Shown: piece after piece, positions 1-64,000 of the stretch
Numbering within the stretch: the first letter of the stretch is position 1
Layout of the letters: the number at the start of each line of letters is the position of its first letter
DNA from: Chlamydiota bacterium
GTDB lineage: Bacteria > Auribacterota > JACPWU01
DNA: 64,000 nt
Direction: 5' to 3'
Assembly: GCA_016178055.1 (NCBI GenBank)
Contig: JACOUC010000035.1
Location: 77,325-141,324, forward strand
Program-made: the position numbers and the translations under genes
Notes under the pieces: model-generated
Seen by the model: only the letters and a program-made list of their open reading frames with translations
Databases searched by the model: none
Told to the model about the DNA's origin: nothing

Positions 1-117
1 AACAGTTATTGCCCGCTGTACACCCATTTCATGAAGACTTGCCTTTTCTTCTAAAATACCAGCGACATGACGCAATATTTGAGCCGTCTTAGAAACAACT
101 TTTTGGACTCTTTTCAT
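1..117 (-). CDS. Hypothetical protein, 5' part only (gene runs off the window start). The ATG at 117 overlaps the stop of the upstream gene as ATGA.
   Basis: Minus-strand frame is open from the ATG at 115-117 to position 1 and reads MKRVQKVVSKTAQILRHVAGILEEKASLHEMGVQRAITV. Start/stop overlap suggests translational coupling with 114..2024. Confidence 0.4.
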   Translation of the reverse strand, partial: MKRVQKVVSKTAQILRHVAGILEEKASLHEMGVQRAITV

Positions 118-2024
118 ACGAGCACTTCTTGATAAACCTTTCGAGAAGAGTCTTTAGATTCTAAAAACGCAGAAACCGTTTCTTCATTAAGAGGAGACAG
201 GCATTCTTCTCTCATTCTTTCTGACCATGCATTCAAGCGCTCTTGCTCCTCTTTTGAGAGAGATAATTTCTTGAGCACTTGCTCACGCAATTCCTCTACC
301 GAATATGCAGGTGGATCAAACTCTGAAAACCACTCCAGAGGATTCATATTAAAATCCGTTTCTCGCCCAACGGAAATGACAGGAGTTCCTGTAAGGGCAA
401 CCTCAAGGGCAGACGTCGATGCTGAAACGACCGCACATCTAACTTTATCTAACCATTCCTCCATGATGCCTTCTACAAAGACCATATGCCCGGGCAAAGC
501 AAATTCTCTGGACCAAGAAGTAAGACATTCTTTAGAAGTCATCGGATGTGGTTTAAGATAGAATATGATTCCTTCTTTTGCAGAGAAAGCCCTAACCAAT
601 TTATGAAGCAATTCATAAGACGCAATATCTTCCAAAGATAGGACAACCAACACCTTCCCATTCACATCAGTCCCATTAACCAAACCCCGAAAGAGATGTA
701 AATATCTCAAAGAAGGACCTACCCGAAGTTTATCTTGAGAGAAACCTTCTGACACCATCAGATTTCGTGTAAATAGAGAGTTGCAAACAATCACATCAGG
801 ATAGAACATGGCCCGATCTTCTCCAGATGAGCAAAACAGACAAAGCCAAAGGGGATAAGGTGCAAGATAATGCTGATAACCTACCTGTAACACATGGGGC
901 ATAAATTGGCGGAAAGCCAATGATGCAGGTTTTTCAGAAATCATATTTTCAAATGTATCAATAAATATATCGATCTTAATATCTTGAGCACGTAACTTTT
1001 TTATAAGGCGATAATGGAGAATAAACTGCGCAGAACTTCGATCAAGACATTGCTCCCGACAGGCCTCTCTAAAAAGGGCCCGCGTATCCATTCCATCAAA
1101 TATTTTATCTTTGAGAGGCAATGCCACCTGAGAAATAGCAATTCCCATAGCCCAGAGATAATCGCCAAGGGAATAAAAATCTTCAGGAATAATATATTCA
1201 TTTTTAAATTGCCTAAACCACTGAAACGCATCTTTACGAGATCGTTGAATGTTGGACAAGATCGGCAGATAAGCTACTTCATAACCTTTTTTACAAAGCT
1301 CTGTGGGGAGCATTCGAAAATAACGGTCTCGTTTAGAAAGATCAGACACAAAATGCGTTTCATCAACCCATGAACGAATCAAAACGCGGGGACGATCCGT
1401 GGACTCCTTCGTACGATCATTCACTTGGCGTGTCTTCCTTGCATCCCTTCTTGCCCTCATACCCTCCCATAAATAATCAAACCACGAAAGCCACATTTGA
1501 ATACTCCATTTGAGCCAGACCTTGAACCTACCTTCTCGCTTAATAACATAAACTTTATGAACAGCACTTAAAGACCTTTCGAGAGACTGTAAAACCGCTC
1601 GGCTCTCCACAACCATCAAGAGTGACTCAGTGGCATGATTTCCATAATCCTCTCCCATCTTCACATAACATATCTTATGATAAAGGGAATCTAACGCTGT
1701 ATTCTGCTCGGAAACACGCGAGCTTAAAAAGCGCAAGGTGGGATGAGATATTCTCAAACGACCTATCCAATCGAGAAATGGCCTTCTTAATTTCATTGCA
1801 ATATCTTGGAACACCTTTCCTGAATGAATTCTTTCCAATCCTCTTTGACTGAGCATTTCCTCCCAAAGACACATACGAAAATAATCACGCCCCAGATAAA
1901 GCCATTGAGAAGGTAGGTTCCGTTTTTGAATAGACAACGCCTTGAGCCTTTCCAGAGCACGTTCGAGTTTGAATCGAGCAGGGACGAGAAACACGACAGA
2001 AGATCTTAAAGGAGATGGCATCAA
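114..2024 (-). CDS. Large uncharacterised GT-B-like glycosyltransferase candidate with a K-x-HP motif (KpsC/KpsS/TagF-like?). Paralog of 6278..8416.
   Basis: 636-aa ORF. Its C-terminal 120 aa are about 70% identical to the 712-aa ORF, with shared GRETDFNM.PLEWFSEFDPP.YSVEEL. A conserved KPHPM motif is reminiscent of CMP-ulosonate or CDP-glycerol-dependent HP-motif transferases. Confidence 0.6.
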   Translation of the reverse strand: MMPSPLRSSVVFLVPARFKLERALERLKALSIQKRNLPSQWLYLGRDYFRMCLWEEMLSQRGLERIHSGKVFQDIAMKLRRPFLDWIGRLRISHPTLRFLSSRVSEQNTALDSLYHKICYVKMGEDYGNHATESLLMVVESRAVLQSLERSLSAVHKVYVIKREGRFKVWLKWSIQMWLSWFDYLWEGMRARRDARKTRQVNDRTKESTDRPRVLIRSWVDETHFVSDLSKRDRYFRMLPTELCKKGYEVAYLPILSNIQRSRKDAFQWFRQFKNEYIIPEDFYSLGDYLWAMGIAISQVALPLKDKIFDGMDTRALFREACREQCLDRSSAQFILHYRLIKKLRAQDIKIDIFIDTFENMISEKPASLAFRQFMPHVLQVGYQHYLAPYPLWLCLFCSSGEDRAMFYPDVIVCNSLFTRNLMVSEGFSQDKLRVGPSLRYLHLFRGLVNGTDVNGKVLVVLSLEDIASYELLHKLVRAFSAKEGIIFYLKPHPMTSKECLTSWSREFALPGHMVFVEGIMEEWLDKVRCAVVSASTSALEVALTGTPVISVGRETDFNMNPLEWFSEFDPPAYSVEELREQVLKKLSLSKEEQERLNAWSERMREECLSPLNEETVSAFLESKDSSRKVYQEVLV

Positions 2025-2025
2025 A

Positions 2026-2919
2026 TTATTTTTTCACCCGGCCAGAAACTCGCCATGCCTCAAAACGATGTTCTTGATTAGCAAAACGATCAGAGCCTAA
2101 ACTCCTTCTTGTCCCCATATCCGCATCATAATATTTAAAAAAGAGATCATCGCGATAGGAATGCCGATAGCTCGAGGCTAAGTTTTCAAGTTTCTTCCAA
2201 TGCTTTTCTAAATATTCCTCTGCAGCTCGATAAAAAGGGGTGCCGCGGTTGTCTTCAAATTTAACATCCGATAAACCCATCTTACGCCTCAGCACATTCA
2301 CAATAAACTCGTTCGTATGAATGAAATCGTATTGTGCATCATCAATCGCCACAACACTTCCATCCCCCAAGAGAAAGTCTACTGCGTTTAACTCCTTGAT
2401 AATGGTGTTCCAAACATGATCTCCATCGTGAAAGAAGCAATCGATATGGTCGACCATGCCCTTAAGAATGGGAAGTCCTAACTCGTTAGAAACACTATCG
2501 TAAGGGATCAAATGCCAGGAGGAACTCATCTCCTTATGGAACATCTGACCCAAAGTTTCTACACAAACTCCTCTGATTTGAGATGCCTTTTCAGGGTTCA
2601 AGTCCCATGTATAAACGTGTCCACCATGTTTAAGAGCACTATAGATAAAGACAATCGTACTGGCCCCTACTCCCGTTTCAGCAATCACAAGCTTTCGTCC
2701 CTTGAGTTTCGTTTCTTCCGCTAGCGTTTCTGTAATCTTAAACAAGGCTAAAAATTCGCAGTCAGGGATACCGTTTAACCATTTTGGAAGCAATCGCTTA
2801 ATTGAAATAAGGTATTCTGCCTCATTCTCAATGATTTTTTCCAAAGTCCCCATATAATAGTCATACATAAAACATCTCCTTATTTCTATCTTTGACCCTT
2901 CAACAGTTCTTCGTACCAA
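2026..2919 (-). CDS. Class I SAM-dependent methyltransferase (TylF/Methyltransf_24-like).
   Basis: ETGVGASTIVF glycine-rich SAM-binding motif. The probable start is at the MGTLEK Met. The 1-nt gap to the downstream gene indicates an operon. Confidence 0.7.
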   Translation of the reverse strand: MVRRTVEGSKIEIRRCFMYDYYMGTLEKIIENEAEYLISIKRLLPKWLNGIPDCEFLALFKITETLAEETKLKGRKLVIAETGVGASTIVFIYSALKHGGHVYTWDLNPEKASQIRGVCVETLGQMFHKEMSSSWHLIPYDSVSNELGLPILKGMVDHIDCFFHDGDHVWNTIIKELNAVDFLLGDGSVVAIDDAQYDFIHTNEFIVNVLRRKMGLSDVKFEDNRGTPFYRAAEEYLEKHWKKLENLASSYRHSYRDDLFFKYYDADMGTRRSLGSDRFANQEHRFEAWRVSGRVKK

Positions 2920-3725
2920 TGACGGGCCGTGTCAAATCCATCCCGTAATATGGCACAGTCGACACGATATGAAATGAATCGAAACCCCGACTCAAAAAGA
3001 AATTGCAAATAATTCTTATCCCAAGCAATTGAGCCGGCAACCCTTCTATGGGCCTCAATGAGCTTGACACATTCTTTCACAAGCTTCAGAACTTTAGGAT
3101 GAGTTAACTCTCCAGGGATACCTACCGCCTGAGAGATATCATAGAGCCCAAGATAAATGAGATCCAGACCCGGCACTTGTGCAATCTCCTCGAGATTCCT
3201 AATTCCCTCTTCTCCCTCGACAAGAATTCCTACAAACAACTGATCATTCGCATACCGAAGCTTTGGAGCTAACTCAATATCCGAATAGCCATGGTTACGC
3301 GTAAAGGGGGATAGCCCTCGATTACCCTCTGGAAAATATTTAGTTGCCTGAACAATCCTCAAAGCTTCTTGAGCAGTGGACACGTGGGAGACTAAAAGTG
3401 CCTTTACCCCAATCTCCAACGCATGAAGAATGGTCAATTCATTTCCTTCTCCAAGGCGGATAATCGGTGTACATCCCGAGGATTCAGTCGCATAGATTTG
3501 ACTCTCCGCAGTCTCAAAGGACATGGGACCATGCTCCATGTCGATAATCACAAAGTCTAGACCTGCATGGCCAATCGCATTCATGACAGATGGCGAGGCG
3601 AGCATAGACCAGGTTCCAAAGACCCGTCCCCCAGCTTTAAGCTTGGTCTTAATTTTGTTTTCTGTCACGATCGCCTGCCAACATTTCTTGTCTTCGACCG
3701 GCATAAGAAGGATAAAACTCATCAC
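2886..3725 (-). CDS. HpcH/HpaI-family class II pyruvate aldolase.
   Basis: GGRVFGTWSML...GLDFVIIDMEHGP...GNRGLSP motifs typical of HpcH/HpaI/GarL aldolases. The true start is probably internal, at MPVEDKK. Confidence 0.8.
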   Translation of the reverse strand: MMSFILLMPVEDKKCWQAIVTENKIKTKLKAGGRVFGTWSMLASPSVMNAIGHAGLDFVIIDMEHGPMSFETAESQIYATESSGCTPIIRLGEGNELTILHALEIGVKALLVSHVSTAQEALRIVQATKYFPEGNRGLSPFTRNHGYSDIELAPKLRYANDQLFVGILVEGEEGIRNLEEIAQVPGLDLIYLGLYDISQAVGIPGELTHPKVLKLVKECVKLIEAHRRVAGSIAWDKNYLQFLFESGFRFISYRVDCAILRDGFDTARHWYEELLKGQR

Positions 3726-4473
3726 GCCGCATTGCCCTTTCAGCTTCCTGTCTGTCTGGCTCTGTATCTACGGAAACACTCCGATAAGGGGACTTCGCTG
3801 TTCTGACCTTGATCCCATGCTCAACCGCCCGAAGCAATTCAATGGACTCGGCAATTTCGTAAGGGGTCGCAGACATTTCTTGAAAGTCTAGGAGAAACTT
3901 TTTCCTGAATGGCATGATGGCAACCTGTTTAAGGCGAGGCCCAATTCTATCCCGTATATTCGATGGAATCGAGCTGCGAGACATGAATAAAATATCTTCC
4001 CTCTCGTCCACGACAACCTTCACCTCGTTGGGGTCTAACCACTCCTTCTCATTGGCATCCGCTACCAATGTGAGAATCTGTACCTTGGGGTCGGCGAGGA
4101 GGGGAGCAATGGCTAGATCAATCATCCCTGGATGAATCAGAGGTTCATCCCCTTGAACCACAACCACGATGTCGTCATCAGCTAAATTTTGCTTTCTACA
4201 AGCCTCTGCCACACGCAGCGCAGGTCTAGAAATCTCCTGATGTGTCATGTATACCTTTCCCCCAAATCCTAGAACAGTCTGGCGAATTGCTTCATCACAG
4301 GCAGCGACAAACACATCGTCCACATGTTTCACAAGCAAGCACCGCTTGTAAACATGCTCGATCATGGATATTCCAAGAATTTTCGCCAACGGCTTTCCAG
4401 GAAATCGCGAGGAACCCATCCGAACAGGTATGCCAATCACTACTTTCACAGAGTTCCCATTCTTTTTAGACAT
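3649..4473 (-). CDS. CMP-3-deoxy-2-ulosonate cytidylyltransferase (KdsB/NeuA family).
   Basis: N-terminal IPVRMGSSRFPGKPL and VVVQGDEPL motifs characteristic of CMP-Kdo/CMP-NeuAc synthetases. Confidence 0.85.
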   Translation of the reverse strand: MSKKNGNSVKVVIGIPVRMGSSRFPGKPLAKILGISMIEHVYKRCLLVKHVDDVFVAACDEAIRQTVLGFGGKVYMTHQEISRPALRVAEACRKQNLADDDIVVVVQGDEPLIHPGMIDLAIAPLLADPKVQILTLVADANEKEWLDPNEVKVVVDEREDILFMSRSSIPSNIRDRIGPRLKQVAIMPFRKKFLLDFQEMSATPYEIAESIELLRAVEHGIKVRTAKSPYRSVSVDTEPDRQEAERAMRRDEFYPSYAGRRQEMLAGDRDRKQN

Positions 4474-5410
4474 TCTGCAATTTCCAGTCTTGCCTGACCC
4501 AACTGGCCATCTCTGCTAAACCCTCCTCTAATCTCACCGTGGGTTTCCAACCCAAATCCTCTTGAAGCAAAGATGAATCTCCATAGATTCCAAACTGGTC
4601 GCGACGTGTTGGATCACCTTGTATGATAGGGTAATTCTCTGAATGTCCAAAAACTTGAATGATCTCTTTCAATAAGTCCGATACATAGGTCTTGCGACCC
4701 GTCGAAACATTGTAAACCTTCCCATAAGCTCGCTCATTTCCCACACATCGAACAAAGGCATCCACAATATCTTTGATAAAGACAAAGTCTCGAAAACGCT
4801 CTTTCGAGCCGCGTACCAAGATGGGCTCCCCTCGAGCTACATAAGCCATATAAATGCTCACCATACCTTGCTTTAAATTATCCATATCCTGCATCGGTCC
4901 ATAGACATTAAAAAGACGCAAGCTTGTCGTGTTCACTCCAAAACCCTGATAGATCTGGCAAAGGTATTCGGAGGCAATTTTACCAACCGCATACGGTGAA
5001 GGAGGTCGAACGGGACTAGACTCTGTTACAGGAAGCATTGAAGGATCTCCATACACGTTCATCGAGCTGGCAAAGACAAACTGCTTGACCTGATGCTTCA
5101 AACACCATTGGAGAAGAAGCAATGTAGAAAAGGCATTGGCCTTAAGATCGAAGACAGGGCGCTCAAACGACAGCTCCTGTCCCACATGAGAAGCCAAATG
5201 AAAAACAACATCAACACCCTCTTTTGGAAGCTCTAGAGCTGTGTCCTCATCTGTAAGATCAAGCCACTTGAATACGACTCCGGTAGGAAGATTGCGAATA
5301 TAACCTGAAGATAGATTATCGACCGCTAGAACAGAGTGTCCGTCCTTTAACAAGCGACGACATAAATGAGAACCGATAAAACCTGCGCCCCCTGTGACAA
5401 TCACTCTCAT
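4466..5410 (-). CDS. NAD-dependent epimerase/dehydratase (extended SDR).
   Basis: MRVIVTGGAGFIGSHL Rossmann motif and a YxxxK region. Confidence 0.85.
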   Translation of the reverse strand: MRVIVTGGAGFIGSHLCRRLLKDGHSVLAVDNLSSGYIRNLPTGVVFKWLDLTDEDTALELPKEGVDVVFHLASHVGQELSFERPVFDLKANAFSTLLLLQWCLKHQVKQFVFASSMNVYGDPSMLPVTESSPVRPPSPYAVGKIASEYLCQIYQGFGVNTTSLRLFNVYGPMQDMDNLKQGMVSIYMAYVARGEPILVRGSKERFRDFVFIKDIVDAFVRCVGNERAYGKVYNVSTGRKTYVSDLLKEIIQVFGHSENYPIIQGDPTRRDQFGIYGDSSLLQEDLGWKPTVRLEEGLAEMASWVRQDWKLQNV

Positions 5411-6354
5411 CGTGAATCCTTTCGCCGAGATGGTCCAACCACATACTGGCCTTCAAGAGAATCCTCCATACCCGATCTACCCTTCACAAAAAACTGGTTC
5501 GTCAATTCTCCCAACCCCTCCACACGTGCCGTGTAGATATCCCCATGCTGGACAAAATGCATCCCCACCGTATCGGGCGGATTCCCTGTCAGAATAACAT
5601 CCCAAGGCTCAAGGGTGATCCAAGTCGAGAGCCAGGACACAATCTTAGGCCATTGCCAAACCTGTGCACTCGAACGAGCACGCCGAATGACCTCACCATT
5701 TTGAATCGCTTCAATCAGGCAGTCAGACGGGTCAAAATCTGTATCGATCCAAGGACCGATCGGACAGAATTGATCCGGACATTTTGATCGAGCGAGATGA
5801 TGGTCCCGATGATCCACGTTTTCTACGGTCACATCATTTCCAATGGTAAATCCTAAAATTCCTTCTCTCACCTGATTTTCTAAAATATTCTTGAGCGGTT
5901 TTTTAATCACGACTGCCAGTTCTGCTTCTCCCCACCAGGGAAGAGCTGGAAACGGGTTTATGACCGCTTCACCAGGACCGCACACACTTGTTGAGGATTT
6001 CAAAAAAACAAGAGGTTCGTTCATCATCGACGAATAGCCATCAATCCCTGGAAAATTGATCGCGATGGCTAAAATTTTATTGGGACGACACGGGGCAAGC
6101 AACGAAACCAAATCTAAAGTTCCAACTTTTTCCTTCCTTTCTACTTTGACAAGAGGATCTCCTGAAACCCGATAAACGTCAGAGCCTTCTACACATCCAT
6201 ACTCTGGATGACCCTCATTACTTTTGTATCGAACAAGTCTCAAATTTTTACTGTTAAAAAAACTCTTGGATTTTTTTTCATGCAAGTGCTTCTTGAAAAA
6301 TCTTTTGGGAGGAAGCCTCTTTAGGCTTGACAAATGCAGAGATTGTATCTTCAT
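5407..6354 (-). CDS. Fumarylacetoacetate hydrolase (FAH) family hydratase/isomerase (HpcG/HpaH-like).
   Basis: KILAIAINFPG, EAELAVVI, GFTIGNDVT and GDVILTGNP motifs. The first ~40 codons are probably not translated. A TTG at about 6235 would give MRLVRYKS.... Confidence 0.8.
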   Translation of the reverse strand: MKIQSLHLSSLKRLPPKRFFKKHLHEKKSKSFFNSKNLRLVRYKSNEGHPEYGCVEGSDVYRVSGDPLVKVERKEKVGTLDLVSLLAPCRPNKILAIAINFPGIDGYSSMMNEPLVFLKSSTSVCGPGEAVINPFPALPWWGEAELAVVIKKPLKNILENQVREGILGFTIGNDVTVENVDHRDHHLARSKCPDQFCPIGPWIDTDFDPSDCLIEAIQNGEVIRRARSSAQVWQWPKIVSWLSTWITLEPWDVILTGNPPDTVGMHFVQHGDIYTARVEGLGELTNQFFVKGRSGMEDSLEGQYVVGPSRRKDSR

Positions 6355-8416
6355 TGATGGTCGAAAGGCATTCTTTTTTCATCTCTTCGGCCCAAATCTT
6401 CAAACGTGTCCGTTCCTCTTCTGAGAAAGATAATTTCTTGAGCACTTGCTTACGCAATTCCTCCACTGAATAAACAGGCGGATCAAATTCCGAAAACCAT
6501 TCCAGAGGATCCATATTAAAATCTGTTTCACGCCCCACACGAACACACGGTACTGCAGCCAATGCAATTTCAAGAGAAGCGGTCGTAGAGGCAGCAATAA
6601 CAGCACACGCCGCTCGTGAGAGCCAATCAGAGATTGCCCCTCCTACACAAATCATGTGAGAAGGCAAAGTCTCCATTCCTAGCCCGCATTTCTCATCAGA
6701 TTTCGTCACGAGAGCGTCGAGTCCGCTTTGGATGCGAGGAAGACGACCGAGGCCATGCGAGGCATACTTTGCAGTATGTTGAGTGTGGCCGACCGAGTCT
6801 GCACGGAGAGACGAGGCGGAATCGGCGCTCGCAGTAGAAATGTGATGAGAAATGCGGGCTAACAGAGTGTGGAATCCCTTTTCCGACATCATCGGATGAC
6901 GTTTCACCCAAAATCGAATCCCCTCGTCTCGTGGGAAAGTGCTGACAAGCTTTAACAAAACTTCCAGGGTCGCCATTCTATCCAAAGATAGAACAACCAG
7001 CACGGTATTAGGCTCTGGAGCCTTTTTAGAATCCTTTGAGAAGAAGTGAAGATATCGAAAGGAGGGCCCTACCCGCAATTTACCTGAAGGAAAACCTGCC
7101 TTCTGCATCTGAGCAACCATGAATGGAGAATTACAAACAATCACATCTGGATGAGGAGAAATCGTGAGCTCTTTGGGCGTTGTGTATTTTGACATCATGA
7201 ACGGCTCCATTGCAATATAATGCTCAAACCCTACCGTCATTGTTTTGGGCATCCACTGTCGAAAGGCGATCACTTGAGGCTTTTCATTCAGCATGTTTTC
7301 AAACATATCGATAAAGATATCAATGGAGAAACCTTTCTTAGATAATTTCTTGATCAAACGATAATATAAAATGAACTTTACTCCTCCCTTATGGCAAGCC
7401 TGGTCACGACAAAATTCTCGAACAAGGGAAGAGATATTTAATCCCTCAAAGGAGTGTTTACCCAAGACCAACCAAGCCTGACGGATGACAACAGAGGCAG
7501 CCCAAACGTAATCGAAAATTGAATAAAAATCTTCAGGAATTAAATAGTGTCCTGGGTGGGCATGAAACCATTCGAAGGCACTTCGCAAAGATCTTTGAAT
7601 TTGCGAGAGCCATGGAATGACGAGCACCTCATAGCCGCGCTTCCTTAGGAGCTCCGCAAGCCCTGAAAAATAACGATCTTGAGGAATATTATTGCTAAAA
7701 TAGCTTTCGTCAATACACGTATGGATCACAACACGCTTCTGAAAACTTCCGCTTGATGAAGGGAAGCTCTCTCTCTCGCCTGCGTCACGTGCATCTTGTA
7801 GAACTTTCCGGGCATTTAAAAGAAACCGTATCCATATCCGGACCCAACGATAAAACCAACGGAATCTCGGAAGGTTTCCCTTTAAGGAACGATGAGGGCA
7901 AACACGTTTCCTCAATTCAGGAATATCGGCAAGGGCCCTCAACACAGAATCATGTTCGGCTACGATCAGAATAAGTGAAAAATCACTCTGGGTTTCGTCA
8001 AATGCAATGCGTAGATAGCACATCCGATGGAACAATGAATCAATCATGGTATCACGCTCTGCAATCTTGGAACTCCACCAGACAAAAGAATTATTTTTTT
8101 CTCCCAATTCGGCAATCCATTCCAAATAAGGTTGTTTCCAGCGTCTCGCAAGCCCTTGAAGTTTGGAGGCATAATTCACACGCTCAAAATTTTCACCTAG
8201 CAAGGACTCCCACGCTAGCATCCTCTCGTAATTTCTTCCTAAGTAAATCCACTTCTGTTTCAAGTCCGACGAAGAATGAATGATGCCCAACTTTTCTTTC
8301 AACTTTTTGCGTTGAAAATGGTCTAAATCCTCCGCCAAGAACAAATAAATTTTAGATTGCATAGGCCATGATCTCCCGCACAGGTTTTGCAAGTTCAAGT
8401 CCCGCAATCGCAGCAC
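6278..8416 (-). CDS. GT-B-like glycosyltransferase candidate with HP motif, paralog of 114..2024. It carries an in-frame 182-bp repeat-element insertion.
   Basis: 712-aa ORF. It shares GRETDFNMDPLEWFSEFDPP and the KRHPM motif with the 636-aa paralog. The extra ~61 aa (ARISHHISTASADSASSLRADSVGHTQHTAKYASHGLGRLPRIQSGLDALVTKSDEKCGL) are encoded by the element at 6680..6861. Confidence 0.7.
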   Translation of the reverse strand: MLRLRDLNLQNLCGRSWPMQSKIYLFLAEDLDHFQRKKLKEKLGIIHSSSDLKQKWIYLGRNYERMLAWESLLGENFERVNYASKLQGLARRWKQPYLEWIAELGEKNNSFVWWSSKIAERDTMIDSLFHRMCYLRIAFDETQSDFSLILIVAEHDSVLRALADIPELRKRVCPHRSLKGNLPRFRWFYRWVRIWIRFLLNARKVLQDARDAGERESFPSSSGSFQKRVVIHTCIDESYFSNNIPQDRYFSGLAELLRKRGYEVLVIPWLSQIQRSLRSAFEWFHAHPGHYLIPEDFYSIFDYVWAASVVIRQAWLVLGKHSFEGLNISSLVREFCRDQACHKGGVKFILYYRLIKKLSKKGFSIDIFIDMFENMLNEKPQVIAFRQWMPKTMTVGFEHYIAMEPFMMSKYTTPKELTISPHPDVIVCNSPFMVAQMQKAGFPSGKLRVGPSFRYLHFFSKDSKKAPEPNTVLVVLSLDRMATLEVLLKLVSTFPRDEGIRFWVKRHPMMSEKGFHTLLARISHHISTASADSASSLRADSVGHTQHTAKYASHGLGRLPRIQSGLDALVTKSDEKCGLGMETLPSHMICVGGAISDWLSRAACAVIAASTTASLEIALAAVPCVRVGRETDFNMDPLEWFSEFDPPVYSVEELRKQVLKKLSFSEEERTRLKIWAEEMKKECLSTINEDTISAFVKPKEASSQKIFQEALA
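6680..6861. mobile_element. MITE-like 182-bp element with 19-bp perfect terminal inverted repeats (TAGCCCGCATTTCTCATCA ... TGATGAGAAATGCGGGCTA), inserted in-frame in a coding gene.
   Basis: Terminal inverted repeats read directly at 6680-6698 and 6843-6861. The internal ~125 bp is about 90% identical to 45378..45520. The insert is read through in the host gene's frame. Confidence 0.6.
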
Positions 8417-9338
8417 GCCCCATTGCTAAAATCCCTTCTTCCGTGCTTCCTCCAATATGAGGAGTCGCAATAAAATTGGGTAGCCGTAACAACTCCGTAT
8501 CCGTAGGCGGTTCCATTCTAAAAACATCAAAAGCAGCTCCCGCCAAGCGTTCCTCTTTCAACATCATCTTCAGCGCCTCCTCATCTACAAGTCCTCCCCT
8601 AGAAGTATTGATAAGAATGGCCGTAGATTTCATAAGAGAAAGTCGCTTTTTATCTAGAATATTTTGCGTCGTTTCAGTCAAAGGAAGATGAAGTGAAACG
8701 ACATCGGATTGCGTCAAAAGTTTTTCGAGGGAAACATACTGCACTCCAAATTGATGAATAAGATGTGCATCCTCTCGTAAATCATGGCACAAAATCCGGC
8801 ACTGAAAGGGTTGAAGAAGCTCTATCAAATCCTTTCCCACATAACCACATCCCACAACACCGATGGTACGACCTGTGAGGTATTGTCCTTTCCTCTGCTG
8901 CCATTTTCCAGAACGTACCTCTTGATGAAGAAGAGCAAGATGCCTTAACAGAACTAACGTAAAGCCTAGAACGAGTTCCGAAACAGATCTCCGATTAACG
9001 CCCGGAGTCCATGAAAGTTCGATTTTGTGTCGCGAAAGCGCCTCAAGATCCAGCCTATCTAATCCCACCCCAAACTTCGAGATCACCTTGAGATCTGGCA
9101 AAAAGGAAAGAATCTCTTCTTTCAACACCTCCAGCGCTATAATGGCCTTTACCTGCCCTTTCAAAAAAGACACGAGGGCGTCACCGGAAAGGGAAATTCC
9201 CCCATCATTGAAACGCACATGAGAATACTTCTCAGACAGTTCAGCCCTTAAAATCGGATGTTTTGAAAAAGACCGCGAAGTGACCGCAATCGGTGATGGA
9301 TCTTTCATTGACGCACTCGATGAAAATACTCGGAACAA
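8352..9338 (-). CDS. D-isomer-specific 2-hydroxyacid dehydrogenase (NAD-binding).
   Basis: GVVGCGYVGKDL Rossmann motif, INTSRGGLVDEEAL, the catalytic FDVFRMEPP region and ATPHIGGST. Confidence 0.85.
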   Translation of the reverse strand: MFRVFSSSASMKDPSPIAVTSRSFSKHPILRAELSEKYSHVRFNDGGISLSGDALVSFLKGQVKAIIALEVLKEEILSFLPDLKVISKFGVGLDRLDLEALSRHKIELSWTPGVNRRSVSELVLGFTLVLLRHLALLHQEVRSGKWQQRKGQYLTGRTIGVVGCGYVGKDLIELLQPFQCRILCHDLREDAHLIHQFGVQYVSLEKLLTQSDVVSLHLPLTETTQNILDKKRLSLMKSTAILINTSRGGLVDEEALKMMLKEERLAGAAFDVFRMEPPTDTELLRLPNFIATPHIGGSTEEGILAMGRAAIAGLELAKPVREIMAYAI

Positions 9339-10387
9339 ATGTCGTGAAAACGCTCATCGTTAGATACACCCTTCTTAACGATGCATGCTACGGCATCTGG
9401 CAAGATGAGCGTCAAATGAGAATTTGTATTTTTCTTATCTTTCCCCAAGGCATCCAGAAAAGGATTGAATGGAATATCTATATTCTCATACCCTTGATAA
9501 TTCATTTTTAAAATAGGGTGCACACGATCAAAATGTTCCTGCTTCATATTCCCCAACTGGACAGAGACAAAGTTGGCCATATCCATTCCCATGCTAACAG
9601 CAATTCCGTGTGGAATCGCGAAGTCTGTAGCTGATTCAATGGCATGGCCAAAGCTATGTCCATAATTCATAATGTTGCGAATTCCCTGATCAAATTCATC
9701 TACTTCAATGATGCGTTGCTTAATCTTTAAAGATTGATAGATGTTTTTTTCCAAAAGGGCACGATCCTTTAAAAGAAAAGGATAATCCGCTGCAATTTGA
9801 TCAAAGGTGCGGGGACCCTCAATCAGAGAAACCTTAAGCATCTCGCCAATTCCAGATCGTAAATCGCGTTCATCCAGAGAATCAAGGAATCGAAGGCTCA
9901 CCACAATCTTACGCGGAGGGGTAAAAGTCCCAACAATGTTTTTAATCTTACCGACATTAATAGAGCTCTTAGATCCAATGCAGGAATCAGCCTGAGCCAA
10001 AAGTGTTGTAGGGAAAAAATACCAATCGAGGCCCCGCAAGAGAACGGCTGCGAGAAAGCATGTGATATCTTGGATAATACCCCCACCTATGGCAATCAAC
10101 AAATGTCCGCGCCGAATGTTTTGTCTCACAAGATGTTCAATATAATCACAAAATTGATCCAGTGATTTATTCATCTCCGTTGCGGGTATGAGCAGGATCG
10201 AAGGGGATTTTAAAATATGATTTAATTCTTGCGCATACAGACTCGCAACCTTTTCATCCACGATAAAGTGTGTGGAACTTGAAATGAGATCGTTTAAAAA
10301 TGAAAAGGGATCGTCTTTGAAATGAACCGTATAAGGCCCTCGATGAGACTGGATGGTGATGGGCTCAAACACGTGTAAATCCACCAT
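9305..10387 (-). CDS. 3-dehydroquinate synthase family sugar-phosphate cyclase (DHQS-like).
   Basis: IAIGGGIIQDITCFLAAVLLRGLDWYFFPTTLLAQADSCIGSKSSINVGKIKNIVGTFTPP matches the DHQS glycine/Lys-rich core. A metal-binding HxxxH-type region (NYGHSFGHAIES) is present. Confidence 0.8.
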   Translation of the reverse strand: MVDLHVFEPITIQSHRGPYTVHFKDDPFSFLNDLISSSTHFIVDEKVASLYAQELNHILKSPSILLIPATEMNKSLDQFCDYIEHLVRQNIRRGHLLIAIGGGIIQDITCFLAAVLLRGLDWYFFPTTLLAQADSCIGSKSSINVGKIKNIVGTFTPPRKIVVSLRFLDSLDERDLRSGIGEMLKVSLIEGPRTFDQIAADYPFLLKDRALLEKNIYQSLKIKQRIIEVDEFDQGIRNIMNYGHSFGHAIESATDFAIPHGIAVSMGMDMANFVSVQLGNMKQEHFDRVHPILKMNYQGYENIDIPFNPFLDALGKDKKNTNSHLTLILPDAVACIVKKGVSNDERFHDICSEYFHRVRQ

Positions 10388-11084
10388 CGATCACAATATT
10401 TTGACCACTGATGTAGGTATTTTCACGACTCACCAACCAGGCGACAAGTTTCGCAACCTCTTCTGGTTTTCCCAATCGTTTCATCGGAACTCGGGATACG
10501 ATGTCCCTCATCTCACCCTCATCTAAAACTGAGCGCGTAAGCTCTGTATCAATAAAGCCAGGCGAGACGCAATTGGCAAGGATTCCTTCCTGAGCTACCT
10601 CAGCCGCAAGGGCCGCCGTCATCCCATCCAGGGCAAACTTGCTGGCAGAATAAGACGCTCGAAACTCCTTGCTGACAATTCCAAAAATAGAGCTCATATT
10701 GACAATACGACCCCACTTTTTCTTTCGCATGTAAGGAATAACTGCACGGCATAAAAGAAACGGGGCATGTAAATTGACTGACTGAATCTGATTAAAGTCT
10801 GTCCTGTCAATCTTTTCAAAAGAGCTGATTCGATTCATTCCTGCATTGTTGACTAAAATATCGATCGTGAGTTTTGAAATTTCTTTTTCAAAATTTTGAA
10901 ATGAAATATCGTCAGAAAAATCAACGGCGCGATAGGTACATCCTGACGGAACATCCACATTTAATTTTCTCCCTGTGAAGAAAACGCTTACCCCGGCTGA
11001 ACATAATTCATCTACAATGGCTCGCCCAATACCACGTGTCCCCCCTGTAACAAGGGCCGTCAAACCTTGGAGAGAATTTTGCAC
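10365..11084 (-). CDS. SDR family oxidoreductase (FabG-like).
   Basis: TALVTGGTRGIGRAI, NNAGM and YSASK motifs. Confidence 0.85.
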   Translation of the reverse strand: MQNSLQGLTALVTGGTRGIGRAIVDELCSAGVSVFFTGRKLNVDVPSGCTYRAVDFSDDISFQNFEKEISKLTIDILVNNAGMNRISSFEKIDRTDFNQIQSVNLHAPFLLCRAVIPYMRKKKWGRIVNMSSIFGIVSKEFRASYSASKFALDGMTAALAAEVAQEGILANCVSPGFIDTELTRSVLDEGEMRDIVSRVPMKRLGKPEEVAKLVAWLVSRENTYISGQNIVIDGGFTRV

Positions 11085-12133
11085 ACGAACTCCTCTGAAA
11101 TGGTATCACTCAATTGATAACGCTCCTTCCATTTAGAATCTGCACAATAAATTCGATAGACCAAATGCATGGTTTTTAAAGCTTCGAGCGACGATCCGTG
11201 AATGATCGGTTTATCGTAAAGAATGGCATCTGCAAATTCGAAAATTTCATTTTTCCAGGAATGATCTTGATTGTAGCGCGTCGTCTGTTCACGAGGATCT
11301 CCACCATCGTTCTCAGTCGCATAGACCACCGTCATTGTCTCCGCACCGTAACTCTTAGAACCTGACAAAAGACCTGACAAAATAATCGCACCCTGCGAAA
11401 GCGTGATTTCCAGACTAAAGCGATGACGCCACTGGGTTGCTGATGAATGAAGAAAAGCAACAATACCATCTTCAGTCCGCATCAAGGCATAGGCATTATC
11501 CTCTACATCATGCTTCCAATGGTCATTCGATACAAAACTATAAACATCCTTAAACTCACCTGCAAAAAGGCGCATCATATCAACCATATGAATCCCCTGG
11601 TCTAGTAAAATTCCCCCTCCAGCCATGGAACGCTTGGTACGCCAATCTGAGTCGAAGCGGATAATCTTAGACTTCCCATAAACCCCCCTCATGTTCATCA
11701 CCTTACCCAATTCGCCAGACCGAACAATACCTAAGGCATCATGGACAGAATCGTGATAACGATGATTGAATCCATACTTTAATTTACATTGGGGATGCTG
11801 ACGTTCACACTGGATCACACGAACAACATCATTTAAATCTCGACCCGGTGGCTTCTCGCAAAAGACATGAAGCCCTCTTTCCAATCCTGCCATCGTGACC
11901 TCTGGTGCAACATCATTGGTCATACAAACAAAAAGGGCATCCAAATCCTCCCCCACTAATTGATGATAATTGTTAAAACAACGCACGCCATCTTGAGAAA
12001 CTCCATCCCCGCTGAAAGTCCGATCACAAACAGCTACCGTTTCTAAATGGGGGTGTTGATCAATAAATTCCCTACGGCGCTTCCCTACAACGCCATAGCC
12101 TGCAATTCCAACTTTGAGCTTTCCTTGCTTCAT
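11060..12133 (-). CDS. Gfo/Idh/MocA family sugar oxidoreductase.
   Basis: KVGIAGYGVVGKRR Rossmann motif and the EKPPG motif. Confidence 0.85.
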   Translation of the reverse strand: MKQGKLKVGIAGYGVVGKRRREFIDQHPHLETVAVCDRTFSGDGVSQDGVRCFNNYHQLVGEDLDALFVCMTNDVAPEVTMAGLERGLHVFCEKPPGRDLNDVVRVIQCERQHPQCKLKYGFNHRYHDSVHDALGIVRSGELGKVMNMRGVYGKSKIIRFDSDWRTKRSMAGGGILLDQGIHMVDMMRLFAGEFKDVYSFVSNDHWKHDVEDNAYALMRTEDGIVAFLHSSATQWRHRFSLEITLSQGAIILSGLLSGSKSYGAETMTVVYATENDGGDPREQTTRYNQDHSWKNEIFEFADAILYDKPIIHGSSLEALKTMHLVYRIYCADSKWKERYQLSDTISEEFVCKILSKV

Positions 12134-12912
12134 AAAACAGCGGATCCTAGATATCGAGGGAGAAGCAGGTCCTCGGATATGAGTTTTTCAACACGGGCAA
12201 GATCTTCAGGCGTATCGACTCCGATAGAAACACCCTCTACAAGAACCATCCTTACAGAATCTCCATATTCGAGGACACGCAACATATCCACCGACTCGAT
12301 CATTTCTAAAGGAGAAGGAGAAAGTGACACATATTTTGCAAGGTAGCTACGACGAAAGGCAATGAGTCCAAGCTGTTTAAACATCGGAATAGATCGATTC
12401 CATTTTTTTCTGGAAGGGATCCGTTCACGGGAAAAATAAAGAGCATTTTGATTTAAGCCCACAACCAACTTCACTACATTGGGGCTACTGAAATCCTCTT
12501 CATTGGTAATGGCCGCCATTAAATTGACAACATTCAGTGTTGACTCCTCCTTGAGAGGAGTCATAGCCCGTTCCAGCAACTCAGGCTGCAATAACGGCTC
12601 ATCCCCTTGAATCATCATGACCCTATCAATCGACTGTCCAGAAAGGGCTTCAATTTTTTCAACAGCTTCCGCCGTTCGTTCGCTTGCACGTTCGTGCTTG
12701 TAAGAGGTCATGACACAAGGAGCCCCAATCGATACTGCATAATCCTGAATCGCCTTATCACAGGTCGCAATAAAAACCCCTTCTAAAAGCGAGCAGAGCT
12801 TGCTTCGAAAATAAACATGACCAATCATAGGAAGGCCTAGAATTTTTGCTAGGGGTTTTCCAGGAAAGCGTGTGGAAGCCATGCGGGCAGGAATAACACC
12901 GATGATTTTCAT
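12130..12912 (-). CDS. CMP-3-deoxy-2-ulosonate cytidylyltransferase (KdsB/NeuA family), second copy.
   Basis: MKIIGVIPARMASTRFPGKPLAKILGLPMI and MMIQGDEPL motifs. Confidence 0.85.
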   Translation of the reverse strand: MKIIGVIPARMASTRFPGKPLAKILGLPMIGHVYFRSKLCSLLEGVFIATCDKAIQDYAVSIGAPCVMTSYKHERASERTAEAVEKIEALSGQSIDRVMMIQGDEPLLQPELLERAMTPLKEESTLNVVNLMAAITNEEDFSSPNVVKLVVGLNQNALYFSRERIPSRKKWNRSIPMFKQLGLIAFRRSYLAKYVSLSPSPLEMIESVDMLRVLEYGDSVRMVLVEGVSIGVDTPEDLARVEKLISEDLLLPRYLGSAVL

Positions 12913-12954
12913 GATCAGAAAATTCCTAAAGAATTGAAACCCATTCGCGCATTT

Positions 12955-13830
12955 TTACATGCGTGTAAAAATAATATTTGACATTGATTCTCGTATTAAA
13001 TGCCTTGATTTAATTCCAAAACCAGCCCCTTCAAGAAATTGCACAAGTCTCTGTCCCTTTGACAAACCCTCGTTTATCTCAACCAACAAGCTTTTAACTT
13101 CTGGGTTCGAAAGGGTCTCCTTACCGCCTTCTAAGATTTCTAATTCATGACCGTCCACATCCAATTTAATATAATTGGGAATTGGAAGCAAAAACTCTTG
13201 AATAAGATCGTCCAACCTAAATCCCATCAATTTCTGATGCCAAAAAGGGATAAATGGTTTTCCATTTTCATCAACACATTCCCCCAAGCTGTGCAAAGCC
13301 CCCCCTGGCTCAATCCCTTCTAGAGAACTATAATTAAATGCCTCTAATCTTGTCTTATTTGAGAGGGCAATTTGCAAGGGCGTAATGCTATCTGAACACT
13401 GATTAAGATAAATATTCTTGCAGAGCTGAGAGAAGGATGAAAACCCTGGCTCAAACGAAAAAATCTTTCCATCCCCCCCCATTGACTTCGCTGCAATCAG
13501 TGAATACACACCCACATTAGCTCCAATGTCGTAAAAGACCTCTCTTCCTCCTATAAATGTTTCTATCCAATGTACTGTCTCTGGCTCTTTTTTACATGAG
13601 TGTAATCGAGTAAAAAATTCATAACCAGATTCAATATCAAGATATATATCCCGTCGGGGGTAATCCATCTTCTGAACAATTTTAAATTTCCCCTTTATCG
13701 AAACAGCCGTCCTTGGACTCACCTGACACAGCATCCGAGTCATCCAAGCCCCGGTGTTTTCCACAACCTTTCTATAATGAAAGACGAACTTTTTAAAAAT
13801 GTTTTTTACGAATTTCCTAAGAAAAGTCAT
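12955..13830 (-). CDS. FkbM family methyltransferase.
   Basis: FYDIGANVGVYSL...FSFEP, the typical FkbM SAM-binding region. Confidence 0.8.
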   Translation of the reverse strand: MTFLRKFVKNIFKKFVFHYRKVVENTGAWMTRMLCQVSPRTAVSIKGKFKIVQKMDYPRRDIYLDIESGYEFFTRLHSCKKEPETVHWIETFIGGREVFYDIGANVGVYSLIAAKSMGGDGKIFSFEPGFSSFSQLCKNIYLNQCSDSITPLQIALSNKTRLEAFNYSSLEGIEPGGALHSLGECVDENGKPFIPFWHQKLMGFRLDDLIQEFLLPIPNYIKLDVDGHELEILEGGKETLSNPEVKSLLVEINEGLSKGQRLVQFLEGAGFGIKSRHLIRESMSNIIFTRM

Positions 13831-13837
13831 GCGATTT

Positions 13838-14632
13838 TTAGGTTATTTTCTTCTTCATAAACGCAAGTCCACTCCGACATGTCACATCCAACATTCGAAT
13901 ATCCAAACTATAGGCAAGAAAATGAAAGCCTTCTTTGACACGCCTCTTAAGCTCTTTGGGGTCGGGTTCAATGATATGAATACCTCCCGGTTTTTTCATC
14001 TTGGCAGCTACTTGTTTTATTCTTCTAAGAGCCCTTAATACCTTTGGATGAGTAAACTGTCCTGGAACCCCAAGCGAACCGGAAAGATCATAAGGTCCAA
14101 TCATGTAACCGTTAACCCCAGGAACAGAAAAAATCTCTTCAAGATTTTCAACTGCATCAATATGTTCAATTTGGACAATAACAATTGCCTCATTTTGCAA
14201 CCACTTTAAATAGTCCTGAAAGCGTGTACCATAGCCCTGTGCACGGGCAAGTCCTACCCCACGTCGCCCCCTAACTGGATAATGTACCGCGCAGACAGCA
14301 GCTTCAGCTTGTTCTCTAGAATTGACCATCGGTACAATGACGCCGTGCGCCCCAGCATCCATCACACGCTTAATTTGGTTCGGATCATTCGAAGTCAATC
14401 GAACCAAAGGCGTCACACCGCAAAGACCTATCACACGAATCAATTCCTCTGCCTCTCGAATGGTAATCACACTGTGCTCTAAATCCACGGCAAGCCAATC
14501 AAACCCTGCTTTTGCCATAATCTCAGCAATTCCAGTATGAGCAAGGGTGATCCAAGAGCCAATAGTAAGCTGGTTTGAAAACAATTTCTGTTTTAAGGAT
14601 TTTTTTTTGGAACCTATTTTTGTTTTACTCAT
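13838..14632 (-). CDS. HpcH/HpaI-family class II pyruvate aldolase, second copy.
   Basis: IGSWITLAHTGIAEIMAKAGFDWLAVDLEHS...VRL...GAHGVIVPMV motifs. Confidence 0.8.
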   Translation of the reverse strand: MSKTKIGSKKKSLKQKLFSNQLTIGSWITLAHTGIAEIMAKAGFDWLAVDLEHSVITIREAEELIRVIGLCGVTPLVRLTSNDPNQIKRVMDAGAHGVIVPMVNSREQAEAAVCAVHYPVRGRRGVGLARAQGYGTRFQDYLKWLQNEAIVIVQIEHIDAVENLEEIFSVPGVNGYMIGPYDLSGSLGVPGQFTHPKVLRALRRIKQVAAKMKKPGGIHIIEPDPKELKRRVKEGFHFLAYSLDIRMLDVTCRSGLAFMKKKIT

Positions 14633-14639
14633 TTTCTCC

Positions 14640-16529
14640 CTACATCAATTCAACAAGTTCATTTACGGCCCGCTCTGCGGAGCGCCTATCATCTTTATAA
14701 GAACCATATGCGTTAAAAAATTCTCTATCGAGAGGCCGCGGAAGCGCAACCTCAGATTTTCGCAATGCAACTTCTATATCTTTTAGAAATTGTTCCTTAG
14801 TTTCAGAAAAAACAACACGTTTTTTTAATTGTTTAACCGCCTTGGGATCAAATTGAATAAAAGGATTTCCCGAAAAGACAATCACTTTTTTATCCGTCAA
14901 AAGAGATTGCAAAAGGGTTGTGCTTGGACAGTCGATAATAAATAAGTCCCCTAATTTCAACATTTCTGAAAAGCTAATCGAACGAATGATCACACAATTT
15001 GATATCTTTTCTCTTCGAAGCCACTCGTCAACAGGATGATAGACGCGATCTCCTGAATGAAATTTAGCTAGAACGTAAACATCTTGGAATTTGCTACAAA
15101 CACGTATAACTTCTTGTTGCAAACGCCAGTACCAAATATCAGGGTAAGAATGATGTGTAAAATATCGCGTCTGCCCCATAAGATTTGTATTGACATAAAT
15201 GACAATTTTTTTGTTTTTTGGCAAGTTTGAAGCGATCTCGCTAAGAACTTTTGAATTTAAATCGGCTTCATTCTTACTTAAAACATCCAGAGAAATCGAA
15301 CCCACAGGGATAATCTTCGCTCTTCTTTTTTCGCTCGCTCGATATGCTGAGGGAGTAGCCTCTCTCAAAGAATCACGGACACCTTCTCCATAGCAGAAAA
15401 AGTAGTTCGCTGCATACAAATCATGATGTTCAATAATAGGGTAGTCCACATATCCATACATTCCTCCGTGCTGATAGCAAACCACAGGGATTTTCAAAAA
15501 ATGCCCGGCGATAGCGCATGCGATTTGTCCCACTTCAGCATATTGACTGCCCAAAATAACAGCTTTGCTTCCATGAGGAATCTTTTTAGAAATCGTATCG
15601 GTCATTGTAAGACATCGAGGTATAACAAAGGTAATAAAGTGTTTAAGACGTGTCTCAACAATCGAAAAGTAATTCTTGTTTCCCACTGTGAAAAAAGACT
15701 TGAAATTTTCATCCTTTGATAACCTCTCCCAAAGAAGATGGCAAAGTTGTAGCGTGTCCCTCTGAGGTAAATCTCCTCTAACTCCGCTCAAGAGATCTTT
15801 TAAATTTATCACCTTTCCTGTCCCCCGCTTTAACCATAATTCTCCAAGGGGCTTACTATCTGCATAGAGATCTGTCAGAATGAGAGATGGCATTCCATTG
15901 AATGAAAAATTCATATCTGATGAGATATTTTCCCATCGTCTTGACAAGCTGGCCAAACCTTTTAACCCCGTGCGAAAAGTCGAACGCAAGCGCCGAAACG
16001 GTGCAAGAGCTGTTGAAAACGCAGTATAAGTGCAGTTTAGGTCCTTTAAAAAAAGAGGTAACAAACGCGATGAAAGAGATTCGTCACGGAAAAATAAATT
16101 ATCTTCGATCCGGTCGGGACGTGTATCAAAAAAAAGAACTCGTGTAGGTTTTAATTCTAACAATGCCCGACAAATTCTAAGTTCGTAATTCAAAACAGCA
16201 TCGAAGAGAACCTTAAGATAAAAAAAGAAAAAATGTGAAGAAAATGCCTTTCCACATCGATAATCGGAAAGGATTGAACGCTTCAAGGAGCTATCCAAAT
16301 AATCACAAAACGCCTGCACACGTTCATAGTTACGTAAACCCATTTCAATAAGTTCTGTCTCATCATGAAAGTCATCAATGATGTGATATGCTAAACCAAG
16401 CTTTTCAGCAGCATAATCCGCCTCTGGGGTTAAAGCTACGTATGTTGGCTTTAAATAATTTTGAGCACTATACCGTAGGAGAAACTTCAACTGATCCTGC
16501 GTCTCAAAAAATGCAACGATAGCCGACAT
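14640..16529 (-). CDS. Large hypothetical protein, putative glycosyltransferase-like (GT-B-like, HP motif).
   Basis: 629-aa ORF in operon context. Its C-terminal half resembles a nucleotide-sugar transferase fold (VYHPVDEW). No firm family assignment. Confidence 0.55.
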   Translation of the reverse strand: MSAIVAFFETQDQLKFLLRYSAQNYLKPTYVALTPEADYAAEKLGLAYHIIDDFHDETELIEMGLRNYERVQAFCDYLDSSLKRSILSDYRCGKAFSSHFFFFYLKVLFDAVLNYELRICRALLELKPTRVLFFDTRPDRIEDNLFFRDESLSSRLLPLFLKDLNCTYTAFSTALAPFRRLRSTFRTGLKGLASLSRRWENISSDMNFSFNGMPSLILTDLYADSKPLGELWLKRGTGKVINLKDLLSGVRGDLPQRDTLQLCHLLWERLSKDENFKSFFTVGNKNYFSIVETRLKHFITFVIPRCLTMTDTISKKIPHGSKAVILGSQYAEVGQIACAIAGHFLKIPVVCYQHGGMYGYVDYPIIEHHDLYAANYFFCYGEGVRDSLREATPSAYRASEKRRAKIIPVGSISLDVLSKNEADLNSKVLSEIASNLPKNKKIVIYVNTNLMGQTRYFTHHSYPDIWYWRLQQEVIRVCSKFQDVYVLAKFHSGDRVYHPVDEWLRREKISNCVIIRSISFSEMLKLGDLFIIDCPSTTLLQSLLTDKKVIVFSGNPFIQFDPKAVKQLKKRVVFSETKEQFLKDIEVALRKSEVALPRPLDREFFNAYGSYKDDRRSAERAVNELVELM

Positions 16530-17390
16530 TTACCAACAGGTCCTTCCACCATCTATCGTAAGAAGAGATCCCGTCATATAGCTCGACGCATCTGAAACGA
16601 GAAAGACAATGGCTGCCTTATATTCATCTTGGCTCGCCATGTGACCTAACGGAATAAGCTCAGAAAGACGCTTCACGAATCCCTCATCTTGTTGATCATA
16701 AACCCCACCGGGGCATAAGGCATTCACGCACACACCTCGATCGGCCCAATAGGTCGCCAAATAACGGGTTAACCCGAGAAGTCCTGATTTGACCACAGAG
16801 TAACTCACAGGCTTCACGGGTTGTTCATTTTCAGGGGAGCCGGGCCGACGATAAATTCTTTGATCAGGACCAATCAAAGCAAGATCAGAAGCAATGTTAA
16901 GAATAACGCCCTTACCTCTTCTTGCCATTTCAGTTCCAATGATCCGGCTACATAGAAATGCACCTGTAAGCCCTACCGCTATGTCTTGATTCCAAATCTC
17001 TAGTGGAAAATTTTCTAACCTAGACCCCTGAAATTTAGAATGATCTTTGGACTCAACTTTTGGATTATTTGCGGCATTATTAACCAAAATATCAATTCGT
17101 TTAAATGTACTTATAATTTTTTTGAGCGCACTGGAAATCTGCATTTCTTGAGAAATATCGACGGCTAAACCCATTGCTGGGACATGGTATTTTTTTTCTA
17201 ATTCTTTTGCGCAAGCTTTTGTCTTCTCTAGATCCAAATCGAAAAGAACAGGCACCCCACCCATTTCTGCGATGGCCTCGGCATGTTTAAACCCAAGCAA
17301 ACCCGTGCCGCCCGTAATCACAGCAACACGACTTGTTAAATCAAAAGCCTGTTTCACAGATTTCATTTCAAATAACCCGCGTTTGTCCAC
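16530..17390 (-). CDS. SDR family oxidoreductase.
   Basis: VAVITGGTGLLG and the YSVVKSGL YxxxK motif. Confidence 0.8.
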   Translation of the reverse strand: MDKRGLFEMKSVKQAFDLTSRVAVITGGTGLLGFKHAEAIAEMGGVPVLFDLDLEKTKACAKELEKKYHVPAMGLAVDISQEMQISSALKKIISTFKRIDILVNNAANNPKVESKDHSKFQGSRLENFPLEIWNQDIAVGLTGAFLCSRIIGTEMARRGKGVILNIASDLALIGPDQRIYRRPGSPENEQPVKPVSYSVVKSGLLGLTRYLATYWADRGVCVNALCPGGVYDQQDEGFVKRLSELIPLGHMASQDEYKAAIVFLVSDASSYMTGSLLTIDGGRTCW

Positions 17391-18141
17391 CGTCTACAAC
17401 CAGACAAGCCCCTGTTATAAAGGAAGCTCTTTCAGATGCCAGAAATGTAACTGCATCGGCAATTTCTTCGGCTCTACCGAAACGTTGCAAGGGAACTTCT
17501 GTGTTGATATATTGCTCAAAAAAATCTTTTCGTTCGGCGAGCTTGGCCTCCCAAGTCCCACCCGGAAACAGGATATTTCCAGGAGAAACGGCATTCACAC
17601 GCACTCCCTGAGAGCCTACCATGCGAGATAAATTTTTCATTGCACTGTGAAGGGCCGCCTTTGCTGCACTGTAGGGAATAGGGGCAGGAATAGCTTCATT
17701 TCCAGCAATAGAGCTGATGAAAATTAAATTACCACGGCTTTGAATTAAATGGGGAAGGGCAGATTTTGCAAACGCCATTCCCCCTAACAAATTTACATTC
17801 AACATCTGTTGCCACTCGTCCCTAGATAAATCCCAACCACTTTTACCTACGCCGCTTCCTATATTTGCAATAGCAATATCAATTCTTCCAAATTTTTCAC
17901 ACGTATTTTGAAGAACACGATGAATCTCTGCCTCGAGGGTCATATCTGCACAAAAGGAAGCAACACGATGAGAACGTCCCTTTTTCACGAGGAACGACTC
18001 CGCATTTTTTACATTTTTTTCATCGCGGCCAGTCAGAATGACTTGAGCTTCTTCTTCTAAAAATGCCTCTGCAATAGCAAGCCCAATTCCGCGGCTGGAC
18101 CCTGCAATCAATACAACTTTATTTTTTAATCCAAGATCCAT
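17368..18141 (-). CDS. SDR family oxidoreductase.
   Basis: VLIAGSSRGIGLAIA, NIGSG and YSAAKAAL motifs. Confidence 0.85.
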   Translation of the reverse strand: MDLGLKNKVVLIAGSSRGIGLAIAEAFLEEEAQVILTGRDEKNVKNAESFLVKKGRSHRVASFCADMTLEAEIHRVLQNTCEKFGRIDIAIANIGSGVGKSGWDLSRDEWQQMLNVNLLGGMAFAKSALPHLIQSRGNLIFISSIAGNEAIPAPIPYSAAKAALHSAMKNLSRMVGSQGVRVNAVSPGNILFPGGTWEAKLAERKDFFEQYINTEVPLQRFGRAEEIADAVTFLASERASFITGACLVVDGGQTRVI

Positions 18142-18983
18142 TAGGTTCTAGACATCACAAAGCCAAGATGCCTTTCTACAAATTGGCGATTCTGTTTCGC
18201 TAACTCCATCTCGCCTACCTCGAGATTGCGCGCTGCTTGCAAGATAAACGGCCCTTGGAATCCGGCTCCCTGAATCAACCGAAAGCAGGTTGGAAAATCA
18301 GCATGGCCACTTCCTAAGAGTACCGTTCCTCCCCCCAAAAGGCGGTCTTTGACATGAACACTTCCCAGCCAAGAACCTAAGAGTGAAAGTTCTTCTGAGG
18401 GGTCATGTCCTAAAGAGGCCGCGTTTCCAATATCATAATTCATTTTGATCCATTGGAAAGAAACGCGCTCAAGAAGCTTCAACAAGGTTTGGGGAGATAA
18501 ATCTGTCTCCAGATGTAGCTCTACTTTTTTTTCTTTTAAAAGAGGAAGAAGCCCCTTTAAAATAATGACTAAACTCTCTAAGGCCTCAGGAGATTTAAGG
18601 GAAGAGGCATCCACAAAAGGTAAAACCATATAGCGGACTTGTAAGGCATTGGCTCGACTGATTAATCCTTTTAAATGTTCAACAACTTTAGGCTGACTCC
18701 TTCCATCGGATAAAATTAAATGCTGTGTCATGTAGTGATCAGCACAGATAGACCAAACTTGAACTCCAGACTTCTGAATTAACTTTTTAATTTCATGAAT
18801 ACCTTCTGGAGTCCTTAAAGGATTTTCACTTTCCGTCTCATATTCATAAATCCATTCGATACAAGCGAGACCCGCTTCTTGAGCCTTAAAAAATTCATTA
18901 CGCCAAGTATGGACGGGAAAAGACTGAATACGCCCATCACGAGGGGGAGAAAGTCGACCTTGCATAATTCCAATCGGATTCAT
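18141..18983 (-). CDS. Sugar phosphate isomerase/epimerase (xylose-isomerase-like TIM barrel).
   Basis: EWIYEYE...HLETD...NYDIGN pattern of the AP-endonuclease-2/xylose-isomerase TIM-barrel family. Confidence 0.7.
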   Translation of the reverse strand: MNPIGIMQGRLSPPRDGRIQSFPVHTWRNEFFKAQEAGLACIEWIYEYETESENPLRTPEGIHEIKKLIQKSGVQVWSICADHYMTQHLILSDGRSQPKVVEHLKGLISRANALQVRYMVLPFVDASSLKSPEALESLVIILKGLLPLLKEKKVELHLETDLSPQTLLKLLERVSFQWIKMNYDIGNAASLGHDPSEELSLLGSWLGSVHVKDRLLGGGTVLLGSGHADFPTCFRLIQGAGFQGPFILQAARNLEVGEMELAKQNRQFVERHLGFVMSRT

Positions 18984-19993
18984 TATTTCTGCTTAAATGC
19001 GTAAGGGGATGGAGCATTTGAAACTTTTTCTCCCCTTTGGGCATCCCATTTTTTGATTTGACCAACAATATCTACACCTACATTCTCACTCCACGCATTC
19101 AAAAGTTTCTTTGTCATATTCCCCATTTTCCCATCTCCAATTTTTGTACCATTTAAAGATGTCACGGGAAGAAGGCAAAAAGGAGTTCCTGTCATGAAAG
19201 CTTCGTCTGCCGTCATCACATCATAAGGCTCAATATTTTTTTCAACGGACTTTAACCCTAATTGACAAGCCAGTTCAGAGAGAACATAAGCTCGACTAAT
19301 CCCTCTTAAAATATTGCGTCCCTCCGGGGTTACAAGAACCCCATCCTTTACGATAAAAAAGTTATCCCCTGTCCCCTCTGCGATAAAACCATCTGGATCT
19401 AAAAGTAAAGCCCAATTGTTTTCACCTTCACATTGAGAAACTTCAATATTGGCCATCATATAATGAAGCCGACTTCTATTCTTAACCTTGGGTTCCAAGA
19501 GAGAAGCCGGAATGGCCCGCTGAGAAGGAATAACTGCATTGATTCCCTTATCAAAAAGAACCCCCATCCCAGCAACCGTCCAACGAAGTGGAAAATCTGC
19601 AATGATCACATTTGCACCCCGAGGAAGGCCTACGATACCTTCATAAATAGAAAGAGTACCTCGAGAAACATCAATCAACAAACGATGTTCATCGTCGTGG
19701 GAGAAAACAGATTCATTCGCTTCGATGGTCTTATAAATAGCCTTTTCCATATCATCCAAAGACATCTTCAAAGGAATTCGGACAAATTTGATGGAGGCGT
19801 ATAATCTTTCTAAATGTTCTCGAAGCTTGAATTGTTTCTTATTAAAGGACCGAGTCATTTCAAAAACCATGTCCCCGAACATTAAAGCCGAATCATAGAT
19901 AGAAAGTTTCGCCTCAGCTTCAGGAACAAACTCACCATTCAAATAAACCACCCTTCCTTTGCCATTGTTCATGGATTCATCCCCTCTCGACAC
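18983..19993 (-). CDS. Class IV (BCAT/D-amino-acid) PLP-dependent aminotransferase.
   Basis: Fold-type IV features: EGTGDNFFIVKDGVLVTP, RGISRAYVLSEL and TGTPFCLLPVTSLNG. Confidence 0.8.
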   Translation of the reverse strand: MSRGDESMNNGKGRVVYLNGEFVPEAEAKLSIYDSALMFGDMVFEMTRSFNKKQFKLREHLERLYASIKFVRIPLKMSLDDMEKAIYKTIEANESVFSHDDEHRLLIDVSRGTLSIYEGIVGLPRGANVIIADFPLRWTVAGMGVLFDKGINAVIPSQRAIPASLLEPKVKNRSRLHYMMANIEVSQCEGENNWALLLDPDGFIAEGTGDNFFIVKDGVLVTPEGRNILRGISRAYVLSELACQLGLKSVEKNIEPYDVMTADEAFMTGTPFCLLPVTSLNGTKIGDGKMGNMTKKLLNAWSENVGVDIVGQIKKWDAQRGEKVSNAPSPYAFKQK

Positions 19994-20280
19994 ATCCAGT
20001 CGCTTAAATTAAGAGCCTTATCATCAATATAAAGATCTGCTGTGGGCTTTCCCATATAAAGTTGGTGATAAGTTACTTTCCACTTTCGAAGCTGCTCCTC
20101 TGTCAGGGGACGCCAATTTATTCCCGTTGTTGCGCCTCGTGCCGTATAAAGAAGGACTGTGTGCCCTTCTTGATAAATCTGATTCACTCGCGTGATCACA
20201 GAATAGATCGGCTCTGCCTTTTCATATTCTCCATCCGTATTCGTGCACAAAGTTCCATCAATGTCGAAACAATAAATCAC
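19969..20280 (-). CDS. Small HAD-superfamily phosphatase (KdsC/NeuAc-9-P phosphatase-like).
   Basis: FDIDGTL motif I and a GKP...DD region. Lies in a NeuB/NeuA-type module. Confidence 0.6.
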   Translation of the reverse strand: MIYCFDIDGTLCTNTDGEYEKAEPIYSVITRVNQIYQEGHTVLLYTARGATTGINWRPLTEEQLRKWKVTYHQLYMGKPTADLYIDDKALNLSDWMCREGMNP

Positions 20281-21020
20281 ACGCGTTCCTTCTTAAAAAT
20301 TTCATCATACCACTGGACAATGTCCACAATGTTAAAATGGGGATGACGCGGGTACAAGTATTCATAAAGCTCTTTCATAAAGACGTACTCGTCCCATGTG
20401 TTTACATCTAAGACAAGATCCGGTCGCCGAAATGCAAGGGGGCATTGAACCGTTCCGACCCGATAACGTTTATCCATCGCTTTTTGTGTTTTATAATCAA
20501 AAAAATTCAAATGCGGATGTTCTCTTTTGTAAAAATCTTGAACCTCTTTCCAAACGGTTTCTAAGGCCTCAAAGTTAAACACCTCCGCCCCAATTCCATC
20601 AGGATAACCATTTCCAAATACAGGGGCAAGGTTTGAGGAAAAATCGCTTTGGCCAGTCAGATGATAATCGACGATGCGATCGATTTCTCCAGGCTCTGGA
20701 ACAGGATTATCTGCGGGAAGACGAACAATCACTTGGGCTTCGTATTCCTTTGCTGCCTGGTAATAGCGATCGACTAAATCATTTTCAGAACCTCGAAAGG
20801 ATTTCACTCGATAAGTTTCAGCAAGCGTTTGAAGAACATCATCCTCTGCCTTTTCAGTCGTAGCCAAGACAATCTCATCCATACTTTTACAACGCTTTAC
20901 ACGCTCTAAAACGCGTCCGACCAAAGGAGCACCCGCCAAATCCAACATAGATTTCCCCGGCAAACGCGTGGAACCCATCCGGGCTTGCAGAATCAAGACA
21001 ACTCTAGGTTTTTGGATCAT
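20277..21020 (-). CDS. Acylneuraminate-type cytidylyltransferase (NeuA/PseF-like), third cytidylyltransferase.
   Basis: ILQARMGSTRLPGKSML N-terminal motif. Confidence 0.8.
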   Translation of the reverse strand: MIQKPRVVLILQARMGSTRLPGKSMLDLAGAPLVGRVLERVKRCKSMDEIVLATTEKAEDDVLQTLAETYRVKSFRGSENDLVDRYYQAAKEYEAQVIVRLPADNPVPEPGEIDRIVDYHLTGQSDFSSNLAPVFGNGYPDGIGAEVFNFEALETVWKEVQDFYKREHPHLNFFDYKTQKAMDKRYRVGTVQCPLAFRRPDLVLDVNTWDEYVFMKELYEYLYPRHPHFNIVDIVQWYDEIFKKERV

Positions 21021-21026
21021 TATTCT

Positions 21027-21965
21027 TTAAACTTTTTGAGGCTTAGGAGCCGCGGAAGGTTTCTCTCCATTAGAAGGTGTCCAGTATCTCAATTTCTTTG
21101 CATTGGCAAGTTCCGAGGAGAGAACGCGCTTAATTCCATCTCCCATGACCGTTGGAATGGTGCGAACATAACCGACCATCATTTCTAATCCTCTCTTCTC
21201 CAATGAAGCGGCTTGATCACTCCCATACATCGCCCGATCCAGCGTGATATGACGTTCAATCGCCACAGCGCCCATCATGGCAGCAAGGACACCTGGAACC
21301 ATGGTCACTTCATGACCACTGTATCCAACAGGGCATTGATATTTTTTTCTTAATTCAACAATACATTTTAAATTCAGCGCCTCCTCAGGAACTGGATAGG
21401 CAGAAATACAATGCATAAGGACAAAAGGACAATCATAATTTCTAAAAATCTCAACCGCCCGATCAATGTCCTCGTAAGTGCTCATCCCTGTCGAAATAAA
21501 GGTGAGTTTTTTCTCCTGAGCAACCGCTTCTAAAAGATCCAGATGCGTCATCATAGGAGATGCAATTTTGTTATATTTAAGATTGTATTGCCGCATAAAA
21601 TGCTGGCTCTCAACATCCCAGGCAGAAGCAAACCACTCGATTCCAAATTTCTTACAATAAGCGTCAATCTCATCATATTCTCTTTTTCCAAACTCTAAGC
21701 CTTCCTTTTGCGCTCTTTGTGTTTTCCCCCACGGACTTTCTCGAGGTGAATCTAAAACCTCTTTGGAATAAACAATATCTATCGTGCGCTTCTGAAATTT
21801 TACCGCGTCACAACCTGCCTCTTTAGCCATATCGATTAATTGCTTGGTAATCCCTAAATCTCCATTGTGGTTAATACCAATTTCGCCAATAATAAATACA
21901 TGTTTAGCAATGGGCCAAGGGTTTTCTTGAATCAGGTCGCTTAAAAACTGAAAACCGTTATTCAT
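21027..21965 (-). CDS. NeuB family ulosonic/nonulosonic acid synthase (PEP-dependent).
   Basis: IIGEIGINHNGDLGITKQLIDMAKEAGCDAVKFQKR matches the NeuB/PseI core. Confidence 0.85.
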   Translation of the reverse strand: MNNGFQFLSDLIQENPWPIAKHVFIIGEIGINHNGDLGITKQLIDMAKEAGCDAVKFQKRTIDIVYSKEVLDSPRESPWGKTQRAQKEGLEFGKREYDEIDAYCKKFGIEWFASAWDVESQHFMRQYNLKYNKIASPMMTHLDLLEAVAQEKKLTFISTGMSTYEDIDRAVEIFRNYDCPFVLMHCISAYPVPEEALNLKCIVELRKKYQCPVGYSGHEVTMVPGVLAAMMGAVAIERHITLDRAMYGSDQAASLEKRGLEMMVGYVRTIPTVMGDGIKRVLSSELANAKKLRYWTPSNGEKPSAAPKPQKV

Positions 21966-21988
21966 TTGTCCCTCCCTGAATAAATATT

Positions 21989-23845
21989 CTACCGCCCCTC
22001 ACGTAGAGGCTGCATGGATTGTTCATTAACAGATGTCGCAACTTGACCAACCTCTTGCATAATCTTACGTAATGACTTATTGATCTCTTGCGATTTTTTC
22101 CTTTTGAACTTCATGATGTGGAGGCATCTGATCTGAAAAAATTCACTCAAACGGAGAATAAACACCTTTTTAGGAAGCCTTAGAAATTCTGATCTCAACA
22201 ACTGATACCAAATAATAAACGTTCTAAAACGGTATAAATAAACAAGGGCAGGATAGTACCAATAGCCTGTTGAAAAGTTAAAATAACCCCCTCTGGAATA
22301 GTCGTCCGATGACACCTTGTCTTGAACCTTCAGCTTTTTCCAATTCTGAAACTTGCTAGGCCAAAAAAACTTCAACATCAATGGATATAAGAAATCATTC
22401 ATAAATCCTTTTACACTCAAACGAACCATGTTGTTATATTTTAAATAATGAGCCATCACTTCAAAAACCAATCTGCGCCTCCAAGACTGGACAGTAAAAT
22501 AATCGGTGTCTGTAAAATTCAAGAATTTGGTATCATCACGGGCGTCGACATTAGAAATGAGCATCAAATATTTTTCTTCATCTTCAAGCGTTTTACCCAG
22601 GAATCCTTTCACCCTTGCGTTTTCATAAACAGGCGTTCCAGGCAAAGCTTGAATGTAATTACAACTGATCCTATTCTGAGGATACTCTGGTAAAAATTGT
22701 GTGACTGATTTCATAAAATCAGTGGTTTCAGAAATCGTCTGCGGAGTTTCACCCGGCATCGCCAAAACCAATTGATAAGTTGTATAAATTCCCGCCTCGA
22801 ATGTCCAGCGAGCCGCATGATAATTCATATCCACTGTTGCTCCCTTCTCCATCACTTTGAGAATGGTTGGGCTCCCCGTTTCCATCCCATAATATACCGC
22901 CACACACCCGCTTTTTTTCAACCTCTTAAGTAAATCCAAATCCACGGAACGAACTCTCACTCCTGAGACAATGTATAAAATATCTAGCGACTGAACCAAT
23001 TCTATCAATTCATCCAGCGCTCGTCTGTCTGATCCAAAATTCTCATCGGCAAAATTGATAAAACCCACATTGTATCGATCCATAAGATACTTAATTCTGG
23101 AGATAATTTTTCCAGGCGGAAAATGGCGATACCCCTTATCCCAACGGTGACAAAAGGTACATCGAGCAACACAACCTTTCGCAGAGAGGACATTGCCCAT
23201 TTTCTTCCCATGGCGATGACTCTCTCGGCTCCGAGGATCCCGCGCAAAATCCTCCCTCCTTGTAAGAGGGTCCTTCACAAAATTATCAATTTTTGAAAAC
23301 TTTTCTAGAATAGTATAGTCAGGATCAAATAACTGGTCGGCAGCAATCGCCGTCTCATAACCCGTAAAAATAAAATCTCCTTTCCTATCTAAAAAAGAGA
23401 TTCCTTTAATTTGCCGAAGTGTTAAATCATCAAATGATGTACCTCGATTCTCAATATATCGCATGAGATTCACAATGACTTTCTCGCCTTCCCCAATGAC
23501 ACAAAAATCTACTCCACATAATCGATGAAGGATTTCTGCACTTGCGGCAAGATTACCACCGACAACAATCGTTACGTTAGGAACAACTTTGCGCAAGGCC
23601 TTCGCAAGTCTTTTAGTATACTCATAGGCGGTTGAAACCACAGCGCTGATACCAACCACGTCGGGTTGCTGCTCTTCAAAAAATCTAACCACTTCATCAA
23701 ACGTTGGCCTTAACCCATCAATATCATAGAAATAGATATCATGATAACCATGGGATTGAAGAGATTGAATAATGGCCATCGAACCAAAAGGAGGATAATC
23801 CGTCGGAACAGGGCGAATGGGAGTTGTACAAATTGTGATTTTCAT
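21989..23845 (-). CDS. B12-binding radical SAM enzyme (class B).
   Basis: N-terminal B12-binding-like region followed by a CVARCTFC CxxxCxxC cluster. 618 aa. Confidence 0.8.
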   Translation of the reverse strand: MKITICTTPIRPVPTDYPPFGSMAIIQSLQSHGYHDIYFYDIDGLRPTFDEVVRFFEEQQPDVVGISAVVSTAYEYTKRLAKALRKVVPNVTIVVGGNLAASAEILHRLCGVDFCVIGEGEKVIVNLMRYIENRGTSFDDLTLRQIKGISFLDRKGDFIFTGYETAIAADQLFDPDYTILEKFSKIDNFVKDPLTRREDFARDPRSRESHRHGKKMGNVLSAKGCVARCTFCHRWDKGYRHFPPGKIISRIKYLMDRYNVGFINFADENFGSDRRALDELIELVQSLDILYIVSGVRVRSVDLDLLKRLKKSGCVAVYYGMETGSPTILKVMEKGATVDMNYHAARWTFEAGIYTTYQLVLAMPGETPQTISETTDFMKSVTQFLPEYPQNRISCNYIQALPGTPVYENARVKGFLGKTLEDEEKYLMLISNVDARDDTKFLNFTDTDYFTVQSWRRRLVFEVMAHYLKYNNMVRLSVKGFMNDFLYPLMLKFFWPSKFQNWKKLKVQDKVSSDDYSRGGYFNFSTGYWYYPALVYLYRFRTFIIWYQLLRSEFLRLPKKVFILRLSEFFQIRCLHIMKFKRKKSQEINKSLRKIMQEVGQVATSVNEQSMQPLREGR

Positions 23846-23846
23846 T

Positions 23847-25013
23847 TTAAACCTGAGAATGGGCCATCATCAGTGATGGATCAGTAGATCTGAAATAATT
23901 TGGAACGAGCTTTCCCCTACTTTCAAGCATATGAAACATCATGTCAAATTGCTGTTGAATAAAGGGCGCATCGCCCTTCGTCCCGAAAATTTTTTGATAT
24001 TGACTCGCCCATGGAAATTGTAAATCGGGTGTCATTCCGTACAGTTCGATATTCAATTGAGCACTAAAATATTCGTTGTCAAAGCCAAACATCAAATAAG
24101 GGGTATCCTCAAGGTATATAGGCACTGCCGATCCAATGCACTGTCCCATGATTAAAGACGCTCTTTGGGTGAGTGCAACCCGATATTTTGTTGACATCGT
24201 CGCCTCCACGGACACCTCGATCTTTTCCCTCAAATCTTCAGGGATGGATACAGGATTCCAAAAATCATTCACAAGAAAGAACTTTACATTGTACTGATTC
24301 AATACCTTTCGCATAAAACTAAACCAAGTTGGCAAATCCGTGTTTCGACCAGGATGAGTCTTTGAATTCCGAATAAAAATAACAACAGGAATGAGGGGAT
24401 AACTTCTCTCAAGAAAATATTTTTCTGCCCACTCTAAGAGAACTTGACTCGATTGAAACTTTGGCACATAGCCCGTGCTTCGATAATAATCAGAAACAGT
24501 CTTCAAATGGCTCGCTTTCCGAGGTCTATAGACAAATCCATTCTCTGGATAGATCTGATGGGAATGCCGCACCCTTTGATAAAACGACAAAAATTTCATG
24601 CGGTCATCAAATATCACAAGCGTACTGACGCTTCTAAGAAGGTCTGCACATTCCGCTAAATTCATAATCCAATTTCTAAAAGTCGCTTCATTAACTTCGG
24701 GTTGATCTCCTCGATGTTTTTTATCACGGTCAGCAACAAGAACAACATCCATGTAGAAAAGAGAACGTTTGACTCTGGCCATTTCACTACTCGCAAGAAA
24801 TTCGGCAACACTATGATCGTAAGGATTCCCCGCAAAATCATAAATTGCTAACAGGGAATTTTTGTAGGCCCGTCCTGACCTAAAAAAACAACTCGTATTT
24901 TTAAGACAATTCTTAAGAGAATCAAAGGAACCTTTTACACGTTGCTTAACCTTAGAGTAAGTTATCCTTTTCAAAGAGGGACTCCTCCTTCTATTGAACA
25001 ACAAGAACATCAT
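23847..25013 (-). CDS. Hypothetical protein (possible glycosyltransferase).
   Basis: 388-aa ORF coupled to neighbours. No recognisable motif. Confidence 0.5.
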   Translation of the reverse strand: MMFLLFNRRRSPSLKRITYSKVKQRVKGSFDSLKNCLKNTSCFFRSGRAYKNSLLAIYDFAGNPYDHSVAEFLASSEMARVKRSLFYMDVVLVADRDKKHRGDQPEVNEATFRNWIMNLAECADLLRSVSTLVIFDDRMKFLSFYQRVRHSHQIYPENGFVYRPRKASHLKTVSDYYRSTGYVPKFQSSQVLLEWAEKYFLERSYPLIPVVIFIRNSKTHPGRNTDLPTWFSFMRKVLNQYNVKFFLVNDFWNPVSIPEDLREKIEVSVEATMSTKYRVALTQRASLIMGQCIGSAVPIYLEDTPYLMFGFDNEYFSAQLNIELYGMTPDLQFPWASQYQKIFGTKGDAPFIQQQFDMMFHMLESRGKLVPNYFRSTDPSLMMAHSQV

Positions 25014-25071
25014 TATTTAATTTATTGTCATTGTACATCATCAAAGGCAATCGCTCCACACTCACCTTAAA

Positions 25072-26112
25072 TCAATCCTCCATCTTAATCATGATACGCC
25101 CTGCATTTCCTTGTTCCAACTCTTTCAATGCTTGATTAATATCCTGAAGTCCATATTCATGCGTAATCATGCTCTTTAAGGGCAAATCTCCTGATAAAAA
25201 AAGGTTTGCGTAAAAAGGAATATCCTCATCTGTCTGGGCAGAGCCACCCCAAGAACCCAATATTTTTTTACCCTTAATTAAATCCATGGGATCAATCAAA
25301 ATCAAATCACCTTGAGATAAGTTACCCGCAATGACACAGATTCCTCCCTGGTCTCTTACAGATCGGAAAGCAGCCTCCATCGCCTGTTTTTTCCCCGAAG
25401 CTTCTATCGCATAATCCACACCCAATCCATTCGTCATATTGAGGATTTCAATTGCCACATCGCAAGACATTCCATTAATCGTGTGAGTTGCACCCAATTG
25501 TTTCGCTTGTTTTAATTTATGATCAAAAATATCGACCGCAATAATTTTATGAGCCTTAACAAAAGAAGCCGCCATCAAAGCACTCAAGCCCACTCCTCCA
25601 ATACCAAAAATAGCAACGCTCTCTCCCTCAGAAATCTTGGCCACTTTCAAAACGATTCCTGCACCCGTGGGAATCGCACAACCCAGAAGAGCAGCCTCTC
25701 GCAACGGCATAGAATCCAAAATAGGCGTAAGACGATTCTCGCAAGTAATGGTCCGCCTCATAAAGGTGCTAATTGCCCCAGAATTAACAGGACCTTCATC
25801 ACTCTGGTAAACCATCGAGGGGACATCCTTCCCTTTACCTTTAATCCAAGAAAGAACCACTCGATCGCCAGGTTTCACCTTCACAACATCGGAGCCCACT
25901 TCCAAAACTGTTCCAGAGCCCTCATGACCTAGGGTGTGAGGAAGAAAACGATCCGGTCCTCGTTTACCTAAAACTTCTAGAAGTTGACTGTGGCAAATAC
26001 TGCTATATGCAACATCCACAAGAACCTGTCCGGATTTAAGACTGGGTATCGTGACAGGAATAAGCTGCAGAGGTTTGCAAACTTCGAAAAGAACAGCTGC
26101 TTGGGTTTTCAT
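25072..26112 (-). CDS. Zinc-binding MDR-family alcohol dehydrogenase.
   Basis: CHSQL...GHEGSGTV zinc-ligand motif and a GxGxxG NAD region. Confidence 0.85.
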   Translation of the reverse strand: MKTQAAVLFEVCKPLQLIPVTIPSLKSGQVLVDVAYSSICHSQLLEVLGKRGPDRFLPHTLGHEGSGTVLEVGSDVVKVKPGDRVVLSWIKGKGKDVPSMVYQSDEGPVNSGAISTFMRRTITCENRLTPILDSMPLREAALLGCAIPTGAGIVLKVAKISEGESVAIFGIGGVGLSALMAASFVKAHKIIAVDIFDHKLKQAKQLGATHTINGMSCDVAIEILNMTNGLGVDYAIEASGKKQAMEAAFRSVRDQGGICVIAGNLSQGDLILIDPMDLIKGKKILGSWGGSAQTDEDIPFYANLFLSGDLPLKSMITHEYGLQDINQALKELEQGNAGRIMIKMED

Positions 26113-26190
26113 AAGAATGGGTGAGTGGTTACTGATATCTCTACTTATTATTCATACCCCTCACTCATAACCTCTCACCCCTCACCAAAT
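26113..26190 (-). promoter_or_regulatory. Conserved ~75-bp leader element immediately upstream of the ADH start codon (copy a).
   Basis: Shares GTGAGTGGTTA and CCCCTCAC(C) blocks with 40747..40807 and contains an inverted repeat. Confidence 0.4.
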
Positions 26191-26194
26191 AATA

Positions 26195-26863
26195 TTATTC
26201 CGCAATAAACCAATAATAATCGCCTGTATATCCGACTTCCTGAAAGAGTTTCTTCCAATCATTCACATGCATCATGGTTTCAGCGGTCAAAACCCATTTG
26301 TAAAGTTGTTCTTGCTCTTTTTCATTTCTCCAAGCATCCATGGTGATATAGCTGTGGCCACGGCTGACCCTCTGAATTTCTCTAAGGGCCTTCTTCAAAG
26401 GCTCAAGAGAAAGGTTGTGGATAGAATTGATAGAGATTACGAGATCAAAGCTTTTATCTGGAAAGGGTAAGCTTTCTGCACTCGCTACTTTAAGAAATGG
26501 TTTCACTGTAGGTATGGCGTGTTCAATGGCATATTCGCTCACGTCCACCCCTGCAACTTGGCATTCAGGCATGAGCTCTCTAAAATCATGCAACAAAAAT
26601 CCCTTTGCACATCCAATGTCTAAAACAGCAGCATTCTCTGGCAAACGATAATGATCGCGAAATCGTTTTGCGATATCTTTCCAACGCCCATCATATTTAT
26701 AGCCTCCATATCCCATCACACGAGGACCATCAAAAAACTCCCGACCAAATTGTTTAGCAATTCGGATAATTTCGGAAGTTTTCTCTTTGGCCCTTTGATC
26801 GTAATCACGAAGAGCTTTAGGGTGAGAATTTAAAAGATTAATTTCTGCCATCACGAAGGGCAA
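26195..26863 (-). CDS. Class I SAM-dependent methyltransferase.
   Basis: VLDIGCAKGF motif I. Confidence 0.8.
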   Translation of the reverse strand: MPFVMAEINLLNSHPKALRDYDQRAKEKTSEIIRIAKQFGREFFDGPRVMGYGGYKYDGRWKDIAKRFRDHYRLPENAAVLDIGCAKGFLLHDFRELMPECQVAGVDVSEYAIEHAIPTVKPFLKVASAESLPFPDKSFDLVISINSIHNLSLEPLKKALREIQRVSRGHSYITMDAWRNEKEQEQLYKWVLTAETMMHVNDWKKLFQEVGYTGDYYWFIAE

Positions 26864-26923
26864 TCCCTAATCCAAATAAACAATGCGCCATGGGTTCATA
26901 CCCGGTATGAACGACTTCATCAT

Positions 26924-27979
26924 TCATGACTTCTTCGCCTTTTCTACACCTTTGCTGAGCTCTTTTTCAAGCTCCTTAATCGCTGGAAAGCTTGATTTCA
27001 ATTTCTTCGGCAACGCATGCGTTAATTTATACTCTGATACCCCAATGGGTTTATGGATATCACTCATGGCATATTCTGCAACCAACTTATCCCGCCTCTT
27101 ACAAAGTAGAAGGCCGATTGTTGGGAGGTCCCCAACTTTACGCAACTGACTGTCCATCGCCTTGATATAAAAATTAAGTTTGCCAGCAAACTCCGGTTCG
27201 AAGTCCCCTGTTTTCAGTTCAACCACAACATAGCAATGCAAGCGAGTATGATAAAAAAGAAGATCTATAAAAAACTCTCGGTCCCCCACTTGAACAGGAA
27301 TTTGCCTGCCGATAAAAGCAAAACCGGCACCCAACTCCAGAAGAAAGCTCGTAAGATGATCTATGAGCTTATGTTCAAGCTCTCGCTCGCTAGAATCTGT
27401 AGACATGTTCAAAAAGTCAAAGATATAGGGATCCTTCAATGTTTGTTGAGCAAGATCGCCTTGGGGTTTAGGCAGCGTTAAATGAAAATTGCTAACGGCT
27501 TTCCCTTCCCGTTCAAAAAGACCGCTCTCTATCTGATGAACAAGAACGTTACGACTCCAATTATGCCTGATCGTGCCCTGCACGTAAAACATAGCTTCAC
27601 AGACGTCTTTGCATTTAGAGATAATGGCAATGTTATGTCCCCAGGGGATAGAGGTAATTTGGCCAACAACTTGTTGGCTAATTTGCTCTTCTTGGCTGTA
27701 AAATAAGTGCCACTGTTTGATATACTTTAAATTACTAAGTGAAAATCCTTTCATATCAGAAAATTCTGCCATCAAGTCCTTGCTGAGCCGAGGCAATAGA
27801 CCCTCTCCCCATTTTACGCTTTTTTGCCTGACAACAATATCCACGCCCATATCCCAATAAAGCTTTAACAGTTCAGTGTTTACACTGATCGCAGCTTTAA
27901 TCTGAGCACTGCGGACTCTCTTCTTAATATCCGAAAGCCAGGACTTGTATTCCTCGTCGCTCGTCAAATAATCTTTCAT
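26924..27979 (-). CDS. YhcG/DUF1016 family protein (PD-(D/E)XK nuclease-like C-terminus).
   Basis: FIDLLFYHTRLHCYVVVELKTGDFEPEFAGKLNFY matches the DUF1016 core. Flanked by ~50-bp direct repeats at 26871-26921 and 28033-28083. Confidence 0.8.
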   Translation of the reverse strand: MKDYLTSDEEYKSWLSDIKKRVRSAQIKAAISVNTELLKLYWDMGVDIVVRQKSVKWGEGLLPRLSKDLMAEFSDMKGFSLSNLKYIKQWHLFYSQEEQISQQVVGQITSIPWGHNIAIISKCKDVCEAMFYVQGTIRHNWSRNVLVHQIESGLFEREGKAVSNFHLTLPKPQGDLAQQTLKDPYIFDFLNMSTDSSERELEHKLIDHLTSFLLELGAGFAFIGRQIPVQVGDREFFIDLLFYHTRLHCYVVVELKTGDFEPEFAGKLNFYIKAMDSQLRKVGDLPTIGLLLCKRRDKLVAEYAMSDIHKPIGVSEYKLTHALPKKLKSSFPAIKELEKELSKGVEKAKKS

Positions 27980-28078
27980 ATTCTTAATGTCACAACCATC
28001 ATCGCTTTTTACGCATACAATCCAACACCGATGCCAAATAAATAATGGGCCATGGGATAATATCCTGTATGAACGACT

Positions 28079-28249
28079 TCATCGCCCATCATACCTATAG
28101 CCTCCGTATCCCATGATCCGAGGACCATCGAAAAATTCTGGTCCAAACTGTTTCGCAATTCGAATAATTTCTGGGGTCTTTTCCTTAACCCTTTGATCGT
28201 AATCCCGAAGGGTTTTAGGTTGGGAGTTTAAAAAATCAATTTCTGACAT
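28079..28249 (-). pseudogene. Remnant 5' fragment (56 codons) of the SAM methyltransferase gene, a duplicate of 26683..26863.
   Basis: Translation MSEIDFLNSQPKTLRDYDQRVKEKTPEIIRIAKQFGPEFFDGPRIMGYGGYRYDGR stops, whereas the intact gene reads MAEINLLNSHPKALRDYDQRAKEKTSEIIRIAKQFGREFFDGPRVMGYGGYKYDGRW. Confidence 0.6.
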
Positions 28250-28258
28250 TTGAAATTT

Positions 28259-30133
28259 CTATTTGACACGAGACGATTCCACAGAAAAATCTTTTAAGGA
28301 TATTTCCATGGGTTGAATCGTCATATTTTCAAGAAATTCTTTTCTTTCCAATAACGGATCTGCATCCTCATTGGGTCTCCCAAACTTCACTTGAGGAACG
28401 ACTCTTTCTTTGGAAGCAATTTCAACATTACAAAATACAGGACCTTTCGTCCTCAAAACCTCTTTAATACCATCTTCTAGTTGTTGAGTGCTAGAAAGGC
28501 AAACTGTCTTGTATCCATAAGCTTGTGCCACCTTTAAAAAATCAGGAAAAGCCAATCCTCCTTCAATAGAGGAGGCAAAATAATTTCCTTCTAACCATTG
28601 ATCCTGAGTTTGCTGAATCATGCTATAACCATGATTATTGATTAAAAAGATTTTAATGGGCAGTTGATAACGTAAAACGGTTGATAGCTCTTGGATATTC
28701 ATTTGCAAACTTCCATCTCCTGTCACACAAATTACAGATTTTTTTCCAAGCGCTAGAGAACCTCCTATGCTTGCTGGCAAAGCCCAACCCATCGCTGTAT
28801 TATTGCAATCATGATATAACCTTTGATCTGCTTTAAAATCAAATGCCTGCATCATCCAAGCTACAGCACAACCTGTATCTACAAACAAGGCGCTTCCTTT
28901 CTCGCAAGCTTGAGAAAGAGCTTTTACGAAAACATATGGATTAATTTCTTTTTGCCGATAATACTCGTCAGGACAAATAGGATACTTTTCTTTCCAGAAA
29001 GCAATTTGCTCTCTCCATGACGAGATATCACTTTTAGAGAAATTGACCATGTGCTGATTCAATTGTAATAAAAAATCCTTAGCATTTGCATGGATGAGTT
29101 GTTCTATTTTCAACCCAAACCTTTCAAATTTTTTTAATTCACTCAGATCAATATCGACAACTATTTTTTTGGCTGCCCTCGCAAAACTATAAGGAGGGCT
29201 TCCTGTGGCTTTTGTATCTAAACGCGTTCCTATCGCTAAAATTAAATCTGCATTTTGGACAGCAAAATTAGCGTATCGAGTCCCATGGGTTCCAAAGGTA
29301 CCGATTAAAAAAGGATAATCTGATTCAAAGAGATCTGCCATCGCCCATGTAGGAGCAACTGGGAAACCGAATTGCTCTACTAAATTTTTTGCTTCTTCCT
29401 CAGCTTTGGCCAAACGAACCCCCCATCCTAAAATAACCACAGGACGCTTGGCTTCTTTTAAAAGCTGCAGGCATTGATCGATATTAAAATTAGATTTTCT
29501 AGGAGCTTTTCCCTGATCCAAAACAAAAGGCTCAAGTAACGCTGGATTAATTTCCTCCCTTTGAATATTGTCGGGAATATCAATCACCACAGGTCCGGGT
29601 CGATCTGATTTTGCAATATGGCAGGCTTTTCCCAATTCATATCTTATTTTCATTGCATCGAGAATCTGTACAGCATATTTTGTGACGGATTTATAAATAC
29701 CAATCGTATCTGTTTCTTGAAAACCCATTTGTCGAACACCCGTATCTTTTTTCATTCTAAATGTCGAAACCTGACCTGTAATATAAATGACAGGTACAGA
29801 GTCATAATAGGCACAGCAAACTCCGGTCAGCATATTGGTAGCGCCAGGGCCACTTGTTGAAATGGCCGCTCCTAAATTCCCCGTAAGGCGAGAATACCCA
29901 TCAGCCGCCATGGCTCCTGCCTGTTCATGCTGAGGACAAATAAATTCAATACCTTCGGTTTCTGCAAGAGCATGAATGAGATGAAGGGAGGCGCCACCAG
30001 AAACAGCAAAAACATGGCGAATGCCCTGTTGGGCTAAAAATCTTGCGACATAATCAGAGAGCTTCATGCCAAGGCATCTCCAATTTAGATGTGATAAAAA
30101 GTGTTCCCTCACGATAACTGGTTGGCATGTCAT
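28259..30133 (-). CDS. Thiamine-diphosphate enzyme of the acetolactate-synthase/YerE family.
   Basis: N-terminal MKLSDYVARFLAQQGIRHVFAVSGGASL...GPGATN and a C-terminal ThDP-binding GDGS region. The probable start is the internal MKLSDY Met, at about 30067. Confidence 0.85.
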   Translation of the reverse strand: MTCQPVIVREHFLSHLNWRCLGMKLSDYVARFLAQQGIRHVFAVSGGASLHLIHALAETEGIEFICPQHEQAGAMAADGYSRLTGNLGAAISTSGPGATNMLTGVCCAYYDSVPVIYITGQVSTFRMKKDTGVRQMGFQETDTIGIYKSVTKYAVQILDAMKIRYELGKACHIAKSDRPGPVVIDIPDNIQREEINPALLEPFVLDQGKAPRKSNFNIDQCLQLLKEAKRPVVILGWGVRLAKAEEEAKNLVEQFGFPVAPTWAMADLFESDYPFLIGTFGTHGTRYANFAVQNADLILAIGTRLDTKATGSPPYSFARAAKKIVVDIDLSELKKFERFGLKIEQLIHANAKDFLLQLNQHMVNFSKSDISSWREQIAFWKEKYPICPDEYYRQKEINPYVFVKALSQACEKGSALFVDTGCAVAWMMQAFDFKADQRLYHDCNNTAMGWALPASIGGSLALGKKSVICVTGDGSLQMNIQELSTVLRYQLPIKIFLINNHGYSMIQQTQDQWLEGNYFASSIEGGLAFPDFLKVAQAYGYKTVCLSSTQQLEDGIKEVLRTKGPVFCNVEIASKERVVPQVKFGRPNEDADPLLERKEFLENMTIQPMEISLKDFSVESSRVK

Positions 30134-30950
30134 CTACATGGCTCACCCGTTTCCAACCCGTTTTTTGAGAAAAAAGACGAACACCCGTTTTTTGGAAATG
30201 TTCATAAATAGCCGTTGCATTGTTTGGATTACCCACTTCAATGAGACCATCTGTATTTGCCCAATGATCCCGATGGGTCCCCAACAGAACTTCTTTCTCG
30301 TGTCCTTCAATGTCTAATTTAACTAAATCAGCCCAGGAAAGAAGGGCATTCATGGCTTCAACCTTCACAGGAAATCTTTCAAGCTCGCCATAAGGATGAG
30401 CTTTCGCACCCGCCAGATGACTCCCGGTTGTATTTCCTAACACCCTCACAAATTCCATCTCTCCCGCTTGAGTCGAAACAGCTGTATTAAAGGCGTGAAT
30501 ATTCGAACAATGATTAAAGTCTAAATTTCTTTTAAAAATTTCAAAATGCTTGGGATCCGGTTCATAGGCATGCACTTCAAATCCACATTTGCTTAAGATG
30601 ATGGAATGAAGTCCAATATTGGCCCCAATATCAAGAACCCGTCGATAAGAACGACGATGCATCCAATAAAAACTAAAAATAATCAACTCATCCAGATCAA
30701 ACAAATTGAGAGAATCAACCGCGCCCATGTTATGGTAAGGAAAGGTTAAACTTCCAAAAGGTTTAAAATCTACAGGAACTCCATCATTATTTAGAAAAAG
30801 ATTTTCTATTTCACGACGCGCAATCTTCTTGAAAAAAGAATACAACGATGAGCCGGGTGCATGAAGAGCGCTCAAAGAAGGCAATGTTAACAAGAGTTCT
30901 TCAAGAACGAAAGTCGAAGAGACATTGACCGCCTGTAGACTAGGAGCCAT
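30054..30950 (-). CDS. FkbM family methyltransferase.
   Basis: VLDIGANIGLHSI...YEPDP. Confidence 0.8.
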   Translation of the reverse strand: MAPSLQAVNVSSTFVLEELLLTLPSLSALHAPGSSLYSFFKKIARREIENLFLNNDGVPVDFKPFGSLTFPYHNMGAVDSLNLFDLDELIIFSFYWMHRRSYRRVLDIGANIGLHSIILSKCGFEVHAYEPDPKHFEIFKRNLDFNHCSNIHAFNTAVSTQAGEMEFVRVLGNTTGSHLAGAKAHPYGELERFPVKVEAMNALLSWADLVKLDIEGHEKEVLLGTHRDHWANTDGLIEVGNPNNATAIYEHFQKTGVRLFSQKTGWKRVSHVDDMPTSYREGTLFITSKLEMPWHEAL

Positions 30951-31890
30951 TTTTCAAAACCCAATCATTGCCAAACCTTCTTAATTTATACATATGCGGC
31001 TCTTCTGTTAGTTTCTTGGCCAAAATCTCATTCCCCCACGGATCATAAACCACACTAAAATTGCGGCCGCTGACTACTTCCCGAGGAGAATCCACCAACC
31101 AATCACAACAAGCGACGATCCTTTCGAAAGAAGTACACTCATCGCTCGCCAATTTATCAAGAGTCTTCTGGTAACTAGGACCTGCTCGTACACCCGCTTT
31201 CAAAGTTGATTCATGGATCTTGGTTTTAACCCAACCAGGTCCCACAATGACAAAACGGCAATCTGGAATCTCAGCATCCAAAAGTTCACACATCTTGATC
31301 AAAGCAATTTTAGAAACCGTGTACGCCGAATAATTGACAGTCGCATTGTTGGTCCCACCCCCTGCAAAAAAAAGAACGCAAGAACCTAATTTCGAATCGA
31401 CTCGACGGGTTGGAAGAAGTTCGCGAACGATTCTCATCGGACCTGTAAAATTGATCTTCAAAGATTCTTCCCATTCATCAAAATTGCACTCCTGAAAAGC
31501 ACTTACAGGATCTTGAGTCCCGGGACATAGGACCAACGCATCCCATTGGGGACAAAGGGCTCGAAGATTCACACAAGCATCCAATATCGATCTCTGATTT
31601 GAGAGATCGCAACGACCCATTTTCATGCCCCAACTGCTTAACTCCTCAACAGCCTGAGATTCTGTCCGATAGGTTCCAAACAAATTCCAGCCCCTCTCTA
31701 TCCATGATCTGCCGATAGCACTTCCAATATCACTGGACGCAGATATGATAATAGCTGAACTTCCAACACTCTCTCCTCTCACAAACATATTAAACTCCCT
31801 ATCAACCAAAGAGTTAAAAGGCTGATCGGTGTTTCCCCCCATTGACATGAAAACACGAGCCAGTAATCCATGCAGATTTATCAGAAGCAA
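30940..31890 (-). CDS. Atypical SDR-like NAD(P)-dependent oxidoreductase.
   Basis: AIIISASSDIGSAIG glycine-rich motif. The start is probably internal. Confidence 0.55.
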   Translation of the reverse strand: MLLINLHGLLARVFMSMGGNTDQPFNSLVDREFNMFVRGESVGSSAIIISASSDIGSAIGRSWIERGWNLFGTYRTESQAVEELSSWGMKMGRCDLSNQRSILDACVNLRALCPQWDALVLCPGTQDPVSAFQECNFDEWEESLKINFTGPMRIVRELLPTRRVDSKLGSCVLFFAGGGTNNATVNYSAYTVSKIALIKMCELLDAEIPDCRFVIVGPGWVKTKIHESTLKAGVRAGPSYQKTLDKLASDECTSFERIVACCDWLVDSPREVVSGRNFSVVYDPWGNEILAKKLTEEPHMYKLRRFGNDWVLKNGS

Positions 31891-32626
31891 GGAATGTAAC
31901 TAAACCCGCTACGTCGTCCCCTTGACCTATTCTACCCAAGGGAATTCTGGCCGCACCCTGAGCATCTATCTTGATTCTAGCATTGATGAGAGAAATTTCT
32001 TCCTCGTAAGCAACCTGTTTGGCTAATTGATCTCTTCCATCAGAATGCACCTGCCCCACACAAATAACATTGACCAAAACACCGTCACTTCCTAACAAAT
32101 TAGCCAAGTGCTTACTCAAATTAATCACCGCTGCCTTGCTTGCACAATAATGAGGGATTAAAAGACCAGGTTCTACCCCTGAAATGGACGCTATATTAAT
32201 AATACGTCCCACTTTTGATTTTTTGAGCCACGGCAAGGCCTGCTGTACAAAGTGAACCACTGTCATCACATTCAGATCAAATGCGGATATCCAATCATCA
32301 CGGTTTAAGTCATAAAATTTTGTTATTTTATTTACCCCACCAACGTTATTAACAAGAATATCTAGCCTGCCGAATCTCTGAATCGCATCCCCAACAACTC
32401 GCTGCACAGATTGAGGATCCGTAGCATCAGCAGCCACAGCAAAAGCTTTTCCTGGAAGTCTTTCAAATTCTTGCACAGTCGCCTCGAGCACGACAGGATC
32501 ACGAGCTGTCAAAACAACATCTGCACCTTCCTGAGCAAGGGACTGAGCAATAGCTTTACCAATGCCTTTGCTGCTTCCCGTGATAAGAGCCACTCGACCC
32601 GTCAAAGTTAAGTGAGTGTTTTCCAT
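31814..32626 (-). CDS. SDR family oxidoreductase.
   Basis: VALITGSSKGIGKAIA, NNVGG and YCASKAAV. Confidence 0.85.
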   Translation of the reverse strand: MENTHLTLTGRVALITGSSKGIGKAIAQSLAQEGADVVLTARDPVVLEATVQEFERLPGKAFAVAADATDPQSVQRVVGDAIQRFGRLDILVNNVGGVNKITKFYDLNRDDWISAFDLNVMTVVHFVQQALPWLKKSKVGRIINIASISGVEPGLLIPHYCASKAAVINLSKHLANLLGSDGVLVNVICVGQVHSDGRDQLAKQVAYEEEISLINARIKIDAQGAARIPLGRIGQGDDVAGLVTFLASDKSAWITGSCFHVNGGKHRSAF

Positions 32627-32684
32627 CCACCTTCCTTAAGTGTTGAACTGTCACAAATTGAAGCCCACGAAAGCTGAAAGGGCA

Positions 32685-34748
32685 TCAACCCAAGGGGAAA
32701 GACCCAAGGCTTGCCACAATATCTTCCGCAGCTGGAACAACTTCTCGAAACAATCGTTTGATAGGTGATACTCGCATCAAAATTCGACTCATTCCATCTA
32801 ACGATGTGCCGTACTGTTTAACATATCCTTCTATCAAAGTCTTTTGCTTATCCGTGTGCGCAAAGAGAAAGTTGCAAGGTTTATCCAGTAAATAAAGAGA
32901 GGGATCCACATTGTAGTTTTGTTCCCCAATGGCTGAAAAATCAAAATGAAGAAGACGATTAAACCGTCTTTCTGCATTAGTCAAATCTACTTTTCTAAGC
33001 AAGCCATATTCTTTCAATTCTTCCAAATACAGTTCTTTAATCTCATCCAGACGCTCAGACTCTTTGAGCATCGTTTTCATGATCGCAAACAATGCGTTAT
33101 GCAAATCAACCTGCAAATTTAAAAATGCTACGGCCTTACCATTGGACATTTCATTGGTACTACTTTCACTGCTGAAAAAGGCATCCATGTTTTCACGCAC
33201 ATAAGCTGCTAGATCTTCTCGCCTATCCCAGAGGCGGCTGATTGTCTCGGCACGAAACGAATCATACAAATGAATCAACCCCTCAGTGAAAGACCGCCGC
33301 GTGTTGTGAAAACGCATGATGAAATCAAACCAGGGAAAGCCTGCCCATTTACATAACCCCCATAACTCGGCAAAAGTCCTCCCATTGTGCACAATTTCTA
33401 CCGTGAGATCTAATTCTCGACATTCAATATACTCTTCAAAACTCAAACTATGAGTCTGAATACAAATTTCTTCAGATTCAACAGAGCTGAAAATTTCATC
33501 TTGAAAATCATATTTACCAAAAGACCGCGGCATGATGCGATATTTCGTCTTCATCGCATATTGGTTTCGAGTTTTGGGAGTGTTAAGTTCAGTTTGAGGA
33601 AGCATAATAAGCTGATACATTCTCAAAACTCCTAGATTGGCTTCTACCACATCGCGTAGAGAGTGCATGTGTTTTTCCATCGTATCCCCTGGCAAACCTA
33701 AAATAATTTCAGAATAAGTGTCCGCACTCGTTTTATTAGCCTGCTGAGCCATGGTACTTAGGGCATCCAGAGAAATATTAGATCGCTGAATATTGCTGAG
33801 CACCGTTTGATCCGTAGATTGTAACGATGCAGCAATATTCAGCGCACCATTGAGCATAGATGCAACTTCGATCACGTGTTCCTTCCGGTTCTTTCCAGTT
33901 GAGACAACCACTCGCTGTGGCCAACCATATTTATCCTGGATAGAGGCAATGATGCCTGCCTTTGCTTTGTCCTCTTTATACATTCCAAAATTAGCATCTG
34001 TAAGGTATAAATCAGGGACACTCCCAACACGCTGCGCAATGTACTCTAGCTCATCCTTTAAATCAATTCTTTGTGCAACTTTAGAATAATAGGATGACCC
34101 TTCAGAACAAAACGTACAAGTAAAGGGGCAACCCCGTGTTGTGTGAACCATGGGTGATAAAACTTGATCGAAAAACTTATCCATCAACCCCATCAAGTAT
34201 GGAGAGGACAATTCCCCCAAATCTTTGATTCTGGGAAGCATTTCTCCAATCATCATCTTGCCATTAGACCAATAATGACAGTTGGGAAGTAGCCTCTGAT
34301 CCCGTTTTAAGGCGAGTACATCATAATTTACCTCGTGCAATGCTTTAACCAGCTCAATCATTGCCAATTCACCTTCCTTGACAACATAAAAGTCAAGAAG
34401 CGGAAACCGATTCCAAAATGCCAGCATTTCTTCTTCTGTCAGACCATAATTAGGACCTCCAAACACAATCACGGTATCTGGAAAACTTTTCTTTATGCGG
34501 CTTGCATATTGATAAGACAAGTCACAGTTCCACGAGTAGTTTGTAAAACCAGCGATTCGAGGCATACGCCGCCGAAGAGAACGAGACAAATCTTGAGGAT
34601 ATTTAAAAACTTCCACCTCGACAATCTCAGGCAGGCTTCTTAGCAATTGCGCCCCAATCAAACCACCCGCCAAGGGATGTACATTGGATGAAATAACCGA
34701 TCCAGTATGCGTAAGATCTGATAAATAGATTAGAGTCTTTGCAATCAT
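32685..34748 (-). CDS. B12-binding radical SAM enzyme (class B), second copy.
   Basis: TTRGCPFTCTFC CxxxCxxC motif after an N-terminal B12-binding-like domain. 687 aa. Confidence 0.8.
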   Translation of the reverse strand: MIAKTLIYLSDLTHTGSVISSNVHPLAGGLIGAQLLRSLPEIVEVEVFKYPQDLSRSLRRRMPRIAGFTNYSWNCDLSYQYASRIKKSFPDTVIVFGGPNYGLTEEEMLAFWNRFPLLDFYVVKEGELAMIELVKALHEVNYDVLALKRDQRLLPNCHYWSNGKMMIGEMLPRIKDLGELSSPYLMGLMDKFFDQVLSPMVHTTRGCPFTCTFCSEGSSYYSKVAQRIDLKDELEYIAQRVGSVPDLYLTDANFGMYKEDKAKAGIIASIQDKYGWPQRVVVSTGKNRKEHVIEVASMLNGALNIAASLQSTDQTVLSNIQRSNISLDALSTMAQQANKTSADTYSEIILGLPGDTMEKHMHSLRDVVEANLGVLRMYQLIMLPQTELNTPKTRNQYAMKTKYRIMPRSFGKYDFQDEIFSSVESEEICIQTHSLSFEEYIECRELDLTVEIVHNGRTFAELWGLCKWAGFPWFDFIMRFHNTRRSFTEGLIHLYDSFRAETISRLWDRREDLAAYVRENMDAFFSSESSTNEMSNGKAVAFLNLQVDLHNALFAIMKTMLKESERLDEIKELYLEELKEYGLLRKVDLTNAERRFNRLLHFDFSAIGEQNYNVDPSLYLLDKPCNFLFAHTDKQKTLIEGYVKQYGTSLDGMSRILMRVSPIKRLFREVVPAAEDIVASLGSFPLG

Positions 34749-34760
34749 AAGAATTTCTCC

Positions 34761-35603
34761 TTAAATTGGGACCGAGCTCTCATCATGTCTCTTCTGAAAA
34801 TGAAGCATCAAACTAAATTGTTCCTGCACAGACATTCCACCATCCATCACAATACATTGACCAGAAATATAGGATGCGTTGGGTGAACAAAGAAACAGCG
34901 CCGCATGAGCAACATCATCAGAACGCCCTGGCTGTCCCATCGGATGGCAAAATTCAACCAGTTCTCGATAACCTTGATTGTCATCTTGCCTATAACGATC
35001 AAGATCTTCATCCCGAATAATAACGCCAGGCAATAATGCATTAACTCGAACACCTTCTGCACCTCCTCGAACAGCAAAATAGCGAGTCATCTGAGTCAAT
35101 CCCACTTTCGCAATTTGATAGACAGGAGAAACTTCACGTGCAGAAAGCAGTCCTGTGATTGAACTGATGTTAACAATGCTTCCCCCGCCATTTTTTGCCA
35201 TTGTAGAAATAGCTGCCTGAGACGCAAAGAACGCAGCCCGAAGATTAACAGCCATTTCGAGATCCCAACTTTCTTCATCATCCGATTTGTCCCGAGAACG
35301 GACAGCCCTTGCATTATTCACCAAAACATCAATCTTTCCATAACTCCTGACAATCTGACGAATCATCTCTTGTGGTGTCCCCTTCTCACTTAAATCAACT
35401 TTCAAAAACGTAGAAGAGAGCTTTCGATCACGTAAATCTGTTACGGTTGTATGTCCCTCTTTATCATTGAGATCGCAGACAATAACCATCGCGCCTTTTT
35501 GAGCAAATGCATTAACAATGTTTTTACCAATACCTCGTGCGCCTCCTGTAACAGCAACTATTTTCCCTTCAAAAAGAGATAGAGAATCAGGCGTGATGGA
35601 CAT
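34761..35603 (-). CDS. SDR family oxidoreductase.
   Basis: VAVTGGARGIGKNI, NNAR and YQIAKVGL. Confidence 0.85.
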   Translation of the reverse strand: MSITPDSLSLFEGKIVAVTGGARGIGKNIVNAFAQKGAMVIVCDLNDKEGHTTVTDLRDRKLSSTFLKVDLSEKGTPQEMIRQIVRSYGKIDVLVNNARAVRSRDKSDDEESWDLEMAVNLRAAFFASQAAISTMAKNGGGSIVNISSITGLLSAREVSPVYQIAKVGLTQMTRYFAVRGGAEGVRVNALLPGVIIRDEDLDRYRQDDNQGYRELVEFCHPMGQPGRSDDVAHAALFLCSPNASYISGQCIVMDGGMSVQEQFSLMLHFQKRHDESSVPI

Positions 35604-35811
35604 ATTCCAAGGGCTCCTTTACAATTTGATCCCAATATTTTTCTATCCAGGCAACAACACCTCCAACACCTTCATTCAAAGAGATTTTATTTGACCATCC
35701 TAATGTCTTTCTCGCCTTCGTCGAATCAATCACATAAGCTTGATCTTGTCCCAAGCGCTCCGGTGCAACAACCGTAACATCCTCAAAAGATTTTCCTAAA
35801 ACAAATGTCAC
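35587..35811 (-). pseudogene. Orphan C-terminal fragment of an NDP-sugar 4,6-dehydratase/epimerase.
   Basis: ...VAPERLGQDQAYVIDSTKARKTLGWSNKISLNEGV... is a dehydratase C-terminus. A second copy of the same 3' end is found at 38272..38424. Confidence 0.55.
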
Positions 35812-36620
35812 GCAACCATTCGTGGGGGCTTATTTCCAGGAACAAGAAGCCTATTATTTTTTTTTAAAACCTTCAATTCATCAATGATAGGCGCCCAATA
35901 GATACGATCCCTTCTTCGTGATTCTTCTATTTCCAATGCCATTTCTTGAGAAGCCTCTTTAAGATGTACCGCTTTTCTATGATCCTGTAGCAATGCTTGT
36001 AAACACAGAGATAAGCATTTTCTAGAAAGATGTGCACCTATTGTTTTAGCTGTTTCATCCGACTGAAGGTAATCAAGTATATCCTCAACCTCAAAACTAT
36101 TTTTTAATATCCATTTCCAGTCATTCATTTTCAATTTTCTTTCAGAAAGATTCCTGGATTCGATTCGAACAAGATTTGAAATGATCGGGTAGTCTTCCAA
36201 ACGTCTCGTTTTTTTTATTTCCACCAAATCTCTTATTGCAACTACAGGAATTTTGCCCCAATCTGTCATTGGGTATTTTACACGCTTGAAAGAATCATCA
36301 TAATCCCCAACCCGAGGGGCTACTCCCATAACATCCAAAAACCAAAAAGGAATATTTTTGTCTTCATCTGGAATCTGAAAATGAAAACCATGCCCTTGAG
36401 AGATCCATTTCATTGAAATGGGCGGCGTTAATTTGTATATCACTGCACCCACACTTCCAAGCACCTTTAGAAATCTGTTCCAGTTCTCTTTCACTGGTTG
36501 AACCCACAGATCAATATCTTCTGAAAAGGTGGCGGCTCCATAAATCACAGAAGCCTGCCCGCTAATCAACATATAAGAAACGCCTGAAATATTAAGGTCT
36601 TGGAAAAATCTTTTTATCAT
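35808..36620 (-). CDS. Nucleotidyltransferase-like hypothetical protein (paralog family A/B/C, with 47300..48082 and 53349..53939).
   Basis: ISGQASVIYGAATFSEDIDLWV resembles a minimal NTase G[GS]...D.D motif. IPVVAIRDLVEIKKTRRLEDYPI is shared with 47300..48082. Confidence 0.5.
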   Translation of the reverse strand: MIKRFFQDLNISGVSYMLISGQASVIYGAATFSEDIDLWVQPVKENWNRFLKVLGSVGAVIYKLTPPISMKWISQGHGFHFQIPDEDKNIPFWFLDVMGVAPRVGDYDDSFKRVKYPMTDWGKIPVVAIRDLVEIKKTRRLEDYPIISNLVRIESRNLSERKLKMNDWKWILKNSFEVEDILDYLQSDETAKTIGAHLSRKCLSLCLQALLQDHRKAVHLKEASQEMALEIEESRRRDRIYWAPIIDELKVLKKNNRLLVPGNKPPRMVA

Positions 36621-36894
36621 GGATTTCCTCTATGTTTTTGAGTCTTAGGCGAAGCGCACAAGAACGGCGAAGCCTTCCTCGAGCCGTCATTTTCTGCCAA
36701 GCAGTTCTCTGAAATGTCCCAATAAGCGATTCATTAAGGTATATCATTTTTCTCATGTTTTGAATTACTCGTCCCTGCTTTAATTTACGAGACAGTGTTT
36801 CGTGAATTGAAGCAATTCTGGATAACACCCAAAGGTTTAAGACGACTCTTATCCACCGCCACTCCTTTTCGGCTTCTTATCCCGTCAAGACCGA

Positions 36895-37077
36895 TCAAAG
36901 TGCTTCATGAATGATGGGGTCCATTGACTTACTAAGTTTCGCCAGCATCCAAAGGTCTTTAGAAGTGGCGACCGAATTAACGCGAATGTTTCCAAATTCC
37001 AATGTTTCGGACAGCAGTTGGGTTCTTAAGAAGAAAATATATTTGGCACGGTCATAGGGCTGTTTAAAATCCATCAA
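36895..37077 (-). CDS. Small hypothetical ORF with an ATGA overlap to the YhcG stop.
   Basis: 60-aa ORF only. Weak. Confidence 0.25.
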   Translation of the reverse strand: MMDFKQPYDRAKYIFFLRTQLLSETLEFGNIRVNSVATSKDLWMLAKLSKSMDPIIHEAL

Positions 37078-38108
37078 TTTTTCATCTCCTCTAGAAGCTG
37101 GCTTTTCAGTTCTTTTTCAGGAGGTAAAATTTTCTTAAGATCTGATGGAATTTTATTTGTTAAATGATATTGAGACACACCCATAGGGTTCTTAACACTT
37201 CGAAGGGCATATTCTACAACGATATTTTTCTTCTCGGCGCAAAGGATAATACCAATGGAAGGATTTTCATCTTTGAAACGCACTTTATCATTCAATAAAT
37301 GAAGATAAAAATCCATTTTCCCTGCATATTCAGGCTGAAATTTTCCTGTTTTCAGCTCAATGGCAACAAGGCATTTGAGCTTTCGGTTAAAGAAAAGCAA
37401 ATCTATGAAATATTCTTCCCCGTCTATCTCAAGCCGGTATTGATTACCGATAAATGAAAACCCGGCACCAAGCTCAAGAATAAAATGTTTCATTTTTTCA
37501 ATAAGCCGTTTTTCAAGCTCCCGCTCCACAAAAGGTCTGGTTATCCCAAGAAAATCAAGGTTGTAGACGCTTTTAAGTGATTCATCGGCCTGTTCTGCCA
37601 AATATGCTGGTAAAACTTTCTCGTAATTGTGTTGTTTTTTCTTCAAGTGGAGTCGATAGGCATCAGCTTTGATTTGATTCAAAAGAACATTTCTTGACCA
37701 TCCTAATTTGGATGATTCGTTAATATAATATTCCCGTTCTTTGAGATCCTTAATTTTCTGCATAATAAGAATATTATGACCCCATGGAATTTCTGGCACA
37801 AGCTGTGCCAGTTTTACATCATCCTTGTATTCAAGATAAAACATTCGCATCCGCCATAGATTATCCGGTGAAAAGCCTTCCAAACTTGGATACTCACGGT
37901 TAAGGTCATGGGATAATTGTTCAACAACCCTTTGCCCCCATTTATATTTTTCCTGGCGCTCAACAATGCTCTTGCCAATATCCCAGTATAGTTTAATAAG
38001 ATCTTTATTAATCGAGCGTGCGGAACCAATGCGGGCAGAAACAATGCGTGATTTGATTTCATGCAGGAATTGACCATAGGCTTTTGAAGTGATCTCGCCA
38101 GATTTCAT
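37074..38108 (-). CDS. YhcG/DUF1016 family protein, second copy.
   Basis: FIDLLFFNRKLKCLVAIELKTGKFQPEYAGKMDFY. About 45% identical to 26924..27979. Confidence 0.8.
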   Translation of the reverse strand: MKSGEITSKAYGQFLHEIKSRIVSARIGSARSINKDLIKLYWDIGKSIVERQEKYKWGQRVVEQLSHDLNREYPSLEGFSPDNLWRMRMFYLEYKDDVKLAQLVPEIPWGHNILIMQKIKDLKEREYYINESSKLGWSRNVLLNQIKADAYRLHLKKKQHNYEKVLPAYLAEQADESLKSVYNLDFLGITRPFVERELEKRLIEKMKHFILELGAGFSFIGNQYRLEIDGEEYFIDLLFFNRKLKCLVAIELKTGKFQPEYAGKMDFYLHLLNDKVRFKDENPSIGIILCAEKKNIVVEYALRSVKNPMGVSQYHLTNKIPSDLKKILPPEKELKSQLLEEMKN

Positions 38109-38271
38109 TCAAATACTCCTTGATTTCCCATAAATGCGAAGGTACATTCGTCCTTCACCCCCAGATGTTTCGTCCAGCTAATTTCTTCAACCAGTGGTTG
38201 GAGATTTGCGTTTTTTTGACATGCATCATCTCCTGCTTCAGACACATCACTCATAATCAGATTTTTGAAAT

Positions 38272-38940
38272 TAGGGCTTGTGAACATAATCCAAAGGCTC
38301 CTTCGTAACTTGATCCCAAAATTGATCAATCCAATTCACAACCCCTTTAAGACCTTCTTCGAGAGAAATTCTTGAAGACCACCCTAAAGTTTTCCTCACT
38401 TTTGTCGAATCAATCACATAAGCTTTATCTTGTCCCAAAGGCAGCGTAGGGAGTCGAGGGATTCATGGGAGAAGTCTCTGTCACATTCCCCTCACAGGTT
38501 CCATAAACCTCGGGAGAAGAAATATGTACATATCGCTTCAAATATTTCTTATCTTTGAGATGATGAATTAATTGCGCCAAGGCCACGGTATTGGTCTGAA
38601 ACCAATGATGAGGATTTTCCCAACTTGGAGCCACTTCGCTTTGCGCTGCAAAATTAACGATGTATTCTGGCTGAAACTGATCCAAAGTTTCTAAAATACG
38701 CGACATGTCTTTATTAAAATCCAATTGATGAAATTTAAAATTCCCATTTACAGAGTGGCGTTTATAGGGCAAAAAAAGCTCCGTCTTTTCTGGAGAACGG
38801 CTCGCCCCCATCACTTCGAAACGCCCTTCCTCTAAAAGCAAATCTATAAAATCACTTCCAGAGAAAGAATTGCTTCCAAGGACTGCAACCTTTTGTCTTC
38901 TGTGTTCTGTCTTCTGTATTCTGTCTTCTGTATTCTGCAT
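38272..38940 (-). pseudogene. NDP-sugar 4,6-dehydratase gene with a large internal deletion and frameshift.
   Basis: The N-terminal 171 codons (VLGSNSFSGSDFIDLL...PYAA) stop at 38425. The C-terminal ~45 codons (LGQDKAYVIDSTKVRKTLGW...) continue in another frame, and about 130 central residues are absent. Confidence 0.6.
38893..38940. repeat. Imperfect 7-bp (CTGTNTT) / 14-bp tandem repeat, ~3 x 14 bp, at the 5' end of the dehydratase pseudogene.
   Basis: ttgtcttctgtgtt ctgtcttctgtatt ctgtcttctgtatt ctgcat read directly from the sequence. Confidence 0.6.
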
Positions 38941-38942
38941 TT

Positions 38943-39839
38943 TTAAAAAGGCCCTCGAAACGCAGGATCTGGAACATCCAAATGAATCGCCGAGAACGGA
39001 ATCTCCTCTTCAAGATGATCTCTTTGAAACATTTCACGTGTTGCTGCAACCATCTCAGTGGCTCGGGGATAAAATCGTTTTGCGAGAGTGGGCGTCGTAG
39101 GAGTGGGGACATCTGGAAGGGCAACGCGTTTTGGAGCACATTTGAGTTCGTTCATGGCTTTTTCAGCAACCAAGGCAATAATCTCTGCAGAAGCTCCAAA
39201 AGATTTCCAGCTCGTATCTGCAACAATTAATCGTCCTGTTTTCCGCACTATATTGTGCAGCCATCGATGCTCAATAAAAATGACAGGATTATTGTCCTCA
39301 ATGCTTGAAATCAAAAGGCCCTTTGCATCATAAGGAGTGACCGGCATGACCACTTTCAAACCTGGCACATGTGCAAACCAAGACTGAAGGCTTTGTGAAT
39401 GCTGAGGCCCTTGCCCCCAACCTCGACCTATAATTAAGCGAACTACCAAGGGAACATGGGCTTCGCCTCCAAACATGTAATGCCATTTAGCGGCCTGATT
39501 CACCATTGGCTCCATGGCAAGCATGGCAAAATCAATTCGCTGATGCGTTAGAATCGGTCTCATCCCCACAAGGGCTGAACCGATCGCAACGCCCGTCATC
39601 CCATTTTCTGAAACGGGCATATCCATCACACGCCCATTTCCAAACTTTTCTTGTAGGCCTGAAGTCGTCCCAAAAATACCTTTCGGATCCGGCACTCCCA
39701 ATCCCATGATATAAACGCTCGGATTGCTCTCCATGCAAAGCGTGGTCGCTTCGCGAATGGCTTCAAAAAATTTAAGTTCTCTAGGCATAGACATTCTCAT
39801 AAAGCGCTGATTCTTCTGGAAAAGGACTTTGTTTAGCAA
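38943..39839 (-). CDS. Pyruvate/2-oxoacid dehydrogenase E1 component, beta subunit (transketolase-like).
   Basis: Pyrimidine-binding domain (PVSENGMTGVAIGSALVGMRPI). The probable start is at MSMPREL. Confidence 0.85.
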   Translation of the reverse strand: MLNKVLFQKNQRFMRMSMPRELKFFEAIREATTLCMESNPSVYIMGLGVPDPKGIFGTTSGLQEKFGNGRVMDMPVSENGMTGVAIGSALVGMRPILTHQRIDFAMLAMEPMVNQAAKWHYMFGGEAHVPLVVRLIIGRGWGQGPQHSQSLQSWFAHVPGLKVVMPVTPYDAKGLLISSIEDNNPVIFIEHRWLHNIVRKTGRLIVADTSWKSFGASAEIIALVAEKAMNELKCAPKRVALPDVPTPTTPTLAKRFYPRATEMVAATREMFQRDHLEEEIPFSAIHLDVPDPAFRGPF

Positions 39840-40746
39840 ATTGAACCGATCCTTCTACCTCATCATCAATCAATTTTGCCATTTGATTTAATTCTTCTTC
39901 CGTAATACTGTTTTCGTTTAGTAATTTTTTTCGGAAATTTTCAAGAGGACATTTCTTTTTCCAAATTTCAAATTCTTCAGGCGTTCGATAACCCAAGTCA
40001 TTGTCAAAATTTGGACCGCAATGCTCGCGCCAGCGGTAGGTCGTAAACTCAAGAAAAGAGGGGCCTTTGCCTTCACGTGCCTTCTGAATGGCTTTTTGGG
40101 CAAGCGTAAAAACCGCCACGACATCATTGCCATCCGCTTTATGGCTTTCAATGCCGTACCCGCACACCAGTTCAAAAACTTCACGATTTTCGGGCTGGCG
40201 AACTTCCAGAGGCGAATAGACAGAATATAAATTATTTTCACAAATAAAAATCACCGGCAGTTTTTTCAAAACAGCAAAATTAATACTCTCATGAAACACA
40301 CCTTCTTCAGTCGCCGCCTCTCCAAAGAAAACCGTGGTCACACGAGATTCTTTTTTCATTTGAGTCCCCAAGGCGGCTCCAACCCCAATAGGAATCGTAC
40401 TTCCCACAATGGGCGTAGACCCCAGAAAACCAACTGAAAGATCAATCAAATGCATGGACCCGCCCTTACCTTTTGAGCAGCCCGTCCCCTTTCCATAAAG
40501 CTCCGCCATCATTTTTCTAAGATCCCCACCCTTAGCTAAATAATGGCCGTGAGCACGATGACCGCTCATCGCATAATCTCCCTGGGTCAACGCCTGACAA
40601 ACACCGACAGCAACGGCTTCCTGACCAATACAAAGATGTATCGGACAACGCATTTCCTGTTCTGGATAAAGCTCCGCAATCTTTTCCTCGATTTTGCGAA
40701 TGCGGAGCATTTGGTAGTATAGTTTTTTTAGAATTTGGACTTCCAT
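39781..40746 (-). CDS. Pyruvate/2-oxoacid dehydrogenase E1 component, alpha subunit (ThDP-binding).
   Basis: IHLCIGQEAVAVGV and GKGGSMHL motifs. Confidence 0.85.
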   Translation of the reverse strand: MEVQILKKLYYQMLRIRKIEEKIAELYPEQEMRCPIHLCIGQEAVAVGVCQALTQGDYAMSGHRAHGHYLAKGGDLRKMMAELYGKGTGCSKGKGGSMHLIDLSVGFLGSTPIVGSTIPIGVGAALGTQMKKESRVTTVFFGEAATEEGVFHESINFAVLKKLPVIFICENNLYSVYSPLEVRQPENREVFELVCGYGIESHKADGNDVVAVFTLAQKAIQKAREGKGPSFLEFTTYRWREHCGPNFDNDLGYRTPEEFEIWKKKCPLENFRKKLLNENSITEEELNQMAKLIDDEVEGSVQFAKQSPFPEESALYENVYA

Positions 40747-40807
40747 AGGGTAATAAGAGTGAGTGGTTATTGGTGAGAGGTACTTTTACCACTCACCACT
40801 CTACCCC
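40747..40807 (-). promoter_or_regulatory. Conserved leader element immediately upstream of the E1-alpha start (copy b).
   Basis: GAGTGAGTGGTTA...ACCACTCACC inverted repeat plus a CCCCTCACC block, shared with 26113..26190. Confidence 0.4.
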
Positions 40808-41797
40808 TCACCTCAACTGCATTTTTTGCATGGTCTTAATATTGTAGTAGCGTGGGTCCGTCATAGAATCAGGAATTTTGTTTGCTTGAAATGCTTCAAC
40901 CAAATCTCTCACCGCATCCTCAATCGTATGCTTTGGAATAAATCCCAATTCTCTTTTAATTTTTTCTGAAGAAACATGGTAAGACCGATTGTCGTCCGTA
41001 GGTGTTGTCACCACCTTTACATCTTGGCCCACAATTTTCTTCACCATTTGAGCAATGTCCATCACCTTGCGGTTGTCATAACCTGCGTTAAAAATTTTTC
41101 CATCTATTTTTTCATCCGGCCATTCTAAAGACTTCACATAGAGGTCTGTCATGTCTTCAATATGAATATTAGGACGAAGTTGATCCCCTCCAAAAACCTT
41201 AATCACCCGATTCGTAAAGGCATGATTGGTTAAAATATTTACGGTTAAATCTAAACGTAAACGCGGAGAATAGCCACAAACCGTTGCGGGTCTTAAAATC
41301 AAGGTGACAAAATCTTTTGTTCTCTCTTTGAGCAAAACCTCTTCGCACAACGCCTTATATTTTGAATAATCCGTGAGGGGCATGAGAGGTAAATCCTCTG
41401 TTACATCTCCTTCTTTAATTCCATAAACGCTGGAAGAAGAAGCATAAACAAATCGCTTCACGCCACTTTCTTTAGCAATTTTGACAAGATGAACAAAGGC
41501 ATCATAATTGATGGATTTTCCTAAAGCGGGATCCAATTCAAAACTGGGGTCGTTGGAGATACAAGCCAAATGAATCAGGGCATCTGCGCCTGGCACTGTC
41601 TTCTTCAAAAGAGCCTGATCTCTGATATCTCCCTTGATGATTTCTAGATTAGAATGATTTTTGACAGAATCAAAAACATGATCTCCATAGATGAAAAGAT
41701 CAATCACTTTAACACGATACCCCCTGCCTAAAAGCTTAGGAACAAGAACCGACCCCACGTATCCGGCACCGCCTGTGATATAAACTGTTTGGATCAT
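40808..41797 (-). CDS. NAD-dependent epimerase/dehydratase (extended SDR).
   Basis: VYITGGAGYVGSVLV and a YxxxK region. Confidence 0.85.
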   Translation of the reverse strand: MIQTVYITGGAGYVGSVLVPKLLGRGYRVKVIDLFIYGDHVFDSVKNHSNLEIIKGDIRDQALLKKTVPGADALIHLACISNDPSFELDPALGKSINYDAFVHLVKIAKESGVKRFVYASSSSVYGIKEGDVTEDLPLMPLTDYSKYKALCEEVLLKERTKDFVTLILRPATVCGYSPRLRLDLTVNILTNHAFTNRVIKVFGGDQLRPNIHIEDMTDLYVKSLEWPDEKIDGKIFNAGYDNRKVMDIAQMVKKIVGQDVKVVTTPTDDNRSYHVSSEKIKRELGFIPKHTIEDAVRDLVEAFQANKIPDSMTDPRYYNIKTMQKMQLR

Positions 41798-41798
41798 A

Positions 41799-42179
41799 CT
41801 ATTTCACTAACGCGTGAGGAAAATTTGGACTTTCCGGGTTAACCACAAGCTTGCGATGAGCGGGGGATACGATTAAATCCATATCCTCCATGGGCACAGC
41901 TCCCAACAGAACTTCATCACCTATCACAAGGGCCCCAACAAAACAATTACGATTCTCAAATATTACCTCTACAGGTCCAACATACGAAACCAGATGCCGT
42001 TTTCCGTCAGCAGTCGTCACTTCCCTTTTGTTATTTTCCTCGAGCTTCAACTGCAACGCAACATGTTCCGGAATACAAAGCGTTAAGGCGCCTGTATCCA
42101 CCATGGCCTTTGTTAATACCACCTTTAACTTTGGCAACCGTGGATTTTTAAGTTGAATTTCTGCATGGATATAACCCAT
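41799..42179 (-). CDS. Retropepsin-like (clan AA) aspartic protease domain protein.
   Basis: VDTGALTL D-T-G-A catalytic motif in a 126-aa protein. Paralog of 48917..49279. Confidence 0.55.
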   Translation of the reverse strand: MGYIHAEIQLKNPRLPKLKVVLTKAMVDTGALTLCIPEHVALQLKLEENNKREVTTADGKRHLVSYVGPVEVIFENRNCFVGALVIGDEVLLGAVPMEDMDLIVSPAHRKLVVNPESPNFPHALVK

Positions 42180-42257
42180 AGTATCCCCTTCTCAGACAGA
42201 CCAATTCTACCATTTATCCAAAAAACTTCGAATCTTTTCGGATAAAAGAGATGAACG

Positions 42258-43841
42258 TTATTTCAAAAGGGTTTCCATACTTTTCAGGAGTCCAATCTTC
42301 GAAATGGCCAGCCCTGTCCCCATGACACCCACCTTTTCAGCCGCCGCAAGATTACCGAGCAGCAAGGAAAGATCGGTAGGAAGGCCTCCTCCAAAGCAGG
42401 CAGACGTAATCCCGAGCAACGTGTCTCCAGCCCCAATACGGTCCACCACTTTATTTGCAAAGGGTGGACAACTTAAGAAACCCTCTTCTTCCCGATAAGC
42501 CAAAGCCCCTTTCACACCTCTGGTCATGACAACGGTTTCACATCCCATCCGGCGATAAAGTTGTTCAACCAGAACTTTTTCATCCTTGGTTCGTGTTCTA
42601 TATTCATGACGCAATTCCCCCTCGTGAATACAAACATAATCTGCTCGGGGATATTTTGAAATGGTGTGATAACCAATGTTAGAAGCATTTACCTGAGTAT
42701 TAACAGCTAAAAATTTTTTCTCCTTCATTAAAAACTCTACAATCTTCTCTGAAATTAAGCCATGCCCATAGTCTGCCACAATGATAAGGTCATGATCTGG
42801 TAAATGCTGCTTCAATTTTGAGAGAAGAACATCTTCTTCATCACTTGTGATCAGTTCATCATTGATTTCATAAACTCCGAAAAGCTTAGACTTCGTATAA
42901 GCATCCACATAACGCGTTTTCACAAGAGTCGGGGAATTGGATTTTGTGATGCAATCTAGATGAACATTGGGTTTCAGATGATTTAAAACAAAATCGTTTC
43001 GATCTCGAGTATTGCCCTCATAACTCGCAATGGTGATTTTCTGGCAAAAATCTGACAGGTGATTCGCGATCGCTAACACGCCCCCTGCATAAGCCTCTGT
43101 TTGAAGTTTTTGCATGACCAGCATCGGTTCTTTTGCAGACTTCCCAATGGCATTACAAAAAACATATTCATCTATAATGGCTTCACCGATTAAAAGAACT
43201 CTAAGACTGGATAATTGGCTCAAATATTCTCTAATGGCCTGGGAAGAATATTTCCCTTTGATCCGATCGAGATACTCCATTTGCTCTCTCGTATAAAGGG
43301 GAAAATGCTGATTTAAAAGAGCTGACGAGCTAAACGTAACATCATTCGTATACCGAATTTCTCCATTCACAAAGCGTACCGACTCCTCTTCGAGGCCAAT
43401 CATCCCCGTCACATCCTTTTGATGATCGCGATAGTCAGGCCCCTTTACATAAATATGAGGCTTCAAACACCGAATCGTTTCCACTGCGGTAGGCCATTCG
43501 TTGATGGCCACGTGATCAACAACATCTAAACTGGCGATCATTTCTGCGCGATGGTCCTGCGTAAAAACCGGGCGCATCGGACCCCTATTCACAAATCGGT
43601 CAGGCGTTAACGTGACCACCAAAATATCTCCCATGGCCTTGGCCTCTTTAAAATATCGCAGATGTCCCACATGTAATAAATCAAAGACTCCATGGCAGTG
43701 AACGATTTTTTTATCTTGCAAACGAAGGGCTTCAAGCTCTTGCGCTAAAACATCAAGGGTTTTAATTTTTCCATCTTTCAGTTGTAACATAAACTTATCC
43801 ACGGAGATGATCTTGAATACAATCTGCAATTTTCGAAACAA
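42258..43841 (-). CDS. Bifunctional sugar nucleotidyltransferase / PfkB-family kinase (HldE/RfaE-like, but with domain order reversed).
   Basis: N-terminal cytidylyltransferase-like HxGH (CHGVFDLLHVGHLRYF) and C-terminal ribokinase-family DRIGAGDTLLG. Confidence 0.8.
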   Translation of the reverse strand: MFRKLQIVFKIISVDKFMLQLKDGKIKTLDVLAQELEALRLQDKKIVHCHGVFDLLHVGHLRYFKEAKAMGDILVVTLTPDRFVNRGPMRPVFTQDHRAEMIASLDVVDHVAINEWPTAVETIRCLKPHIYVKGPDYRDHQKDVTGMIGLEEESVRFVNGEIRYTNDVTFSSSALLNQHFPLYTREQMEYLDRIKGKYSSQAIREYLSQLSSLRVLLIGEAIIDEYVFCNAIGKSAKEPMLVMQKLQTEAYAGGVLAIANHLSDFCQKITIASYEGNTRDRNDFVLNHLKPNVHLDCITKSNSPTLVKTRYVDAYTKSKLFGVYEINDELITSDEEDVLLSKLKQHLPDHDLIIVADYGHGLISEKIVEFLMKEKKFLAVNTQVNASNIGYHTISKYPRADYVCIHEGELRHEYRTRTKDEKVLVEQLYRRMGCETVVMTRGVKGALAYREEEGFLSCPPFANKVVDRIGAGDTLLGITSACFGGGLPTDLSLLLGNLAAAEKVGVMGTGLAISKIGLLKSMETLLK

Positions 43842-44179
43842 TCTTCATGCATTGGATACAAACCCTCTCGTCTGGCTCGAAGTTTGGAAGGACACTGCTG
43901 AGAGGATATTTTGATGGAAGATAAATCGAAATCTAGTAAATCACATTCATCTTCGGAAACAACTATTTCTTTTCCTGCTTTTCTAAGCAACATTATTAAT
44001 TCATGTATGTTATGAGTCTTCTTTAAACCCATCGACAATTCTATACACAACGCCTTGAGATATTTTTCTGAAGATTGTTGTAAGTTTTGAAGACAGGGGT
44101 TGTAAAGATGGCTTTTAAGCAATATCTTTGCTGCCTCAAGATTCTCTTCAGCATATTTGGAGCCAATCATGAGTTTCAT
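43778..44179 (-). CDS. HEPN-domain protein (toxin-like partner of the upstream nucleotidyltransferase).
   Basis: 133-aa helical protein with a KKTHNIHEL R/K-x4-6-H-like motif, overlapping the MNT gene by 4 nt. Confidence 0.55.
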   Translation of the reverse strand: MKLMIGSKYAEENLEAAKILLKSHLYNPCLQNLQQSSEKYLKALCIELSMGLKKTHNIHELIMLLRKAGKEIVVSEDECDLLDFDLSSIKISSQQCPSKLRARREGLYPMHEDCFENCRLYSRSSPWISLCYN

Positions 44180-44481
44180 CGTTCATAGACAATCTCCCCC
44201 CTATTTATTTCCGATAAAAAGAAATCATTTTGTACATGGGGTCTTACCGGGATGATGTCTACAGCGATTTTAAGAAGCACAGGACGTATTTGCTTTCTAT
44301 ATTTTAAAGCTAGTTGTAGATATGATTTGTTGCTGCTTTGAAATATTGCTACATCCATGTCATGCGGATTTTCTGATTTTAAAAATGAACCAAATATAAC
44401 AATACGCTGAATCTCTTTGTCGGATGAAAGACAGGAAACAAGTTCTTTCGTCAATTCTTTTTTTAAAGGGGCCGTAAACAT
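44176..44481 (-). CDS. Minimal nucleotidyltransferase (MNT) domain protein.
   Basis: IVIFGSFLKSENPHDMDVAIF (GS...D.D). Confidence 0.7.
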   Translation of the reverse strand: MFTAPLKKELTKELVSCLSSDKEIQRIVIFGSFLKSENPHDMDVAIFQSSNKSYLQLALKYRKQIRPVLLKIAVDIIPVRPHVQNDFFLSEINRGEIVYER

Positions 44482-44543
44482 ATTTTTCTAATCCACGTTT
44501 GCCAAAAATTACTCCATTCTCCTAAAACAAACTTCCTAATCTG

Positions 44544-45580
44544 TTAACCCAGATGCTTAAACCAATCTTTCGTCGCAACTTCAATAGAATCTTTATCCCA
44601 GAGCGGGGCATCCCGCCACGCGTCAATGTGATCCAGCATGATGCGAACACCCTTTTGAAAGGAAACTTTGGGTTGCCAGTGTAAAATCCGCTTTATTTTA
44701 TTGATATCCGCAAAGGTACAATTGGGTTCTCCAGGTCGTTTGGGAATATGAATCACATCCCCGCCCAATAATTCTACCAACTCGTTCACACGATAAGTAT
44801 TCCCAGACCCCACATTAAAAATCTCGCCTGACACATTTGATTCGGCTGCCCGAAGAAGTGCATCCGCTACATCCGTGACAAAAGTAAAATCTCTGGTTTG
44901 ATTACCATCTCCCACAACGGTGAAGGGTTTCCCCGCTAATTTCTGGGCCAGAAAAACACCAAAAACCGCCCCATAAGTTCCTGTTGTCCTAGACCGAGGA
45001 CCATACACATTAAAAAATCGAAGAGAAACGGCAGGCATCTTGTAAGTCTTCTCCCAGTGAAGCACATATTGTTCACCCAAATATTTGGTTAAAGCATAAG
45101 GGTACATCGGTCGAATCGGCGCCGTTTCTGGCGTAGGATATTGATCGGGAATTCCATAACAAGAAGAAGAAGCTACGTAGATAAAGCGTTTGACACCTGA
45201 CAAGCGTGCTGCCTCTAAAACGGAGACTGTTCCATCGACATTTGATCGATGATATTTGAGAGGTTCTTGAATTGAAGGGACAATATCAGCCAAGGCAGCT
45301 AAATGAAAAACCCAGTCTATGTTTTGAAATAAAGGCCTTATGTCAATCACATTTTCGACACCCATTTTATAAATCTTTAGCCCGCATTTCTCATCAGATT
45401 TCGTCGCGAGAGCGCCGAGTCCGCTTTGGATGCGAGGAAGACGACCGAGGCCATGCGAGGCATACTTTACAGTATGTTGAGCGTGGCCGACCGAGTCTGA
45501 CGAAGCAGACGAGGCGGAAGCAGACGTTCGACCAGATGACTTCCGATAAAACCAGCTCCTCCTGTAACCAAGCAACGCAT
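44544..45580 (-). pseudogene. NAD-dependent epimerase/dehydratase gene disrupted by a truncated copy of the MITE-like element.
   Basis: ATG at 45580 gives MRCLVTGGAGFIGSHLVERLL, then runs into the element and hits TAA. The rest of the protein (KIYKMGVENVIDIRPLF...HLAA...YxxxK...) is in a different frame, and about 35 residues of the Rossmann region are replaced. Confidence 0.6.
45378..45520. mobile_element. Truncated second copy of the MITE-like element (left terminal inverted repeat present, right one absent).
   Basis: tagcccgcatttctcatcagatttcgtcgcgagagcgccgagtccgctttggatgcgaggaagacgaccgaggccatgcgaggcatacttt... is about 90% identical to 6680..6820. Confidence 0.55.
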
Positions 45581-45581
45581 C

Positions 45582-46940
45582 TTAATAAACTCCCTCAACA
45601 GCTGTTCTCTCACCGAGAAAATCTGTACTCCAAGCTAGACGAGGTCGAACAGTACCACACCATCTCCCATAATATTCTTTCCTCATTTCACCTGTATCGT
45701 GAACATTAAATGACAGAACATAATCTTGAAGAATTTGTGTATCCGAAATCCCTTTACCAATAATGGCCGCAATACTATAGAGTCCTTCATTTAAAAAATT
45801 ACCGGGTATGATACATACAGTCTGAAACAGACCCACCGGATAAGGTTGTCCGCTCCATGGGTCTTCGGTCAATGAAATGGATCTATGATTACTAGAAGAA
45901 AGAACGTAAGTTCCGACCGGATCTCGTAGCCAAATTGCTGCATACAATTTTGTTTGCGATTTCAAATTCCAATAGGTAATCTCAATTCGAATTTCCTTCG
46001 ATATATCTACATCTGCCGTAGGTCCTTCCACCCCATCCTGAAAAATTCGTACTGAATGAAGACGAACAAGGTCATTCCCGGGAGCATTCGCAACATCTGG
46101 CCAAACCATCTCTCCTCCTAAAGAGCGAGCCACGGCCAGATACTCCTGAACAACTTCAGCGGCAGATCCATTTTTAACCACTTCTCCTTCTTTTAAGAGA
46201 AGAGCTCTCGGGCACAAATTCATAATGCTCGGCATATTGTGAGATACAATCACAACCGTGCGCCCCTCTTTCGCAACATCCCCCATTTTTCCCAAACACT
46301 TCTTCTGAAATTCGGCGTCGCCAACAGCAAGAACCTCATCCACCAAAAGCACCTCAGGCTCCAGATGTGCCGCAACAGCAAACGCTAACCGCACATACAT
46401 TCCGCTTGAATAGCGTTTGACAGGCGTATCGATAAACTTCTCCACTTCAGCAAAAGCAACAATTTCATCAAATTTTCTTCGAATTTCGATTCGTTTCATC
46501 CCCATGATCGCGCCATTGAGAAAAATATTTTCTCGCCCCGTAAGCTCTGGATGGAAGCCCGTCCCCACTTCCAAGAGGCTTCGAACACGACCGTGAATTT
46601 CCGCCCTGCCCTCTGTGGGCTCTGTAATGCGGGAAAGAATTTTGAGGAGCGTACTTTTCCCGGCGCCATTGCGACCAATGACACCAACGACCTCGCCTTG
46701 CTTGATTTCAAAAGAGACATCTTTCAACGCCCAAATTTCATTATCGTTCAAAGGTTCAAAGGTTGAAGAGTTCAAAGATTTTCCAAAGTTCTGTAATCTT
46801 CTGATCTTCGAGTTGGCGAAACGAAAAGGGGCTGTAGCAAGCTGCGTTAAACGATCGCGAAAACTATAGTAACACTCCCGCTCCCCAATTTTGTAGAGCT
46901 TCCCTACATTTTCAACCCGAATGGCGATGTTGTCAGACAT
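45582..46940 (-). CDS. wzt: O-antigen/polysaccharide ABC exporter ATP-binding protein (Wzt-like, with a C-terminal glycan-binding extension).
   Basis: Walker A GRNGAGKST, signature SGM, Walker B LLVDEVLAVGD, and a ~200-aa C-terminal beta-rich domain. Confidence 0.85.
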   Translation of the reverse strand: MSDNIAIRVENVGKLYKIGERECYYSFRDRLTQLATAPFRFANSKIRRLQNFGKSLNSSTFEPLNDNEIWALKDVSFEIKQGEVVGVIGRNGAGKSTLLKILSRITEPTEGRAEIHGRVRSLLEVGTGFHPELTGRENIFLNGAIMGMKRIEIRRKFDEIVAFAEVEKFIDTPVKRYSSGMYVRLAFAVAAHLEPEVLLVDEVLAVGDAEFQKKCLGKMGDVAKEGRTVVIVSHNMPSIMNLCPRALLLKEGEVVKNGSAAEVVQEYLAVARSLGGEMVWPDVANAPGNDLVRLHSVRIFQDGVEGPTADVDISKEIRIEITYWNLKSQTKLYAAIWLRDPVGTYVLSSSNHRSISLTEDPWSGQPYPVGLFQTVCIIPGNFLNEGLYSIAAIIGKGISDTQILQDYVLSFNVHDTGEMRKEYYGRWCGTVRPRLAWSTDFLGERTAVEGVY

Positions 46941-46970
46941 AAGTTATTGTTAAAAGTCTAGGAATACTTT

Positions 46971-47171
46971 TCACTTCGAAACTAACTCTCGAATCGTTTT
47001 AGCCTTGATTCTGCCCAATCTGGGTATTTGCATTAACTCTTCCTCTGTTGTAAGAGCAATGTCATATTTCTTCGTCAGAATATCCCCTATGCCAGCATCG
47101 TTCTCTCGAAAATCCATTCTGATATTCAACGGCAAATACCCCATGAGAGTATGAATTCTTATCGTATTCAT
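46971..47171 (-). CDS. Small helix-hairpin-helix-like protein (hypothetical).
   Basis: ELMQIPRLGRIKAKTIRE HhH-like motif. Overlaps another small ORF (47062..47340), so the boundaries are uncertain. Confidence 0.3.
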   Translation of the reverse strand: MNTIRIHTLMGYLPLNIRMDFRENDAGIGDILTKKYDIALTTEEELMQIPRLGRIKAKTIRELVSK

Positions 47172-47299
47172 TTGTTAATTGTGCTTGCTCTAGCCACATA
47201 TCCCAATAGGCAAAGAGCTCTTCCTCCGATAAATTGCGCAAATCAAGATCTTCTTCACTTAAGAATTCGTCTTTTATTTTTTCCATCATCAAATCCTCC

Positions 47300-48082
47300 T
47301 CAAACTGAAAACGGCAGCACCCCAGATGCCCGAGTTGCAATTAGATGATGCGCTTCAAGAAGAGGATATCCTCGCACCTCTTTCTCCACTTGAATCCACA
47401 TCTTTGACCATTCCTCAGCCGCTTTCATGTAGGCCTCTAGTCGCGCTTCATTTGCATGAATAAGATGTCGTTTCTCCTCATCAAGTGCTTGTTCAAGAGC
47501 TAACCTGCCTTGCGAAATTTTACCCAGGAGAGGGCGTTCGATTACAAGCTCTAACAAAATTTCAGGATGTTTTGCTGCAAGCATCATAATATCTCTTGCA
47601 CTCCTTGAGTAAAGCATTTGATCCTTTGCACTGGAGAGCATCCGAGCCAGTTCCCCAATCACAGCATAATCCTTCTCCCGATTCGTCTCTTTTATTTCTA
47701 TCAAGGTCTTAATATCCACAAAAGGAATATCCTTTCCTTCTTGTTCTACCCATAGTCTATCCAAAGCAACTTGGGGTATTCTCGGGGGACGCGTAACAAA
47801 ATCCGTCCTTACTCGTAAATTGTTATAGCCAAATTCCAGATGAGAACTCCAACCACCCGATAGCCATCGAACATCCAAGGGTGCTCCAAATCGGTATTGT
47901 GCCCCATACTGGGACAAAACTTGCAAAACATGCCCCAGGGTCTCAAGTTCTTCTTTGAGTATCCAATCACCATCCTTACTCATCACAGCAAGATGGTGTA
48001 ACACGACGGCCTGACCCGAGGAAAGAACTGCCCGCAGTTTTCCTTCATTAAATCGTTCCGTCAATTCAACATAGATATTCAT
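47300..48082 (-). CDS. Nucleotidyltransferase-like hypothetical protein (paralog B, probably a degenerate active site).
   Basis: LSSGQAVVLHHLAVMSKDGDWIL and IPFVDIKTLIEIKETNREKDYAV align with 35808..36620. Confidence 0.5.
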   Translation of the reverse strand: MNIYVELTERFNEGKLRAVLSSGQAVVLHHLAVMSKDGDWILKEELETLGHVLQVLSQYGAQYRFGAPLDVRWLSGGWSSHLEFGYNNLRVRTDFVTRPPRIPQVALDRLWVEQEGKDIPFVDIKTLIEIKETNREKDYAVIGELARMLSSAKDQMLYSRSARDIMMLAAKHPEILLELVIERPLLGKISQGRLALEQALDEEKRHLIHANEARLEAYMKAAEEWSKMWIQVEKEVRGYPLLEAHHLIATRASGVLPFSV

Positions 48083-48110
48083 TTACACCCCATCCACAAA
48101 AAATCGGTCC
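48083..48110. repeat. Degenerate copy 4 of the wzm 3'-end motif (TTACACCCCATCCACAAAAAATCGGTCC).
   Basis: Aligns with 50005..50036. Confidence 0.5.
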
Positions 48111-48116
48111 ATCTTT

Positions 48117-48539
48117 TCAAACTTCCAAGAACACCGTCTTAATCCCCAATGCATTTGCGGATTTTGAAAAGGCCCGGTCTGCGGTCAAGGGGGTTAAATC
48201 TTCTGACACGGCAACGGCCAAATGCAGCGCATCGAAACTTCTCAGAGGCGTGCTAAACTCTCCAAGCCAATCCCTGGCCAGCCGATAATGGTGAGTCTCA
48301 ATGGCAACCTTCAAATAAAAACTTCCCTCAGCATGAGAAAGATATCTTGCAAGAACTCGCCTGCCATCTGTGGACTGCATTTGTCCTTCACGAATCTTTC
48401 TGGACACCGCTGAAAATAATTCTACCTCCGTCAAAGGGCTGATGACAGATTGTCCCCTCATGAGATAATGTTCCACTTTATCGCTCAAAGCTTCAGGGCA
48501 ATAGTAGGCGACCAAAACGCTCGTATCGATATAAAACAT
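48117..48539 (-). CDS. vapC: PIN-domain ribonuclease toxin (VapC-like).
   Basis: MFYIDTSVLVAY and the DALHLAVA acidic residues. Confidence 0.8.
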   Translation of the reverse strand: MFYIDTSVLVAYYCPEALSDKVEHYLMRGQSVISPLTEVELFSAVSRKIREGQMQSTDGRRVLARYLSHAEGSFYLKVAIETHHYRLARDWLGEFSTPLRSFDALHLAVAVSEDLTPLTADRAFSKSANALGIKTVFLEV

Positions 48540-48790
48540 TAACAGCGTTCCTCACCTCTGGCTCGAATCACAAGAGAACTTAAGGATTCACCCTTCATGC
48601 GAATCGTCGAGCGAAACGCCTTTAGACTTGGCAGATGCCGAACTCCTCTTTGAGGAGGAATGAGACGAGCCACCTCCTTACCATGACGAAGAATACTCAC
48701 CTCATCCCCTTCCTGAACCCGGTTTAGCAAGGAAGCAAACTGATTCCTCGCCTCTTTAACATTGATATTCACGATTGTCCTCCTCTCCAA
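48539..48790 (-). CDS. Type II antitoxin (Phd/YefM- or VapB-like).
   Basis: 83-aa protein with a 1-nt overlap to the PIN gene. N-terminal KEARNQFASLL...ARLIP. Confidence 0.65.
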   Translation of the reverse strand: MERRTIVNINVKEARNQFASLLNRVQEGDEVSILRHGKEVARLIPPQRGVRHLPSLKAFRSTIRMKGESLSSLVIRARGEERC

Positions 48791-48854
48791 CTATGTACAC
48801 AATAAGAGTACACTATTCTGAAGAGGATGTAAAGCAAATTAAACCCATGTTCTC

Positions 48855-48886
48855 TTACACTACATCCGCAAAAAAACGCTCCGTTC
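48855..48886. repeat. Copy 3 of the wzm 3'-end motif (TTACACTACATCCGCAAAAAAACGCTCCGTTCC).
   Basis: Aligns with 50005..50036. Confidence 0.55.
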
Positions 48887-48916
48887 CTTTCTGATATTCA
48901 AAATGTGGTACCTCCC

Positions 48917-49279
48917 CTACACCGCGAGTGTCGTCGTTGCAACAAATCGATGCGCAATATTATCTACCATGACCCCAAAACCTTCTAACGTACGCACTCC
49001 AAGAAGATGCATATCCCCCTTTTCAGCAAAGACAACTTCGTCAATGGTTTCAAAGCCCTCAACACGCAAAACCGCATAGCCCACTTCTCTTTCGACAAGT
49101 TGCTTGGTTGCCGTTTGAAAACTTCGTTTTCGAAGAGGTAAAACCCCTATTCCCATCAGGACCTCTGCCGGTAACCAGGTCAGCTCTGAGCCTGTATCTA
49201 CGAGCACCTCAAGAGGCAAGGTGCTCTTTTTCAAATCAGATGGATGAAGCGCAATCACATTGACTTTAAATATACTCAT
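48917..49279 (-). CDS. Retropepsin-like (clan AA) aspartic protease domain protein, second copy.
   Basis: VDTGSELTWLP D-T-G-S motif in a 120-aa protein. Confidence 0.55.
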   Translation of the reverse strand: MSIFKVNVIALHPSDLKKSTLPLEVLVDTGSELTWLPAEVLMGIGVLPLRKRSFQTATKQLVEREVGYAVLRVEGFETIDEVVFAEKGDMHLLGVRTLEGFGVMVDNIAHRFVATTTLAV

Positions 49280-49361
49280 ACACAGACCTCCCTCACCAGC
49301 ATTTTAGCATGTATCAGATTCCTGGACTCGATTTAGCAAAGAAGCAAATTGACCCCATTTT

Positions 49362-49388
49362 TTACACCACATCCGCAAAAAATAGTTC
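49362..49388. repeat. Copy 2 of the wzm 3'-end motif (TTACACCACATCCGCAAAAAATAGTTC).
   Basis: Aligns with 50005..50036. Confidence 0.55.
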
Positions 49389-49411
49389 TTTTCTTCTAAA
49401 GTAAGACATAT

Positions 49412-49651
49412 TTATCTTTGCACCTTGTCATGAAGAAACTCAGGAGCCAGATCCAAACCATTTTCCCAAACGATGGTATCCATTTCTACTTTAAACTTCT
49501 TAAACCTCTTTTCATCTTTTAACTCCTTGACGATCGACCTATGATCATGATGAACCATCTCATGCAAATCCACAATCCCCTCGATTTTATCATTAAAAAA
49601 AACCCTTATTTTAAAATTCTCTACATATTCTGCCTTGACAACCCAATACAT
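49412..49651 (-). CDS. DUF2442-like small protein.
   Basis: 79-aa protein ending in ...WENGLDLAPEFL, typical of DUF2442. Confidence 0.55.
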   Translation of the reverse strand: MYWVVKAEYVENFKIRVFFNDKIEGIVDLHEMVHHDHRSIVKELKDEKRFKKFKVEMDTIVWENGLDLAPEFLHDKVQR

Positions 49652-49786
49652 TTTTATGCCCTCCTAAACCAATTGTATTGAACATGAAAATGGGGAGGAG
49701 AATGATCATTGAAGTACATACAAATAACCATCCCAAGAAACCTGCTTATTTCTGGCATCTCATACCCTCTTCTATAATTTTATTTT

Positions 49787-49919
49787 AGGCATATGCACTT
49801 GACTTAAAGATGTCGTCCATTTGTAGTCACCCCATTTATGGGGCCATGCATGGATTGCCCGATAAATCGGGCGACTACGCTTGACGGATCAAGAATACTT
49901 GAGTCAAGTGTATATGCCT
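49787..49919. repeat. 133-bp nested palindromic element. Outer inverted repeat AGGCATATGCACTTGACTT/AAGTCAAGTGTATATGCCT, with a 56-bp core GTAGTC-[hairpin]-CATGCATGG-[hairpin]-GACTAC.
   Basis: Read directly. Inner hairpins are GCCCCATTTATGGGGC and GCCCGATAAATCGGGC. Related to the element at 62492..62774. Confidence 0.55.
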
Positions 49920-50004
49920 TTTTTATTTTAATAAAACAATCCCTGTTTTCACCAAGTTTCGCCTTTGTCCATTCATGCTATTGATCCTGAGCACTCGCCT
50001 ATCC

Positions 50005-50036
50005 TTACACCACATCCGCAAAAAAGCGCTCCGTCC
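50005..50036. repeat. Master copy of the motif TTACACCACATCCGCAAAAAAGCGCTCCGTCC, which is the last 9 codons plus stop of wzm.
   Basis: Encodes RTERFFADVV* of the Wzm permease. Confidence 0.6.
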
Positions 50037-50859
50037 TACGAAAATAAAAAAGTCCGCCCACAAAAATAATAACGGCCACAGCAACAGAAATTCCTAAAGA
50101 GCCCCAATGAATGGGTTGATGTGCGAGGAAACAGGCCCGATGGGCCTCGATTAAACCACTCATGGGATTGAGCATCAAAAGCCAGCGATATTTTTCTGGC
50201 ACCATTGAAGCGGGATAAATGACCGGCGTTGCGAAGAGCATCAACTGAATAAAAAAGGGAAGCGCATATTGAATGTCCCGATATTTCACATTAAGCGCGG
50301 AAAGCCAAAGCCCCCACCCTGTCGCAGCGATCATCGAGAAGAAAACAATCGCGGGGAGCATGAGAAAAGACACACTGGGAGGAAAGCCGTAGTAAAACAT
50401 CATGCCCAGGAGAATAACCACCGCAATGGCATAGTCCATCAATCCCGAAAGAGTGGCTGAAAGAGGGATCACAAGTCGTGGGAAATACACCTTGGTCAAG
50501 AGATTTGAACTCCCCACGAGACTCGCCCCTGAGTGAGAGAGGGCTCCTGAAAAATAAGTCCAAAGAAGAAGCCCTGAATAAGAAAAAATAGGATAAGGAA
50601 CGCCATCCGAGGGAAGGCGGGCAATTTTTCCAAAGAAAATGGTGAATACGACCATGCTAAAGAAAGGTTGGATAATCGCCCAAAGAGCCCCCAAAACCGT
50701 TTGCTTATACCTGACCTTGATATCCCGCCAGGTCAGAAAATAGAGAAGCTCCCTAAAATCCCACAAGGCCTTCCAATCAATGGGAACCCATCCCTTGGAA
50801 GAACGAATGATGATTTTGGGAATAGAAGAAACCGATGAAGCTGATATTTCCTGAGCCAT
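50005..50859 (-). CDS. wzm: ABC-2 type polysaccharide exporter permease (Wzm-like).
   Basis: About 6 predicted TM helices and ABC-2 family features in a 284-aa protein. Confidence 0.85.
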   Translation of the reverse strand: MAQEISASSVSSIPKIIIRSSKGWVPIDWKALWDFRELLYFLTWRDIKVRYKQTVLGALWAIIQPFFSMVVFTIFFGKIARLPSDGVPYPIFSYSGLLLWTYFSGALSHSGASLVGSSNLLTKVYFPRLVIPLSATLSGLMDYAIAVVILLGMMFYYGFPPSVSFLMLPAIVFFSMIAATGWGLWLSALNVKYRDIQYALPFFIQLMLFATPVIYPASMVPEKYRWLLMLNPMSGLIEAHRACFLAHQPIHWGSLGISVAVAVIIFVGGLFYFRRTERFFADVV

Positions 50860-50890
50860 TATTCTCTTTTCATCTTTTTGAATTCATGAT

Positions 50891-53296
50891 CTATTTCTTG
50901 AGCGCCTCTGCCAGAACATTCCAAACGTGGTTCAATTTGTTCAAAACTTCCTCATTAGGAAGCGGAATTTTTAAAATAGGCCGCCCGGTGTTCTGATCCT
51001 TTTCAACAAAAGATGAAAAAGAAGTTGATCCCGAAGAAGATTTTGAAATGACGTCTCTCAATTTTTCGAGCAGTGTAACACCCGCCGTCATCAGTTCATG
51101 CATGGGTTGAAGGGGCGCCTCAGCTCCCTCGGATTCTTGTTCCTCTCTTTCAAACTCTGAACCGGTGTCTTGCGTGACCTCTTTAGGCTCAAGCTTGGGG
51201 GCGACCCCAGAAGAAGACTTTGCCACAAGCTCCACCGTCTTCATAAAGCGCTTAAACCTGTCTTCTCCCATAAAGACCTCGCTTTGACCCCCATCCAAAA
51301 CCCCTTCGAAAAGGGATCTCTTAAATTTGAGAAGTTTCAGCAACTCCTCTTCAATGGTCCCTGAAGAGATAAAGTGAACCACATGAACAGGTTTCTTTTG
51401 CCCCAGCCGATGAACCCTCGCGATACGCTGCTCCAAAACAGCCGGGTTCCAGGGACAATCCAAATTGATGACCATGGAGGCACATTGTAGATTGAGCCCC
51501 ACACCCCCTGCGTCTGTGGAGAGAAACACTCTTGCCTTAGGATCGTGATGAAACCGGTGCAAGAGATCCTTGCGCTGCCGACTCGGCACCCCGCCATGCA
51601 AAGATTCAAATCCAACTCCAATCTCTTCGAGTCGTTCCGCTACCAAACGCGTCATCCTTTCCCACTGACTGAAGATCACGACCTTTTCTTCCTCTCGCTC
51701 AAATACCTCTTTTAGAAATGTCATCATCTCATCAATTTTAGGCCCTTTGCGAGTCTTCTCATCCAAAATAAACGTGTTATTACTCACCATGCGCATGGAA
51801 TTGAGGCAAATCATCAAGATCTGCCGATCCTTTTCAGACAAAAATTTAAACCGCCGCCATTTGTTGACCAAACGACAAACGGTCTCGTAATTTTCCTGAT
51901 GAATTTTCCATTGTTCTTCTGTGACCGGAACAAAAAAATGCTTCTCGATTCGGGGCGGCAACTGCTCAAGCACCTCTTTTTTGTGACGACGGATGAGAAT
52001 AGAAGAGAGGCTCGAGCCAATTTCATGCAAGGACCGGTAGCCCACCACCTTTCCATTTTCATCCAAAACTTGATGCTTCTCCAAAAATCGAAAGAGCGGC
52101 CCCAATTTAAAACGATCCACAAATTCCACAATCGAGTGAAGTTCTTCAAGACGGTTCTCCAGAGGCGTTCCCGTAAGAACAAGCGCATAAGGAGATGCGA
52201 TTCTCTTAATATTTCGAGCCGTTCTGGTTTTCCAATTTTTAATGCGCTGGGCCTCATCCAAAATCACCAAATCCGGGGAAAATTTTTGAATAACCTCTAA
52301 ATCATTTTGAACCGCATGATAGGTCGCGATCTTAAAAAATTCAGGCCCCAAATATTGCTCTCTTCTCTTAAGAAAAGATCCCTCAATGGCGCATGCGGAC
52401 CGCGTTGTAAACTTTTCTATCTCCGAGAGCCATTGATACTTTAAAGACGTTGGGCAAATGACAAGAACCTTCTCAATCCCAAATTCTTTCGCCATCAACT
52501 CGGCTGCCCCCATCGCTTGAATCGTCTTCCCTAACCCCATGTCATCCGCGATCAGGGCACGGCCTGCCTTTGCCGCAAAGAGAATGCCTTCCTTCTGATA
52601 GGGATAAAGCGAGGTCTTAAGAAGCGCATCCAAACGAGGGTCATGAACCCCTTGTGAATACCGCTCCTCTATCAAACGCCGTCTGCGACGATCCTCCCTC
52701 ATCTCAACAATAAATTGAAACGCATCAGAGTAACAGCGGAATTGCGGATCGAGTCTTAGTACCGCCTCCAGGAATTTTTCGAAGTGATCGTAGGCCTGGG
52801 GGAGAAGGACATGATTCTCATCAAAATATCCTGAGGCGAGCTTCTTCAAAGAATCGATCTGGCGAAGTCCTATCCTCAAGACAACTTTCCTTTCCATCCC
52901 ATACCTCAAAGAGATAGAAGAATAAGACGGCGTAAAACCCTGCTTAAAAATGGCAGAGGCCCCGCGCTTTCTTTTGAGCTGATGAAGCGTGTACTCAATA
53001 TGCTTACAGGTGCCCAACGTATTGATTTTAAAATCGGGGCAGGAACAATAATTAAGACCGATCTTTTCGCTTCGAATCGCGACCTTGTAAACTTTTTGAT
53101 TTTGAGGATTCGTCACCTCAAAATCAGAAAAGACAGGATGCCCATTGAGATTCTTAACCTTGAAATTCTGATCCAACGCATACTGCCGCCGCAAGGCCTT
53201 CTGCCAATCCTCATAAGAGAGATTGGCCGGCTTAAAATAATAGGGGACTCTTTCTGATGACGTGATACGAGATTTCTTAGATTTTTTAGCGATCAT
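50891..53296 (-). CDS. SNF2-family helicase with an N-terminal SWIM zinc finger.
   Basis: CSCPDF...CKH SWIM, DDMGLGKTIQ, DEAQRIKN and a helicase-C region with HRLGQKKPV. Confidence 0.85.
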   Translation of the reverse strand: MIAKKSKKSRITSSERVPYYFKPANLSYEDWQKALRRQYALDQNFKVKNLNGHPVFSDFEVTNPQNQKVYKVAIRSEKIGLNYCSCPDFKINTLGTCKHIEYTLHQLKRKRGASAIFKQGFTPSYSSISLRYGMERKVVLRIGLRQIDSLKKLASGYFDENHVLLPQAYDHFEKFLEAVLRLDPQFRCYSDAFQFIVEMREDRRRRRLIEERYSQGVHDPRLDALLKTSLYPYQKEGILFAAKAGRALIADDMGLGKTIQAMGAAELMAKEFGIEKVLVICPTSLKYQWLSEIEKFTTRSACAIEGSFLKRREQYLGPEFFKIATYHAVQNDLEVIQKFSPDLVILDEAQRIKNWKTRTARNIKRIASPYALVLTGTPLENRLEELHSIVEFVDRFKLGPLFRFLEKHQVLDENGKVVGYRSLHEIGSSLSSILIRRHKKEVLEQLPPRIEKHFFVPVTEEQWKIHQENYETVCRLVNKWRRFKFLSEKDRQILMICLNSMRMVSNNTFILDEKTRKGPKIDEMMTFLKEVFEREEEKVVIFSQWERMTRLVAERLEEIGVGFESLHGGVPSRQRKDLLHRFHHDPKARVFLSTDAGGVGLNLQCASMVINLDCPWNPAVLEQRIARVHRLGQKKPVHVVHFISSGTIEEELLKLLKFKRSLFEGVLDGGQSEVFMGEDRFKRFMKTVELVAKSSSGVAPKLEPKEVTQDTGSEFEREEQESEGAEAPLQPMHELMTAGVTLLEKLRDVISKSSSGSTSFSSFVEKDQNTGRPILKIPLPNEEVLNKLNHVWNVLAEALKK

Positions 53297-53348
53297 AAAA
53301 CACCCCTGCTATCAATAGTCAACACACCCTGAGAATATAAATTCTTAT

Positions 53349-53939
53349 TTAAACACCCAACCCCGCTTCGCAAAATGCCTTTTCAAGCAAATCATCTACC
53401 TTAAGTTTTTTTGCCCAATCTCTAAGATAAGGGACCTGAAGTTCTTTACCTTGCACCTTCATCACACCGAGAACATCCGACCACTGACGATCTGAAATTC
53501 TACCCGACATGTTATACCATTCTAGCTTATTAAGAATAACATCCTCAGCGGAGGCAAAATAGCACTCTAACCCGCCAGATTCCTGTCCCAAAACATCTTT
53601 TTCTTTTCTTCGAAAAGCCTCATAATCGTATTCACGGTCCTTTAAAATAAAAATATCTATCTTCATCATTGTTTGCAAATGTATCAGGTTAAATGAAGAC
53701 CTGTTTTGAATAGCCTCGACCATGGATTCTTCCGAAATATAGTATTGATCTGATAAGCGCTTAATTAAAGGTTGAATCTGTGCCTTGCAAATGTTAGCTA
53801 CTAGATCAATATCTAGGGTCGTACGTGGCACACCACAAACAGAACTAGCCACTGAACCCCCTATTTGATAAGAAACATCCAACGCCTCAAAAGCAGTGAT
53901 CACGTTTCGAAGCGCCAAAAGAATATCCGAATTATCCAT
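53349..53939 (-). CDS. Nucleotidyltransferase-fold protein (paralog C).
   Basis: QIGGSVASSVCGVPRTTLDIDLV matches the minimal NTase motif. Confidence 0.6.
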   Translation of the reverse strand: MDNSDILLALRNVITAFEALDVSYQIGGSVASSVCGVPRTTLDIDLVANICKAQIQPLIKRLSDQYYISEESMVEAIQNRSSFNLIHLQTMMKIDIFILKDREYDYEAFRRKEKDVLGQESGGLECYFASAEDVILNKLEWYNMSGRISDRQWSDVLGVMKVQGKELQVPYLRDWAKKLKVDDLLEKAFCEAGLGV

Positions 53940-54186
53940 GTTTGGCTATTTGCTGATATCGCTTCACACGTTCGGATAATTCGGGGCCATAATTCAACGA
54001 CAGAAAAAGAAGATTCCTTTCCTCCGATGCCATCTCGGGATTCCGTCTGGCGATCGCTCTTCTGGAAAGTTGATTTATGAAATGAGTCAAAGAACACATG
54101 ATTTCAAAACGACGAGGCCTTCCAGCCTCCCGCAAAAGCTTGATCTGCACCCTCTCTGCGTCAGGACTCGTATCGGTAAATTTCAA
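53932..54186 (-). CDS. Small hypothetical protein overlapping the NTase start by 8 nt (possible cognate partner).
   Basis: 84-aa ORF with no motif. Confidence 0.35.
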   Translation of the reverse strand: MKFTDTSPDAERVQIKLLREAGRPRRFEIMCSLTHFINQLSRRAIARRNPEMASEERNLLFLSLNYGPELSERVKRYQQIAKHG

Positions 54187-54211
54187 ATTTGTAGCCTATT
54201 TTTTAATCCTT

Positions 54212-54865
54212 TCAAAATTCTCTCCCCCCTTTCTCACTCAAAAGCACCGTTTCCCGATCGGATGAATATTCAGCTTTTCCAATGATAAGATCGACAACAG
54301 CCAAAAGCCAAAGCTGATGAATTGTTTCGACAATATTATAGGCCTTACTCCCAACCCATAAATTGATATCCCCCAACTGCCTTAAGGGATTATCAGGCTC
54401 AAATCCTGAAAGCGTTATAATTTTTCCACATTGCTTTTGACGAGCCGCTTGACAACCATTTAAAATATTCTTAGATCGTCCGCTGGAAGAAATCACAATT
54501 AAAGTATCGCCAGGTTCGCCATAAAAATAGACCGCCTTTTCCACCCAGCGTTCATAGCCGTAATCATTTGAGAAGCAAGTAATGAGTCCCGCCTCATTAA
54601 AATTGATACACCGTACACCTGCACTTTTCGTGAGATCAACGCTCAAATGCCCTGCAATTCCGGCGCTTCCGCCATTTCCCGCGACCATCACCTTCTTCCC
54701 AGCCCGCTGAGTCTCTTCCAAAACTTCTTTTATCGAAACAAGAGTATCTAAAACCTCAAACCCTGGGACCAAGGAGGCAGCGGCCATCTCAAAATATTTT
54801 TCTAAGAAGATGCGAGGTTCACCTGGAGTGAACACCCTTTCTTTTTTTTCGGACACTGGACTCAC
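54212..54865 (-). CDS. gmhA: SIS-domain sedoheptulose-7-phosphate isomerase (GmhA-like).
   Basis: VMVAGNGGSAGIAGHLSVDL and IVISSSGRSKNIL. Confidence 0.8.
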   Translation of the reverse strand: MSPVSEKKERVFTPGEPRIFLEKYFEMAAASLVPGFEVLDTLVSIKEVLEETQRAGKKVMVAGNGGSAGIAGHLSVDLTKSAGVRCINFNEAGLITCFSNDYGYERWVEKAVYFYGEPGDTLIVISSSGRSKNILNGCQAARQKQCGKIITLSGFEPDNPLRQLGDINLWVGSKAYNIVETIHQLWLLAVVDLIIGKAEYSSDRETVLLSEKGGREF

Positions 54866-55317
54866 TTCCTTCTTTTAACCTTCTTAGCAAGAACTTTTTC
54901 TGAAACGCAATAATGCTTCAAGAGAGTCTTAGTAAAATCTTCCAAATCCTTCAAATGGTTCTGAAGAATTTTTTTTAATATGTCAACATTCAACTCCTGA
55001 TATTGATGAACAGCAATATTGCGAAATCCAACCATCGCTTGAAGATGCTTCGATAAAGAAGCATCGATTATTTTACCCTCGGCAAGAAATTTAAACTGAT
55101 CTTTAAGGCTGGTTGGCATCCCGAGTTTTTCTTCCGAGACAACATGGGCCGCCAAATCCATGGCGGCTTGAATGGCCCTTTGCAAATTCAAAACGAAAGC
55201 GTCCTGAATCATCATGTCATCCAATTTAGAAGCCTTTAATCCTGTCATCTCGACAATACGCTTCAAACAACGATGAACAATGGCCGATTTTTCTAAAATG
55301 ATGTCTGCGTCAATCAT
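54862..55317 (-). CDS. HepT-like HEPN toxin (DUF86).
   Basis: RNIAVHQY R-x4-HxY motif. Confidence 0.75.
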   Translation of the reverse strand: MIDADIILEKSAIVHRCLKRIVEMTGLKASKLDDMMIQDAFVLNLQRAIQAAMDLAAHVVSEEKLGMPTSLKDQFKFLAEGKIIDASLSKHLQAMVGFRNIAVHQYQELNVDILKKILQNHLKDLEDFTKTLLKHYCVSEKVLAKKVKRRK

Positions 55318-55789
55318 AAATGCTCCATTTCACCAACGCCTTTTCAACAGGGAGGCGAACTTGTTTTAAATCAAAATACTCATTCAAAGCCCTGATGAAA
55401 AATTCCTGAGCGATCCGCGGCTTCTTGACCATTAAACACTTTCCGTATTTAATGACCTGATGCTTCAAAATGGGTGAAACCTCATCCAAATTAACCAAGT
55501 CCACATCTCGATTAAACTTTTCTGAAAGCTCCATCTTCATTTGAACGAGCTCTCTATACGATGGATCCTTTCCCCTCTCGTACAAAAGGCCCATATCAAT
55601 ATCACTCCAACGATTCTGCTGACTTTTAGCAAAAGAACCATAGAGATAGACGGCCACAAGATGCGTACGCGGACGCCTTTTGAAATAAACTGAAACCTCC
55701 TTTTCAATCTTTTCGGAATTCATCACGCCGCCGCCTCTTGCCGGGGATATCTCCAATAAAGCCCATCGGCAATTCCTTTCGAAAGCCAT
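55310..55789 (-). CDS. MntA-like nucleotidyltransferase antitoxin.
   Basis: VYLYGSFAKSQQNRWSDIDMGLL. Confidence 0.75.
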   Translation of the reverse strand: MAFERNCRWALLEISPARGGGVMNSEKIEKEVSVYFKRRPRTHLVAVYLYGSFAKSQQNRWSDIDMGLLYERGKDPSYRELVQMKMELSEKFNRDVDLVNLDEVSPILKHQVIKYGKCLMVKKPRIAQEFFIRALNEYFDLKQVRLPVEKALVKWSIYD

Positions 55790-56964
55790 TGGGCAAAAGG
55801 AAGCGCCGAGGTCATTCCGGGAGAGACCACATTCAAGAGATGAATGGAACGGCGAGTCGTTTCAACTACCAAATCATCTTGAAATTGGCCGTCCGATCGA
55901 ATGAGCTGGGCCCGAATTCCAACTCTTTTGGCTAAAGTTAAATCTTCTAATCGAAGTCCATCCACTAGTCGGCTTGCCTCTTTTAAAAAATGTTTTTTGC
56001 TGCACGAATTTTTTAATTCACTCCAAGCGACCTCCCTTAAGAGGCGATTTGTTCGAAGGGCCTTCCAAAGTCCGCGATGAAAAATCATTTGAGAAAAATC
56101 TTTCAAATTAAAACTCCATTTACTGTAGGCCTCTCTTCCAAAGGCTGGAACGGCATTGGGCCCAATGAGAATCGAACCTGCAATAGTTTTAGTGAGATGA
56201 ACTCCCAAAAAAGGAAATTCAGGATTGGGAACGGGATAAATCATGGAATTGATAATGGAGACGCTTTTTCCTCCCACTACAAAGTACTCCCCTCGAAAAG
56301 GATTAATCATATATTCCCGACCCACCTTCATTAAGTGGGCCAAGCGATCGGCATGAAGGCCCGCACAATTAATCAACAATTGAGCCTGATACGTCCATCG
56401 ATTTGTTGAAACCTTAACCTCGTCTTTTCTTTCCTTAATGTGCATCACTTCTTCCCCAAATCCAAAACCAACCCCCAACCGCTCGGCATCGTCACGCAAG
56501 GCTTGGGCAAATTTTACTGAATCGACAATGGCGCCCGTAGGGGAAAAAAGGGCCGCAAGACCCTTGACATTGGGCTCACGACGACGTACTTCTTCGATGG
56601 AGAGGATTTCAATTCCAGGAACCCCATTTTTATCTCCCTTCGCCTTTAATTGATGAAGACTAGGGAGCTCCTCCTCGCGGGTTGCAACCACATAAGTTCC
56701 CACCTCTTCACAAGGAATCTGTCTTTCCTTGCAATAAGCCCGAGTCTGACGATTTCCATCCACACAAAGCTGGGCCTTTAATGTACCGGGCTTTTGATTA
56801 AATCCAGAATGAATGACACCGCTATTGCGCCCGCTGGTATGAAAGGCAACGCCATTTTCTTTTTCCAAGACGAGCACGCGATCAAAACGCCGCCCTAATT
56901 CTTTTGCGAGAGAACACCCCACAATCCCTCCCCCCACAATAAGAATGTCATAGAGACGGTTCAC
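55723..56964 (-). CDS. FAD-dependent L-2-hydroxyglutarate oxidase/dehydrogenase-like (LhgO family).
   Basis: YDILIVGGGIVGCSLA dinucleotide motif and overall LhgO-like length and architecture. Confidence 0.75.
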   Translation of the reverse strand: MNRLYDILIVGGGIVGCSLAKELGRRFDRVLVLEKENGVAFHTSGRNSGVIHSGFNQKPGTLKAQLCVDGNRQTRAYCKERQIPCEEVGTYVVATREEELPSLHQLKAKGDKNGVPGIEILSIEEVRRREPNVKGLAALFSPTGAIVDSVKFAQALRDDAERLGVGFGFGEEVMHIKERKDEVKVSTNRWTYQAQLLINCAGLHADRLAHLMKVGREYMINPFRGEYFVVGGKSVSIINSMIYPVPNPEFPFLGVHLTKTIAGSILIGPNAVPAFGREAYSKWSFNLKDFSQMIFHRGLWKALRTNRLLREVAWSELKNSCSKKHFLKEASRLVDGLRLEDLTLAKRVGIRAQLIRSDGQFQDDLVVETTRRSIHLLNVVSPGMTSALPFAQWLSKGIADGLYWRYPRQEAAA

Positions 56965-57350
56965 AAACGACTCTCTAAAAGATTCAGTAATCTTTTCATC
57001 AAAGGGGCATAAATTTTAACATCTTTATAAATCTCTTCTGCTATATTTTCATCGTAAGTATGTGAAGTTTTATTTCTACTATCTGTCATCTTCAATAAGA
57101 GTTCTGTGTCTTCAGCCGTGGTAAGCCCCGCTGAAAAAACTTCTCTGAAACATGATTTAGGCGAGTTAGTCTCACTCCCTTCTTTCTCTCTGAGATAAGA
57201 CCGCATCAATTTCCAAAACACTTCGAAGGTATACTCAAATCTCTGAATGGTTGCGTCTCTCACAATGACGGAGTAGCGCTCTTTGAGAATCGCTTCTAAA
57301 GTCTTGAACGCTTTTTTAGCACTCTGATACTTTAAATCTAATTCTTCCAT
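56961..57350 (-). CDS. HEPN nucleotidyltransferase substrate-binding protein (HI0074-like).
   Basis: RNKTSHTYDE R-x4-H motif. Confidence 0.7.
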   Translation of the reverse strand: MEELDLKYQSAKKAFKTLEAILKERYSVIVRDATIQRFEYTFEVFWKLMRSYLREKEGSETNSPKSCFREVFSAGLTTAEDTELLLKMTDSRNKTSHTYDENIAEEIYKDVKIYAPLMKRLLNLLESRL

Positions 57351-57658
57351 ATCACGGCATCCTTCATGACTGCTCTCTTAAACCGCGGAGAGGCCTCTTT
57401 CAAATTCACAACATCCACTTTGTAAGGAATCGTTGACTCTTCAATTTTCTCCCTCAGAAGAAAAATCTTTATCTCCTGCTTCCCCTTTGGAATAATCCCA
57501 ATATCCACATCCGAAGTTGCGTGATGTGTTCCTCTTGCTCGTGAGCCATATAGAACAACCTTGGCATCCTCCCCTTTGAAAAAATCAGTGACCATCTCTC
57601 TGAGACGAACCAGATATTTGTCTTCCTTTAAACTCATAGTCTCTCCCTCTGAAGACAC
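57338..57658 (-). CDS. Minimal nucleotidyltransferase (HI0073-like).
   Basis: VVLYGSRARGTHHATSDVDIGII. Confidence 0.75.
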   Translation of the reverse strand: MSSEGETMSLKEDKYLVRLREMVTDFFKGEDAKVVLYGSRARGTHHATSDVDIGIIPKGKQEIKIFLLREKIEESTIPYKVDVVNLKEASPRFKRAVMKDAVIWKN

Positions 57659-57828
57659 AGAGCTCCGCCCTTTCAGTCACATCTTTTTTCCTGAATGTGA
57701 CCTAGCATTTTTTTCAACGTTTTATCTTGTGCTTCCAAAAATTCCTAATGCTATTGCGAAGGAGACATTTTAAGTTTTACATTGTCCGACAAGATTTTTG
57801 ATGTTTGATTTTTGGATTTTCATTATTT

Positions 57829-58461
57829 TCATATCATCTCAATATTTGCTTCATCAATCTCGATCGATATGGACTTCATAATGAGATCAAATGAAACCAC
57901 CAAACGACAATTTTTATCCTTTCTCACCACAAAACCTTCTACCCCTTTAAAGGGACCCGACTTCACTCGAACAGGCTCTCCAACTTTTAAATAGGGAAAG
58001 GGGTCGATTCGAATCTCCTCTTCAACAAATTTTTGAATCGCCAAAATCTCTGCCTCAGGAACTTGAACAGCAATCTCATCTCTATCTCCAACAAAACGAA
58101 CAGCTCCTTTGGTATTTAAAATTTTATCGCGATTGATAAAAGGAAAGTGAACAAAAATGTAACTTCTAAATAGAGGTTCTTCAATGATGATTCTCCGATC
58201 CGACCATTGCTTTTTGATTTTGCGCAGAGGAAGAAAACATTCAATCCCCTTTTTTTGCAATTCTTGACTCAGAAATTTCTCATGACGGGACCGTGTATAA
58301 AGCGCATACCAAAAAGGGGTAAACCACATCGGGTCAAGATCCAAATCAGAAAAATTATAATCGAAAATCTCCTCGCGGGAAGATAAAACTCGAGATGAAG
58401 GGACTTCTAATACCGACCCATTAGGCAACTCTTGAAAACGTTCTTGAATCAGAGAATCCAT
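57829..58461 (-). CDS. NusG-family specialised transcription antiterminator (UpxY/RfaH-like).
   Basis: NGN domain (WYALYTRSRHE) plus a C-terminal KOW (VGEPVRVKSGPFKGVEGFVV). It is the first gene of the unidirectional locus. Confidence 0.8.
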   Translation of the reverse strand: MDSLIQERFQELPNGSVLEVPSSRVLSSREEIFDYNFSDLDLDPMWFTPFWYALYTRSRHEKFLSQELQKKGIECFLPLRKIKKQWSDRRIIIEEPLFRSYIFVHFPFINRDKILNTKGAVRFVGDRDEIAVQVPEAEILAIQKFVEEEIRIDPFPYLKVGEPVRVKSGPFKGVEGFVVRKDKNCRLVVSFDLIMKSISIEIDEANIEMI

Positions 58462-58828
58462 CTGACTCCAAACTAATTTGATTTAACCCAGAATTTGCAA
58501 TAGGCCGCGGAATTCGACGCAAGATCTTGGCCACCTTGGCCTTCAGAAAGCCTCGACAGACATCTGTCAATGTATGCCTACGTTTCCCCCTTCGGGGACC
58601 TTGTCTTCAGGCCAATCTGGCTCAAGCTCTTGCTCTTGAGTTCTCGCGTCTATTGCAAAATCTGGGTTTAGTTAAAAGCGCACCATCCAAATCAAAATCG
58701 GGACCATTTCCAAAGAGTATCAGAGTATTCTTGGTAGAATGATATGTCCAGCTTATTACTAAAAATAATCCAACGGAGTGTAACAAAAAATGAATCTCCC
58801 TTTCAAATGATTTCGAATTTTTTTATAA

Positions 58829-60040
58829 CTAAAGATACGAAAGGGCCTCGCAAGGATCTAAACGGGACGCCTTGGAGGCTGGATAAAGGCCAAAGATCAG
58901 TCCCATCCAAAGGGTAAAATGAAGGGCTGCCCCCACGGTATTCCAAGAAAATACGGCCTCCCACCTCTCAGTCCCTGGAAGCCACACATTCAAAGACCAT
59001 GCCACAGAATCTCCCACCCAAATCCCTAACAAAATTCCAATTCCGGCCCCCATAAAAGTCAAAAAGAGTGACTCAAATATAAATTGAAACAAAATATCCC
59101 ACGATGTTGCGCCCACAGCCTTGCGAAGACCAATTTCTTTCACCCGCTCTGCAACTGAAACTAAAAGAACATTCATCATCCCAATTCCCCCAATCAAAAG
59201 ACTCACAAAAGCAATGGCCCCGAGCGCCCATTGAAAAGCTCGCGTCATTCGACTTTTCTGTGAAAGAAGGGCCTCCTGATTCCAAATCTCGATATCTTGA
59301 CGATTTAAAAGACGTCGCGTTTGATCCATCACTTGTTGCGTTAAATCGGACTCCTGGGCCCGAATCCATATCCCTTGAATTTCCCGAAAATGCCCTTGAA
59401 TCTCCTGTAAAGAAGAAAGAGGCATTAAAATCTGATGATCAAAATCGACCCCGACCGTTCTGCCCTTTTTCTCCAAGACCCCAACAATTTGAAAACTTCC
59501 TTCCCAGATATGAAGAATTTGCCTTAACGGGTTCTGAGAGTGAAAAAGTTCTCTTGCCAAATCTGAACCGATAACGACTACTCTCTTCTGATTTTCCAAA
59601 TCTTGATCCGCCAAAAATCGGCCCGATGCCATTTTTAATTCCCGCACTATTTGATAAGAGGATGTCACCCCTTCCACGGTCATGGCCCGATCCACATTCT
59701 CGATTCTCATCAATAAAGCCGAACTTAAAGTTGGGGCATAAGCTGAAATCCCTTTCAATTGAGACAGGCGTTCACCCTCGGCTTCAGTCAAGGGCAAATA
59801 GTCTAAATGTCCTCCCTCTTGCAAAGTGGGACGAGCCGATACATAAATCAAATTGGCCCCCATGGACTCAACCGTTTTCATGATTTTACGCCGTGTTCCC
59901 TCCCCAATCGCCAAGGTCACCAAAAGAGCCAATATTCCAAAAACAATTCCAATAATGCTTAAAATCGACCTCAATTTATGAGACAAAAGCATTTGGCAAG
60001 AAACTTTGAAATTGTCCCTAAACATCATAAAAAATGTCAT
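58829..60040 (-). CDS. ABC transporter permease with an FtsX-like domain (MacB-type).
   Basis: N-terminal TM, a periplasmic domain, and C-terminal FtsX-like helices. Confidence 0.8.
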   Translation of the reverse strand: MTFFMMFRDNFKVSCQMLLSHKLRSILSIIGIVFGILALLVTLAIGEGTRRKIMKTVESMGANLIYVSARPTLQEGGHLDYLPLTEAEGERLSQLKGISAYAPTLSSALLMRIENVDRAMTVEGVTSSYQIVRELKMASGRFLADQDLENQKRVVVIGSDLARELFHSQNPLRQILHIWEGSFQIVGVLEKKGRTVGVDFDHQILMPLSSLQEIQGHFREIQGIWIRAQESDLTQQVMDQTRRLLNRQDIEIWNQEALLSQKSRMTRAFQWALGAIAFVSLLIGGIGMMNVLLVSVAERVKEIGLRKAVGATSWDILFQFIFESLFLTFMGAGIGILLGIWVGDSVAWSLNVWLPGTERWEAVFSWNTVGAALHFTLWMGLIFGLYPASKASRLDPCEALSYL

Positions 60041-60071
60041 GATACGGATTCCCCTGAATCATTTTATCCAC

Positions 60072-60806
60072 CTATTTTTCCATTCTTCCATCTCTTAAAT
60101 AGATCTTCCGCTCGGCCTCATGGGCAATGGAAGCATCGTGTGTCACCAGGACAAGCGTTACGCCCTTTTGATGAAAGGTCTTTAACACTTCCAAAATCTC
60201 TTTTCCCGTCTGGCTGTCCAAATTTCCAGTGGGTTCATCCGCTAAGATCAGGGAAGGAGAACTGACCAAGGCCCGCGCAATCGCAACTCTCTGGCACTCT
60301 CCTCCTGATAATTGTCTTGGAAAATGATCCTGTCGATCAAGAAGGTTCACTTTCTCCAGAGCCTCCAACGCTCTTGCCCTTCTTGTTTTGAACCCTACAT
60401 GCTGATAAATCAAGGGGAGCTCAACATTTTCTAAAGCTGAAAGAGTCGGCAACAAATGAAAGGATTGAAAAACAAAACCTATTTTCTGACTCCGAAGAGA
60501 GGCCAACTTTTTCTCTCCTAATGAAGAAATATTTTCACCTCTAAAAACAACCGCTCCTTCACTCGGACGGGCCAGAAATCCTAAAATATGAAGAAGCGTA
60601 CTTTTTCCAGATCCACTCGGCCCTAAAACAGAAATAAATTCTCCATCATAAACCTCAAGGGTAATACTTTTAAGCGCTTCCACCTTTTTCTGAGCTAGAA
60701 AAAAGGTTTTGGAAACCGCTTTTAAAGAAACCAGAACTGAACGAGGAGGTTTTTTTGAAATAGGCTTCGACAGGGTAGAAAATTCTTTTAGAATGGCTGT
60801 TTGCAT
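60072..60806 (-). CDS. ABC transporter ATP-binding protein (MacB/LolD-like).
   Basis: GPSGSGKSTLL, LSGGECQRVAIARAL and LILADEPTGNLD. Confidence 0.9.
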   Translation of the reverse strand: MQTAILKEFSTLSKPISKKPPRSVLVSLKAVSKTFFLAQKKVEALKSITLEVYDGEFISVLGPSGSGKSTLLHILGFLARPSEGAVVFRGENISSLGEKKLASLRSQKIGFVFQSFHLLPTLSALENVELPLIYQHVGFKTRRARALEALEKVNLLDRQDHFPRQLSGGECQRVAIARALVSSPSLILADEPTGNLDSQTGKEILEVLKTFHQKGVTLVLVTHDASIAHEAERKIYLRDGRMEK

Positions 60807-60887
60807 ACAATTATAATACCCCTTTTAATTCCCCTTTGAACTAAAAGGGAAGATTCTTTTCTTATAATACTTAATCTAATGAACTCC

Positions 60888-62132
60888 TTAATTTTGATTT
60901 TTGACTTTTGATATTTGATTTTCTTCACTAGGGAGCACCACTTCTTCCCCCTCTTTCAGCCCCTCAACAATCTCAATCTGTACATCATCGCTCATTCCAG
61001 TTTTAATGGGTCTAAACTCTTTTTTGCTATTCTTCAGGGTCCAAACGCCTGTCTCCTCGGCCTTACGAACCACAAACTGAATAGGTAAGGTCAGAACGTG
61101 AATTCGCTCATCCCTTAAAATTTCATAATCAGCTCCAACCCCTAGACGAACCGGGCCTTCTATTTGTTTCTCCAGAGAAAGTTGAACTGAGAATTTACGT
61201 GTATTGGCAAAGCTTTTTGCAACCAGAGAAACCTCCGTCACTTTGGCCTCCCGTCTTTCGCTCTCTCCTAAAAGCTTGACCCAGGCCGTGTCTCCCTTTT
61301 TAATTTTATGAACATCCCCCTCATAAACCTCGCTCTGAACAACCCAAGGGTCCTCAGTATTGACCAAATTGACAATTCCATCCCCCAGAGAAAGCGTATC
61401 CCCTTCCTTTTTCAAAATATCCACCACCCAAGCATCAAAAGAGGCCTTCACTTCATGTCCCTTCCATTGCTCCTTAAGATGCTTCCATTCCGATCTCATT
61501 TTATAAAGCTCGGCCTTTTTTAAGGCAATCTCTTGAGGTGAGGGCCCCTTGGAAAACGTCTCATACCTTTTAACCGCTAAAGTAGCCTCTCGCTCGGCCG
61601 TCTCAAATTTATTTTCAAACTCATCTAAACTTTTTTTAGAAATAAACCCTTTTTCATAAAGCTCTTTCTCATCGTGAAATTCCTTTTTTGTTTCCTCGGA
61701 TGACCGCTCGGCTTTTTCTAAAGCCTCTTTGGCTTCGAATAAAGAAGTATTTTCTGAAGGGGATTGAACACGTTTTAACTCCGCTTTAGCTTGTTCAATC
61801 TTTGCCTTCAGAAGCCTCATATCCTGGCTAAAACCCTCATTTTTAATTTTAAAAAGGAGTACATCTTTATGAAGCGTTTGTCCTTTTTCACAATAGACCT
61901 TTTCTAAAATGCCGGGGAAACTGGCCTTTAACGAAATCACATCCTTTGCATCCAAAATACCGACCCCACGAACCACTTGACGAATATCTCCATAGATGAC
62001 TTGTCCCTTGATTAAATCTGAGACCGGTTCATGAAAAGATTGAGAAATCCAAAATCCCGAAATGCCAAGAACACCAATGGGAAGAATCCACCACATGACT
62101 TTAACGGGTCTCATTGTCATTAGGAAAACCAC
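60888..62132 (-). CDS. Periplasmic adaptor (membrane fusion protein, HlyD/MacA-like).
   Basis: N-terminal TM, a coiled-coil region and a beta-barrel C-terminus. Confidence 0.8.
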   Translation of the reverse strand: MVFLMTMRPVKVMWWILPIGVLGISGFWISQSFHEPVSDLIKGQVIYGDIRQVVRGVGILDAKDVISLKASFPGILEKVYCEKGQTLHKDVLLFKIKNEGFSQDMRLLKAKIEQAKAELKRVQSPSENTSLFEAKEALEKAERSSEETKKEFHDEKELYEKGFISKKSLDEFENKFETAEREATLAVKRYETFSKGPSPQEIALKKAELYKMRSEWKHLKEQWKGHEVKASFDAWVVDILKKEGDTLSLGDGIVNLVNTEDPWVVQSEVYEGDVHKIKKGDTAWVKLLGESERREAKVTEVSLVAKSFANTRKFSVQLSLEKQIEGPVRLGVGADYEILRDERIHVLTLPIQFVVRKAEETGVWTLKNSKKEFRPIKTGMSDDVQIEIVEGLKEGEEVVLPSEENQISKVKNQN

Positions 62133-62213
62133 ATCACTTATTTTTAATCCAATTAGAAATGGAAGACTTTAGCTCGTTAGATTTGAGAGGAAATCATACA
62201 AATCAACCAGTCA

Positions 62214-62492
62214 TCATAAACGCCTGGAAGTTTTCTCTGAATAAAGAAAGGGTTCTTCCTCCATCCCCCTCAGTGCTTGAGAGAGGGCGAGGTTACTCCA
62301 CAAATTATTATTTTCCATTTCTGTCTTACTCTCCAAATACTCGACAAAGTCAAGTATTTCAGCTTGAAGAGGTTCGGGTAAGTGTCGAACATGTTCTGTA
62401 ATCTTCTCGCTAACAGTCATAAGCGTCCCCTTCCACAGCAATTCCAACGATCTTTCGAGATCATCGTGTGCGATGAAAGTTCTCTCCATCAT
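62214..62492 (-). CDS. DUF2281-like small protein (antitoxin-type fold?).
   Basis: HLPEPLQAEILDFVEYL motif. The upstream Mets in the ORF track run into the palindromic element, so the start is placed at MMERTF. Confidence 0.45.
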   Translation of the reverse strand: MMERTFIAHDDLERSLELLWKGTLMTVSEKITEHVRHLPEPLQAEILDFVEYLESKTEMENNNLWSNLALSQALRGMEEEPFLYSEKTSRRL

Positions 62493-62774
62493 GCTTTTTC
62501 TGTAGTCGCCCGATTTATCCCCCCACCCCATATGGATGACTGGCCTTTCCTGATGAGATTTGGTTTACTCATTATGAAGGGTTCAACCAAAAAACAGCAG
62601 CTAAAAAAAGAAAGGAACAGTCACCCATCCATTCTAATCCAGTTGTTATCTTTAGCACGTTCGTAAGCTTATGACTCGTGCATTGATCGCTAAACAATCC
62701 CGCCACCTTCGATAGATTGGGTGGGGGGATAAATCGGACAATTCATGCAACAGCCCCATAAATGGGGCGACTAC
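62492..62774. repeat. 283-bp element bounded by inverted repeats: GTAGTCGCCCGATTTATCCCCCCACCC ... GGGTGGGGGGATAAATCGG...GCCCCATAAATGGGGCGACTAC.
   Basis: Shares its terminal structure with the 56-bp core at 49823..49878. Confidence 0.5.
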
Positions 62775-62874
62775 AAAATGAGCCTCACTCCCATATCAAA
62801 GGCTATCATAAAAACAGATTCATTTCAATTCCCTGAATGATATTGCTACTCAGGTATTGGGAGTCGCTCAAAGA

Positions 62875-62908
62875 AATGAGTTTCCCAGATTTTTCTGGGA
62901 AACTCATT
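62875..62908 (-). terminator. Rho-independent terminator downstream of the FG-GAP gene.
   Basis: 15-bp perfect stem AATGAGTTTCCCAGA/TCTGGGAAACTCATT with a TTTT loop, followed on the minus strand by TTCTTTG. Confidence 0.55.
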
Positions 62909-62946
62909 GGAGCTTTTCAAAAACACTCAACTAAAGTGAGCAAGGT

Positions 62947-63966
62947 CTATTCCTCTAACTCAACAATATAGGCCGCCCCATTTGGGATATCATTTGGGTA
63001 GGTAGAAGCACCAATGATTGCCCTTGTGCCCCTTATCTCGACTGCTTCTCCAAAATATCCCTCATCAGAACCTCCGTCATAAGTATTTTCCTCTACCCAC
63101 TGACCCTCTACCAAACGATAGAGGTAAACCAATTGGGAATTAGAATTAGGGACTCCCACAAGCATCCTATTTCCACTCATCGAAATGCTTTGTCCAAAGG
63201 ATCCATCTTCTGACAACTCCTGAACAAGGCTCCATGCAGTCTCATCCCAATTATAAATATAGACTTTACCCTCAGAAAACTCTCCTATAGCAATGACGTT
63301 ACCAGAAATTCCAGTGGCATATCCACAGTTTGTGAAAGTCTTTTGAGTCTCTGGATAAACCGAAGCTGTTTGCAACCATCGCGTCGCGGTCCTCGTAAAA
63401 ATGTATGCACCTCCATAGTAGTTATTTATAAAAGGATTTCCTACAACCATCTTTTTCCCACTAAAGCAAACGTTATACCTTCCCAAACGATCACTATTGT
63501 CTGAATCATCATCTTTTGCCTTGATTTTTTGATAAGAAACCCAACTTCCATTTTTAGAGCGTTTGTACGCATAAATGGAGCCTTCATTGGTATCATAGTT
63601 GGCACTGACCATGGCCTGATCTCCATCCAAGAAAAGAGGCGCTCCATACTCTTGGTAATTGGATTGCCCCGTAACCAGTTTTTGAACATTTTTCCACTCC
63701 CCTTCCGAAATTCGTTCATAGACATAAACGGCACCTTCGTTGTAAGCCGTTGGATCCCCTTCATAGGAAATATCCTCAGCATAAGCTCCTACAAATAGGG
63801 TCGATCCGCTGACTGAGACGGAAGACCCAAAATACTGATATTGTTGCTTAACTTCAGGAGGAACCAGCTTTGTGACAAGCATCCAAGACCCATCAGCCTG
63901 TTTTTCGTAAACGTAAGCAGCTCCAACACTTAAAAGTCCATCTTGAATATCATAAGGTGCCCCCAC
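62947..63966 (-). CDS. FG-GAP repeat (integrin-alpha-like beta-propeller) protein. 3' portion only; the gene continues beyond the window end.
   Basis: Repeated FG.SVS.SG..L.VGA...GAVYVY units. Confidence 0.7.
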   Translation of the reverse strand: MGAPYDIQDGLLSVGAAYVYEKQADGSWMLVTKLVPPEVKQQYQYFGSSVSVSGSTLFVGAYAEDISYEGDPTAYNEGAVYVYERISEGEWKNVQKLVTGQSNYQEYGAPLFLDGDQAMVSANYDTNEGSIYAYKRSKNGSWVSYQKIKAKDDDSDNSDRLGRYNVCFSGKKMVVGNPFINNYYGGAYIFTRTATRWLQTASVYPETQKTFTNCGYATGISGNVIAIGEFSEGKVYIYNWDETAWSLVQELSEDGSFGQSISMSGNRMLVGVPNSNSQLVYLYRLVEGQWVEENTYDGGSDEGYFGEAVEIRGTRAIIGASTYPNDIPNGAAYIVELEE

Positions 63967-64000
63967 AACTGCATAATTCTTATCAATAGAGACTGTTGCT

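Follow-up and report, generated by a model that had tools for sequence, protein, structure and literature searches.

A widespread glycan cassette pairing two thiamine-dependent C-C-bond-forming enzymes, found as a partly broken copy in an uncultured Chlamydiae bacterium

The 64,000-nucleotide stretch of DNA analyzed here (the window), from an uncultured Chlamydiae bacterium, contains, within a giant surface-polysaccharide operon, a gene cassette in which two thiamine-dependent (ThDP) C-C-bond-forming enzymes of different kinds occur together; the copy here is partly broken. This cassette is widespread and previously uncharacterized: relatives of its anchor ThDP enzyme were found in about 534 species-representative genomes, including those of CPR bacteria, archaea, cyanobacteria and Leptospira. 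The region from about 25,072 to 45,575, together with a SIS isomerase gene at 54,212-54,865, all on the minus strand, probably represents a single copy of this sugar-tailoring cassette, and the operon around it is probably of the ABC-transporter (Wzm/Wzt) polysaccharide type. Judged from its genomic context, the cassette would rather be expected to make a carbon-branched, methylated sugar.

Open reading frames of the window of at least 150 residues, plus several shorter ones, were scanned against Pfam. The domains matched every gene that the earlier note on this DNA had named, and the coordinates it had given for the ThDP enzyme, the E1 alpha and E1 beta subunits and two cobalamin radical SAM enzymes (rSAM1 and rSAM2), all on the minus strand, were correct. 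The four SAM methyltransferases that it had counted were also present (2026-2919, 12955-13830, 26195-26863 and 30054-30950). In syntenic loci the cassette runs in the order epimerase, HldE-like protein, epimerase, E1 alpha, E1 beta, dehydratase, SDR, FkbM, ThDP enzyme, methyltransferase and Zn-dependent alcohol dehydrogenase. In the window, where all of these lie on the minus strand, the first gene is the SDR epimerase/dehydratase Epim343 (44544-45575; Pfam Epimerase, 7e-49), which is also the first cassette gene in the closest relatives and occupies the same position in loci L009, L029 and L046 (68-73% identity). An HldE-like bifunctional protein (42258-43841; Pfam CTP_transf_like and PfkB), predicted to carry out sugar activation, has its nucleotidyltransferase domain N-terminal and its PfkB sugar kinase domain C-terminal, and falls below the cut-offs of the NCBIfam models HldE, rfaE_dom_I and rfaE_dom_II. 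A second SDR of epimerase/reductase type, Epim329 (40808-41797; Pfam Epimerase, 4e-37), is a core gene and precedes the E1 pair. Downstream lie an SDR reductase (30940-31890, the likely gene being 30940-31788; Pfam adh_short) in the position of YerF, an FkbM-family methyltransferase (30054-30950; TIGR01444, 92 bits, above the cut-off of 37.7), the ThDP enzyme, a class I SAM methyltransferase (Methyltransf_11; 26195-26863) and, as the last core gene, a Zn-dependent medium-chain alcohol dehydrogenase (25072-26112; Pfam ADH_zinc_N and ADH_N). The GmhA-like SIS isomerase (54212-54865, minus strand; Pfam SIS_2; TIGR00441 gmhA, 81 bits, below the cut-off of 209), which likely draws a sugar phosphate into the pathway, lies apart from the cassette in the window, about 9 kb upstream; it is cassette-adjacent in 21 of 57 loci.

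These 57 ThDP loci, each of at least 15 kb and drawn from many phyla, served as the sample for co-occurrence. The SDR and the Methyltransf_11 gene were each present in 51, E1 alpha in 47, an intact E1 beta in 46, Epim329 in 44, the HldE-like gene in 41, the Zn-dependent alcohol dehydrogenase in 40, an intact dehydratase in 38 and FkbM in 36, and 40 loci carried at least seven of these nine partners. Median identities in the loci carrying them were 56% for E1 alpha, 53% for the alcohol dehydrogenase and 45% for Epim329. Both E1 genes were on the strand of the ThDP gene in 46 of the 57 loci (46 of the 46 in which they were present), with a median gap of 2.8 kb, while 11 of the 57 had no E1 pair within 10 kb of the ThDP gene. 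Gene order was conserved among syntenic loci; the SDR homologue, for instance, was almost always directly upstream of FkbM and the ThDP gene. The set was the same when genes were called independently in Elusimicrobia, Nomurabacteria and Leptospira. In proteins P0027 and P0092 a natural fusion joins the Methyltransf_11 protein to the C-terminal end of the ThDP enzyme, the two halves of P0027 being 61% and 66% identical to the ThDP enzyme and methyltransferase of the window. By this fusion and the co-occurrence in 51 of 57 loci, the sequences indicate that the two activities are functionally coupled.

The cassette anchor (28259-30133, minus strand; Pfam TPP_enzyme_N, _M and _C) is a three-domain, acetolactate synthase (ALS)-like ThDP carboligase, whose start is probably at 30067, since a database protein 100% identical to it (P0001) has 602 residues. 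It conserves HEQ, with the catalytic Glu, and the cofactor motif GDGS...NN. A biosynthetic acetohydroxyacid synthase (AHAS) is contradicted by a score of 436 bits against the cut-off of 538 of TIGR00118 and by the lack of an ACT-type small subunit among the scanned reading frames of the window. The resemblance to YerE that the earlier note had pointed to was borne out in part. The top PDB matches were JanthE (8rph) and 5ahk, and a 6-residue loop insertion before the GFQE motif was common to the ThDP enzyme, PpYerE and JanthE only, being absent from AHAS and Gcl. A neighbor-joining tree in which JanthE and PpYerE represented the YerE-like enzymes grouped the family with these two with incomplete support (bootstrap 82 for the AHAS clade). 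Yet this affinity consists of one indel and a neighbor-joining tree at about 33% identity, a value no higher for YerE-like enzymes than for AHAS, which weakens the reading of the cassette as sugar-tailoring. Members from different phyla share 50-73% identity, and the family has a signature of its own, HDWNNTAM, in place of GGLGxMG.

In the literature, YerE-like enzymes introduce branches into lipopolysaccharide sugars, and keto-sugars receive C2 branches from alpha-KADH2 pairs (PMC9306805, PMC12247030). Compared with the YerE/YerF group (the yersiniose A enzymes, ErwE, MMAR_2332, MygE, PpYerE and JanthE), the cassette is alike in that an ALS-like ThDP enzyme of three domains is encoded among surface-glycan genes, with methyltransferases and an NAD(P)H reductase next to it, the SDR at 30940-31890 corresponding to the side-chain reductase. 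In contrast, the DdhA-D and DegT-type genes for CDP-3,6-dideoxy-4-keto-sugars that accompany YerE, which uses CDP-4-keto-3,6-dideoxyglucose, were absent from the conserved core of the 57 loci, where HldE-like activation and an RmlB-like SDR are found instead, and the ThDP enzyme is paired with a second ThDP system. The core also has no aldolase, HpcH occurring in none of the 57 loci.

This second system comprises E1 alpha, the ThDP-binding subunit (39781-40746, minus strand; Pfam E1_dh, 1e-71), with the motif GEA...ENN in the window and G[DE][GA] family-wide, and E1 beta (38943-39839, likely start 39788, minus strand; Transket_pyr and partial Transketolase_C). As the earlier note had proposed, they are separate, free-standing genes: no E2, E3 or AHAS small subunit, and no lipoyl, 2-oxoacid_dh or E3 gene, was detected among the scanned reading frames of the window. 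An E1 of a pyruvate dehydrogenase complex is contradicted by this absence and by the score of E1 alpha, 333 bits against the TIGR03182 cut-off of 394; E1 beta was barely at the cut-off of PRK09212 (325.6 against 321). In the documented alpha-KADH2 type of sugar-branching enzyme, E1 alpha and E1 beta likewise occur without E2 or E3 (PMC12247030); examples are AlmDI/DII of aldgamycin, KbDH-alpha/beta of kibdelomycin and the avilamycin/paulomycin type. The free-standing arrangement and the clustering with nucleotide-sugar genes suggest by analogy that the cassette pair belongs to this type (PMC12247030); the likeness is one of gene arrangement. However, alpha-KADH2 pairs are known from secondary metabolites of actinomycetes, whereas the cassette pair occurs in polysaccharide loci of many phyla together with a YerE-related enzyme, and E1 beta of the window is internally deleted.

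Domain identities, synteny, the fusion and the lesions described below were observed directly; for substrates, step order and branching chemistry we infer the following route. A sugar phosphate, probably a heptose formed from sedoheptulose-7-phosphate by the GmhA-like isomerase, would be phosphorylated and then joined to a nucleotide by the HldE-like kinase/nucleotidyltransferase, and converted to a keto-sugar by the RmlB-like SDR. The two ThDP enzymes, which belong to different superfamilies (one the E1 pair of alpha-KADH2 type, the other the YerE-related ALS-like enzyme), would each attach an acyl-anion equivalent to a carbonyl carbon, the donated unit most likely being hydroxyethyl derived from pyruvate. 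The new ketones would then be reduced by the ThDP-adjacent SDR and the Zn-dependent alcohol dehydrogenase, and methylation would be carried out by the FkbM and Methyltransf_11 enzymes. Like the ADP-heptose (GmhA, HldE, HldD) and 6-deoxyheptose (DmhA/DmhB) pathways, the cassette has a SIS isomerase, a PfkB kinase with a nucleotidyltransferase, and SDR epimerase/dehydratase-like genes. Unlike in those pathways, all of these counterparts score under the equivalog cut-offs, the HldE-like protein has its two domains in reverse order and the core has no GmhB phosphatase; the heptose link is one that we infer. Tentatively, the product might be a type of monosaccharide not described before, heptose-derived and bearing two successively added C2 units, the first from the alpha-KADH2 pair and the second from the YerE-related enzyme, for example as a branched C4 side chain, with TokK-like methylation in some lineages. 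If so, hundreds of lineages, among them CPR bacteria, archaea, marine cyanobacteria and Leptospira, would display such a sugar on their surfaces.

Both radical SAM enzymes, which the earlier note had taken for C-methyltransferases of the same unit, have an N-terminal B12-binding domain and a radical SAM core with CxxxCxxC. For rSAM2 (32685-34748, minus strand; Radical_SAM, 1e-8; B12-binding, 4e-7; motif CPFTCTFC) a methylase role is probable: it is related to the sp3-carbon methylases TokK (8e-43) and CysS (2e-28), aligning with them over both domains. Unlike TokK, ThnK, CysS and KedN5, it lies in a glycan cassette and not in a carbapenem or polyketide cluster, and it scores far under the KedN5-family cut-off (149 against 700 bits). 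It forms with two flanking SDRs (34761-35603 and 31814-32626) an accessory sub-cassette (31814-35603, minus strand). The same trio was found inside ThDP/E1 cassettes of Leptospira (L091) and Nitrospina (L092), though an rSAM2 homologue was present in just 5 of the 57 loci, making a B12-radical SAM enzyme a rare accessory. In those lineages, and in the window, this sub-cassette probably C-methylates the sugar made by the cassette at an unactivated position, adding at least one group.

For rSAM1 (21989-23845, minus strand; B12-binding, 5e-20; Radical_SAM, 1e-19; motif CVARCTFC) the methylase assignment held up less well. The PDB search found no close characterized methylase relative, and the matches were weak (TsrM, 2e-8; partial matches to BchE, HpnJ and PhpK). 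The cobalamin radical SAM class also includes enzymes that are not methylases. Contrary to the idea of a single unit, rSAM1 travels with genes of NeuB, CMP-transferase and LIC12162 type: it adjoins NeuB and CMP-transferase genes in the window, a homologue in Nitrospira (L094) has NeuB, CTP_transf_3 and LIC12162 genes beside it, and one in Elusimicrobia (L093) lies in a different glycan locus. By its gene neighborhood, rSAM1 stands outside the ThDP cassette and belongs to the neighboring NeuB/CMP-transferase module, which is of nonulosonic-acid type.

We considered the possibility that ordinary central-metabolism AHAS and pyruvate dehydrogenase E1 genes came to lie in a polysaccharide locus by chance. 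The top HMM names (acetolactate synthase and pyruvate dehydrogenase E1) and the borderline PRK09212 score of E1 beta would fit this, but in very distant phyla the E1 pair and the ThDP enzyme again sit together among glycan genes and not in central-metabolism loci, the opposite of what the earlier note had named as refuting its idea. Together with the sub-cut-off scores of the ThDP enzyme and E1 alpha, the absence of IlvN/H, E2 and E3 from the scanned reading frames of the window and the family signature replacing GGLGxMG, this synteny effectively refutes chance location, which we regard as very improbable. A better, though still unlikely, alternative is that the ThDP enzymes extend a chain instead of branching a ring. 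The alcohol dehydrogenase or an SDR would oxidize a terminal CH2OH to an aldehyde, and C2 units added there would give a linear higher-carbon sugar, a nonose or undecose-like acyloin, without a tertiary-alcohol branch. Aldehydes are the preferred acceptors of most ThDP carboligases (PMC12247030), the alcohol dehydrogenase is a core gene, the canonical TDE motif is missing from the dehydratase-like SDR, and stepwise elongation would make two successive ThDP steps easier to rationalize. Yet those characterized relatives that turned up in clusters for glycans or sugars (YerE, ErwE and alpha-KADH2) attack ring ketones (PMC9306805, PMC12247030), and the shared loop insertion links the ThDP enzyme to the ketone-accepting YerE-like group.

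Somewhat less probable again is that the ThDP enzymes leave the sugar alone and make a small substituent, an acyloin or one derived from a branched keto acid and resembling acetolactate or acetoin, which would be reduced, methylated and attached to the glycan as an ester, ether or ketal. The ALS-like fold, an E1 class that includes the acetoin-cleaving Ao:DCPIP oxidoreductase (PMC12247030), the fusion of methyltransferase and ThDP enzyme, and the matches of several SDRs, below cut-off, to HMMs of butanediol/acetoin-reductase type would agree with this. Against it, the conserved core of the 57 loci has no acyltransferase, CoA ligase or carrier protein, and its remaining genes encode nucleotide-sugar enzymes (kinase/nucleotidyltransferase, RmlB-like SDR and epimerases). 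A branched sugar remains our preferred reading, held with reasonable rather than high confidence, the points against it including the missing Ddh genes, the unexplained requirement for two ThDP systems, the atypical dehydratase motif and the 11 loci without an E1 pair.

The copy in the window seems to be decaying. E1 beta has an in-frame deletion of 210 nucleotides (junction at 39250/39249, with merely 4 nucleotides of microhomology), which removes 70 residues, the first half of Transketolase_C, so that the match covers only profile positions 55-121; the sibling assemblies L001 and L002, otherwise identical to the window sequence, retain these residues. The neighboring dTDP-glucose-4,6-dehydratase-like SDR gene is a pseudogene (38274-38940, truncated reading frame 38425-38940, minus strand), recognized by tblastn with the intact L009 orthologue. 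It retains the N-terminal ~167 codons, followed by the last ~55 codons as a frame-shifted fragment. The intact orthologue scores 192 bits against the TIGR01181 cut-off of 365 and reads SPE where RmlB has TDE, and may therefore not be a 4,6-dehydratase. With two core genes defective, the pathway may not operate in this organism.

Selfish genes are inserted as well. The segment 35808-38108 (minus strand), supported by the independent contig L003, has no counterpart at that position in syntenic loci; it carries a DUF1016/YhcG PD-(D/E)XK nuclease gene (37074-38108; Pfam YhcG_C, 2e-61) and a 270-residue reading frame (35808-36620) with no Pfam match. A second such nuclease gene (26924-27979, minus strand; YhcG_C, 3e-63), also absent from that position in syntenic loci, separates the ThDP gene from its usual methyltransferase neighbor. 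An orphan second 3' fragment of the dehydratase gene (35596-35802, minus strand; tblastn, 62% identity over 69 residues) matches 38275-38438 at 77% nucleotide identity. In Epim343, the window and L001 differ by a 15-nucleotide indel.

When nearly all ORFs were scanned against Pfam and NCBIfam, a giant surface-polysaccharide operon emerged. Save for a few short antisense ORFs, the window forms a single series of minus-strand genes, with a roughly even G+C content of about 38-47%. The domain scan identified the ABC transporter genes Wzm (50005-50859) and Wzt (45582-46940), both on the minus strand. In total, the operon encodes three KdsB/NeuA-type CMP-transferases, one NeuB, two HpcH/HpaI aldolases and four SAM methyltransferases, along with many SDRs and large LIC12162/LIC13510-type transferases. 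Portions of the window are 100% identical to contig L001 (GCA_016196915.1) and to the Logan contigs L002 and L003. Of note, a UpxY-family NusG-like gene for an UpxY/RfaH-type antiterminator (57829-58461; 144 bits, above the cut-off of 100) lies upstream of the long one-strand operon, as is likewise the case in Bacteroides capsule loci.

Pfam confirmed the position and domains of all the genes that the earlier note had assigned to machinery for C-branched or C-methylated sugars, i.e., an acetolactate synthase-like ThDP enzyme (28259-30133), the adjacent genes for E1 alpha (39781-40746) and E1 beta (38943-39839), and two B12-dependent radical-SAM enzymes (rSAM1, 21989-23845, and rSAM2, 32685-34748). 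Neither E2 nor E3, nor an AHAS small subunit, was detected by Pfam among all window ORFs of at least 150 aa and several shorter ones.

We considered whether the E1 pair and the ThDP enzyme could be only coincidentally located here, in which case their orthologues would be expected in central-metabolism loci. The opposite was found, as both are conserved among glycan genes across phyla. The ThDP family is tight, with 50-73% identity across Nitrospirota, Elusimicrobia, CPR bacteria, Planctomycetes, Omnitrophota, Chloroflexota, cyanobacteria, Leptospira and archaea, and 534 relatives were counted with family-specific peptide patterns in species-representative genomes (one per species). All window proteins were then compared by tblastn with 57 retrieved ThDP loci of at least 15 kb. 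Homologues of the SDR encoded at 30940-31890 and of the Methyltransf_11 enzyme (26195-26863) were each found near the ThDP gene in 51 of the 57 loci, E1 alpha in 47 and E1 beta in 46. The SDR epimerase (40808-41797) was represented in 44 of these loci, the HldE-like kinase/nucleotidyltransferase (42258-43841) in 41, the Zn-ADH (25072-26112) in 40, the RmlB-like SDR in 38, the FkbM methyltransferase (30054-30950) in 36 and the GmhA-like SIS protein (54212-54865) in 21. At least seven of nine partner genes were present in 40 of the 57 loci, and both E1 genes, wherever the two occurred (46 of 46 cases), were on the strand of the ThDP gene, at a median distance of 2.8 kb. The same gene set was observed in Elusimicrobia, Nomurabacteria and Leptospira using independent gene calls and Pfam labels. 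In the three loci with the closest arrangements (L009, L029 and L046), the order is Epim343 (the epimerase encoded at 44544-45575 in the window), HldE-like, SIS, Epim329 (the epimerase at 40808-41797), E1 alpha, E1 beta, dehydratase-like, SDR, FkbM, ThDP enzyme, Methyltransf_11, Zn-ADH, and this is also the order in the window once its insertions are removed. A complete cassette is likewise found in the culturable Phormidium sp. FACHB-1136 (L084), in the order Methyltransf_11, E1 alpha, E1 beta, SDR, FkbM, ThDP enzyme, Zn-ADH, HldE-like, SIS. Furthermore, the ThDP enzyme (N-terminal) is fused to the Methyltransf_11 enzyme (C-terminal) in two metagenomic proteins, P0027 and P0092, the two halves of P0027 being 66% and 61% identical to the respective window proteins. 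This natural fusion argues that the two enzymes share one intermediate. When plasmids were searched with the ThDP enzyme (tblastn), the matches were to ordinary AHAS only, with an identity of about 34%, and no plasmid-borne cassette was disclosed.

By Pfam, the ThDP enzyme comprises the three domains (N, M and C) of ALS-like enzymes, and the family retains the catalytic Glu as well as an intact GDG...NN motif. It scored below every AHAS equivalog cut-off (e.g., 436 bits against 538 for TIGR00118), and the family has HDWNNTAM where AHAS has GGLGxMG. Its top PDB matches were 8rph (322 bits) and 5ahk (320 bits), which we take to be PpYerE, with plant AHAS at about 300 bits. The first of these is JanthE, a YerE-like enzyme (PMC12188165). 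Since pairwise identity is about 33% to JanthE, 5ahk and AHAS alike, similarity alone cannot settle whether the enzyme is YerE-like or an AHAS. In a neighbor-joining tree rooted on glyoxylate carboligase, the family fell with JanthE and PpYerE, apart from the AHAS clade (bootstrap 82), and it shares with these two enzymes a six-residue insertion, GQVSTFRMKKDTGVRQMGFQE, that is missing in IlvB, IlvI, plant AHAS and Gcl. The insertion and the tree suggest the proposed resemblance to YerE; the identity is no higher than that to AHAS. As judged from these sequence features, the ThDP enzyme probably represents a separate subfamily related to the YerE-like enzymes, its membership among them being unproven. 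The exact 624-aa protein was absent from the record in an exact-protein look-up; its database twin, P0001, begins 22 codons downstream of the start of the ORF.

The E1 pair is of the usual heterotetramer type, with PDH E1 structures as its closest matches. E1 alpha scores under the PDH equivalog cut-off. We rejected the idea that E1 alpha is inactive because of its GEA motif, since the cofactor motif in the family is G[DE][GA]...ENN, with these residues alternating across its members. In aldgamycin, kibdelomycin, paulomycin, avilamycin and others, pairs of this kind without E2 and E3, known as alpha-KADH2, put C2 branches on keto-sugars at C3 or C4 (PMC12247030). The window pair is likened to them by its gene arrangement, i.e., E1 alpha/beta without E2/E3.

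These findings suggested a pathway in which the HldE-like kinase/nucleotidyltransferase would activate a sugar phosphate, and the RmlB-like SDR would oxidize or dehydrate the activated sugar. The starting sugar may be a heptose, as suggested by the genes resembling GmhA and HldE, none of which reaches its cut-off. The RmlB-like SDR orthologue scores 192 bits with TIGR01181 (cut-off, 365) and has SPE where TDE is expected. The E1 pair and the YerE-related enzyme would then deliver acyl-anion units to the sugar, the SDR and the Zn-ADH would reduce the product, and the FkbM and Methyltransf_11 enzymes would methylate it; PDB searches with these last two proteins gave no informative match. Where present, rSAM2 would add C-methyl groups.

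Other uses of the same enzymes have to be weighed against this ring branching. The ThDP enzymes may extend the chain at an aldehyde, or may build a separate acyloin substituent. As to the acceptor, Ddh genes provide it in the case of YerE, whereas the window cassette is without Ddh genes. As to the donor, long-branch YerE-like enzymes are fed by HpcH-type aldolases (PMC9306805). An HpcH aldolase was part of the conserved core in none of the 57 loci, which makes a simple donor, e.g., pyruvate, the likelier one; for the core we rejected long keto-acid donors made by an aldolase, as used for erwiniose and caryophyllose. A cassette ending in a CMP-activated ulosonic acid was also rejected for the core, CTP_transf_3 being found in only 10 of the 57 loci and NeuB in 2.

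Both radical-SAM enzymes have an N-terminal B12-binding domain and the CxxxCxxC motif, and both had been proposed to be C-methylases. Of the two, rSAM2 is a candidate C-methylase, as it aligned with TokK (8e-43) and CysS (2e-28), two sequential sp3-C methylases, and partially with the KedN5-family model. Its family shows 50-66% identity across phyla, and homologues are found within ThDP/E1 cassettes of Leptospira (L091) and Nitrospina (L092), again with two SDRs alongside. Several homologues are also on contigs whose lengths equal those of contigs with members of the ThDP family. A homologue occurred within 10 kb in only 5 of the 57 loci, indicating that rSAM2 is an optional add-on to the cassette. 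By contrast, the similarity of rSAM1 to characterized enzymes was weak (TsrM, 2e-8; partial matches to BchE, HpnJ and PhpK). No 100% match to rSAM1 was found in the exact-protein look-up. In the window it adjoins NeuB (21027-21965) and a CMP-transferase gene (20277-21020), both identified by domain scan on the minus strand; this matches a Nitrospira locus (L094), where its homologue adjoins NeuB, CTP_transf_3 and a LIC12162-type transferase. In Elusimicrobia (L093), the homologue lies in an unrelated glycan locus. rSAM1 should not be counted in the branching machinery, and its assignment as a methylase is conjecture. Separately, three distinct B12-radical-SAM genes were noted in the ThDP-containing glycan locus of Nitrospina (L092), along with a SPASM radical-SAM gene and genes for a PhyH dioxygenase and an MBOAT. 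Surface glycans may undergo radical chemistry more often than has been recognized.

ThDP-dependent sugar branching occurs in a few LPS sugars (YerE type) and in actinomycete antibiotics (E1 alpha/beta type). The enzyme types are thus known singly, YerE-like enzymes in LPS, and alpha-KADH2 pairs and TokK-like methylases in antibiotics. What appears new is the conserved association of these types within one cell-surface glycan cassette, its HldE-like entry route and its very wide phylogenetic spread. We found no literature description of a glycan cassette combining ALS-like and E1 genes, though a BGC-mining survey cited in PMC12247030 may overlap, and literature on Leptospira rfb, O-antigen, KbDH and cobalamin radical-SAM enzymes in polysaccharides yielded nothing relevant to the cassette. 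If the proposal is true, the cassette would make a common surface sugar of so far undescribed chemistry, offer biocatalysis new carboligases that accept ketones or aldehydes, and provide a rare case in which a cobalamin radical-SAM methylase helps to build a polysaccharide and not an antibiotic.

The window copy of the cassette appears damaged in several places. Its E1 beta lacks 210 nt (70 codons) at 39249/39250, which encode the linker together with the N-terminal half of the C-terminal domain; the missing DNA is present in L001 (9789-9998) and L002 (1589-1798), which elsewhere align to the window without a mismatch across 9.8 kb and 2.2 kb, respectively. The junction has a microhomology of 4 nt only (TCAG). 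From these sequence comparisons, the gap seems likelier to be a genuine deletion allele than a shortcut taken in k-mer assembly. Three independent contigs end within about 1 kb of the deletion region. The neighboring RmlB-like SDR is a pseudogene, with about 167 N-terminal codons (to 38440) followed by the out-of-frame last ~55 codons (38438-38274). A second 3' fragment (35802-35596) is 77% identical to that at 38274-38438, and the two flank a DUF1016/YhcG nuclease gene (37074-38108) and a 270-aa ORF without a Pfam match, an arrangement that resembles a scar left by recombination or insertion. Neither the deleted E1 beta nor the truncated dehydratase was found in the public protein index by exact-protein look-up.

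The nuclease gene is one of two diverged minus-strand DUF1016/YhcG PD-(D/E)XK genes inside the cassette, the other (26924-27979) standing between the ThDP gene and its methyltransferase. Further selfish or defense-type genes within the operon are a retropepsin-like ORF (41799-42179), toxin-antitoxin pairs of the HEPN plus Pol-beta nucleotidyltransferase (MNT) type (43778-44481), the HepT plus MNT type (54862-55789) and the PIN plus PhD/YefM type (~48100-49000, lying between the Wzm and Wzt genes, from L001 gene calls), and a SNF2-family helicase (50891-53296). This decayed copy illustrates the turnover of an O-antigen-like locus via selfish-gene insertion. The epimerase gene at 44544-45575 also differs from that of the sibling contig L001 (~3520) by a 15-nt in-frame indel, GTCGAACGTCTGCTT, at ~45530, present in the window and encoding VERLL in the GxxGxxG helix.

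Another sugar module of unusual content was observed at 2886-14632 on the minus strand. It encodes an AroB-related cyclizing sugar-phosphate phospholyase (9305-10387; TIGR04425, 482 bits, above the cut-off of 400), the two HpcH/HpaI aldolases (2886-3725 and 13838-14632) and two KdsB-type CMP-transferases (3649-4473 and 12130-12912, both above the subfamily cut-off), all on that strand, together with a GFO/IDH/MocA oxidoreductase, an SDR, a 2-hydroxyacid dehydrogenase and an FAA-hydrolase-family protein. This content suggests the synthesis of a non-canonical ulosonic-acid or carbocyclic sugar. Within this region, a 141-nt segment (6680-6819) inside the 3' part of the ORF for a 712-aa transferase (6278-8416) is 95% identical to ~45390-45530, the 5' part of the epimerase gene at 44544-45575, and may represent either what remains of a gene fragment or a fusion.

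Follow-up and report, generated by a model that had tools for sequence, protein, structure and literature searches.

Two intergenic spacers of a bacterial glycan-biosynthesis locus, which we call R1 and R2, carry a shared repeat built of short G-rich units and their reverse complements, and we give about an even chance to the reading that they are two copies of a small, lineage-specific, REP-like, imperfectly palindromic stem-loop repeat that acts as an intercistronic mRNA hairpin. The repeat family belongs to a lineage of uncultured bacteria labelled 'Chlamydiae bacterium' by NCBI. Both copies lie in the 64-kb window (the whole stretch of DNA analysed here), within a one-directional sugar-biosynthesis cluster of more than 55 kb from an uncultured Chlamydiae-like bacterium, with a NusG paralog at its head and all genes here oriented along the minus strand. 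R1 and R2 are the complete spacers in front of two genes: R1 separates a class I SAM methyltransferase gene (26195..26863, minus strand; Pfam Methyltransf_11/25) from a downstream Zn-dependent alcohol dehydrogenase gene (Zn-ADH; 25072..26112, minus strand; Pfam ADH_N and ADH_zinc_N), and R2 separates an NAD-dependent sugar epimerase/dehydratase gene (40808..41797, minus strand; Pfam Epimerase) from a downstream gene for the alpha subunit of a TPP-dependent dehydrogenase E1 (E1-alpha; 39781..40746, minus strand; Pfam E1_dh). The locus is a mosaic, with many inserted toxin-antitoxin, YhcG and other selfish genes that have duplicated junctions, and other small palindromic repeat families (I1/I4/I5/I7) occur in the same window.

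Each copy consists of two to three forward G-rich 9-mers of the form GGTGAG[G/A/T]GG followed by one to two reverse-complement 9-mers. R1 is an 82-nt spacer (26113..26194, minus strand) running from the methyltransferase stop codon TAA (26195-26197) to the Zn-ADH start codon ATG (26110-26112), with the repeat element proper at about 26111-26186. On the sense strand its forward units (26156..26186) are GGTGAGGGG (26178-26186), GGTGAGAGG (26171-26179) and AGTGAGGGG (26157-26165), and its 3' block, CAGTAACCACTCACCCATTCTTAT (26111..26134), includes the reverse unit CCACTCACC (26120-26128) and ends on the AT of the Zn-ADH start codon. R2 (40747..40812, minus strand) comprises the 61-nt spacer 40747-40807 and 5 nt of the epimerase gene: its first unit, again GGTGAGGGG (40804-40812), includes the epimerase stop codon TGA (40808-40810), its second forward unit, GGTGAGTGGTAA (40786..40797), forms an inner helix with CCTCTCACC, and its reverse units and 3' block (40753..40781) are ACCTCTCACC (40772-40781), CAATAACCACTCAC (40759-40772) and TCTTAT (40753-40758), with the E1-alpha ATG 6 nt further on. 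The two copies are oriented alike, and the last reverse unit of each sits inside a shared block, CA(R)TAACCACTCAC(N0-4)TCTTAT, that is 0-6 nt away from either gene's start codon. Read on the plus strand, GTGAGTGGTTA is exact in both (26121-26131 and 40759-40769), as is CCCCTCACC (26178-26186 and 40804-40812), and the longest common block is GTGAGTGGTTAYTG. An inverted repeat had been described in the initial annotation as common to both copies; the exact pair GTGAGTGGT/ACCACTCAC is present in R2 only, and the R1 arms, ACCCCTCAC and ACCTCTCAC, carry one mismatch each. Its proximal arm, placed there 10-20 nt from the ATG, ends 12 nt away in R2 and 8 nt away in R1. R1 and R2 thus have the unit architecture in common, together with two 10-16-nt blocks, and share no colinear leader of 75 nt.

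The GGTGAG repeat in the two spacers is real and not a product of chance. Allowing at most one mismatch, TAACCACTCAC has four matches in 64 kb, all of them within R1 or R2, where 0.64 would be expected, and none of 100 shuffles reaches four; GGTGAGGGG at the same tolerance has 19 matches against 10.2 expected, seven of them in R1/R2. The hairpin pattern GTGAGNGG-N3-33-CCNCTCAC is matched three times in 64 kb, always in R1/R2 (0.00 expected), and only R1 and R2 hold at least three GTGAG/CTCAC within 100 nt. Their local alignment scores 26 against 13.7 +/- 2.3 for dinucleotide shuffles, a score reached by 1 of 2000 shuffles. The coordinates, motif counts and shuffles together bear out the original observation of shared blocks and an inverted repeat before both genes. 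The proposed conserved leader of about 75 bp fares worse, as the plain alignment of R1 and R2 is unremarkable and ranks joint second out of 325 pairings of the window's real spacers. That another pair aligns equally well (23 vs 23) is what speaks for a chance resemblance of two G/T-rich spacers, but the shuffles and the hairpin pattern effectively refute this explanation, the conservation of both copies in a sister genome also speaks against it, and we regard it as highly improbable.

Both spacers are predicted to fold stably as sense-strand RNA, R1 at -23.8 kcal/mol (z -1.9 to -3.2) and R2 at -30.5 to -32.1 kcal/mol (z -3.2 to -3.8), and of the window's short co-directional spacers just one more besides these two has a significant fold. 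The predicted hairpins occupy nearly the whole spacer, beginning at the upstream stop codon and extending close to the start codon that follows: the 5' arm would begin two codons ahead of the upstream stop in R2 and 8 nt past it in R1, and the 3' arm would end 7 nt ahead of the next AUG in R2 and overlap the AUG in R1. The R1 3' block is base-paired in every predicted fold. The suggestion of hairpin potential ending just before the start codons therefore agrees with prediction. The remark that Shine-Dalgarno (SD) sequences are missing is correct for positions -3 to -13 of both genes, but it does not set them apart, since a 4-nt SD core is found there in only 27 of 60 ORFs of the window. Neither hairpin looks like an intrinsic terminator: a consensus scan of 24000-43000 gave 27 terminator-like sites, none in R1 or R2, and the tails CAUUCUUAUG and UCUUAUUACCCU lack the U-tract of a terminator.

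Both copies are found at the same junctions, with 95% identity, in the sister metagenome-assembled genome (MAG) JACOUD01 ('Chlamydiae bacterium'), and R2 is also kept in JACPWU01. R1 differs from its JACOUD01 counterpart at 4 of 82 nt (4.9%) and R2 from the sister MAGs at 3 of 61 nt, whereas the flanking genes are only 69-82% identical at their four-fold sites (about 73%; pooled binomial P 6.5e-12 for the lower divergence of the elements) and third codon positions have diverged by 18% and 34% within the 150 nt flanking R1 on each side. JACOUD has a Zn-ADH ortholog with 88% identity. Evolution at R1, at least, is much slower than at the synonymous sites around it, so that the R1 sequence is not neutral filler; R1 is conserved over its full length, AT-rich loop included. 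Substitutions are concentrated in the redundant 5' G-rich units, while the R1 3' block is invariant and stays paired through a switch of partner, from unit 2 in the window to unit 3 in the sister genome. In R2, CAATAACCACTCACTCTTATTAC is invariant in the sister MAGs, and the reverse unit ACCTCTCACC has one substitution there. None of the seven substitutions between the sister genomes belongs to a compensatory double change, though divergence is too low for this to be a real test, and those seen break predicted pairs. The covariance check proposed initially thus returns no covariation, but it does find the hairpin kept through an alternative unit.

These comparisons also bear on the idea that R1 and R2 have no present function and are selfish or slippage-generated palindromic insertions or cassette scars, similar between sister genomes through recent recombination or gene conversion rather than selection. 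A mosaic locus rich in inserted selfish genes would suit such an origin, as would the uncompensated breakage of predicted pairs, and R2 lies within a 270-nt tract that is 93-97% identical to the sister genome with its coding flanks included, so that its high conservation may reflect only a recombination tract extending over flanking coding sequence. We nevertheless consider absence of function unlikely, given the low divergence of R1 beside its adjacent third codon positions, the hairpin kept in both genomes and the lack of any R-like sequence at the other cassette junctions of the window.

A different question is whether the palindromes work as DNA, either as a protein-binding site (an operator or roadblock in the operon) or as a linker at which glycan modules are exchanged by crossover. 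R2 contains palindromic half-sites, such as GGTGAGAGGTAC-TTTT-ACCACTCACC, and similarity to the sister genome drops immediately downstream of each element: about 60 nt into E1-alpha it declines to 50-75% identity from 95-97%, and at the 5' end of Zn-ADH to 77% from 93-97%. The segment of roughly 14 kb that separates R2 from R1 has largely different genes in the two genomes. The boundaries of the variable segment nevertheless fall off the elements, as the methyltransferase gene ahead of R1 is conserved and so are the first 60 nt of E1-alpha, and along the whole locus identity varies between 78 and 100%. With neither spacer containing a promoter-like site and no candidate regulator identified, we think a role at the DNA level quite unlikely.

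Beyond the sister MAGs, homologous clusters in three other organisms (DAOULT010000027, L227 and L228) join the same genes by 0-26 nt and lack the element; the junctions there are an overlap, 5 nt, or about 15-26 nt with a GGGGAG SD. The element is therefore a lineage-specific insertion and not a conserved ancestral leader, which departs from the initial view of a leader belonging to these genes. A candidate relative (L188) has 19 nt of identity and further GTGAG units, is flanked by rex and nuoE-like genes, runs opposite to them far from a start codon, and is, judged by its sequence, probably related to R1 and R2 in an unrelated context. It is the single credible relative from a JGI scan in which the number of matches was about that expected by chance, and in a scan of a genome collection unrelated actinobacterial repeats prevail among the matches listed.

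The remaining alternative is a dedicated cis-regulatory leader: an RNA with a specific role, or one targeted by a protein or an sRNA, through which translation of just these two internal genes is controlled; for example, the CA-rich pre-start block could sequester SD-like decoys until a trans-acting factor, or translation of tiny upstream ORFs, opened the structure. Much about R1 and R2 would suit such a device. They share their orientation, with an invariant block 0-6 nt from both start codons, and R1 is conserved through its loop far above local synonymous sites; their G-rich units match the SD core (GAGGTGA in R2, GGTGA/GAGG in R1); and R2 contains a mini-ORF of 10 codons (GTG GTG AGT ... 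CAA TAA; peptide MVSGKSTSHQ) starting 8 nt after GAGGTGA, and the one substitution that this mini-ORF carries in the sister genome (TCT>TCC) is synonymous. Against this, the R1 mini-ORF (MSEGYE) encodes an unrelated peptide and is altered non-synonymously in the sister genome, the two genes that follow the elements are not related to each other, homologous clusters elsewhere do without the element, a missing SD is common in this window, and the probable relative beside rex is oppositely oriented and distant from a start codon. A search of the whole window against Rfam 15 at gathering thresholds gave no match, and a permissive search yielded nothing but hairpin noise of the microRNA-precursor type (no score above 18 bits, where the thresholds are 51 or more); this speaks against a known structured cis-regulatory RNA, as does, within the limits of the low divergence, the lack of compensatory changes. 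We keep a dedicated leader as an unlikely but still serious alternative. The initial proposal of a cis-regulatory structure or operator thus survives in the stable predicted hairpins and the constraint on R1, but there is no gene-specific leader, covariation, Rfam family or promoter-like site to go with it, and the other option raised at the time, another small repeat family, fits best: the short-unit, lineage-specific insertions, the probable relative and the presence of other palindromic families in the window all point that way.

Among known element classes, the repetitive extragenic palindromes (REP/BIME) of Enterobacteria and Pseudomonas are mobilised by RAYT/TnpA-REP; REPs make upstream mRNA more stable and, where they lie near a stop codon, reduce translation of the upstream gene. 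R1 and R2 are likewise short imperfect palindromes outside genes, save for the first R2 unit, which overlaps a stop codon, and they share with REPs a lineage-specific distribution, stable (here predicted) mRNA stem-loops and a location in operons, often near stop codons. They differ in that their arms are several redundant 9-nt units rather than a single palindrome and that both copies are oriented alike and abut a start codon. High copy number is a hallmark of REP families, whereas we find two copies in 64 kb and no extra one in about 35 kb of the sister contig. A GTAG-type REP head is not present at the foot of the palindrome, GTAG being internal in GGGTAGAG (R2) and AAGTAGAG (R1) and replaced by GTGG in the R1 ortholog, and Pfam scans of 60 ORFs (nearly all those of at least 90 aa in the window) revealed neither a RAYT (Y1 transposase, PF01797) nor another mobilising gene. 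A MITE was rejected because the elements are 60-76 nt long, against a usual 100-400 bp, and have no flanking direct repeat, the flanks (ATTATTT/..CTTATG and CAGTTGA/..TTACCCT) lacking a target-site duplication.

We know of no R1/R2-like family in the catalogues of stem-loop sequences (SLS). SLS families, catalogued in bacterial genomes by Petrillo, Di Nocera and co-workers (PMC2267715, PMC1590033), are intergenic hairpin-forming repeats often found within mRNAs, and they are the generic class that R1 and R2 resemble, although the class is descriptive and carries no defined mechanism. Arms of tandem degenerate 7-9-mers followed by their reverse complement (GGTKAGA or GGTGAGN) are a likeness to cyanobacterial STRR and to the heptamer-armed hairpins with tandem GGTKAGA units that occur in several other phyla (Bacteroidales, Prevotellaceae, Gemmatimonadales). 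The heptamer-armed hairpins found here in other phyla lie between convergent genes, in a terminator-like position, whereas R1 and R2 lie between co-directional genes directly before a start codon, and the unit sequences of STRR differ from theirs. Intercistronic hairpins that are unfolded by ribosomes couple translation in the E. coli rpmI-rplT operon and in the coat/replicase pair of phage MS2. R1 and R2 would be similar in that the predicted 5' arm lies at or after the upstream stop codon and the 3' arm over the region before or including an SD-less start, but spacers of 61-82 nt are long, and a ribosome terminating on the gene before R1 would get no further than the weak outer helix. Finally, a short conserved non-coding element just before genes of a polysaccharide cluster with its own NusG paralog recalls the RfaH-dependent JUMPstart/ops system. 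No ops core (GGCGGTAG) occurs in R1 or R2 at up to one mismatch (the whole window holds 23 such matches where 17.4 are expected, which is not an enrichment), no motif related to R1 or R2 is found around the NusG-paralog gene, and R1 and R2 are operon-internal rather than in the operon leader; the missing core and the internal position speak against this identity.

Returning to the REP-like repeat as the reading we prefer, both copies arrived as insertions between the stop codon of one co-transcribed gene and the start codon of the next, where they replaced short SD-containing junctions like those of the homologous clusters elsewhere. The data establish the repeat itself, that it can form hairpins, that it is confined to one lineage and that its sequence is constrained; an action at the RNA level, and the nature of that action, are inferred. 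On the mRNA, each copy would fold as a hairpin over nearly the entire spacer. The most likely effect would be post-transcriptional and generic, with the stem-loop stabilising or delimiting the upstream mRNA segment, and initiation at the SD-less downstream gene would need the hairpin to be unfolded by the ribosome completing the upstream gene. The shared orientation, the near-equal distance to the start codon and the conserved AT-rich loop of R1 are more in keeping with a dedicated function than with a generic hairpin. A bolder version, to which we assign a small chance, is a dedicated intercistronic control device of glycan operons driven by NusG paralogs in environmental Chlamydiae-like bacteria, in which an array of redundant G-rich SD-like decoys (GGUGAGNGG) pairs with the invariant CA-rich pre-start block, the ribosome that terminates on the upstream gene or a trans-acting factor gates translation of the SD-less gene, transcripts are possibly processed, and the linker might be a crossover point for the module of about 14 kb.

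If the preferred reading is true, the addition to what is known would be modest: Chlamydiae-like groundwater bacteria would carry REP-like repeats in long glycan operons, where they replace SD junctions. For annotation, the value would lie in recognising such spacers as neither riboswitches nor promoters; the repeats would also serve as lineage markers and would help in understanding differential expression within very long operons. Were the pre-start block and the SD-like units truly to gate translation, they would amount to a simple, portable control of an SD-less internal gene.

The ORFs of the 64-kb window are all on the minus strand, so R1 and R2, the two intergenic spacers under study, are to be read on that strand. 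R1 (26113-26194, 82 nt, minus strand; sense tttGGTGAGGGGTGAGAGGTTATGAGTGAGGGGTATGAATAATAAGTAGAGATATCAGTAACCACTCACCCATTCTTATG) fills the whole gap from a SAM methyltransferase gene (26195-26863) to the gene for a Zn-dependent alcohol dehydrogenase (ADH; 25072-26112). R2 (40747-40807, 61 nt, minus strand; sense GAGGTGAGGGGTAGAGTGGTGAGTGGTAAAAGTACCTCTCACCAATAACCACTCACTCTTATTACCCTATG) is likewise a full spacer, separating an NAD-dependent sugar epimerase gene (40808-41797) from the gene for a TPP-dependent dehydrogenase E1-alpha (39781-40746). Both carry forward 9-mer units, GGTGAG[G/A/T]GG, followed by reverse-complement units, CC[A/T]CTCAC(C), the last of which lies inside a 3' block common to the two, CA(R)TAACCACTCAC(N0-4)TCTTAT (as a pattern, CARTAACCACTCAC). 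The epimerase stop codon TGA falls inside the first unit of R2, and the AT of the ADH start codon forms the last two bases of the R1 block. Directly downstream of the ADH gene, a 58-nt spacer (25014-25071) starts TTTAAGGTGAGTGTGGAG and holds a single GGTGAGTG unit, with no reverse partner and no significant fold.

The likeness of R1 to R2 exceeds chance, and the observation in the initial annotation that the spacers before the ADH and E1-alpha genes resemble one another is real. At up to one mismatch TAACCACTCAC has four matches in the window, all in R1 or R2, against 0.64 expected, and the hairpin pattern GTGAGNGG-N3-33-CCNCTCAC has three, again all in R1 or R2, against 0.00 expected. Clusters of GTGAG/CTCAC are confined within the window to these two spacers, as are 7 of the 19 near-matches to GGTGAGGGG. 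The local alignment of R1 with R2 scores 26, compared with 13.7 +/- 2.3 for shuffled sequences (reached by 1 of 2000 shuffles), although one other pair of real window spacers aligns colinearly just as well. A chance resemblance is extremely improbable. What had been described as a common leader of about 75 bp survives as an architecture and two blocks but not as a colinear 75-nt sequence, and the exact inverted repeat GTGAGTGGT/ACCACTCAC is present in R2 alone, while in R1 the partner arms carry one mismatch.

Hairpin formation by both spacers is credible. The predicted fold energy of the sense RNA is -23.8 kcal/mol for R1 (z -1.9 to -3.2) and between -30.5 and -32.1 kcal/mol for R2 (z from -3.2 to -3.8); among the short co-directional spacers of the window, only these two and 60807-60887 fold significantly more stably than shuffles. 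The helix predicted for R2 runs from two codons before the epimerase stop to 7 nt before the E1-alpha AUG. In R1 the predicted core helix pairs unit 2 (GGGUGAGAGGUUAU) with GUAACCACUCACCC, and a weak predicted outer helix, GUGAG/CUUAU, spans the AU of the start codon. Antisense folds are 3-5 kcal/mol less stable than sense folds, but at one R2 substitution the sense strand has a mismatch where the antisense strand has a wobble, so that the comparison of fold energies does not decide the strand. It is also possible to see R1 and R2 as dedicated regulatory leaders, a reading to which mini-ORFs in the spacers might belong, but these mini-ORFs are not homologous between R1 and R2, and we consider such leaders unlikely. 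The reported lack of a Shine-Dalgarno (SD) sequence holds at positions -3 to -13, yet it is hardly distinctive, since in 33 of 60 ORFs of the window not even a 4-nt core is present there.

Identical DNA is found in the NCBI MAG GCA_016196915.1 and in the Logan assemblies of two NC groundwater runs, SRR12113387 and SRR12113388, and NCBI names the proteins 'Chlamydiae bacterium'. Two sister MAGs, GCA_016178005.1 (contig JACOUD010000024; loci L164 and L168) and GCA_016196885.1 (L166), carry the orthologous locus: R2 occupies the same junction at the same length in both (JACOUD and JACPWU), and R1 does so in the first. The R2 ortholog is changed at 3 of 61 positions and the R1 ortholog at 4 of 82, whereas identity at four-fold degenerate sites in the flanking genes is only 69-82% (pooled 73%), a level at which so few changes would arise with a chance of 6.5e-12. 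For R1 the contrast with neighbouring synonymous change is robust, with 4.9% divergence in the spacer against 18% and 34% at third codon positions in the adjacent 150 nt. R2 sits in a 270-nt tract that is 93-97% identical, coding flanks included, and its contrast is not robust. That the spacers are selfish remnants without function, their similarity maintained by recombination, seems to us distinctly unlikely.

None of the seven substitutions touches the 3' block, and five lie in or adjoin G-rich units or their reverse copy. There are no classical compensatory pairs among the seven, and two of them disrupt pairing in the minimum-energy fold of the window sequence. The orthologs fold too, at -21.6 and -25.7 kcal/mol. 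In the R1 ortholog the 3' block changes partner: unit 2 is weakened by a G>A change, and unit 3 becomes perfectly complementary through an A>G change (AUGGGUGAG/CUCACCCAU); this switch is suggestive of redundant units buffering the hairpin but is no covariation test.

Sister-genome identity drops just downstream of both R1 and R2, and the roughly 14 kb that they bracket differs in gene content. Both facts favour a role at the level of DNA, as an operator or a recombination linker, a reading that we nonetheless hold to be quite improbable. The locus as a whole appears mosaic and partly decaying. Identity to the sister genome swings from 50% to 100% along it, E1-beta (region 38425-39839) has 298 aa in the window and 368 aa on Logan contig L003, which is from the same population and has an identical E1-alpha, and a truncated epimerase gene of 171 aa follows the window's E1-beta. 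Two genes for YhcG (DUF1016/PDDEXK) nucleases (26924-27979 and 37074-38108; mutual identity 41%) are each flanked by diverged duplicates (75-82%) of parts of neighbouring biosynthetic genes (26682-26921 versus 28023-28249; 35585-35754 versus 38269-38438), as if the junction had been duplicated by, or carried in with, an inserted selfish YhcG gene. In the sister genome the YhcG genes stand at different positions, and a search for paralogs returned horizontally spread homologs of other phyla, the best of them (P0121) a defence island from another sample. The first and last ORFs of the window have no exact protein match on record.

Outside the sister MAGs the closest relatives of E1-alpha and ADH reach at most about 70%, and homologs are spread across many phyla. 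We read three homologous clusters (DAOULT010000027, L227 and L228) and found the element in none. In DAOULT010000027 about 15 nt, including a GGGGAG SD, separate the epimerase stop from the E1-alpha start, and a NUDIX gene precedes the ADH gene with a gap of 3 nt; E1-alpha has a 1-nt overlap with the upstream gene in L227 and a 5-nt gap before it in L228. Its absence from these clusters marks R1 and R2 as lineage-specific insertions rather than ancestral leaders of these genes. About 35 kb of sister contig contained no further copies, and scans of viral contigs gave only chance-level or pattern-imposed matches, none relevant.

Wider scans returned mostly other families. The pattern GTGAGDGGTWA-N6-36-TWACCHCTCAC had at least 120 matches in the genome collection, and among the matches listed most belong to a 40-nt palindrome family of Pseudonocardiaceae and to an alphaproteobacterial GGGTGAGGGGTTAC family. 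The former is very abundant (L044-L163: Amycolatopsis, Kibdelosporangium, Pseudonocardia and related MAGs), takes the form (t/c)cGTGAGTGGTAAG-inner stem-GTTCTAAC or GTTAGAAC-inner stem-CTTACCACTCACga, and has a conserved outer stem and loop and a variable inner stem with compensation, with many copies per genome among the matches listed. A few hairpins among the matches listed, in Bacteroidales, Prevotellaceae and Gemmatimonadales, have arms of tandem GGTKAGA heptamers and lie between convergent genes. In L085, L118, L135, L157 and L160 (Gemmatimonadales, Prevotellaceae and Bacteroidia MAGs) the heptamers are GGTGAGA, GGTAAGA or GGTTAGA, followed by a reverse-complement run, and the position between convergent genes is like that of bidirectional terminators. 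A JGI scan with the invariant 3' block gave 22 matches, about the chance number and mostly a conserved high-GC sequence that is unrelated. A Nextera adapter artefact accounts for one match; another, L193, is a tandem array (positions 1-677 of a metagenome contig; 55-nt unit, 12.3 copies, 89% identity) whose unit contains (C)AATAACCACTCACTCTTAT, the R2 3' block, an identity that is probably coincidental because the search pattern selected for it. A third, L188 (7.1 kb, 41% G+C), is a credible relative: it shares the 19-mer GTGAGTGGTTATTGGTGAG with R2 and has a central hairpin (CCCCTCTCCCC/GGGGAGAGGG) together with two further GTGAG units. It sits in a spacer of 176 nt that separates rex-like from nuoE-like genes, and its orientation is opposite to that of the genes.

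Of the known kinds, small palindromic repeats between genes, of the REP/BIME-like or 'stem-loop sequence' class, come closest. R1 and R2 share the palindrome and the extragenic position of REP/BIME elements but lack the GTAG head, and the window contains no gene for a REP-associated Y1 transposase (RAYT). No Rfam family matched the window at gathering thresholds, and a permissive search gave hairpin noise only. Neither spacer has a U-tract or is called terminator-like, which sets aside an intrinsic terminator, and neither drew a promoter-like call. On reading the sequence, we saw neither the R''/R' core sites of an integron attC nor the target-site duplication of a MITE. GGGGTAGAGTG in R2 resembles the ops element, but R1 and R2 have no ops/JUMPstart match at up to one mismatch, there is no enrichment, and no related motif lies near the NusG paralog of this locus. 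That paralog (PF02357, 210 aa; 57829-58461, minus strand) heads the glycan cluster, lies downstream of a MacB/HlyD/ABC efflux operon, and probably serves the one-directional cluster of more than 55 kb as a specialised antiterminator of RfaH/UpxY/LoaP type; a 27-nt inverted repeat (58477-58503/58650-58676) lies upstream of it.

The window is a one-directional biosynthesis cluster of glycan or nonulosonic-acid type (NeuB, CMP-sugar synthetases, epimerases, SDRs, radical-SAM enzymes, methyltransferases and an ABC exporter), with toxin-antitoxin pairs and the two YhcG nucleases scattered through it. Other families of small palindromic repeats occur in it as well, so elements of this sort are nothing foreign to the genome. 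Another such family, with a GTAG head (GTAGTCGCCCGATTTATCGGGC/GCCCCATAAATGGGGCGACTAC; 49820-49844, 62493-62531 and 62716-62783), forms very stable paired hairpins in long spacers (best window in 49280-50004, z -6.0) and looks more REP/BIME-like than the R1/R2 element. A MITE-like element of about 182 nt (6680-6861), with 25-nt terminal inverted repeats that are 96% complementary, has a second, partial copy 38.7 kb away (45378-45499, 97% identical). The 3' end of an ABC-2 permease gene (sense ...TTTTTTGCGGATGTGGTGTAA, stop at 50005) is present five to six times (44488, 46026, 48083, 48855, 49362 and 50005; 24-43 nt each), and several copies immediately precede the start codon of some small inserted gene, such as one for a PIN toxin or an unknown ORF, located between permease and ATPase genes, which suggests serial cassette insertion at one gene junction.

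What R1 and R2 display, then, is repeated lineage-specific insertion, the potential for a hairpin from stop to start codon, sequence constraint on R1, and a 3' block that does not vary and is paired in every predicted fold. On this evidence they look like a small palindromic repeat specific to the lineage, not like a cis-regulator of a new class. We infer, at about an even chance of being right, that the two spacers act on the polycistronic mRNA as intercistronic stem-loops, with mRNA stabilisation, translational coupling or both. The stem-loop might stabilise or delimit the upstream mRNA segment, and initiation at the downstream gene, which has no SD, might depend on unfolding by the ribosome that terminates upstream; such a ribosome would melt the entire lower stem in R2 and only the AUG-covering outer helix in R1. 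Both effects are plausible because of what is known of REP elements and coupling hairpins.

What the first reader, a model, noticed from the sequence alone, without database searches (positions are those of the whole stretch)
26650..28258. YhcG/DUF1016 gene inserted with ~50-bp flanking direct repeats and a duplicated methyltransferase 5' end
The YhcG gene (26924..27979) is bracketed by direct repeats B (26871-26921) and B' (28033-28083), each containing a short palindrome. Beyond B' lies a 170-bp duplicate (28083..28249) of the first 56 codons of the SAM-methyltransferase gene that sits on the other side. The duplicate ends in a stop, and the complete methyltransferase with its own upstream spacer is retained. 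This looks like an integrating module that carries a replacement 5' end for its target gene and leaves the displaced original 5' end as a remnant.
Basis: seen in the sequence. Interest (0 to 1): 0.65.

Follow-up and report, generated by a model that had tools for sequence, protein, structure and literature searches.

The report
YhcG gene flanked by gene-fragment scars
A horizontally acquired YhcG nuclease gene sits inside a sugar-modification operon of a Chlamydiae genome, and the "repeats" around it are leftover ends of two neighbouring methyltransferase genes, so this is a recombination scar and not the attachment sites of a self-integrating element.

Summary
A 170-nt pair (26682-26851 / 28080-28249, 81%) and a 61-nt pair (26861-26921 / 28023-28083, 82%) bracket an intact YhcG/DUF1016 gene.

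The inner repeats B and B' are not att sites. Both are the last 24-30 codons of a second class I methyltransferase, here called Z, which is intact in a related Chlamydiae MAG and in many other genomes. B runs straight into the start of the intact 218-aa methyltransferase (MT218), as at a normal operon junction.

A' is the first 56 codons of a second, once-functional MT218 allele. It is the normal partner of the upstream ThDP enzyme, because [FkbM or Z]-ThDP-MT218-ADH is conserved across phyla. A belongs with the body of the intact gene: it is 95% identical to the relative's gene, the body is 90-92%, and A' is 82%.

Differences between the copies fall mainly at third codon positions. The copies therefore come from two functional alleles and are not an in-situ duplication.

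The best explanation is a mosaic joint made by illegitimate, microhomology-mediated recombination or deletion between related glycan-gene modules, with a horizontally mobile YhcG gene caught in it.

A second YhcG locus in the window and one Omnitrophota locus show the same divergent duplication of the upstream gene's 3' end. I rate this a new member of a known kind, of modest interest.

The parts
28259..30133 (-). ThDP-dependent enzyme (acetolactate-synthase-like, 624 aa). It is the upstream member of the conserved module [FkbM or Z]-ThDP-MT218-ADH.
   Evidence: Pfam TPP_enzyme_N/M/C. NCBIfam matches are below the equivalog cut-offs. Synteny in L003, L005, L007, L009, L010, L020, L030 and L033, and in L041 and L080, whose ThDP gene is cut by the contig end.
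28079..28249 (-). A': the first 56 codons plus TGA of a second, divergent MT218 allele. It is a pseudogene stump lying 9 nt after the ThDP stop, at a native ThDP/MT218 junction.
   Evidence: 81% nt and 82% aa identity to A. Differences by codon position are 6/3/23, p = 9e-6. L009 aligns across the ThDP-A' junction. It is unique in the protein database.
28009..28083 (-). B': the last 24 codons plus TAA of a Z-type class I methyltransferase (..[24 protein letters not shown]). It is fused out of frame to A' at a GATG microhomology.
   Evidence: Translation and comparison with the relative's 233-aa methyltransferase, which ends ..[26 protein letters not shown]... blastn 90% to L002 3853-3893. Hits to the 3' ends of Z genes in L004, L028, L037 and L067.
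27980..28008 (-). A 29-nt spacer between the Z' stop codon and the YhcG start codon.
   Evidence: Read from the sequence. It has no homology to the region upstream of the relative's YhcG.
26924..27979 (-). Intact YhcG/DUF1016 PD-(D/E)XK nuclease-family gene (351 aa). It is a PADLOC defence candidate (PDC-S02) and has been acquired horizontally.
   Evidence: Pfam PF17761 + PF06250. PADLOC PDC-S02, E = 9e-149. 84% nt identity to the relative's copy with differences 46/18/100 by codon position. Homologues 72-82% identical at the protein level occur in Omnitrophota, Planctomycetes and Nitrospirae, in unrelated contexts.
26838..26928 (-). B: the last ~29 codons plus TAA of another Z allele (..[29 protein letters not shown]). 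Its stop overlaps the MT218 start by 14 nt, as at a native Z/MT218 operon junction. It is joined to the YhcG stop codon at an ATGA microhomology. It holds the 19-nt palindrome 26894-26912.
   Evidence: Translation. blastn 85% to L002 3846-3892. L004 aligns continuously across Z 3' end-MT218 5' end, window 26927..26601. Junction read.
26195..26851 (-). Intact MT218, a class I SAM-dependent methyltransferase of 218 aa. Its first 170 nt are repeat A (26682-26851).
   Evidence: Pfam Methyltransf_11/25/31. One colinear 89% nt block with the relative's MT218-ADH, running from the start codon to just past the ADH stop. A is 95% and the body 90-92% identical to the relative.
25072..26112 (-). Zinc-type alcohol dehydrogenase (ADH), the conserved downstream partner of MT218.
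   Evidence: Pfam ADH_N and ADH_zinc_N. Synteny.
38269..38940 (-). Second locus, left side: an NAD-epimerase/dehydratase pseudogene. It consists of the N-terminal 171 aa (38425..38940), an internal deletion of about 100 codons with a frameshift, and then the last 55 codons (38438..38274).
   Evidence: Pfam on the 171-aa ORF covers model positions 3-155 of 332. Translations.
37074..38108 (-). Second locus: YhcG2, a second intact DUF1016 gene (344 aa, 41% aa identity to the first).
   Evidence: tblastn, Pfam, PADLOC.
35587..35754 (-). Second locus, right side: a displaced 3' end (last 55 codons) of another epimerase allele, 77% nt identical to 38281-38438. Its stop overlaps the start of the next gene (SDR, 34761..35603).
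   Evidence: the repeat finder D1, blastn and translations. Codon-position differences 12/7/22, p = 0.006.

Best explanation
The segment is a recombination joint inside a polysaccharide/sugar-modification operon of a Chlamydiae MAG, with a horizontally acquired YhcG gene caught in it. Three pieces of different ancestry are joined.

1. FkbM-ThDP-MT218', cut after codon 56 (A').
2. The last 24 codons of a Z-type methyltransferase, a 29-nt spacer, and YhcG (B'-YhcG).
3. The last ~29 codons of another Z allele running directly into MT218-ADH (B-A...).

The ThDP|A' and B|A junctions are ordinary operon junctions found in other genomes. This is shown.

The A'|B' and YhcG|B junctions are novel, out-of-frame joins. 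They sit at 4-nt microhomologies (GATG and ATGA) in an ATGA-rich stretch of Z. This is read from the sequence.

Inferred history:
- DNA carrying YhcG entered downstream of Z together with the donor's own, divergent copy of the Z 3' end. One end used homology within Z. The other end was an illegitimate join just upstream of the next gene. This displaced the resident Z tail (B), which survives because it holds the ribosome-binding region and start-codon overlap of MT218.
- A second illegitimate recombination, or a deletion, then fused the ThDP-linked MT218' at codon 56 to the Z' tail. This removed the redundant rest of MT218' and the body of Z'.

YhcG is now read in the operon's direction. It is probably co-transcribed and is under purifying selection. 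Its own role, a candidate defence nuclease, is inferred from family membership only.
For: - B and B' are Z 3' ends: translations; blastn and tblastn to the relative and to five or more other genomes.
- Native junctions: [FkbM or Z]-ThDP-MT218-ADH in L003, L005, L007, L009, L010, L020, L030 and L033; L041 and L080 show the same order up to a contig end. L009 aligns across ThDP|A' and L004 across B|A. Z sits next to MT218 in L004 and L008.
- Two alleles, not an in-situ duplication: third-codon-position excess for A/A' (23 of 32 differences, p = 9e-6) and B/B' (7 of 11, p = 0.04). A' is still closest to the Chlamydiae MT218 (84% aa, against at most 71% for any other).
- A is native to the intact gene: 95% (A) and 90-92% (body) to the relative's uninterrupted MT218; A' is 82%.
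- YhcG moves as a single gene. Homology with the relative is limited to the ORF plus 3 and 7 nt. The closest homologues lie in a type I R-M operon, conjugative or integrative elements, next to an RHS gene, or between housekeeping genes.
- No machinery or structure of a mobile element.
- The pattern recurs. YhcG2 in this window and YhcG in L101 are each bracketed by divergent copies (77% and 84-86%) of the 3' end of the upstream gene. Both pairs show third-position excess. The right-hand copy overlaps or abuts the next gene.
- Background rate: 9 of 296 random 1-kb segments in comparable loci have flanking repeats of 50 nt or more.
Against: - No donor with an intact Z'-YhcG arrangement, and no intact MT218' allele, was found. 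The order and number of events is therefore inferred.
- Two coincidences are not fully explained by random illegitimate joins. B and B' begin within 8-9 nt of each other in Z. An independent MT218 5' stump in a Syntrophales MAG (L004, 93% identical to its intact copy) ends within about 5 nt of the window's break, at codon 56-58.
- The enrichment of flanking repeats at YhcG loci is weak: 3 of about 20 against 3%, Fisher p = 0.03, and two of the three are from one genome.
- The YhcG|B junction is seen in one assembly only.
Confidence: 0.68

Rival explanations
1. Site-specific integrative element, or its decayed remnant (a CIME-like element of the e14 / phage 21-icd type). An element carrying YhcG integrated into the 3' end of Z at a core within B. 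It supplied a substitute 3' end (B') and displaced the original (B). The integrase and the rest of the element were later deleted, or they act in trans.
For: - The left copy lies next to the cargo and the right copy is contiguous with the next gene, as expected for elements that target gene 3' ends.
- A 17-nt identical block lies at the 5' edge of B and B', followed by diverged sequence.
- The same layout is seen at YhcG2 and in L101.
- In L092 a 75% (aa) identical YhcG lies at the edge of an island that carries an integrase and an excisionase-like HTH_17 gene.
Against: - There is no recombinase between or near the repeats.
- The repeat starts at the three loci share no motif.
- No att-like repeat brackets the L092 island.
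- The 17-mer occurs nowhere else in the window, and B-like sequence elsewhere occurs only as the ordinary 3' end of Z genes.
- B and B' have no conserved structure.
- This reading does not explain A/A'.
Confidence: 0.12
2. Nuclease-driven, one-ended homing. YhcG, or another site-specific nuclease, cuts a site near the 3' end of a conserved gene. The break is repaired by copying from a YhcG-bearing homologue, with homology on the upstream side only. The far end is closed by microhomology joining, which leaves the recipient's own 3' end as a displaced remnant.
For: - YhcG belongs to the PD-(D/E)XK nuclease family and is intact.
- It sits as a solo ORF between conserved operon genes.
- The left copy is donor-like and divergent, and the right copy begins close to the same position.
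- This reading would explain why B and B' start within 9 nt of each other, and why MT218 breaks recur at codon 56-58 in the window and in L004.
Against: - No nuclease activity or specificity is known for this family. The literature treats it as uncharacterised cargo.
- Repeat starts at the three loci share no sequence motif.
- At the second locus the right copy appears, from reading its translation, to extend further upstream than the left copy, so no common cut site is needed there.
- L004 has no YhcG nearby.
- Most YhcG loci have no flanking duplication.
Confidence: 0.1
3. A small integrating module (B'-YhcG-B-A) targets the 5' part of the methyltransferase gene. It brings a replacement 5' end (A) and leaves the original 5' end (A') behind.
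For: - The layout has a stump, then the insert, then a complete gene.
- A parallel case exists in L004, where an insert ending in Z-MT218(1-57) follows a stump that ends at codon 57.
Against: - A and the MT218 body have the same ancestry. Both are 90-95% identical to the relative's gene, which has no insert, and there is no switch point at codon 56.
- The longest identical run between A and A' is 16 nt, which is poor substrate for a crossover.
- B and B' are remnants of another gene.
- There is no recombinase.
Confidence: 0.05
4. Assembly chimera. The MAG contig joins two strains or loci through the repeated methyltransferase sequence.
For: - The source is a metagenome-assembled genome.
- The independent Logan contig stops inside YhcG at window position 27257.
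Against: - The repeats are only 81-88% identical with identical runs of 17 nt or less, too poor to mislead an assembler.
- The independent assembly reproduces ThDP-A'-B'-YhcG exactly.
- Composition is uniform across the region.
- The same layout is seen at a second locus and in another phylum.
Confidence: 0.05

Closest known systems
Gene remnants at recombination joints of mosaic polysaccharide (O-antigen / capsule) gene clusters (from my own knowledge of that literature; not checked in papers here)
   Same: A tightly packed, one-directional sugar-modification operon built from gene-sized blocks shared with distant taxa. Truncated pseudogene ends mark the block boundaries. The shared block with the relative (MT218-ADH) ends at gene boundaries.
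   Different: Here the scar holds a defence-type nuclease gene, not an IS element. The remnants occur as divergent pairs on either side of it, and the same layout recurs at a second YhcG locus.
Homology-facilitated illegitimate recombination (one homologous anchor plus a microhomology join), as described for natural transformation in Acinetobacter and Streptococcus pneumoniae (own knowledge)
   Same: Foreign DNA enters next to a homologous gene. The far junction lies at a 3-8-nt microhomology. When the join falls inside the anchor gene, part of that gene ends up duplicated, as donor copy plus recipient copy.
   Different: Nothing here shows transformation or RecA dependence. The homologous crossover itself is no longer visible at the focal locus, because the body of Z is gone.
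Prophages and elements that integrate into the 3' end of a protein gene and carry a substitute end (e14 and phage 21 in E. coli icd) (own knowledge)
   Same: A divergent duplicate of the last tens of codons of the target gene lies on each side of the insert. The copy contiguous with the downstream DNA is the displaced original.
   Different: There is no integrase, no att core shared among copies and no element body. The insert is a single 1.06-kb ORF. The outer pair (A/A') is a 5' end whose intact copy is native.
Free-standing homing endonuclease genes of phages (seg/mob genes of T4-like phages) (own knowledge)
   Same: A solo nuclease-family ORF lies between conserved genes in the direction of transcription and is present or absent among related modules.
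   Different: Homing gives clean insertion with co-conversion and no flanking duplications. Cleavage activity is unknown for YhcG.
YhcG/DUF1016 as cargo of mobile elements and type I R-M operons
   Same: The same family (Pfam PF06250/PF17761; PADLOC PDC-S02). Homologues found here lie in an HsdM operon, a conjugative element and an integrase-bearing island. PMC4316617 describes DUF1016 piggybacking on Rickettsia RAGE elements and cites it in enterococcal and clostridial ICEs.
   Different: In this window the gene lies inside biosynthetic operons, twice, with no mobile-element genes around it.

Membership tests
YhcG / DUF1016 PD-(D/E)XK nuclease family | Both Pfam domains, DUF1016_N (PF17761) and YhcG_C (PF06250), above the gathering score and over their full length | tested here: met
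   137 and 213 bits, profile coverage 1-137/137 and 1-156/157. The same holds for YhcG2.
YhcG / DUF1016 PD-(D/E)XK nuclease family | Catalytic D...(D/E)xK motif | tested here: inconclusive
   The sequence reads ..FFIDLLFYHTRLHCYVVVELK.., which fits D-x(n)-E-x-K. I assigned it by eye and did not check it against a structure.
PADLOC defence candidate PDC-S02 | Match to the PDC-S02 HMMs | tested here: met
   E = 8.6e-149, full length.
PADLOC defence candidate PDC-S02 | Protection against phage | not testable with these tools
   This needs an experiment. The papers read here give no function.
Site-specific integrative element with a substitute gene end (e14 / phage 21 type, or CIME) | Tyrosine or serine recombinase gene in or beside the element | tested here: not met
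   Only YhcG lies between the repeats. The neighbouring genes are biosynthetic enzymes.
Site-specific integrative element with a substitute gene end (e14 / phage 21 type, or CIME) | Identical core shared by attL and attR and recurring at other copies | tested here: inconclusive
   A 17-nt identical block lies at the 5' edge of B and B'. It is ordinary conserved coding sequence of Z (..DEVVHT..). It is absent from other YhcG loci. The three duplicated loci share no motif.
Site-specific integrative element with a substitute gene end (e14 / phage 21 type, or CIME) | The copy joined to the gene body is foreign and the displaced copy is the original | tested here: not met
   This fails for A/A'. 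A shares ancestry with the gene body, 95% and 90-92% to the insert-free relative. For B/B' it cannot be tested, because the body of Z is deleted.
Transposon / IS / MITE | Terminal inverted repeats, a short identical target-site duplication, and a transposase | tested here: not met
   No inverted repeat brackets the insert; the best pair is 23 nt at 74%. The direct repeats are 61 and 170 nt and only 81-82% identical. No transposase domain was found.
Integron gene cassette | attC-type imperfect palindrome at the cassette 3' end | tested here: not met
   B and B' fold no better than shuffles (z = -1.1 and -1.5) and their palindromes differ.
Free-standing homing endonuclease gene | Nuclease ORF present or absent at a fixed site between conserved genes | tested here: inconclusive
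   Canonical ThDP-MT218 modules lack it. No second genome has YhcG at this same site.
Free-standing homing endonuclease gene | Site-specific cleavage of the empty allele | not testable with these tools
   This needs biochemistry.
Homology-facilitated illegitimate recombination product | Novel junction at a short microhomology | tested here: met
   A'|B' reads GGGC-GATG-AAGTC, shared by MT218 (CGnTGG) and Z (TGATGAAG). YhcG|B reads AAGTC-ATGA-ATGATG. I read these by eye.
Homology-facilitated illegitimate recombination product | Donor in which the cargo lies next to a homologue of the anchor gene | not tested
   No Z'-YhcG donor was found.

The most novel reading that the evidence does not exclude
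YhcG/DUF1016 genes are self-propagating, homing-like cassettes. The nuclease cuts a site in the 3' part of a conserved operon gene. Repair copies YhcG from a homologous operon together with the donor's version of that 3' end, and leaves the recipient's own end as a displaced remnant. This would explain three things: the divergent 3'-end duplications at three YhcG loci, the near-coincident starts of B and B', and the recurrent break at MT218 codon 56-58.
Probability: 0.1. Interest if true: 0.75.

Novelty: new member of a known kind. Interest (0 to 1): 0.33.

Why it matters
On its own this is an ordinary recombination scar in a mosaic sugar-gene cluster. It corrects a tempting reading, namely that flanking repeats plus a duplicated gene end indicate an integrating element.

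Its value is as a worked example. Codon-position analysis of the repeat copies, together with synteny in distant genomes, separates an att-site or target duplication from two alleles joined by recombination.

The recurrence of the layout is a small lead on how single defence-type genes get into operons without any mobility genes. The layout is: donor copy of the upstream gene's 3' end, then YhcG, then the displaced resident 3' end overlapping the next gene's start. It appears at two YhcG loci here and one in Omnitrophota.

If the pattern held broadly, it would make the spread of solo PD-(D/E)XK genes testable.

Tried and rejected
- Exact-sequence look-ups of the window's YhcG and MT218 found nothing. 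The source was identified instead through 100% hits labelled Chlamydiae MAG.
- Composition profile: no GC or skew anomaly over the insert.
- Promoter and terminator scan: at background level.
- Folding of B and B': not significant.
- Rfam on the whole window: no hit.
- The metagenome scan with YhcG gave only 9 loci. None had flanking repeats except short ones of 31 nt or less.
- I looked for att repeats around the integrase-bearing YhcG island L092/L093 and found none.
- Proteins carried on several contigs (P0013, P0014) were fetched in the hope of seeing one YhcG in several contexts. All copies were in the same context.
- I considered Campbell-type single crossover of a 1.4-kb circle, because the A/A' spacing of 1398 nt is close to the 1400-nt spacing in L101. 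I rejected it for A/A'. Neither copy is a hybrid, A matches the gene body, and the identical runs are 16 nt or less.
- I considered a common cut site at the second locus. I rejected it because the right copy, read in translation, appears to extend further upstream than the left copy, so the repeat edge is set by the left-hand deletion alone. This was read by eye and not tested by alignment.
- The tail after the L004 stump looks like a scrambled Z 3' end (a 9-nt exact match to the end of Z1), but this is not solid.
- The L099 "flanking repeats" are copies of a short palindromic element, not gene ends.
Full report
**What is in the sequence**

All genes in this part of the window run on the minus strand. 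In the direction of transcription the order is:
- FkbM-type methyltransferase (30950..30054)
- ThDP-dependent enzyme (30133..28259)
- a 56-codon ORF, A' (28249..28079)
- B' (28083..28009)
- a 29-nt spacer
- YhcG (27979..26924)
- B (26928..26838)
- a 218-aa class I SAM methyltransferase, here called MT218 (26851..26195), whose first 170 nt are repeat A
- a zinc alcohol dehydrogenase, ADH (26112..25072)

The two repeat pairs are real.
- A/A' is 170 nt at 81% identity.
- B/B' is 61 nt at 82% identity, or 50 nt at 88%.
- In a self-comparison of the whole 64-kb window only five repeat pairs reach E < 1e-6, and three of them flank the two YhcG genes.
- The short palindromes differ between B and B', and neither repeat folds better than shuffled sequence.
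- There is no compositional break, and promoter and terminator signals are at background level.

**Source and the one close relative**

Proteins 100% identical to YhcG and MT218 are recorded from a Chlamydiae MAG on a 205,580-bp contig.

An independent Logan assembly of SRR12113417 matches window 38249..27257 at 100%. The ThDP-A'-B'-YhcG side is therefore not an assembly artefact.

A second Chlamydiae MAG (GCA_016178005.1, loci L001/L002) shares two things with the window:
- a colinear MT218-ADH block at 89% nt identity, running exactly from the MT218 start codon to just past the ADH stop;
- a YhcG orthologue at 84% nt identity.

In that genome the order is YfhO-MT218-ADH-GT2-Fic-(YhcG fragment)-(M4 peptidase fragment)-YhcG-emfourin. 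YhcG is therefore in a different place, and its homology to the window stops 3 nt before the start codon and 7 nt after the stop.

**What B and B' are**

Read in one frame:
- B' gives ..[25 protein letters not shown]
- B gives ..[29 protein letters not shown]

Both match the C-terminus of a different class I methyltransferase, here called Z. The relative has an intact 233-aa copy that ends ..[33 protein letters not shown]. B' is 90% and B is 85% identical to it in DNA.

The same C-terminal motif ends Z genes in some twenty other loci. B and B' hit the 3' ends of Z genes in L004, L025, L028, L037 and L067.

No intact Z is left in the window.

The stop codon of B overlaps the MT218 start by 14 nt. 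L004 aligns continuously from the Z 3' end into MT218 across this point. B-A is therefore a normal operon junction, and B is the part of Z that carries the translation-initiation region of MT218.

**What A and A' are**

The genome scan with MT218, annotated with the window's proteins, shows that [FkbM or Z]-ThDP-MT218-ADH is a conserved module. It occurs in Chloroflexota, Syntrophales, Verrucomicrobiota, Nitrospirota, Omnitrophota, Planctomycetes and others: L003, L005, L007, L009, L010, L020, L030 and L033. L041 and L080 show the same order up to a contig end.

A' starts 9 nt after the ThDP stop, and L009 aligns across that junction. A' is therefore the stump of the MT218 copy that belonged to the ThDP module.

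The 32 differences between A and A' fall 6/3/23 on codon positions 1/2/3 (p = 9e-6). Sixteen codons differ synonymously and ten non-synonymously. The two copies thus diverged as parts of working genes, and the truncation is recent relative to that divergence.

A is 95% identical to the relative's MT218 5' end and the rest of the gene is 90-92% identical. A' is 82% identical to both. There is no change of ancestry at codon 56.

A' is nevertheless closest to the Chlamydiae MT218 lineage: 84% aa identity, against at most 71% for any other.

B/B' shows the same third-position bias (7 of 11 differences, p = 0.04).

**The junctions**

Two joins are new.
- A'|B' reads ..TATGATGGGC-GATG-AAGTCGTTC.. 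The four bases GATG could come from either parent: MT218 CGnTGG, or Z TGATGAAG. The join is out of frame and creates the TGA that ends the stump.
- YhcG|B reads ..AAGAAGTC-ATGA-ATGATGAAGTC.. Here ATGA is both the end of YhcG (TCA TGA; the relative has TCG TAA) and part of Z (ATG AAT GAT).

Both joins lie in the stretch ATGAATGATGAAG of Z. That stretch offers repeated ATGA/TGA microhomology, which is a plausible reason why B and B' start only 8-9 nt apart.

**YhcG itself**

- The gene is intact and matches both family domains.
- Against its orthologue it shows a purifying pattern, 46/18/100 differences by codon position.
- It matches the PADLOC defence-candidate family PDC-S02.
- Homologues 72-82% identical at the protein level occur in Omnitrophota, Planctomycetes, Nitrospirae and others.
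- Their contexts are unrelated to one another: the edge of an integrase-bearing island, between bipA and an arsenic permease-family (ArsP_1) gene, beside AbiEi and Fic genes, after an HTH gene, after an RHS gene, in a conjugative element, and inside a type I R-M operon.
- DNA homology to the window never extends beyond the ORF.
- The literature describes the family only as uncharacterised PD-(D/E)XK cargo of mobile elements.

**A second instance in the same window, and one elsewhere**

YhcG2 (38108..37074, 41% aa identity to YhcG) lies with a Fic-gene fragment (36867..36825) and an unknown 270-aa ORF. This group sits between two copies (77% nt) of the last 55 codons of an NAD-epimerase: 38438..38274 and 35754..35590.
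- The left copy is the tail of an epimerase pseudogene with an internal deletion of about 100 codons.
- The stop of the right copy overlaps the start of the next gene, an SDR.

In L101 (Omnitrophota) a YhcG 78% identical in DNA lies between two copies (84%, 226 nt) of the 3' end of an RHS-repeat gene. A third, partial copy follows the next gene.

Both pairs again show third-position excess (p = 0.006 and 9e-5).

Most other YhcG loci have no such flanks. In controls, 9 of 296 random 1-kb segments in comparable loci have flanking repeats of 50 nt or more. The enrichment is suggestive only (Fisher p = 0.03).

**Explanation**

The data fit capture of YhcG-bearing DNA by recombination between related operons.
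- One end uses homology in the gene upstream of YhcG. This is why the donor's divergent 3' end arrives with YhcG.
- The other end is an illegitimate join.
- In tightly packed operons that join is tolerated only if it falls upstream of the next gene's initiation region, which lies inside the resident gene's last codons. That is why a displaced tail remains.

At the focal locus a second illegitimate join, or a deletion, then linked the ThDP-associated MT218' at codon 56 to the Z' tail.

The steps that are shown:
- the identity of the fragments;
- the native and novel junctions;
- the two-allele origin of each pair;
- the ancestry of A;
- the single-gene mobility of YhcG.

The steps that are inferred:
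- the order of events;
- the one-sided homologous crossover;
- co-transcription.

**What remains unexplained**

In L004 (Syntrophales), ThDP is followed by a frameshifted MT218 5' stump that is 93% identical to that genome's intact copy. The stump ends at codon 57/58, within about 5 nt of the window's break. After it come an epimerase-like gene, an intact Z and the intact MT218.

This parallel, and the near-coincident starts of B and B', could be chance combined with microhomology hot spots. They could also hint at a site-directed break. The three duplicated loci share no motif at the repeat starts, so I give the nuclease-homing and decayed-integrative-element readings about 10% each.

**Verdict**

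It is wrong on mechanism: B and B' are gene remnants, A is native to the intact gene, and there is no integration module.

I rate this a new member of a known kind, a recombination scar with a horizontally acquired defence-type gene, and of modest interest.

Noticed in passing
window 34761-38940: A second YhcG gene (37074..38108) lies with a Fic-gene fragment (36825-36867) and an unknown 270-aa ORF (35808..36620). The group is bracketed by two divergent copies (77%) of the last 55 codons of an NAD-epimerase. The upstream epimerase (38425..38940) is a pseudogene with an internal deletion.
   Followed up: yes
window 49781-49928 (also 62741-62777; L002 14425-14579): A strongly self-complementary element of about 135 nt (RNA fold -63.6 kcal/mol, z = -8.1) with no Rfam match. 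An 88% identical copy sits directly upstream of the relative's YhcG gene. It may be a MITE/REP-like repeat of this Chlamydiae lineage.
   Followed up: partly
L004 8190-8363 and 10001-10170: A Syntrophales MAG has an independent MT218 5' stump after its ThDP gene. The stump is 93% identical to the intact copy, is frameshifted, and ends at codon 57/58. It is followed by an epimerase-like gene, an intact Z and the intact MT218. A HicA/HicB-like pair, judged from the ORF translations only, lies between MT218 and ADH.
   Followed up: partly
L101 2076-2301, 3476-3701, 4344-4371: An Omnitrophota contig has the 3' end of an RHS-repeat gene duplicated on either side of YhcG (84%, spacing 1400 nt). A third, partial copy follows the next gene (ORF6N), which gives an array-like layout.
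   Followed up: partly
L001 9281-9342; L001 15472-15511 and 15915-15954: The relative carries a 62-nt internal YhcG fragment after its Fic gene, 94% identical to its own YhcG and 91% to the window's. A 40-nt direct repeat brackets its PDDEXK_3 gene. That cluster holds three DUF1016 genes and one PDDEXK_3 gene among the sugar genes.
   Followed up: no
window 45378-45519 vs 6680-6821; 6257-6538 vs 93-371: A 143-nt segment is 95% identical inside two different ORFs (44544..45575 and 6278..8416). A 282-nt pair at 75% identity links the 3' ends, plus about 20 nt downstream, of two large ORFs that I take to be paralogues (6278..8416 and 114..2024).
   Followed up: no
window 27257 (end of Logan contig L102): The independent Logan contig ends inside YhcG, within the 57-nt stretch (27251-27307) that also survives as a fragment in the relative. 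This may reflect a branch in the assembly graph caused by another YhcG-like sequence or a strain variant in the sample.
   Followed up: no
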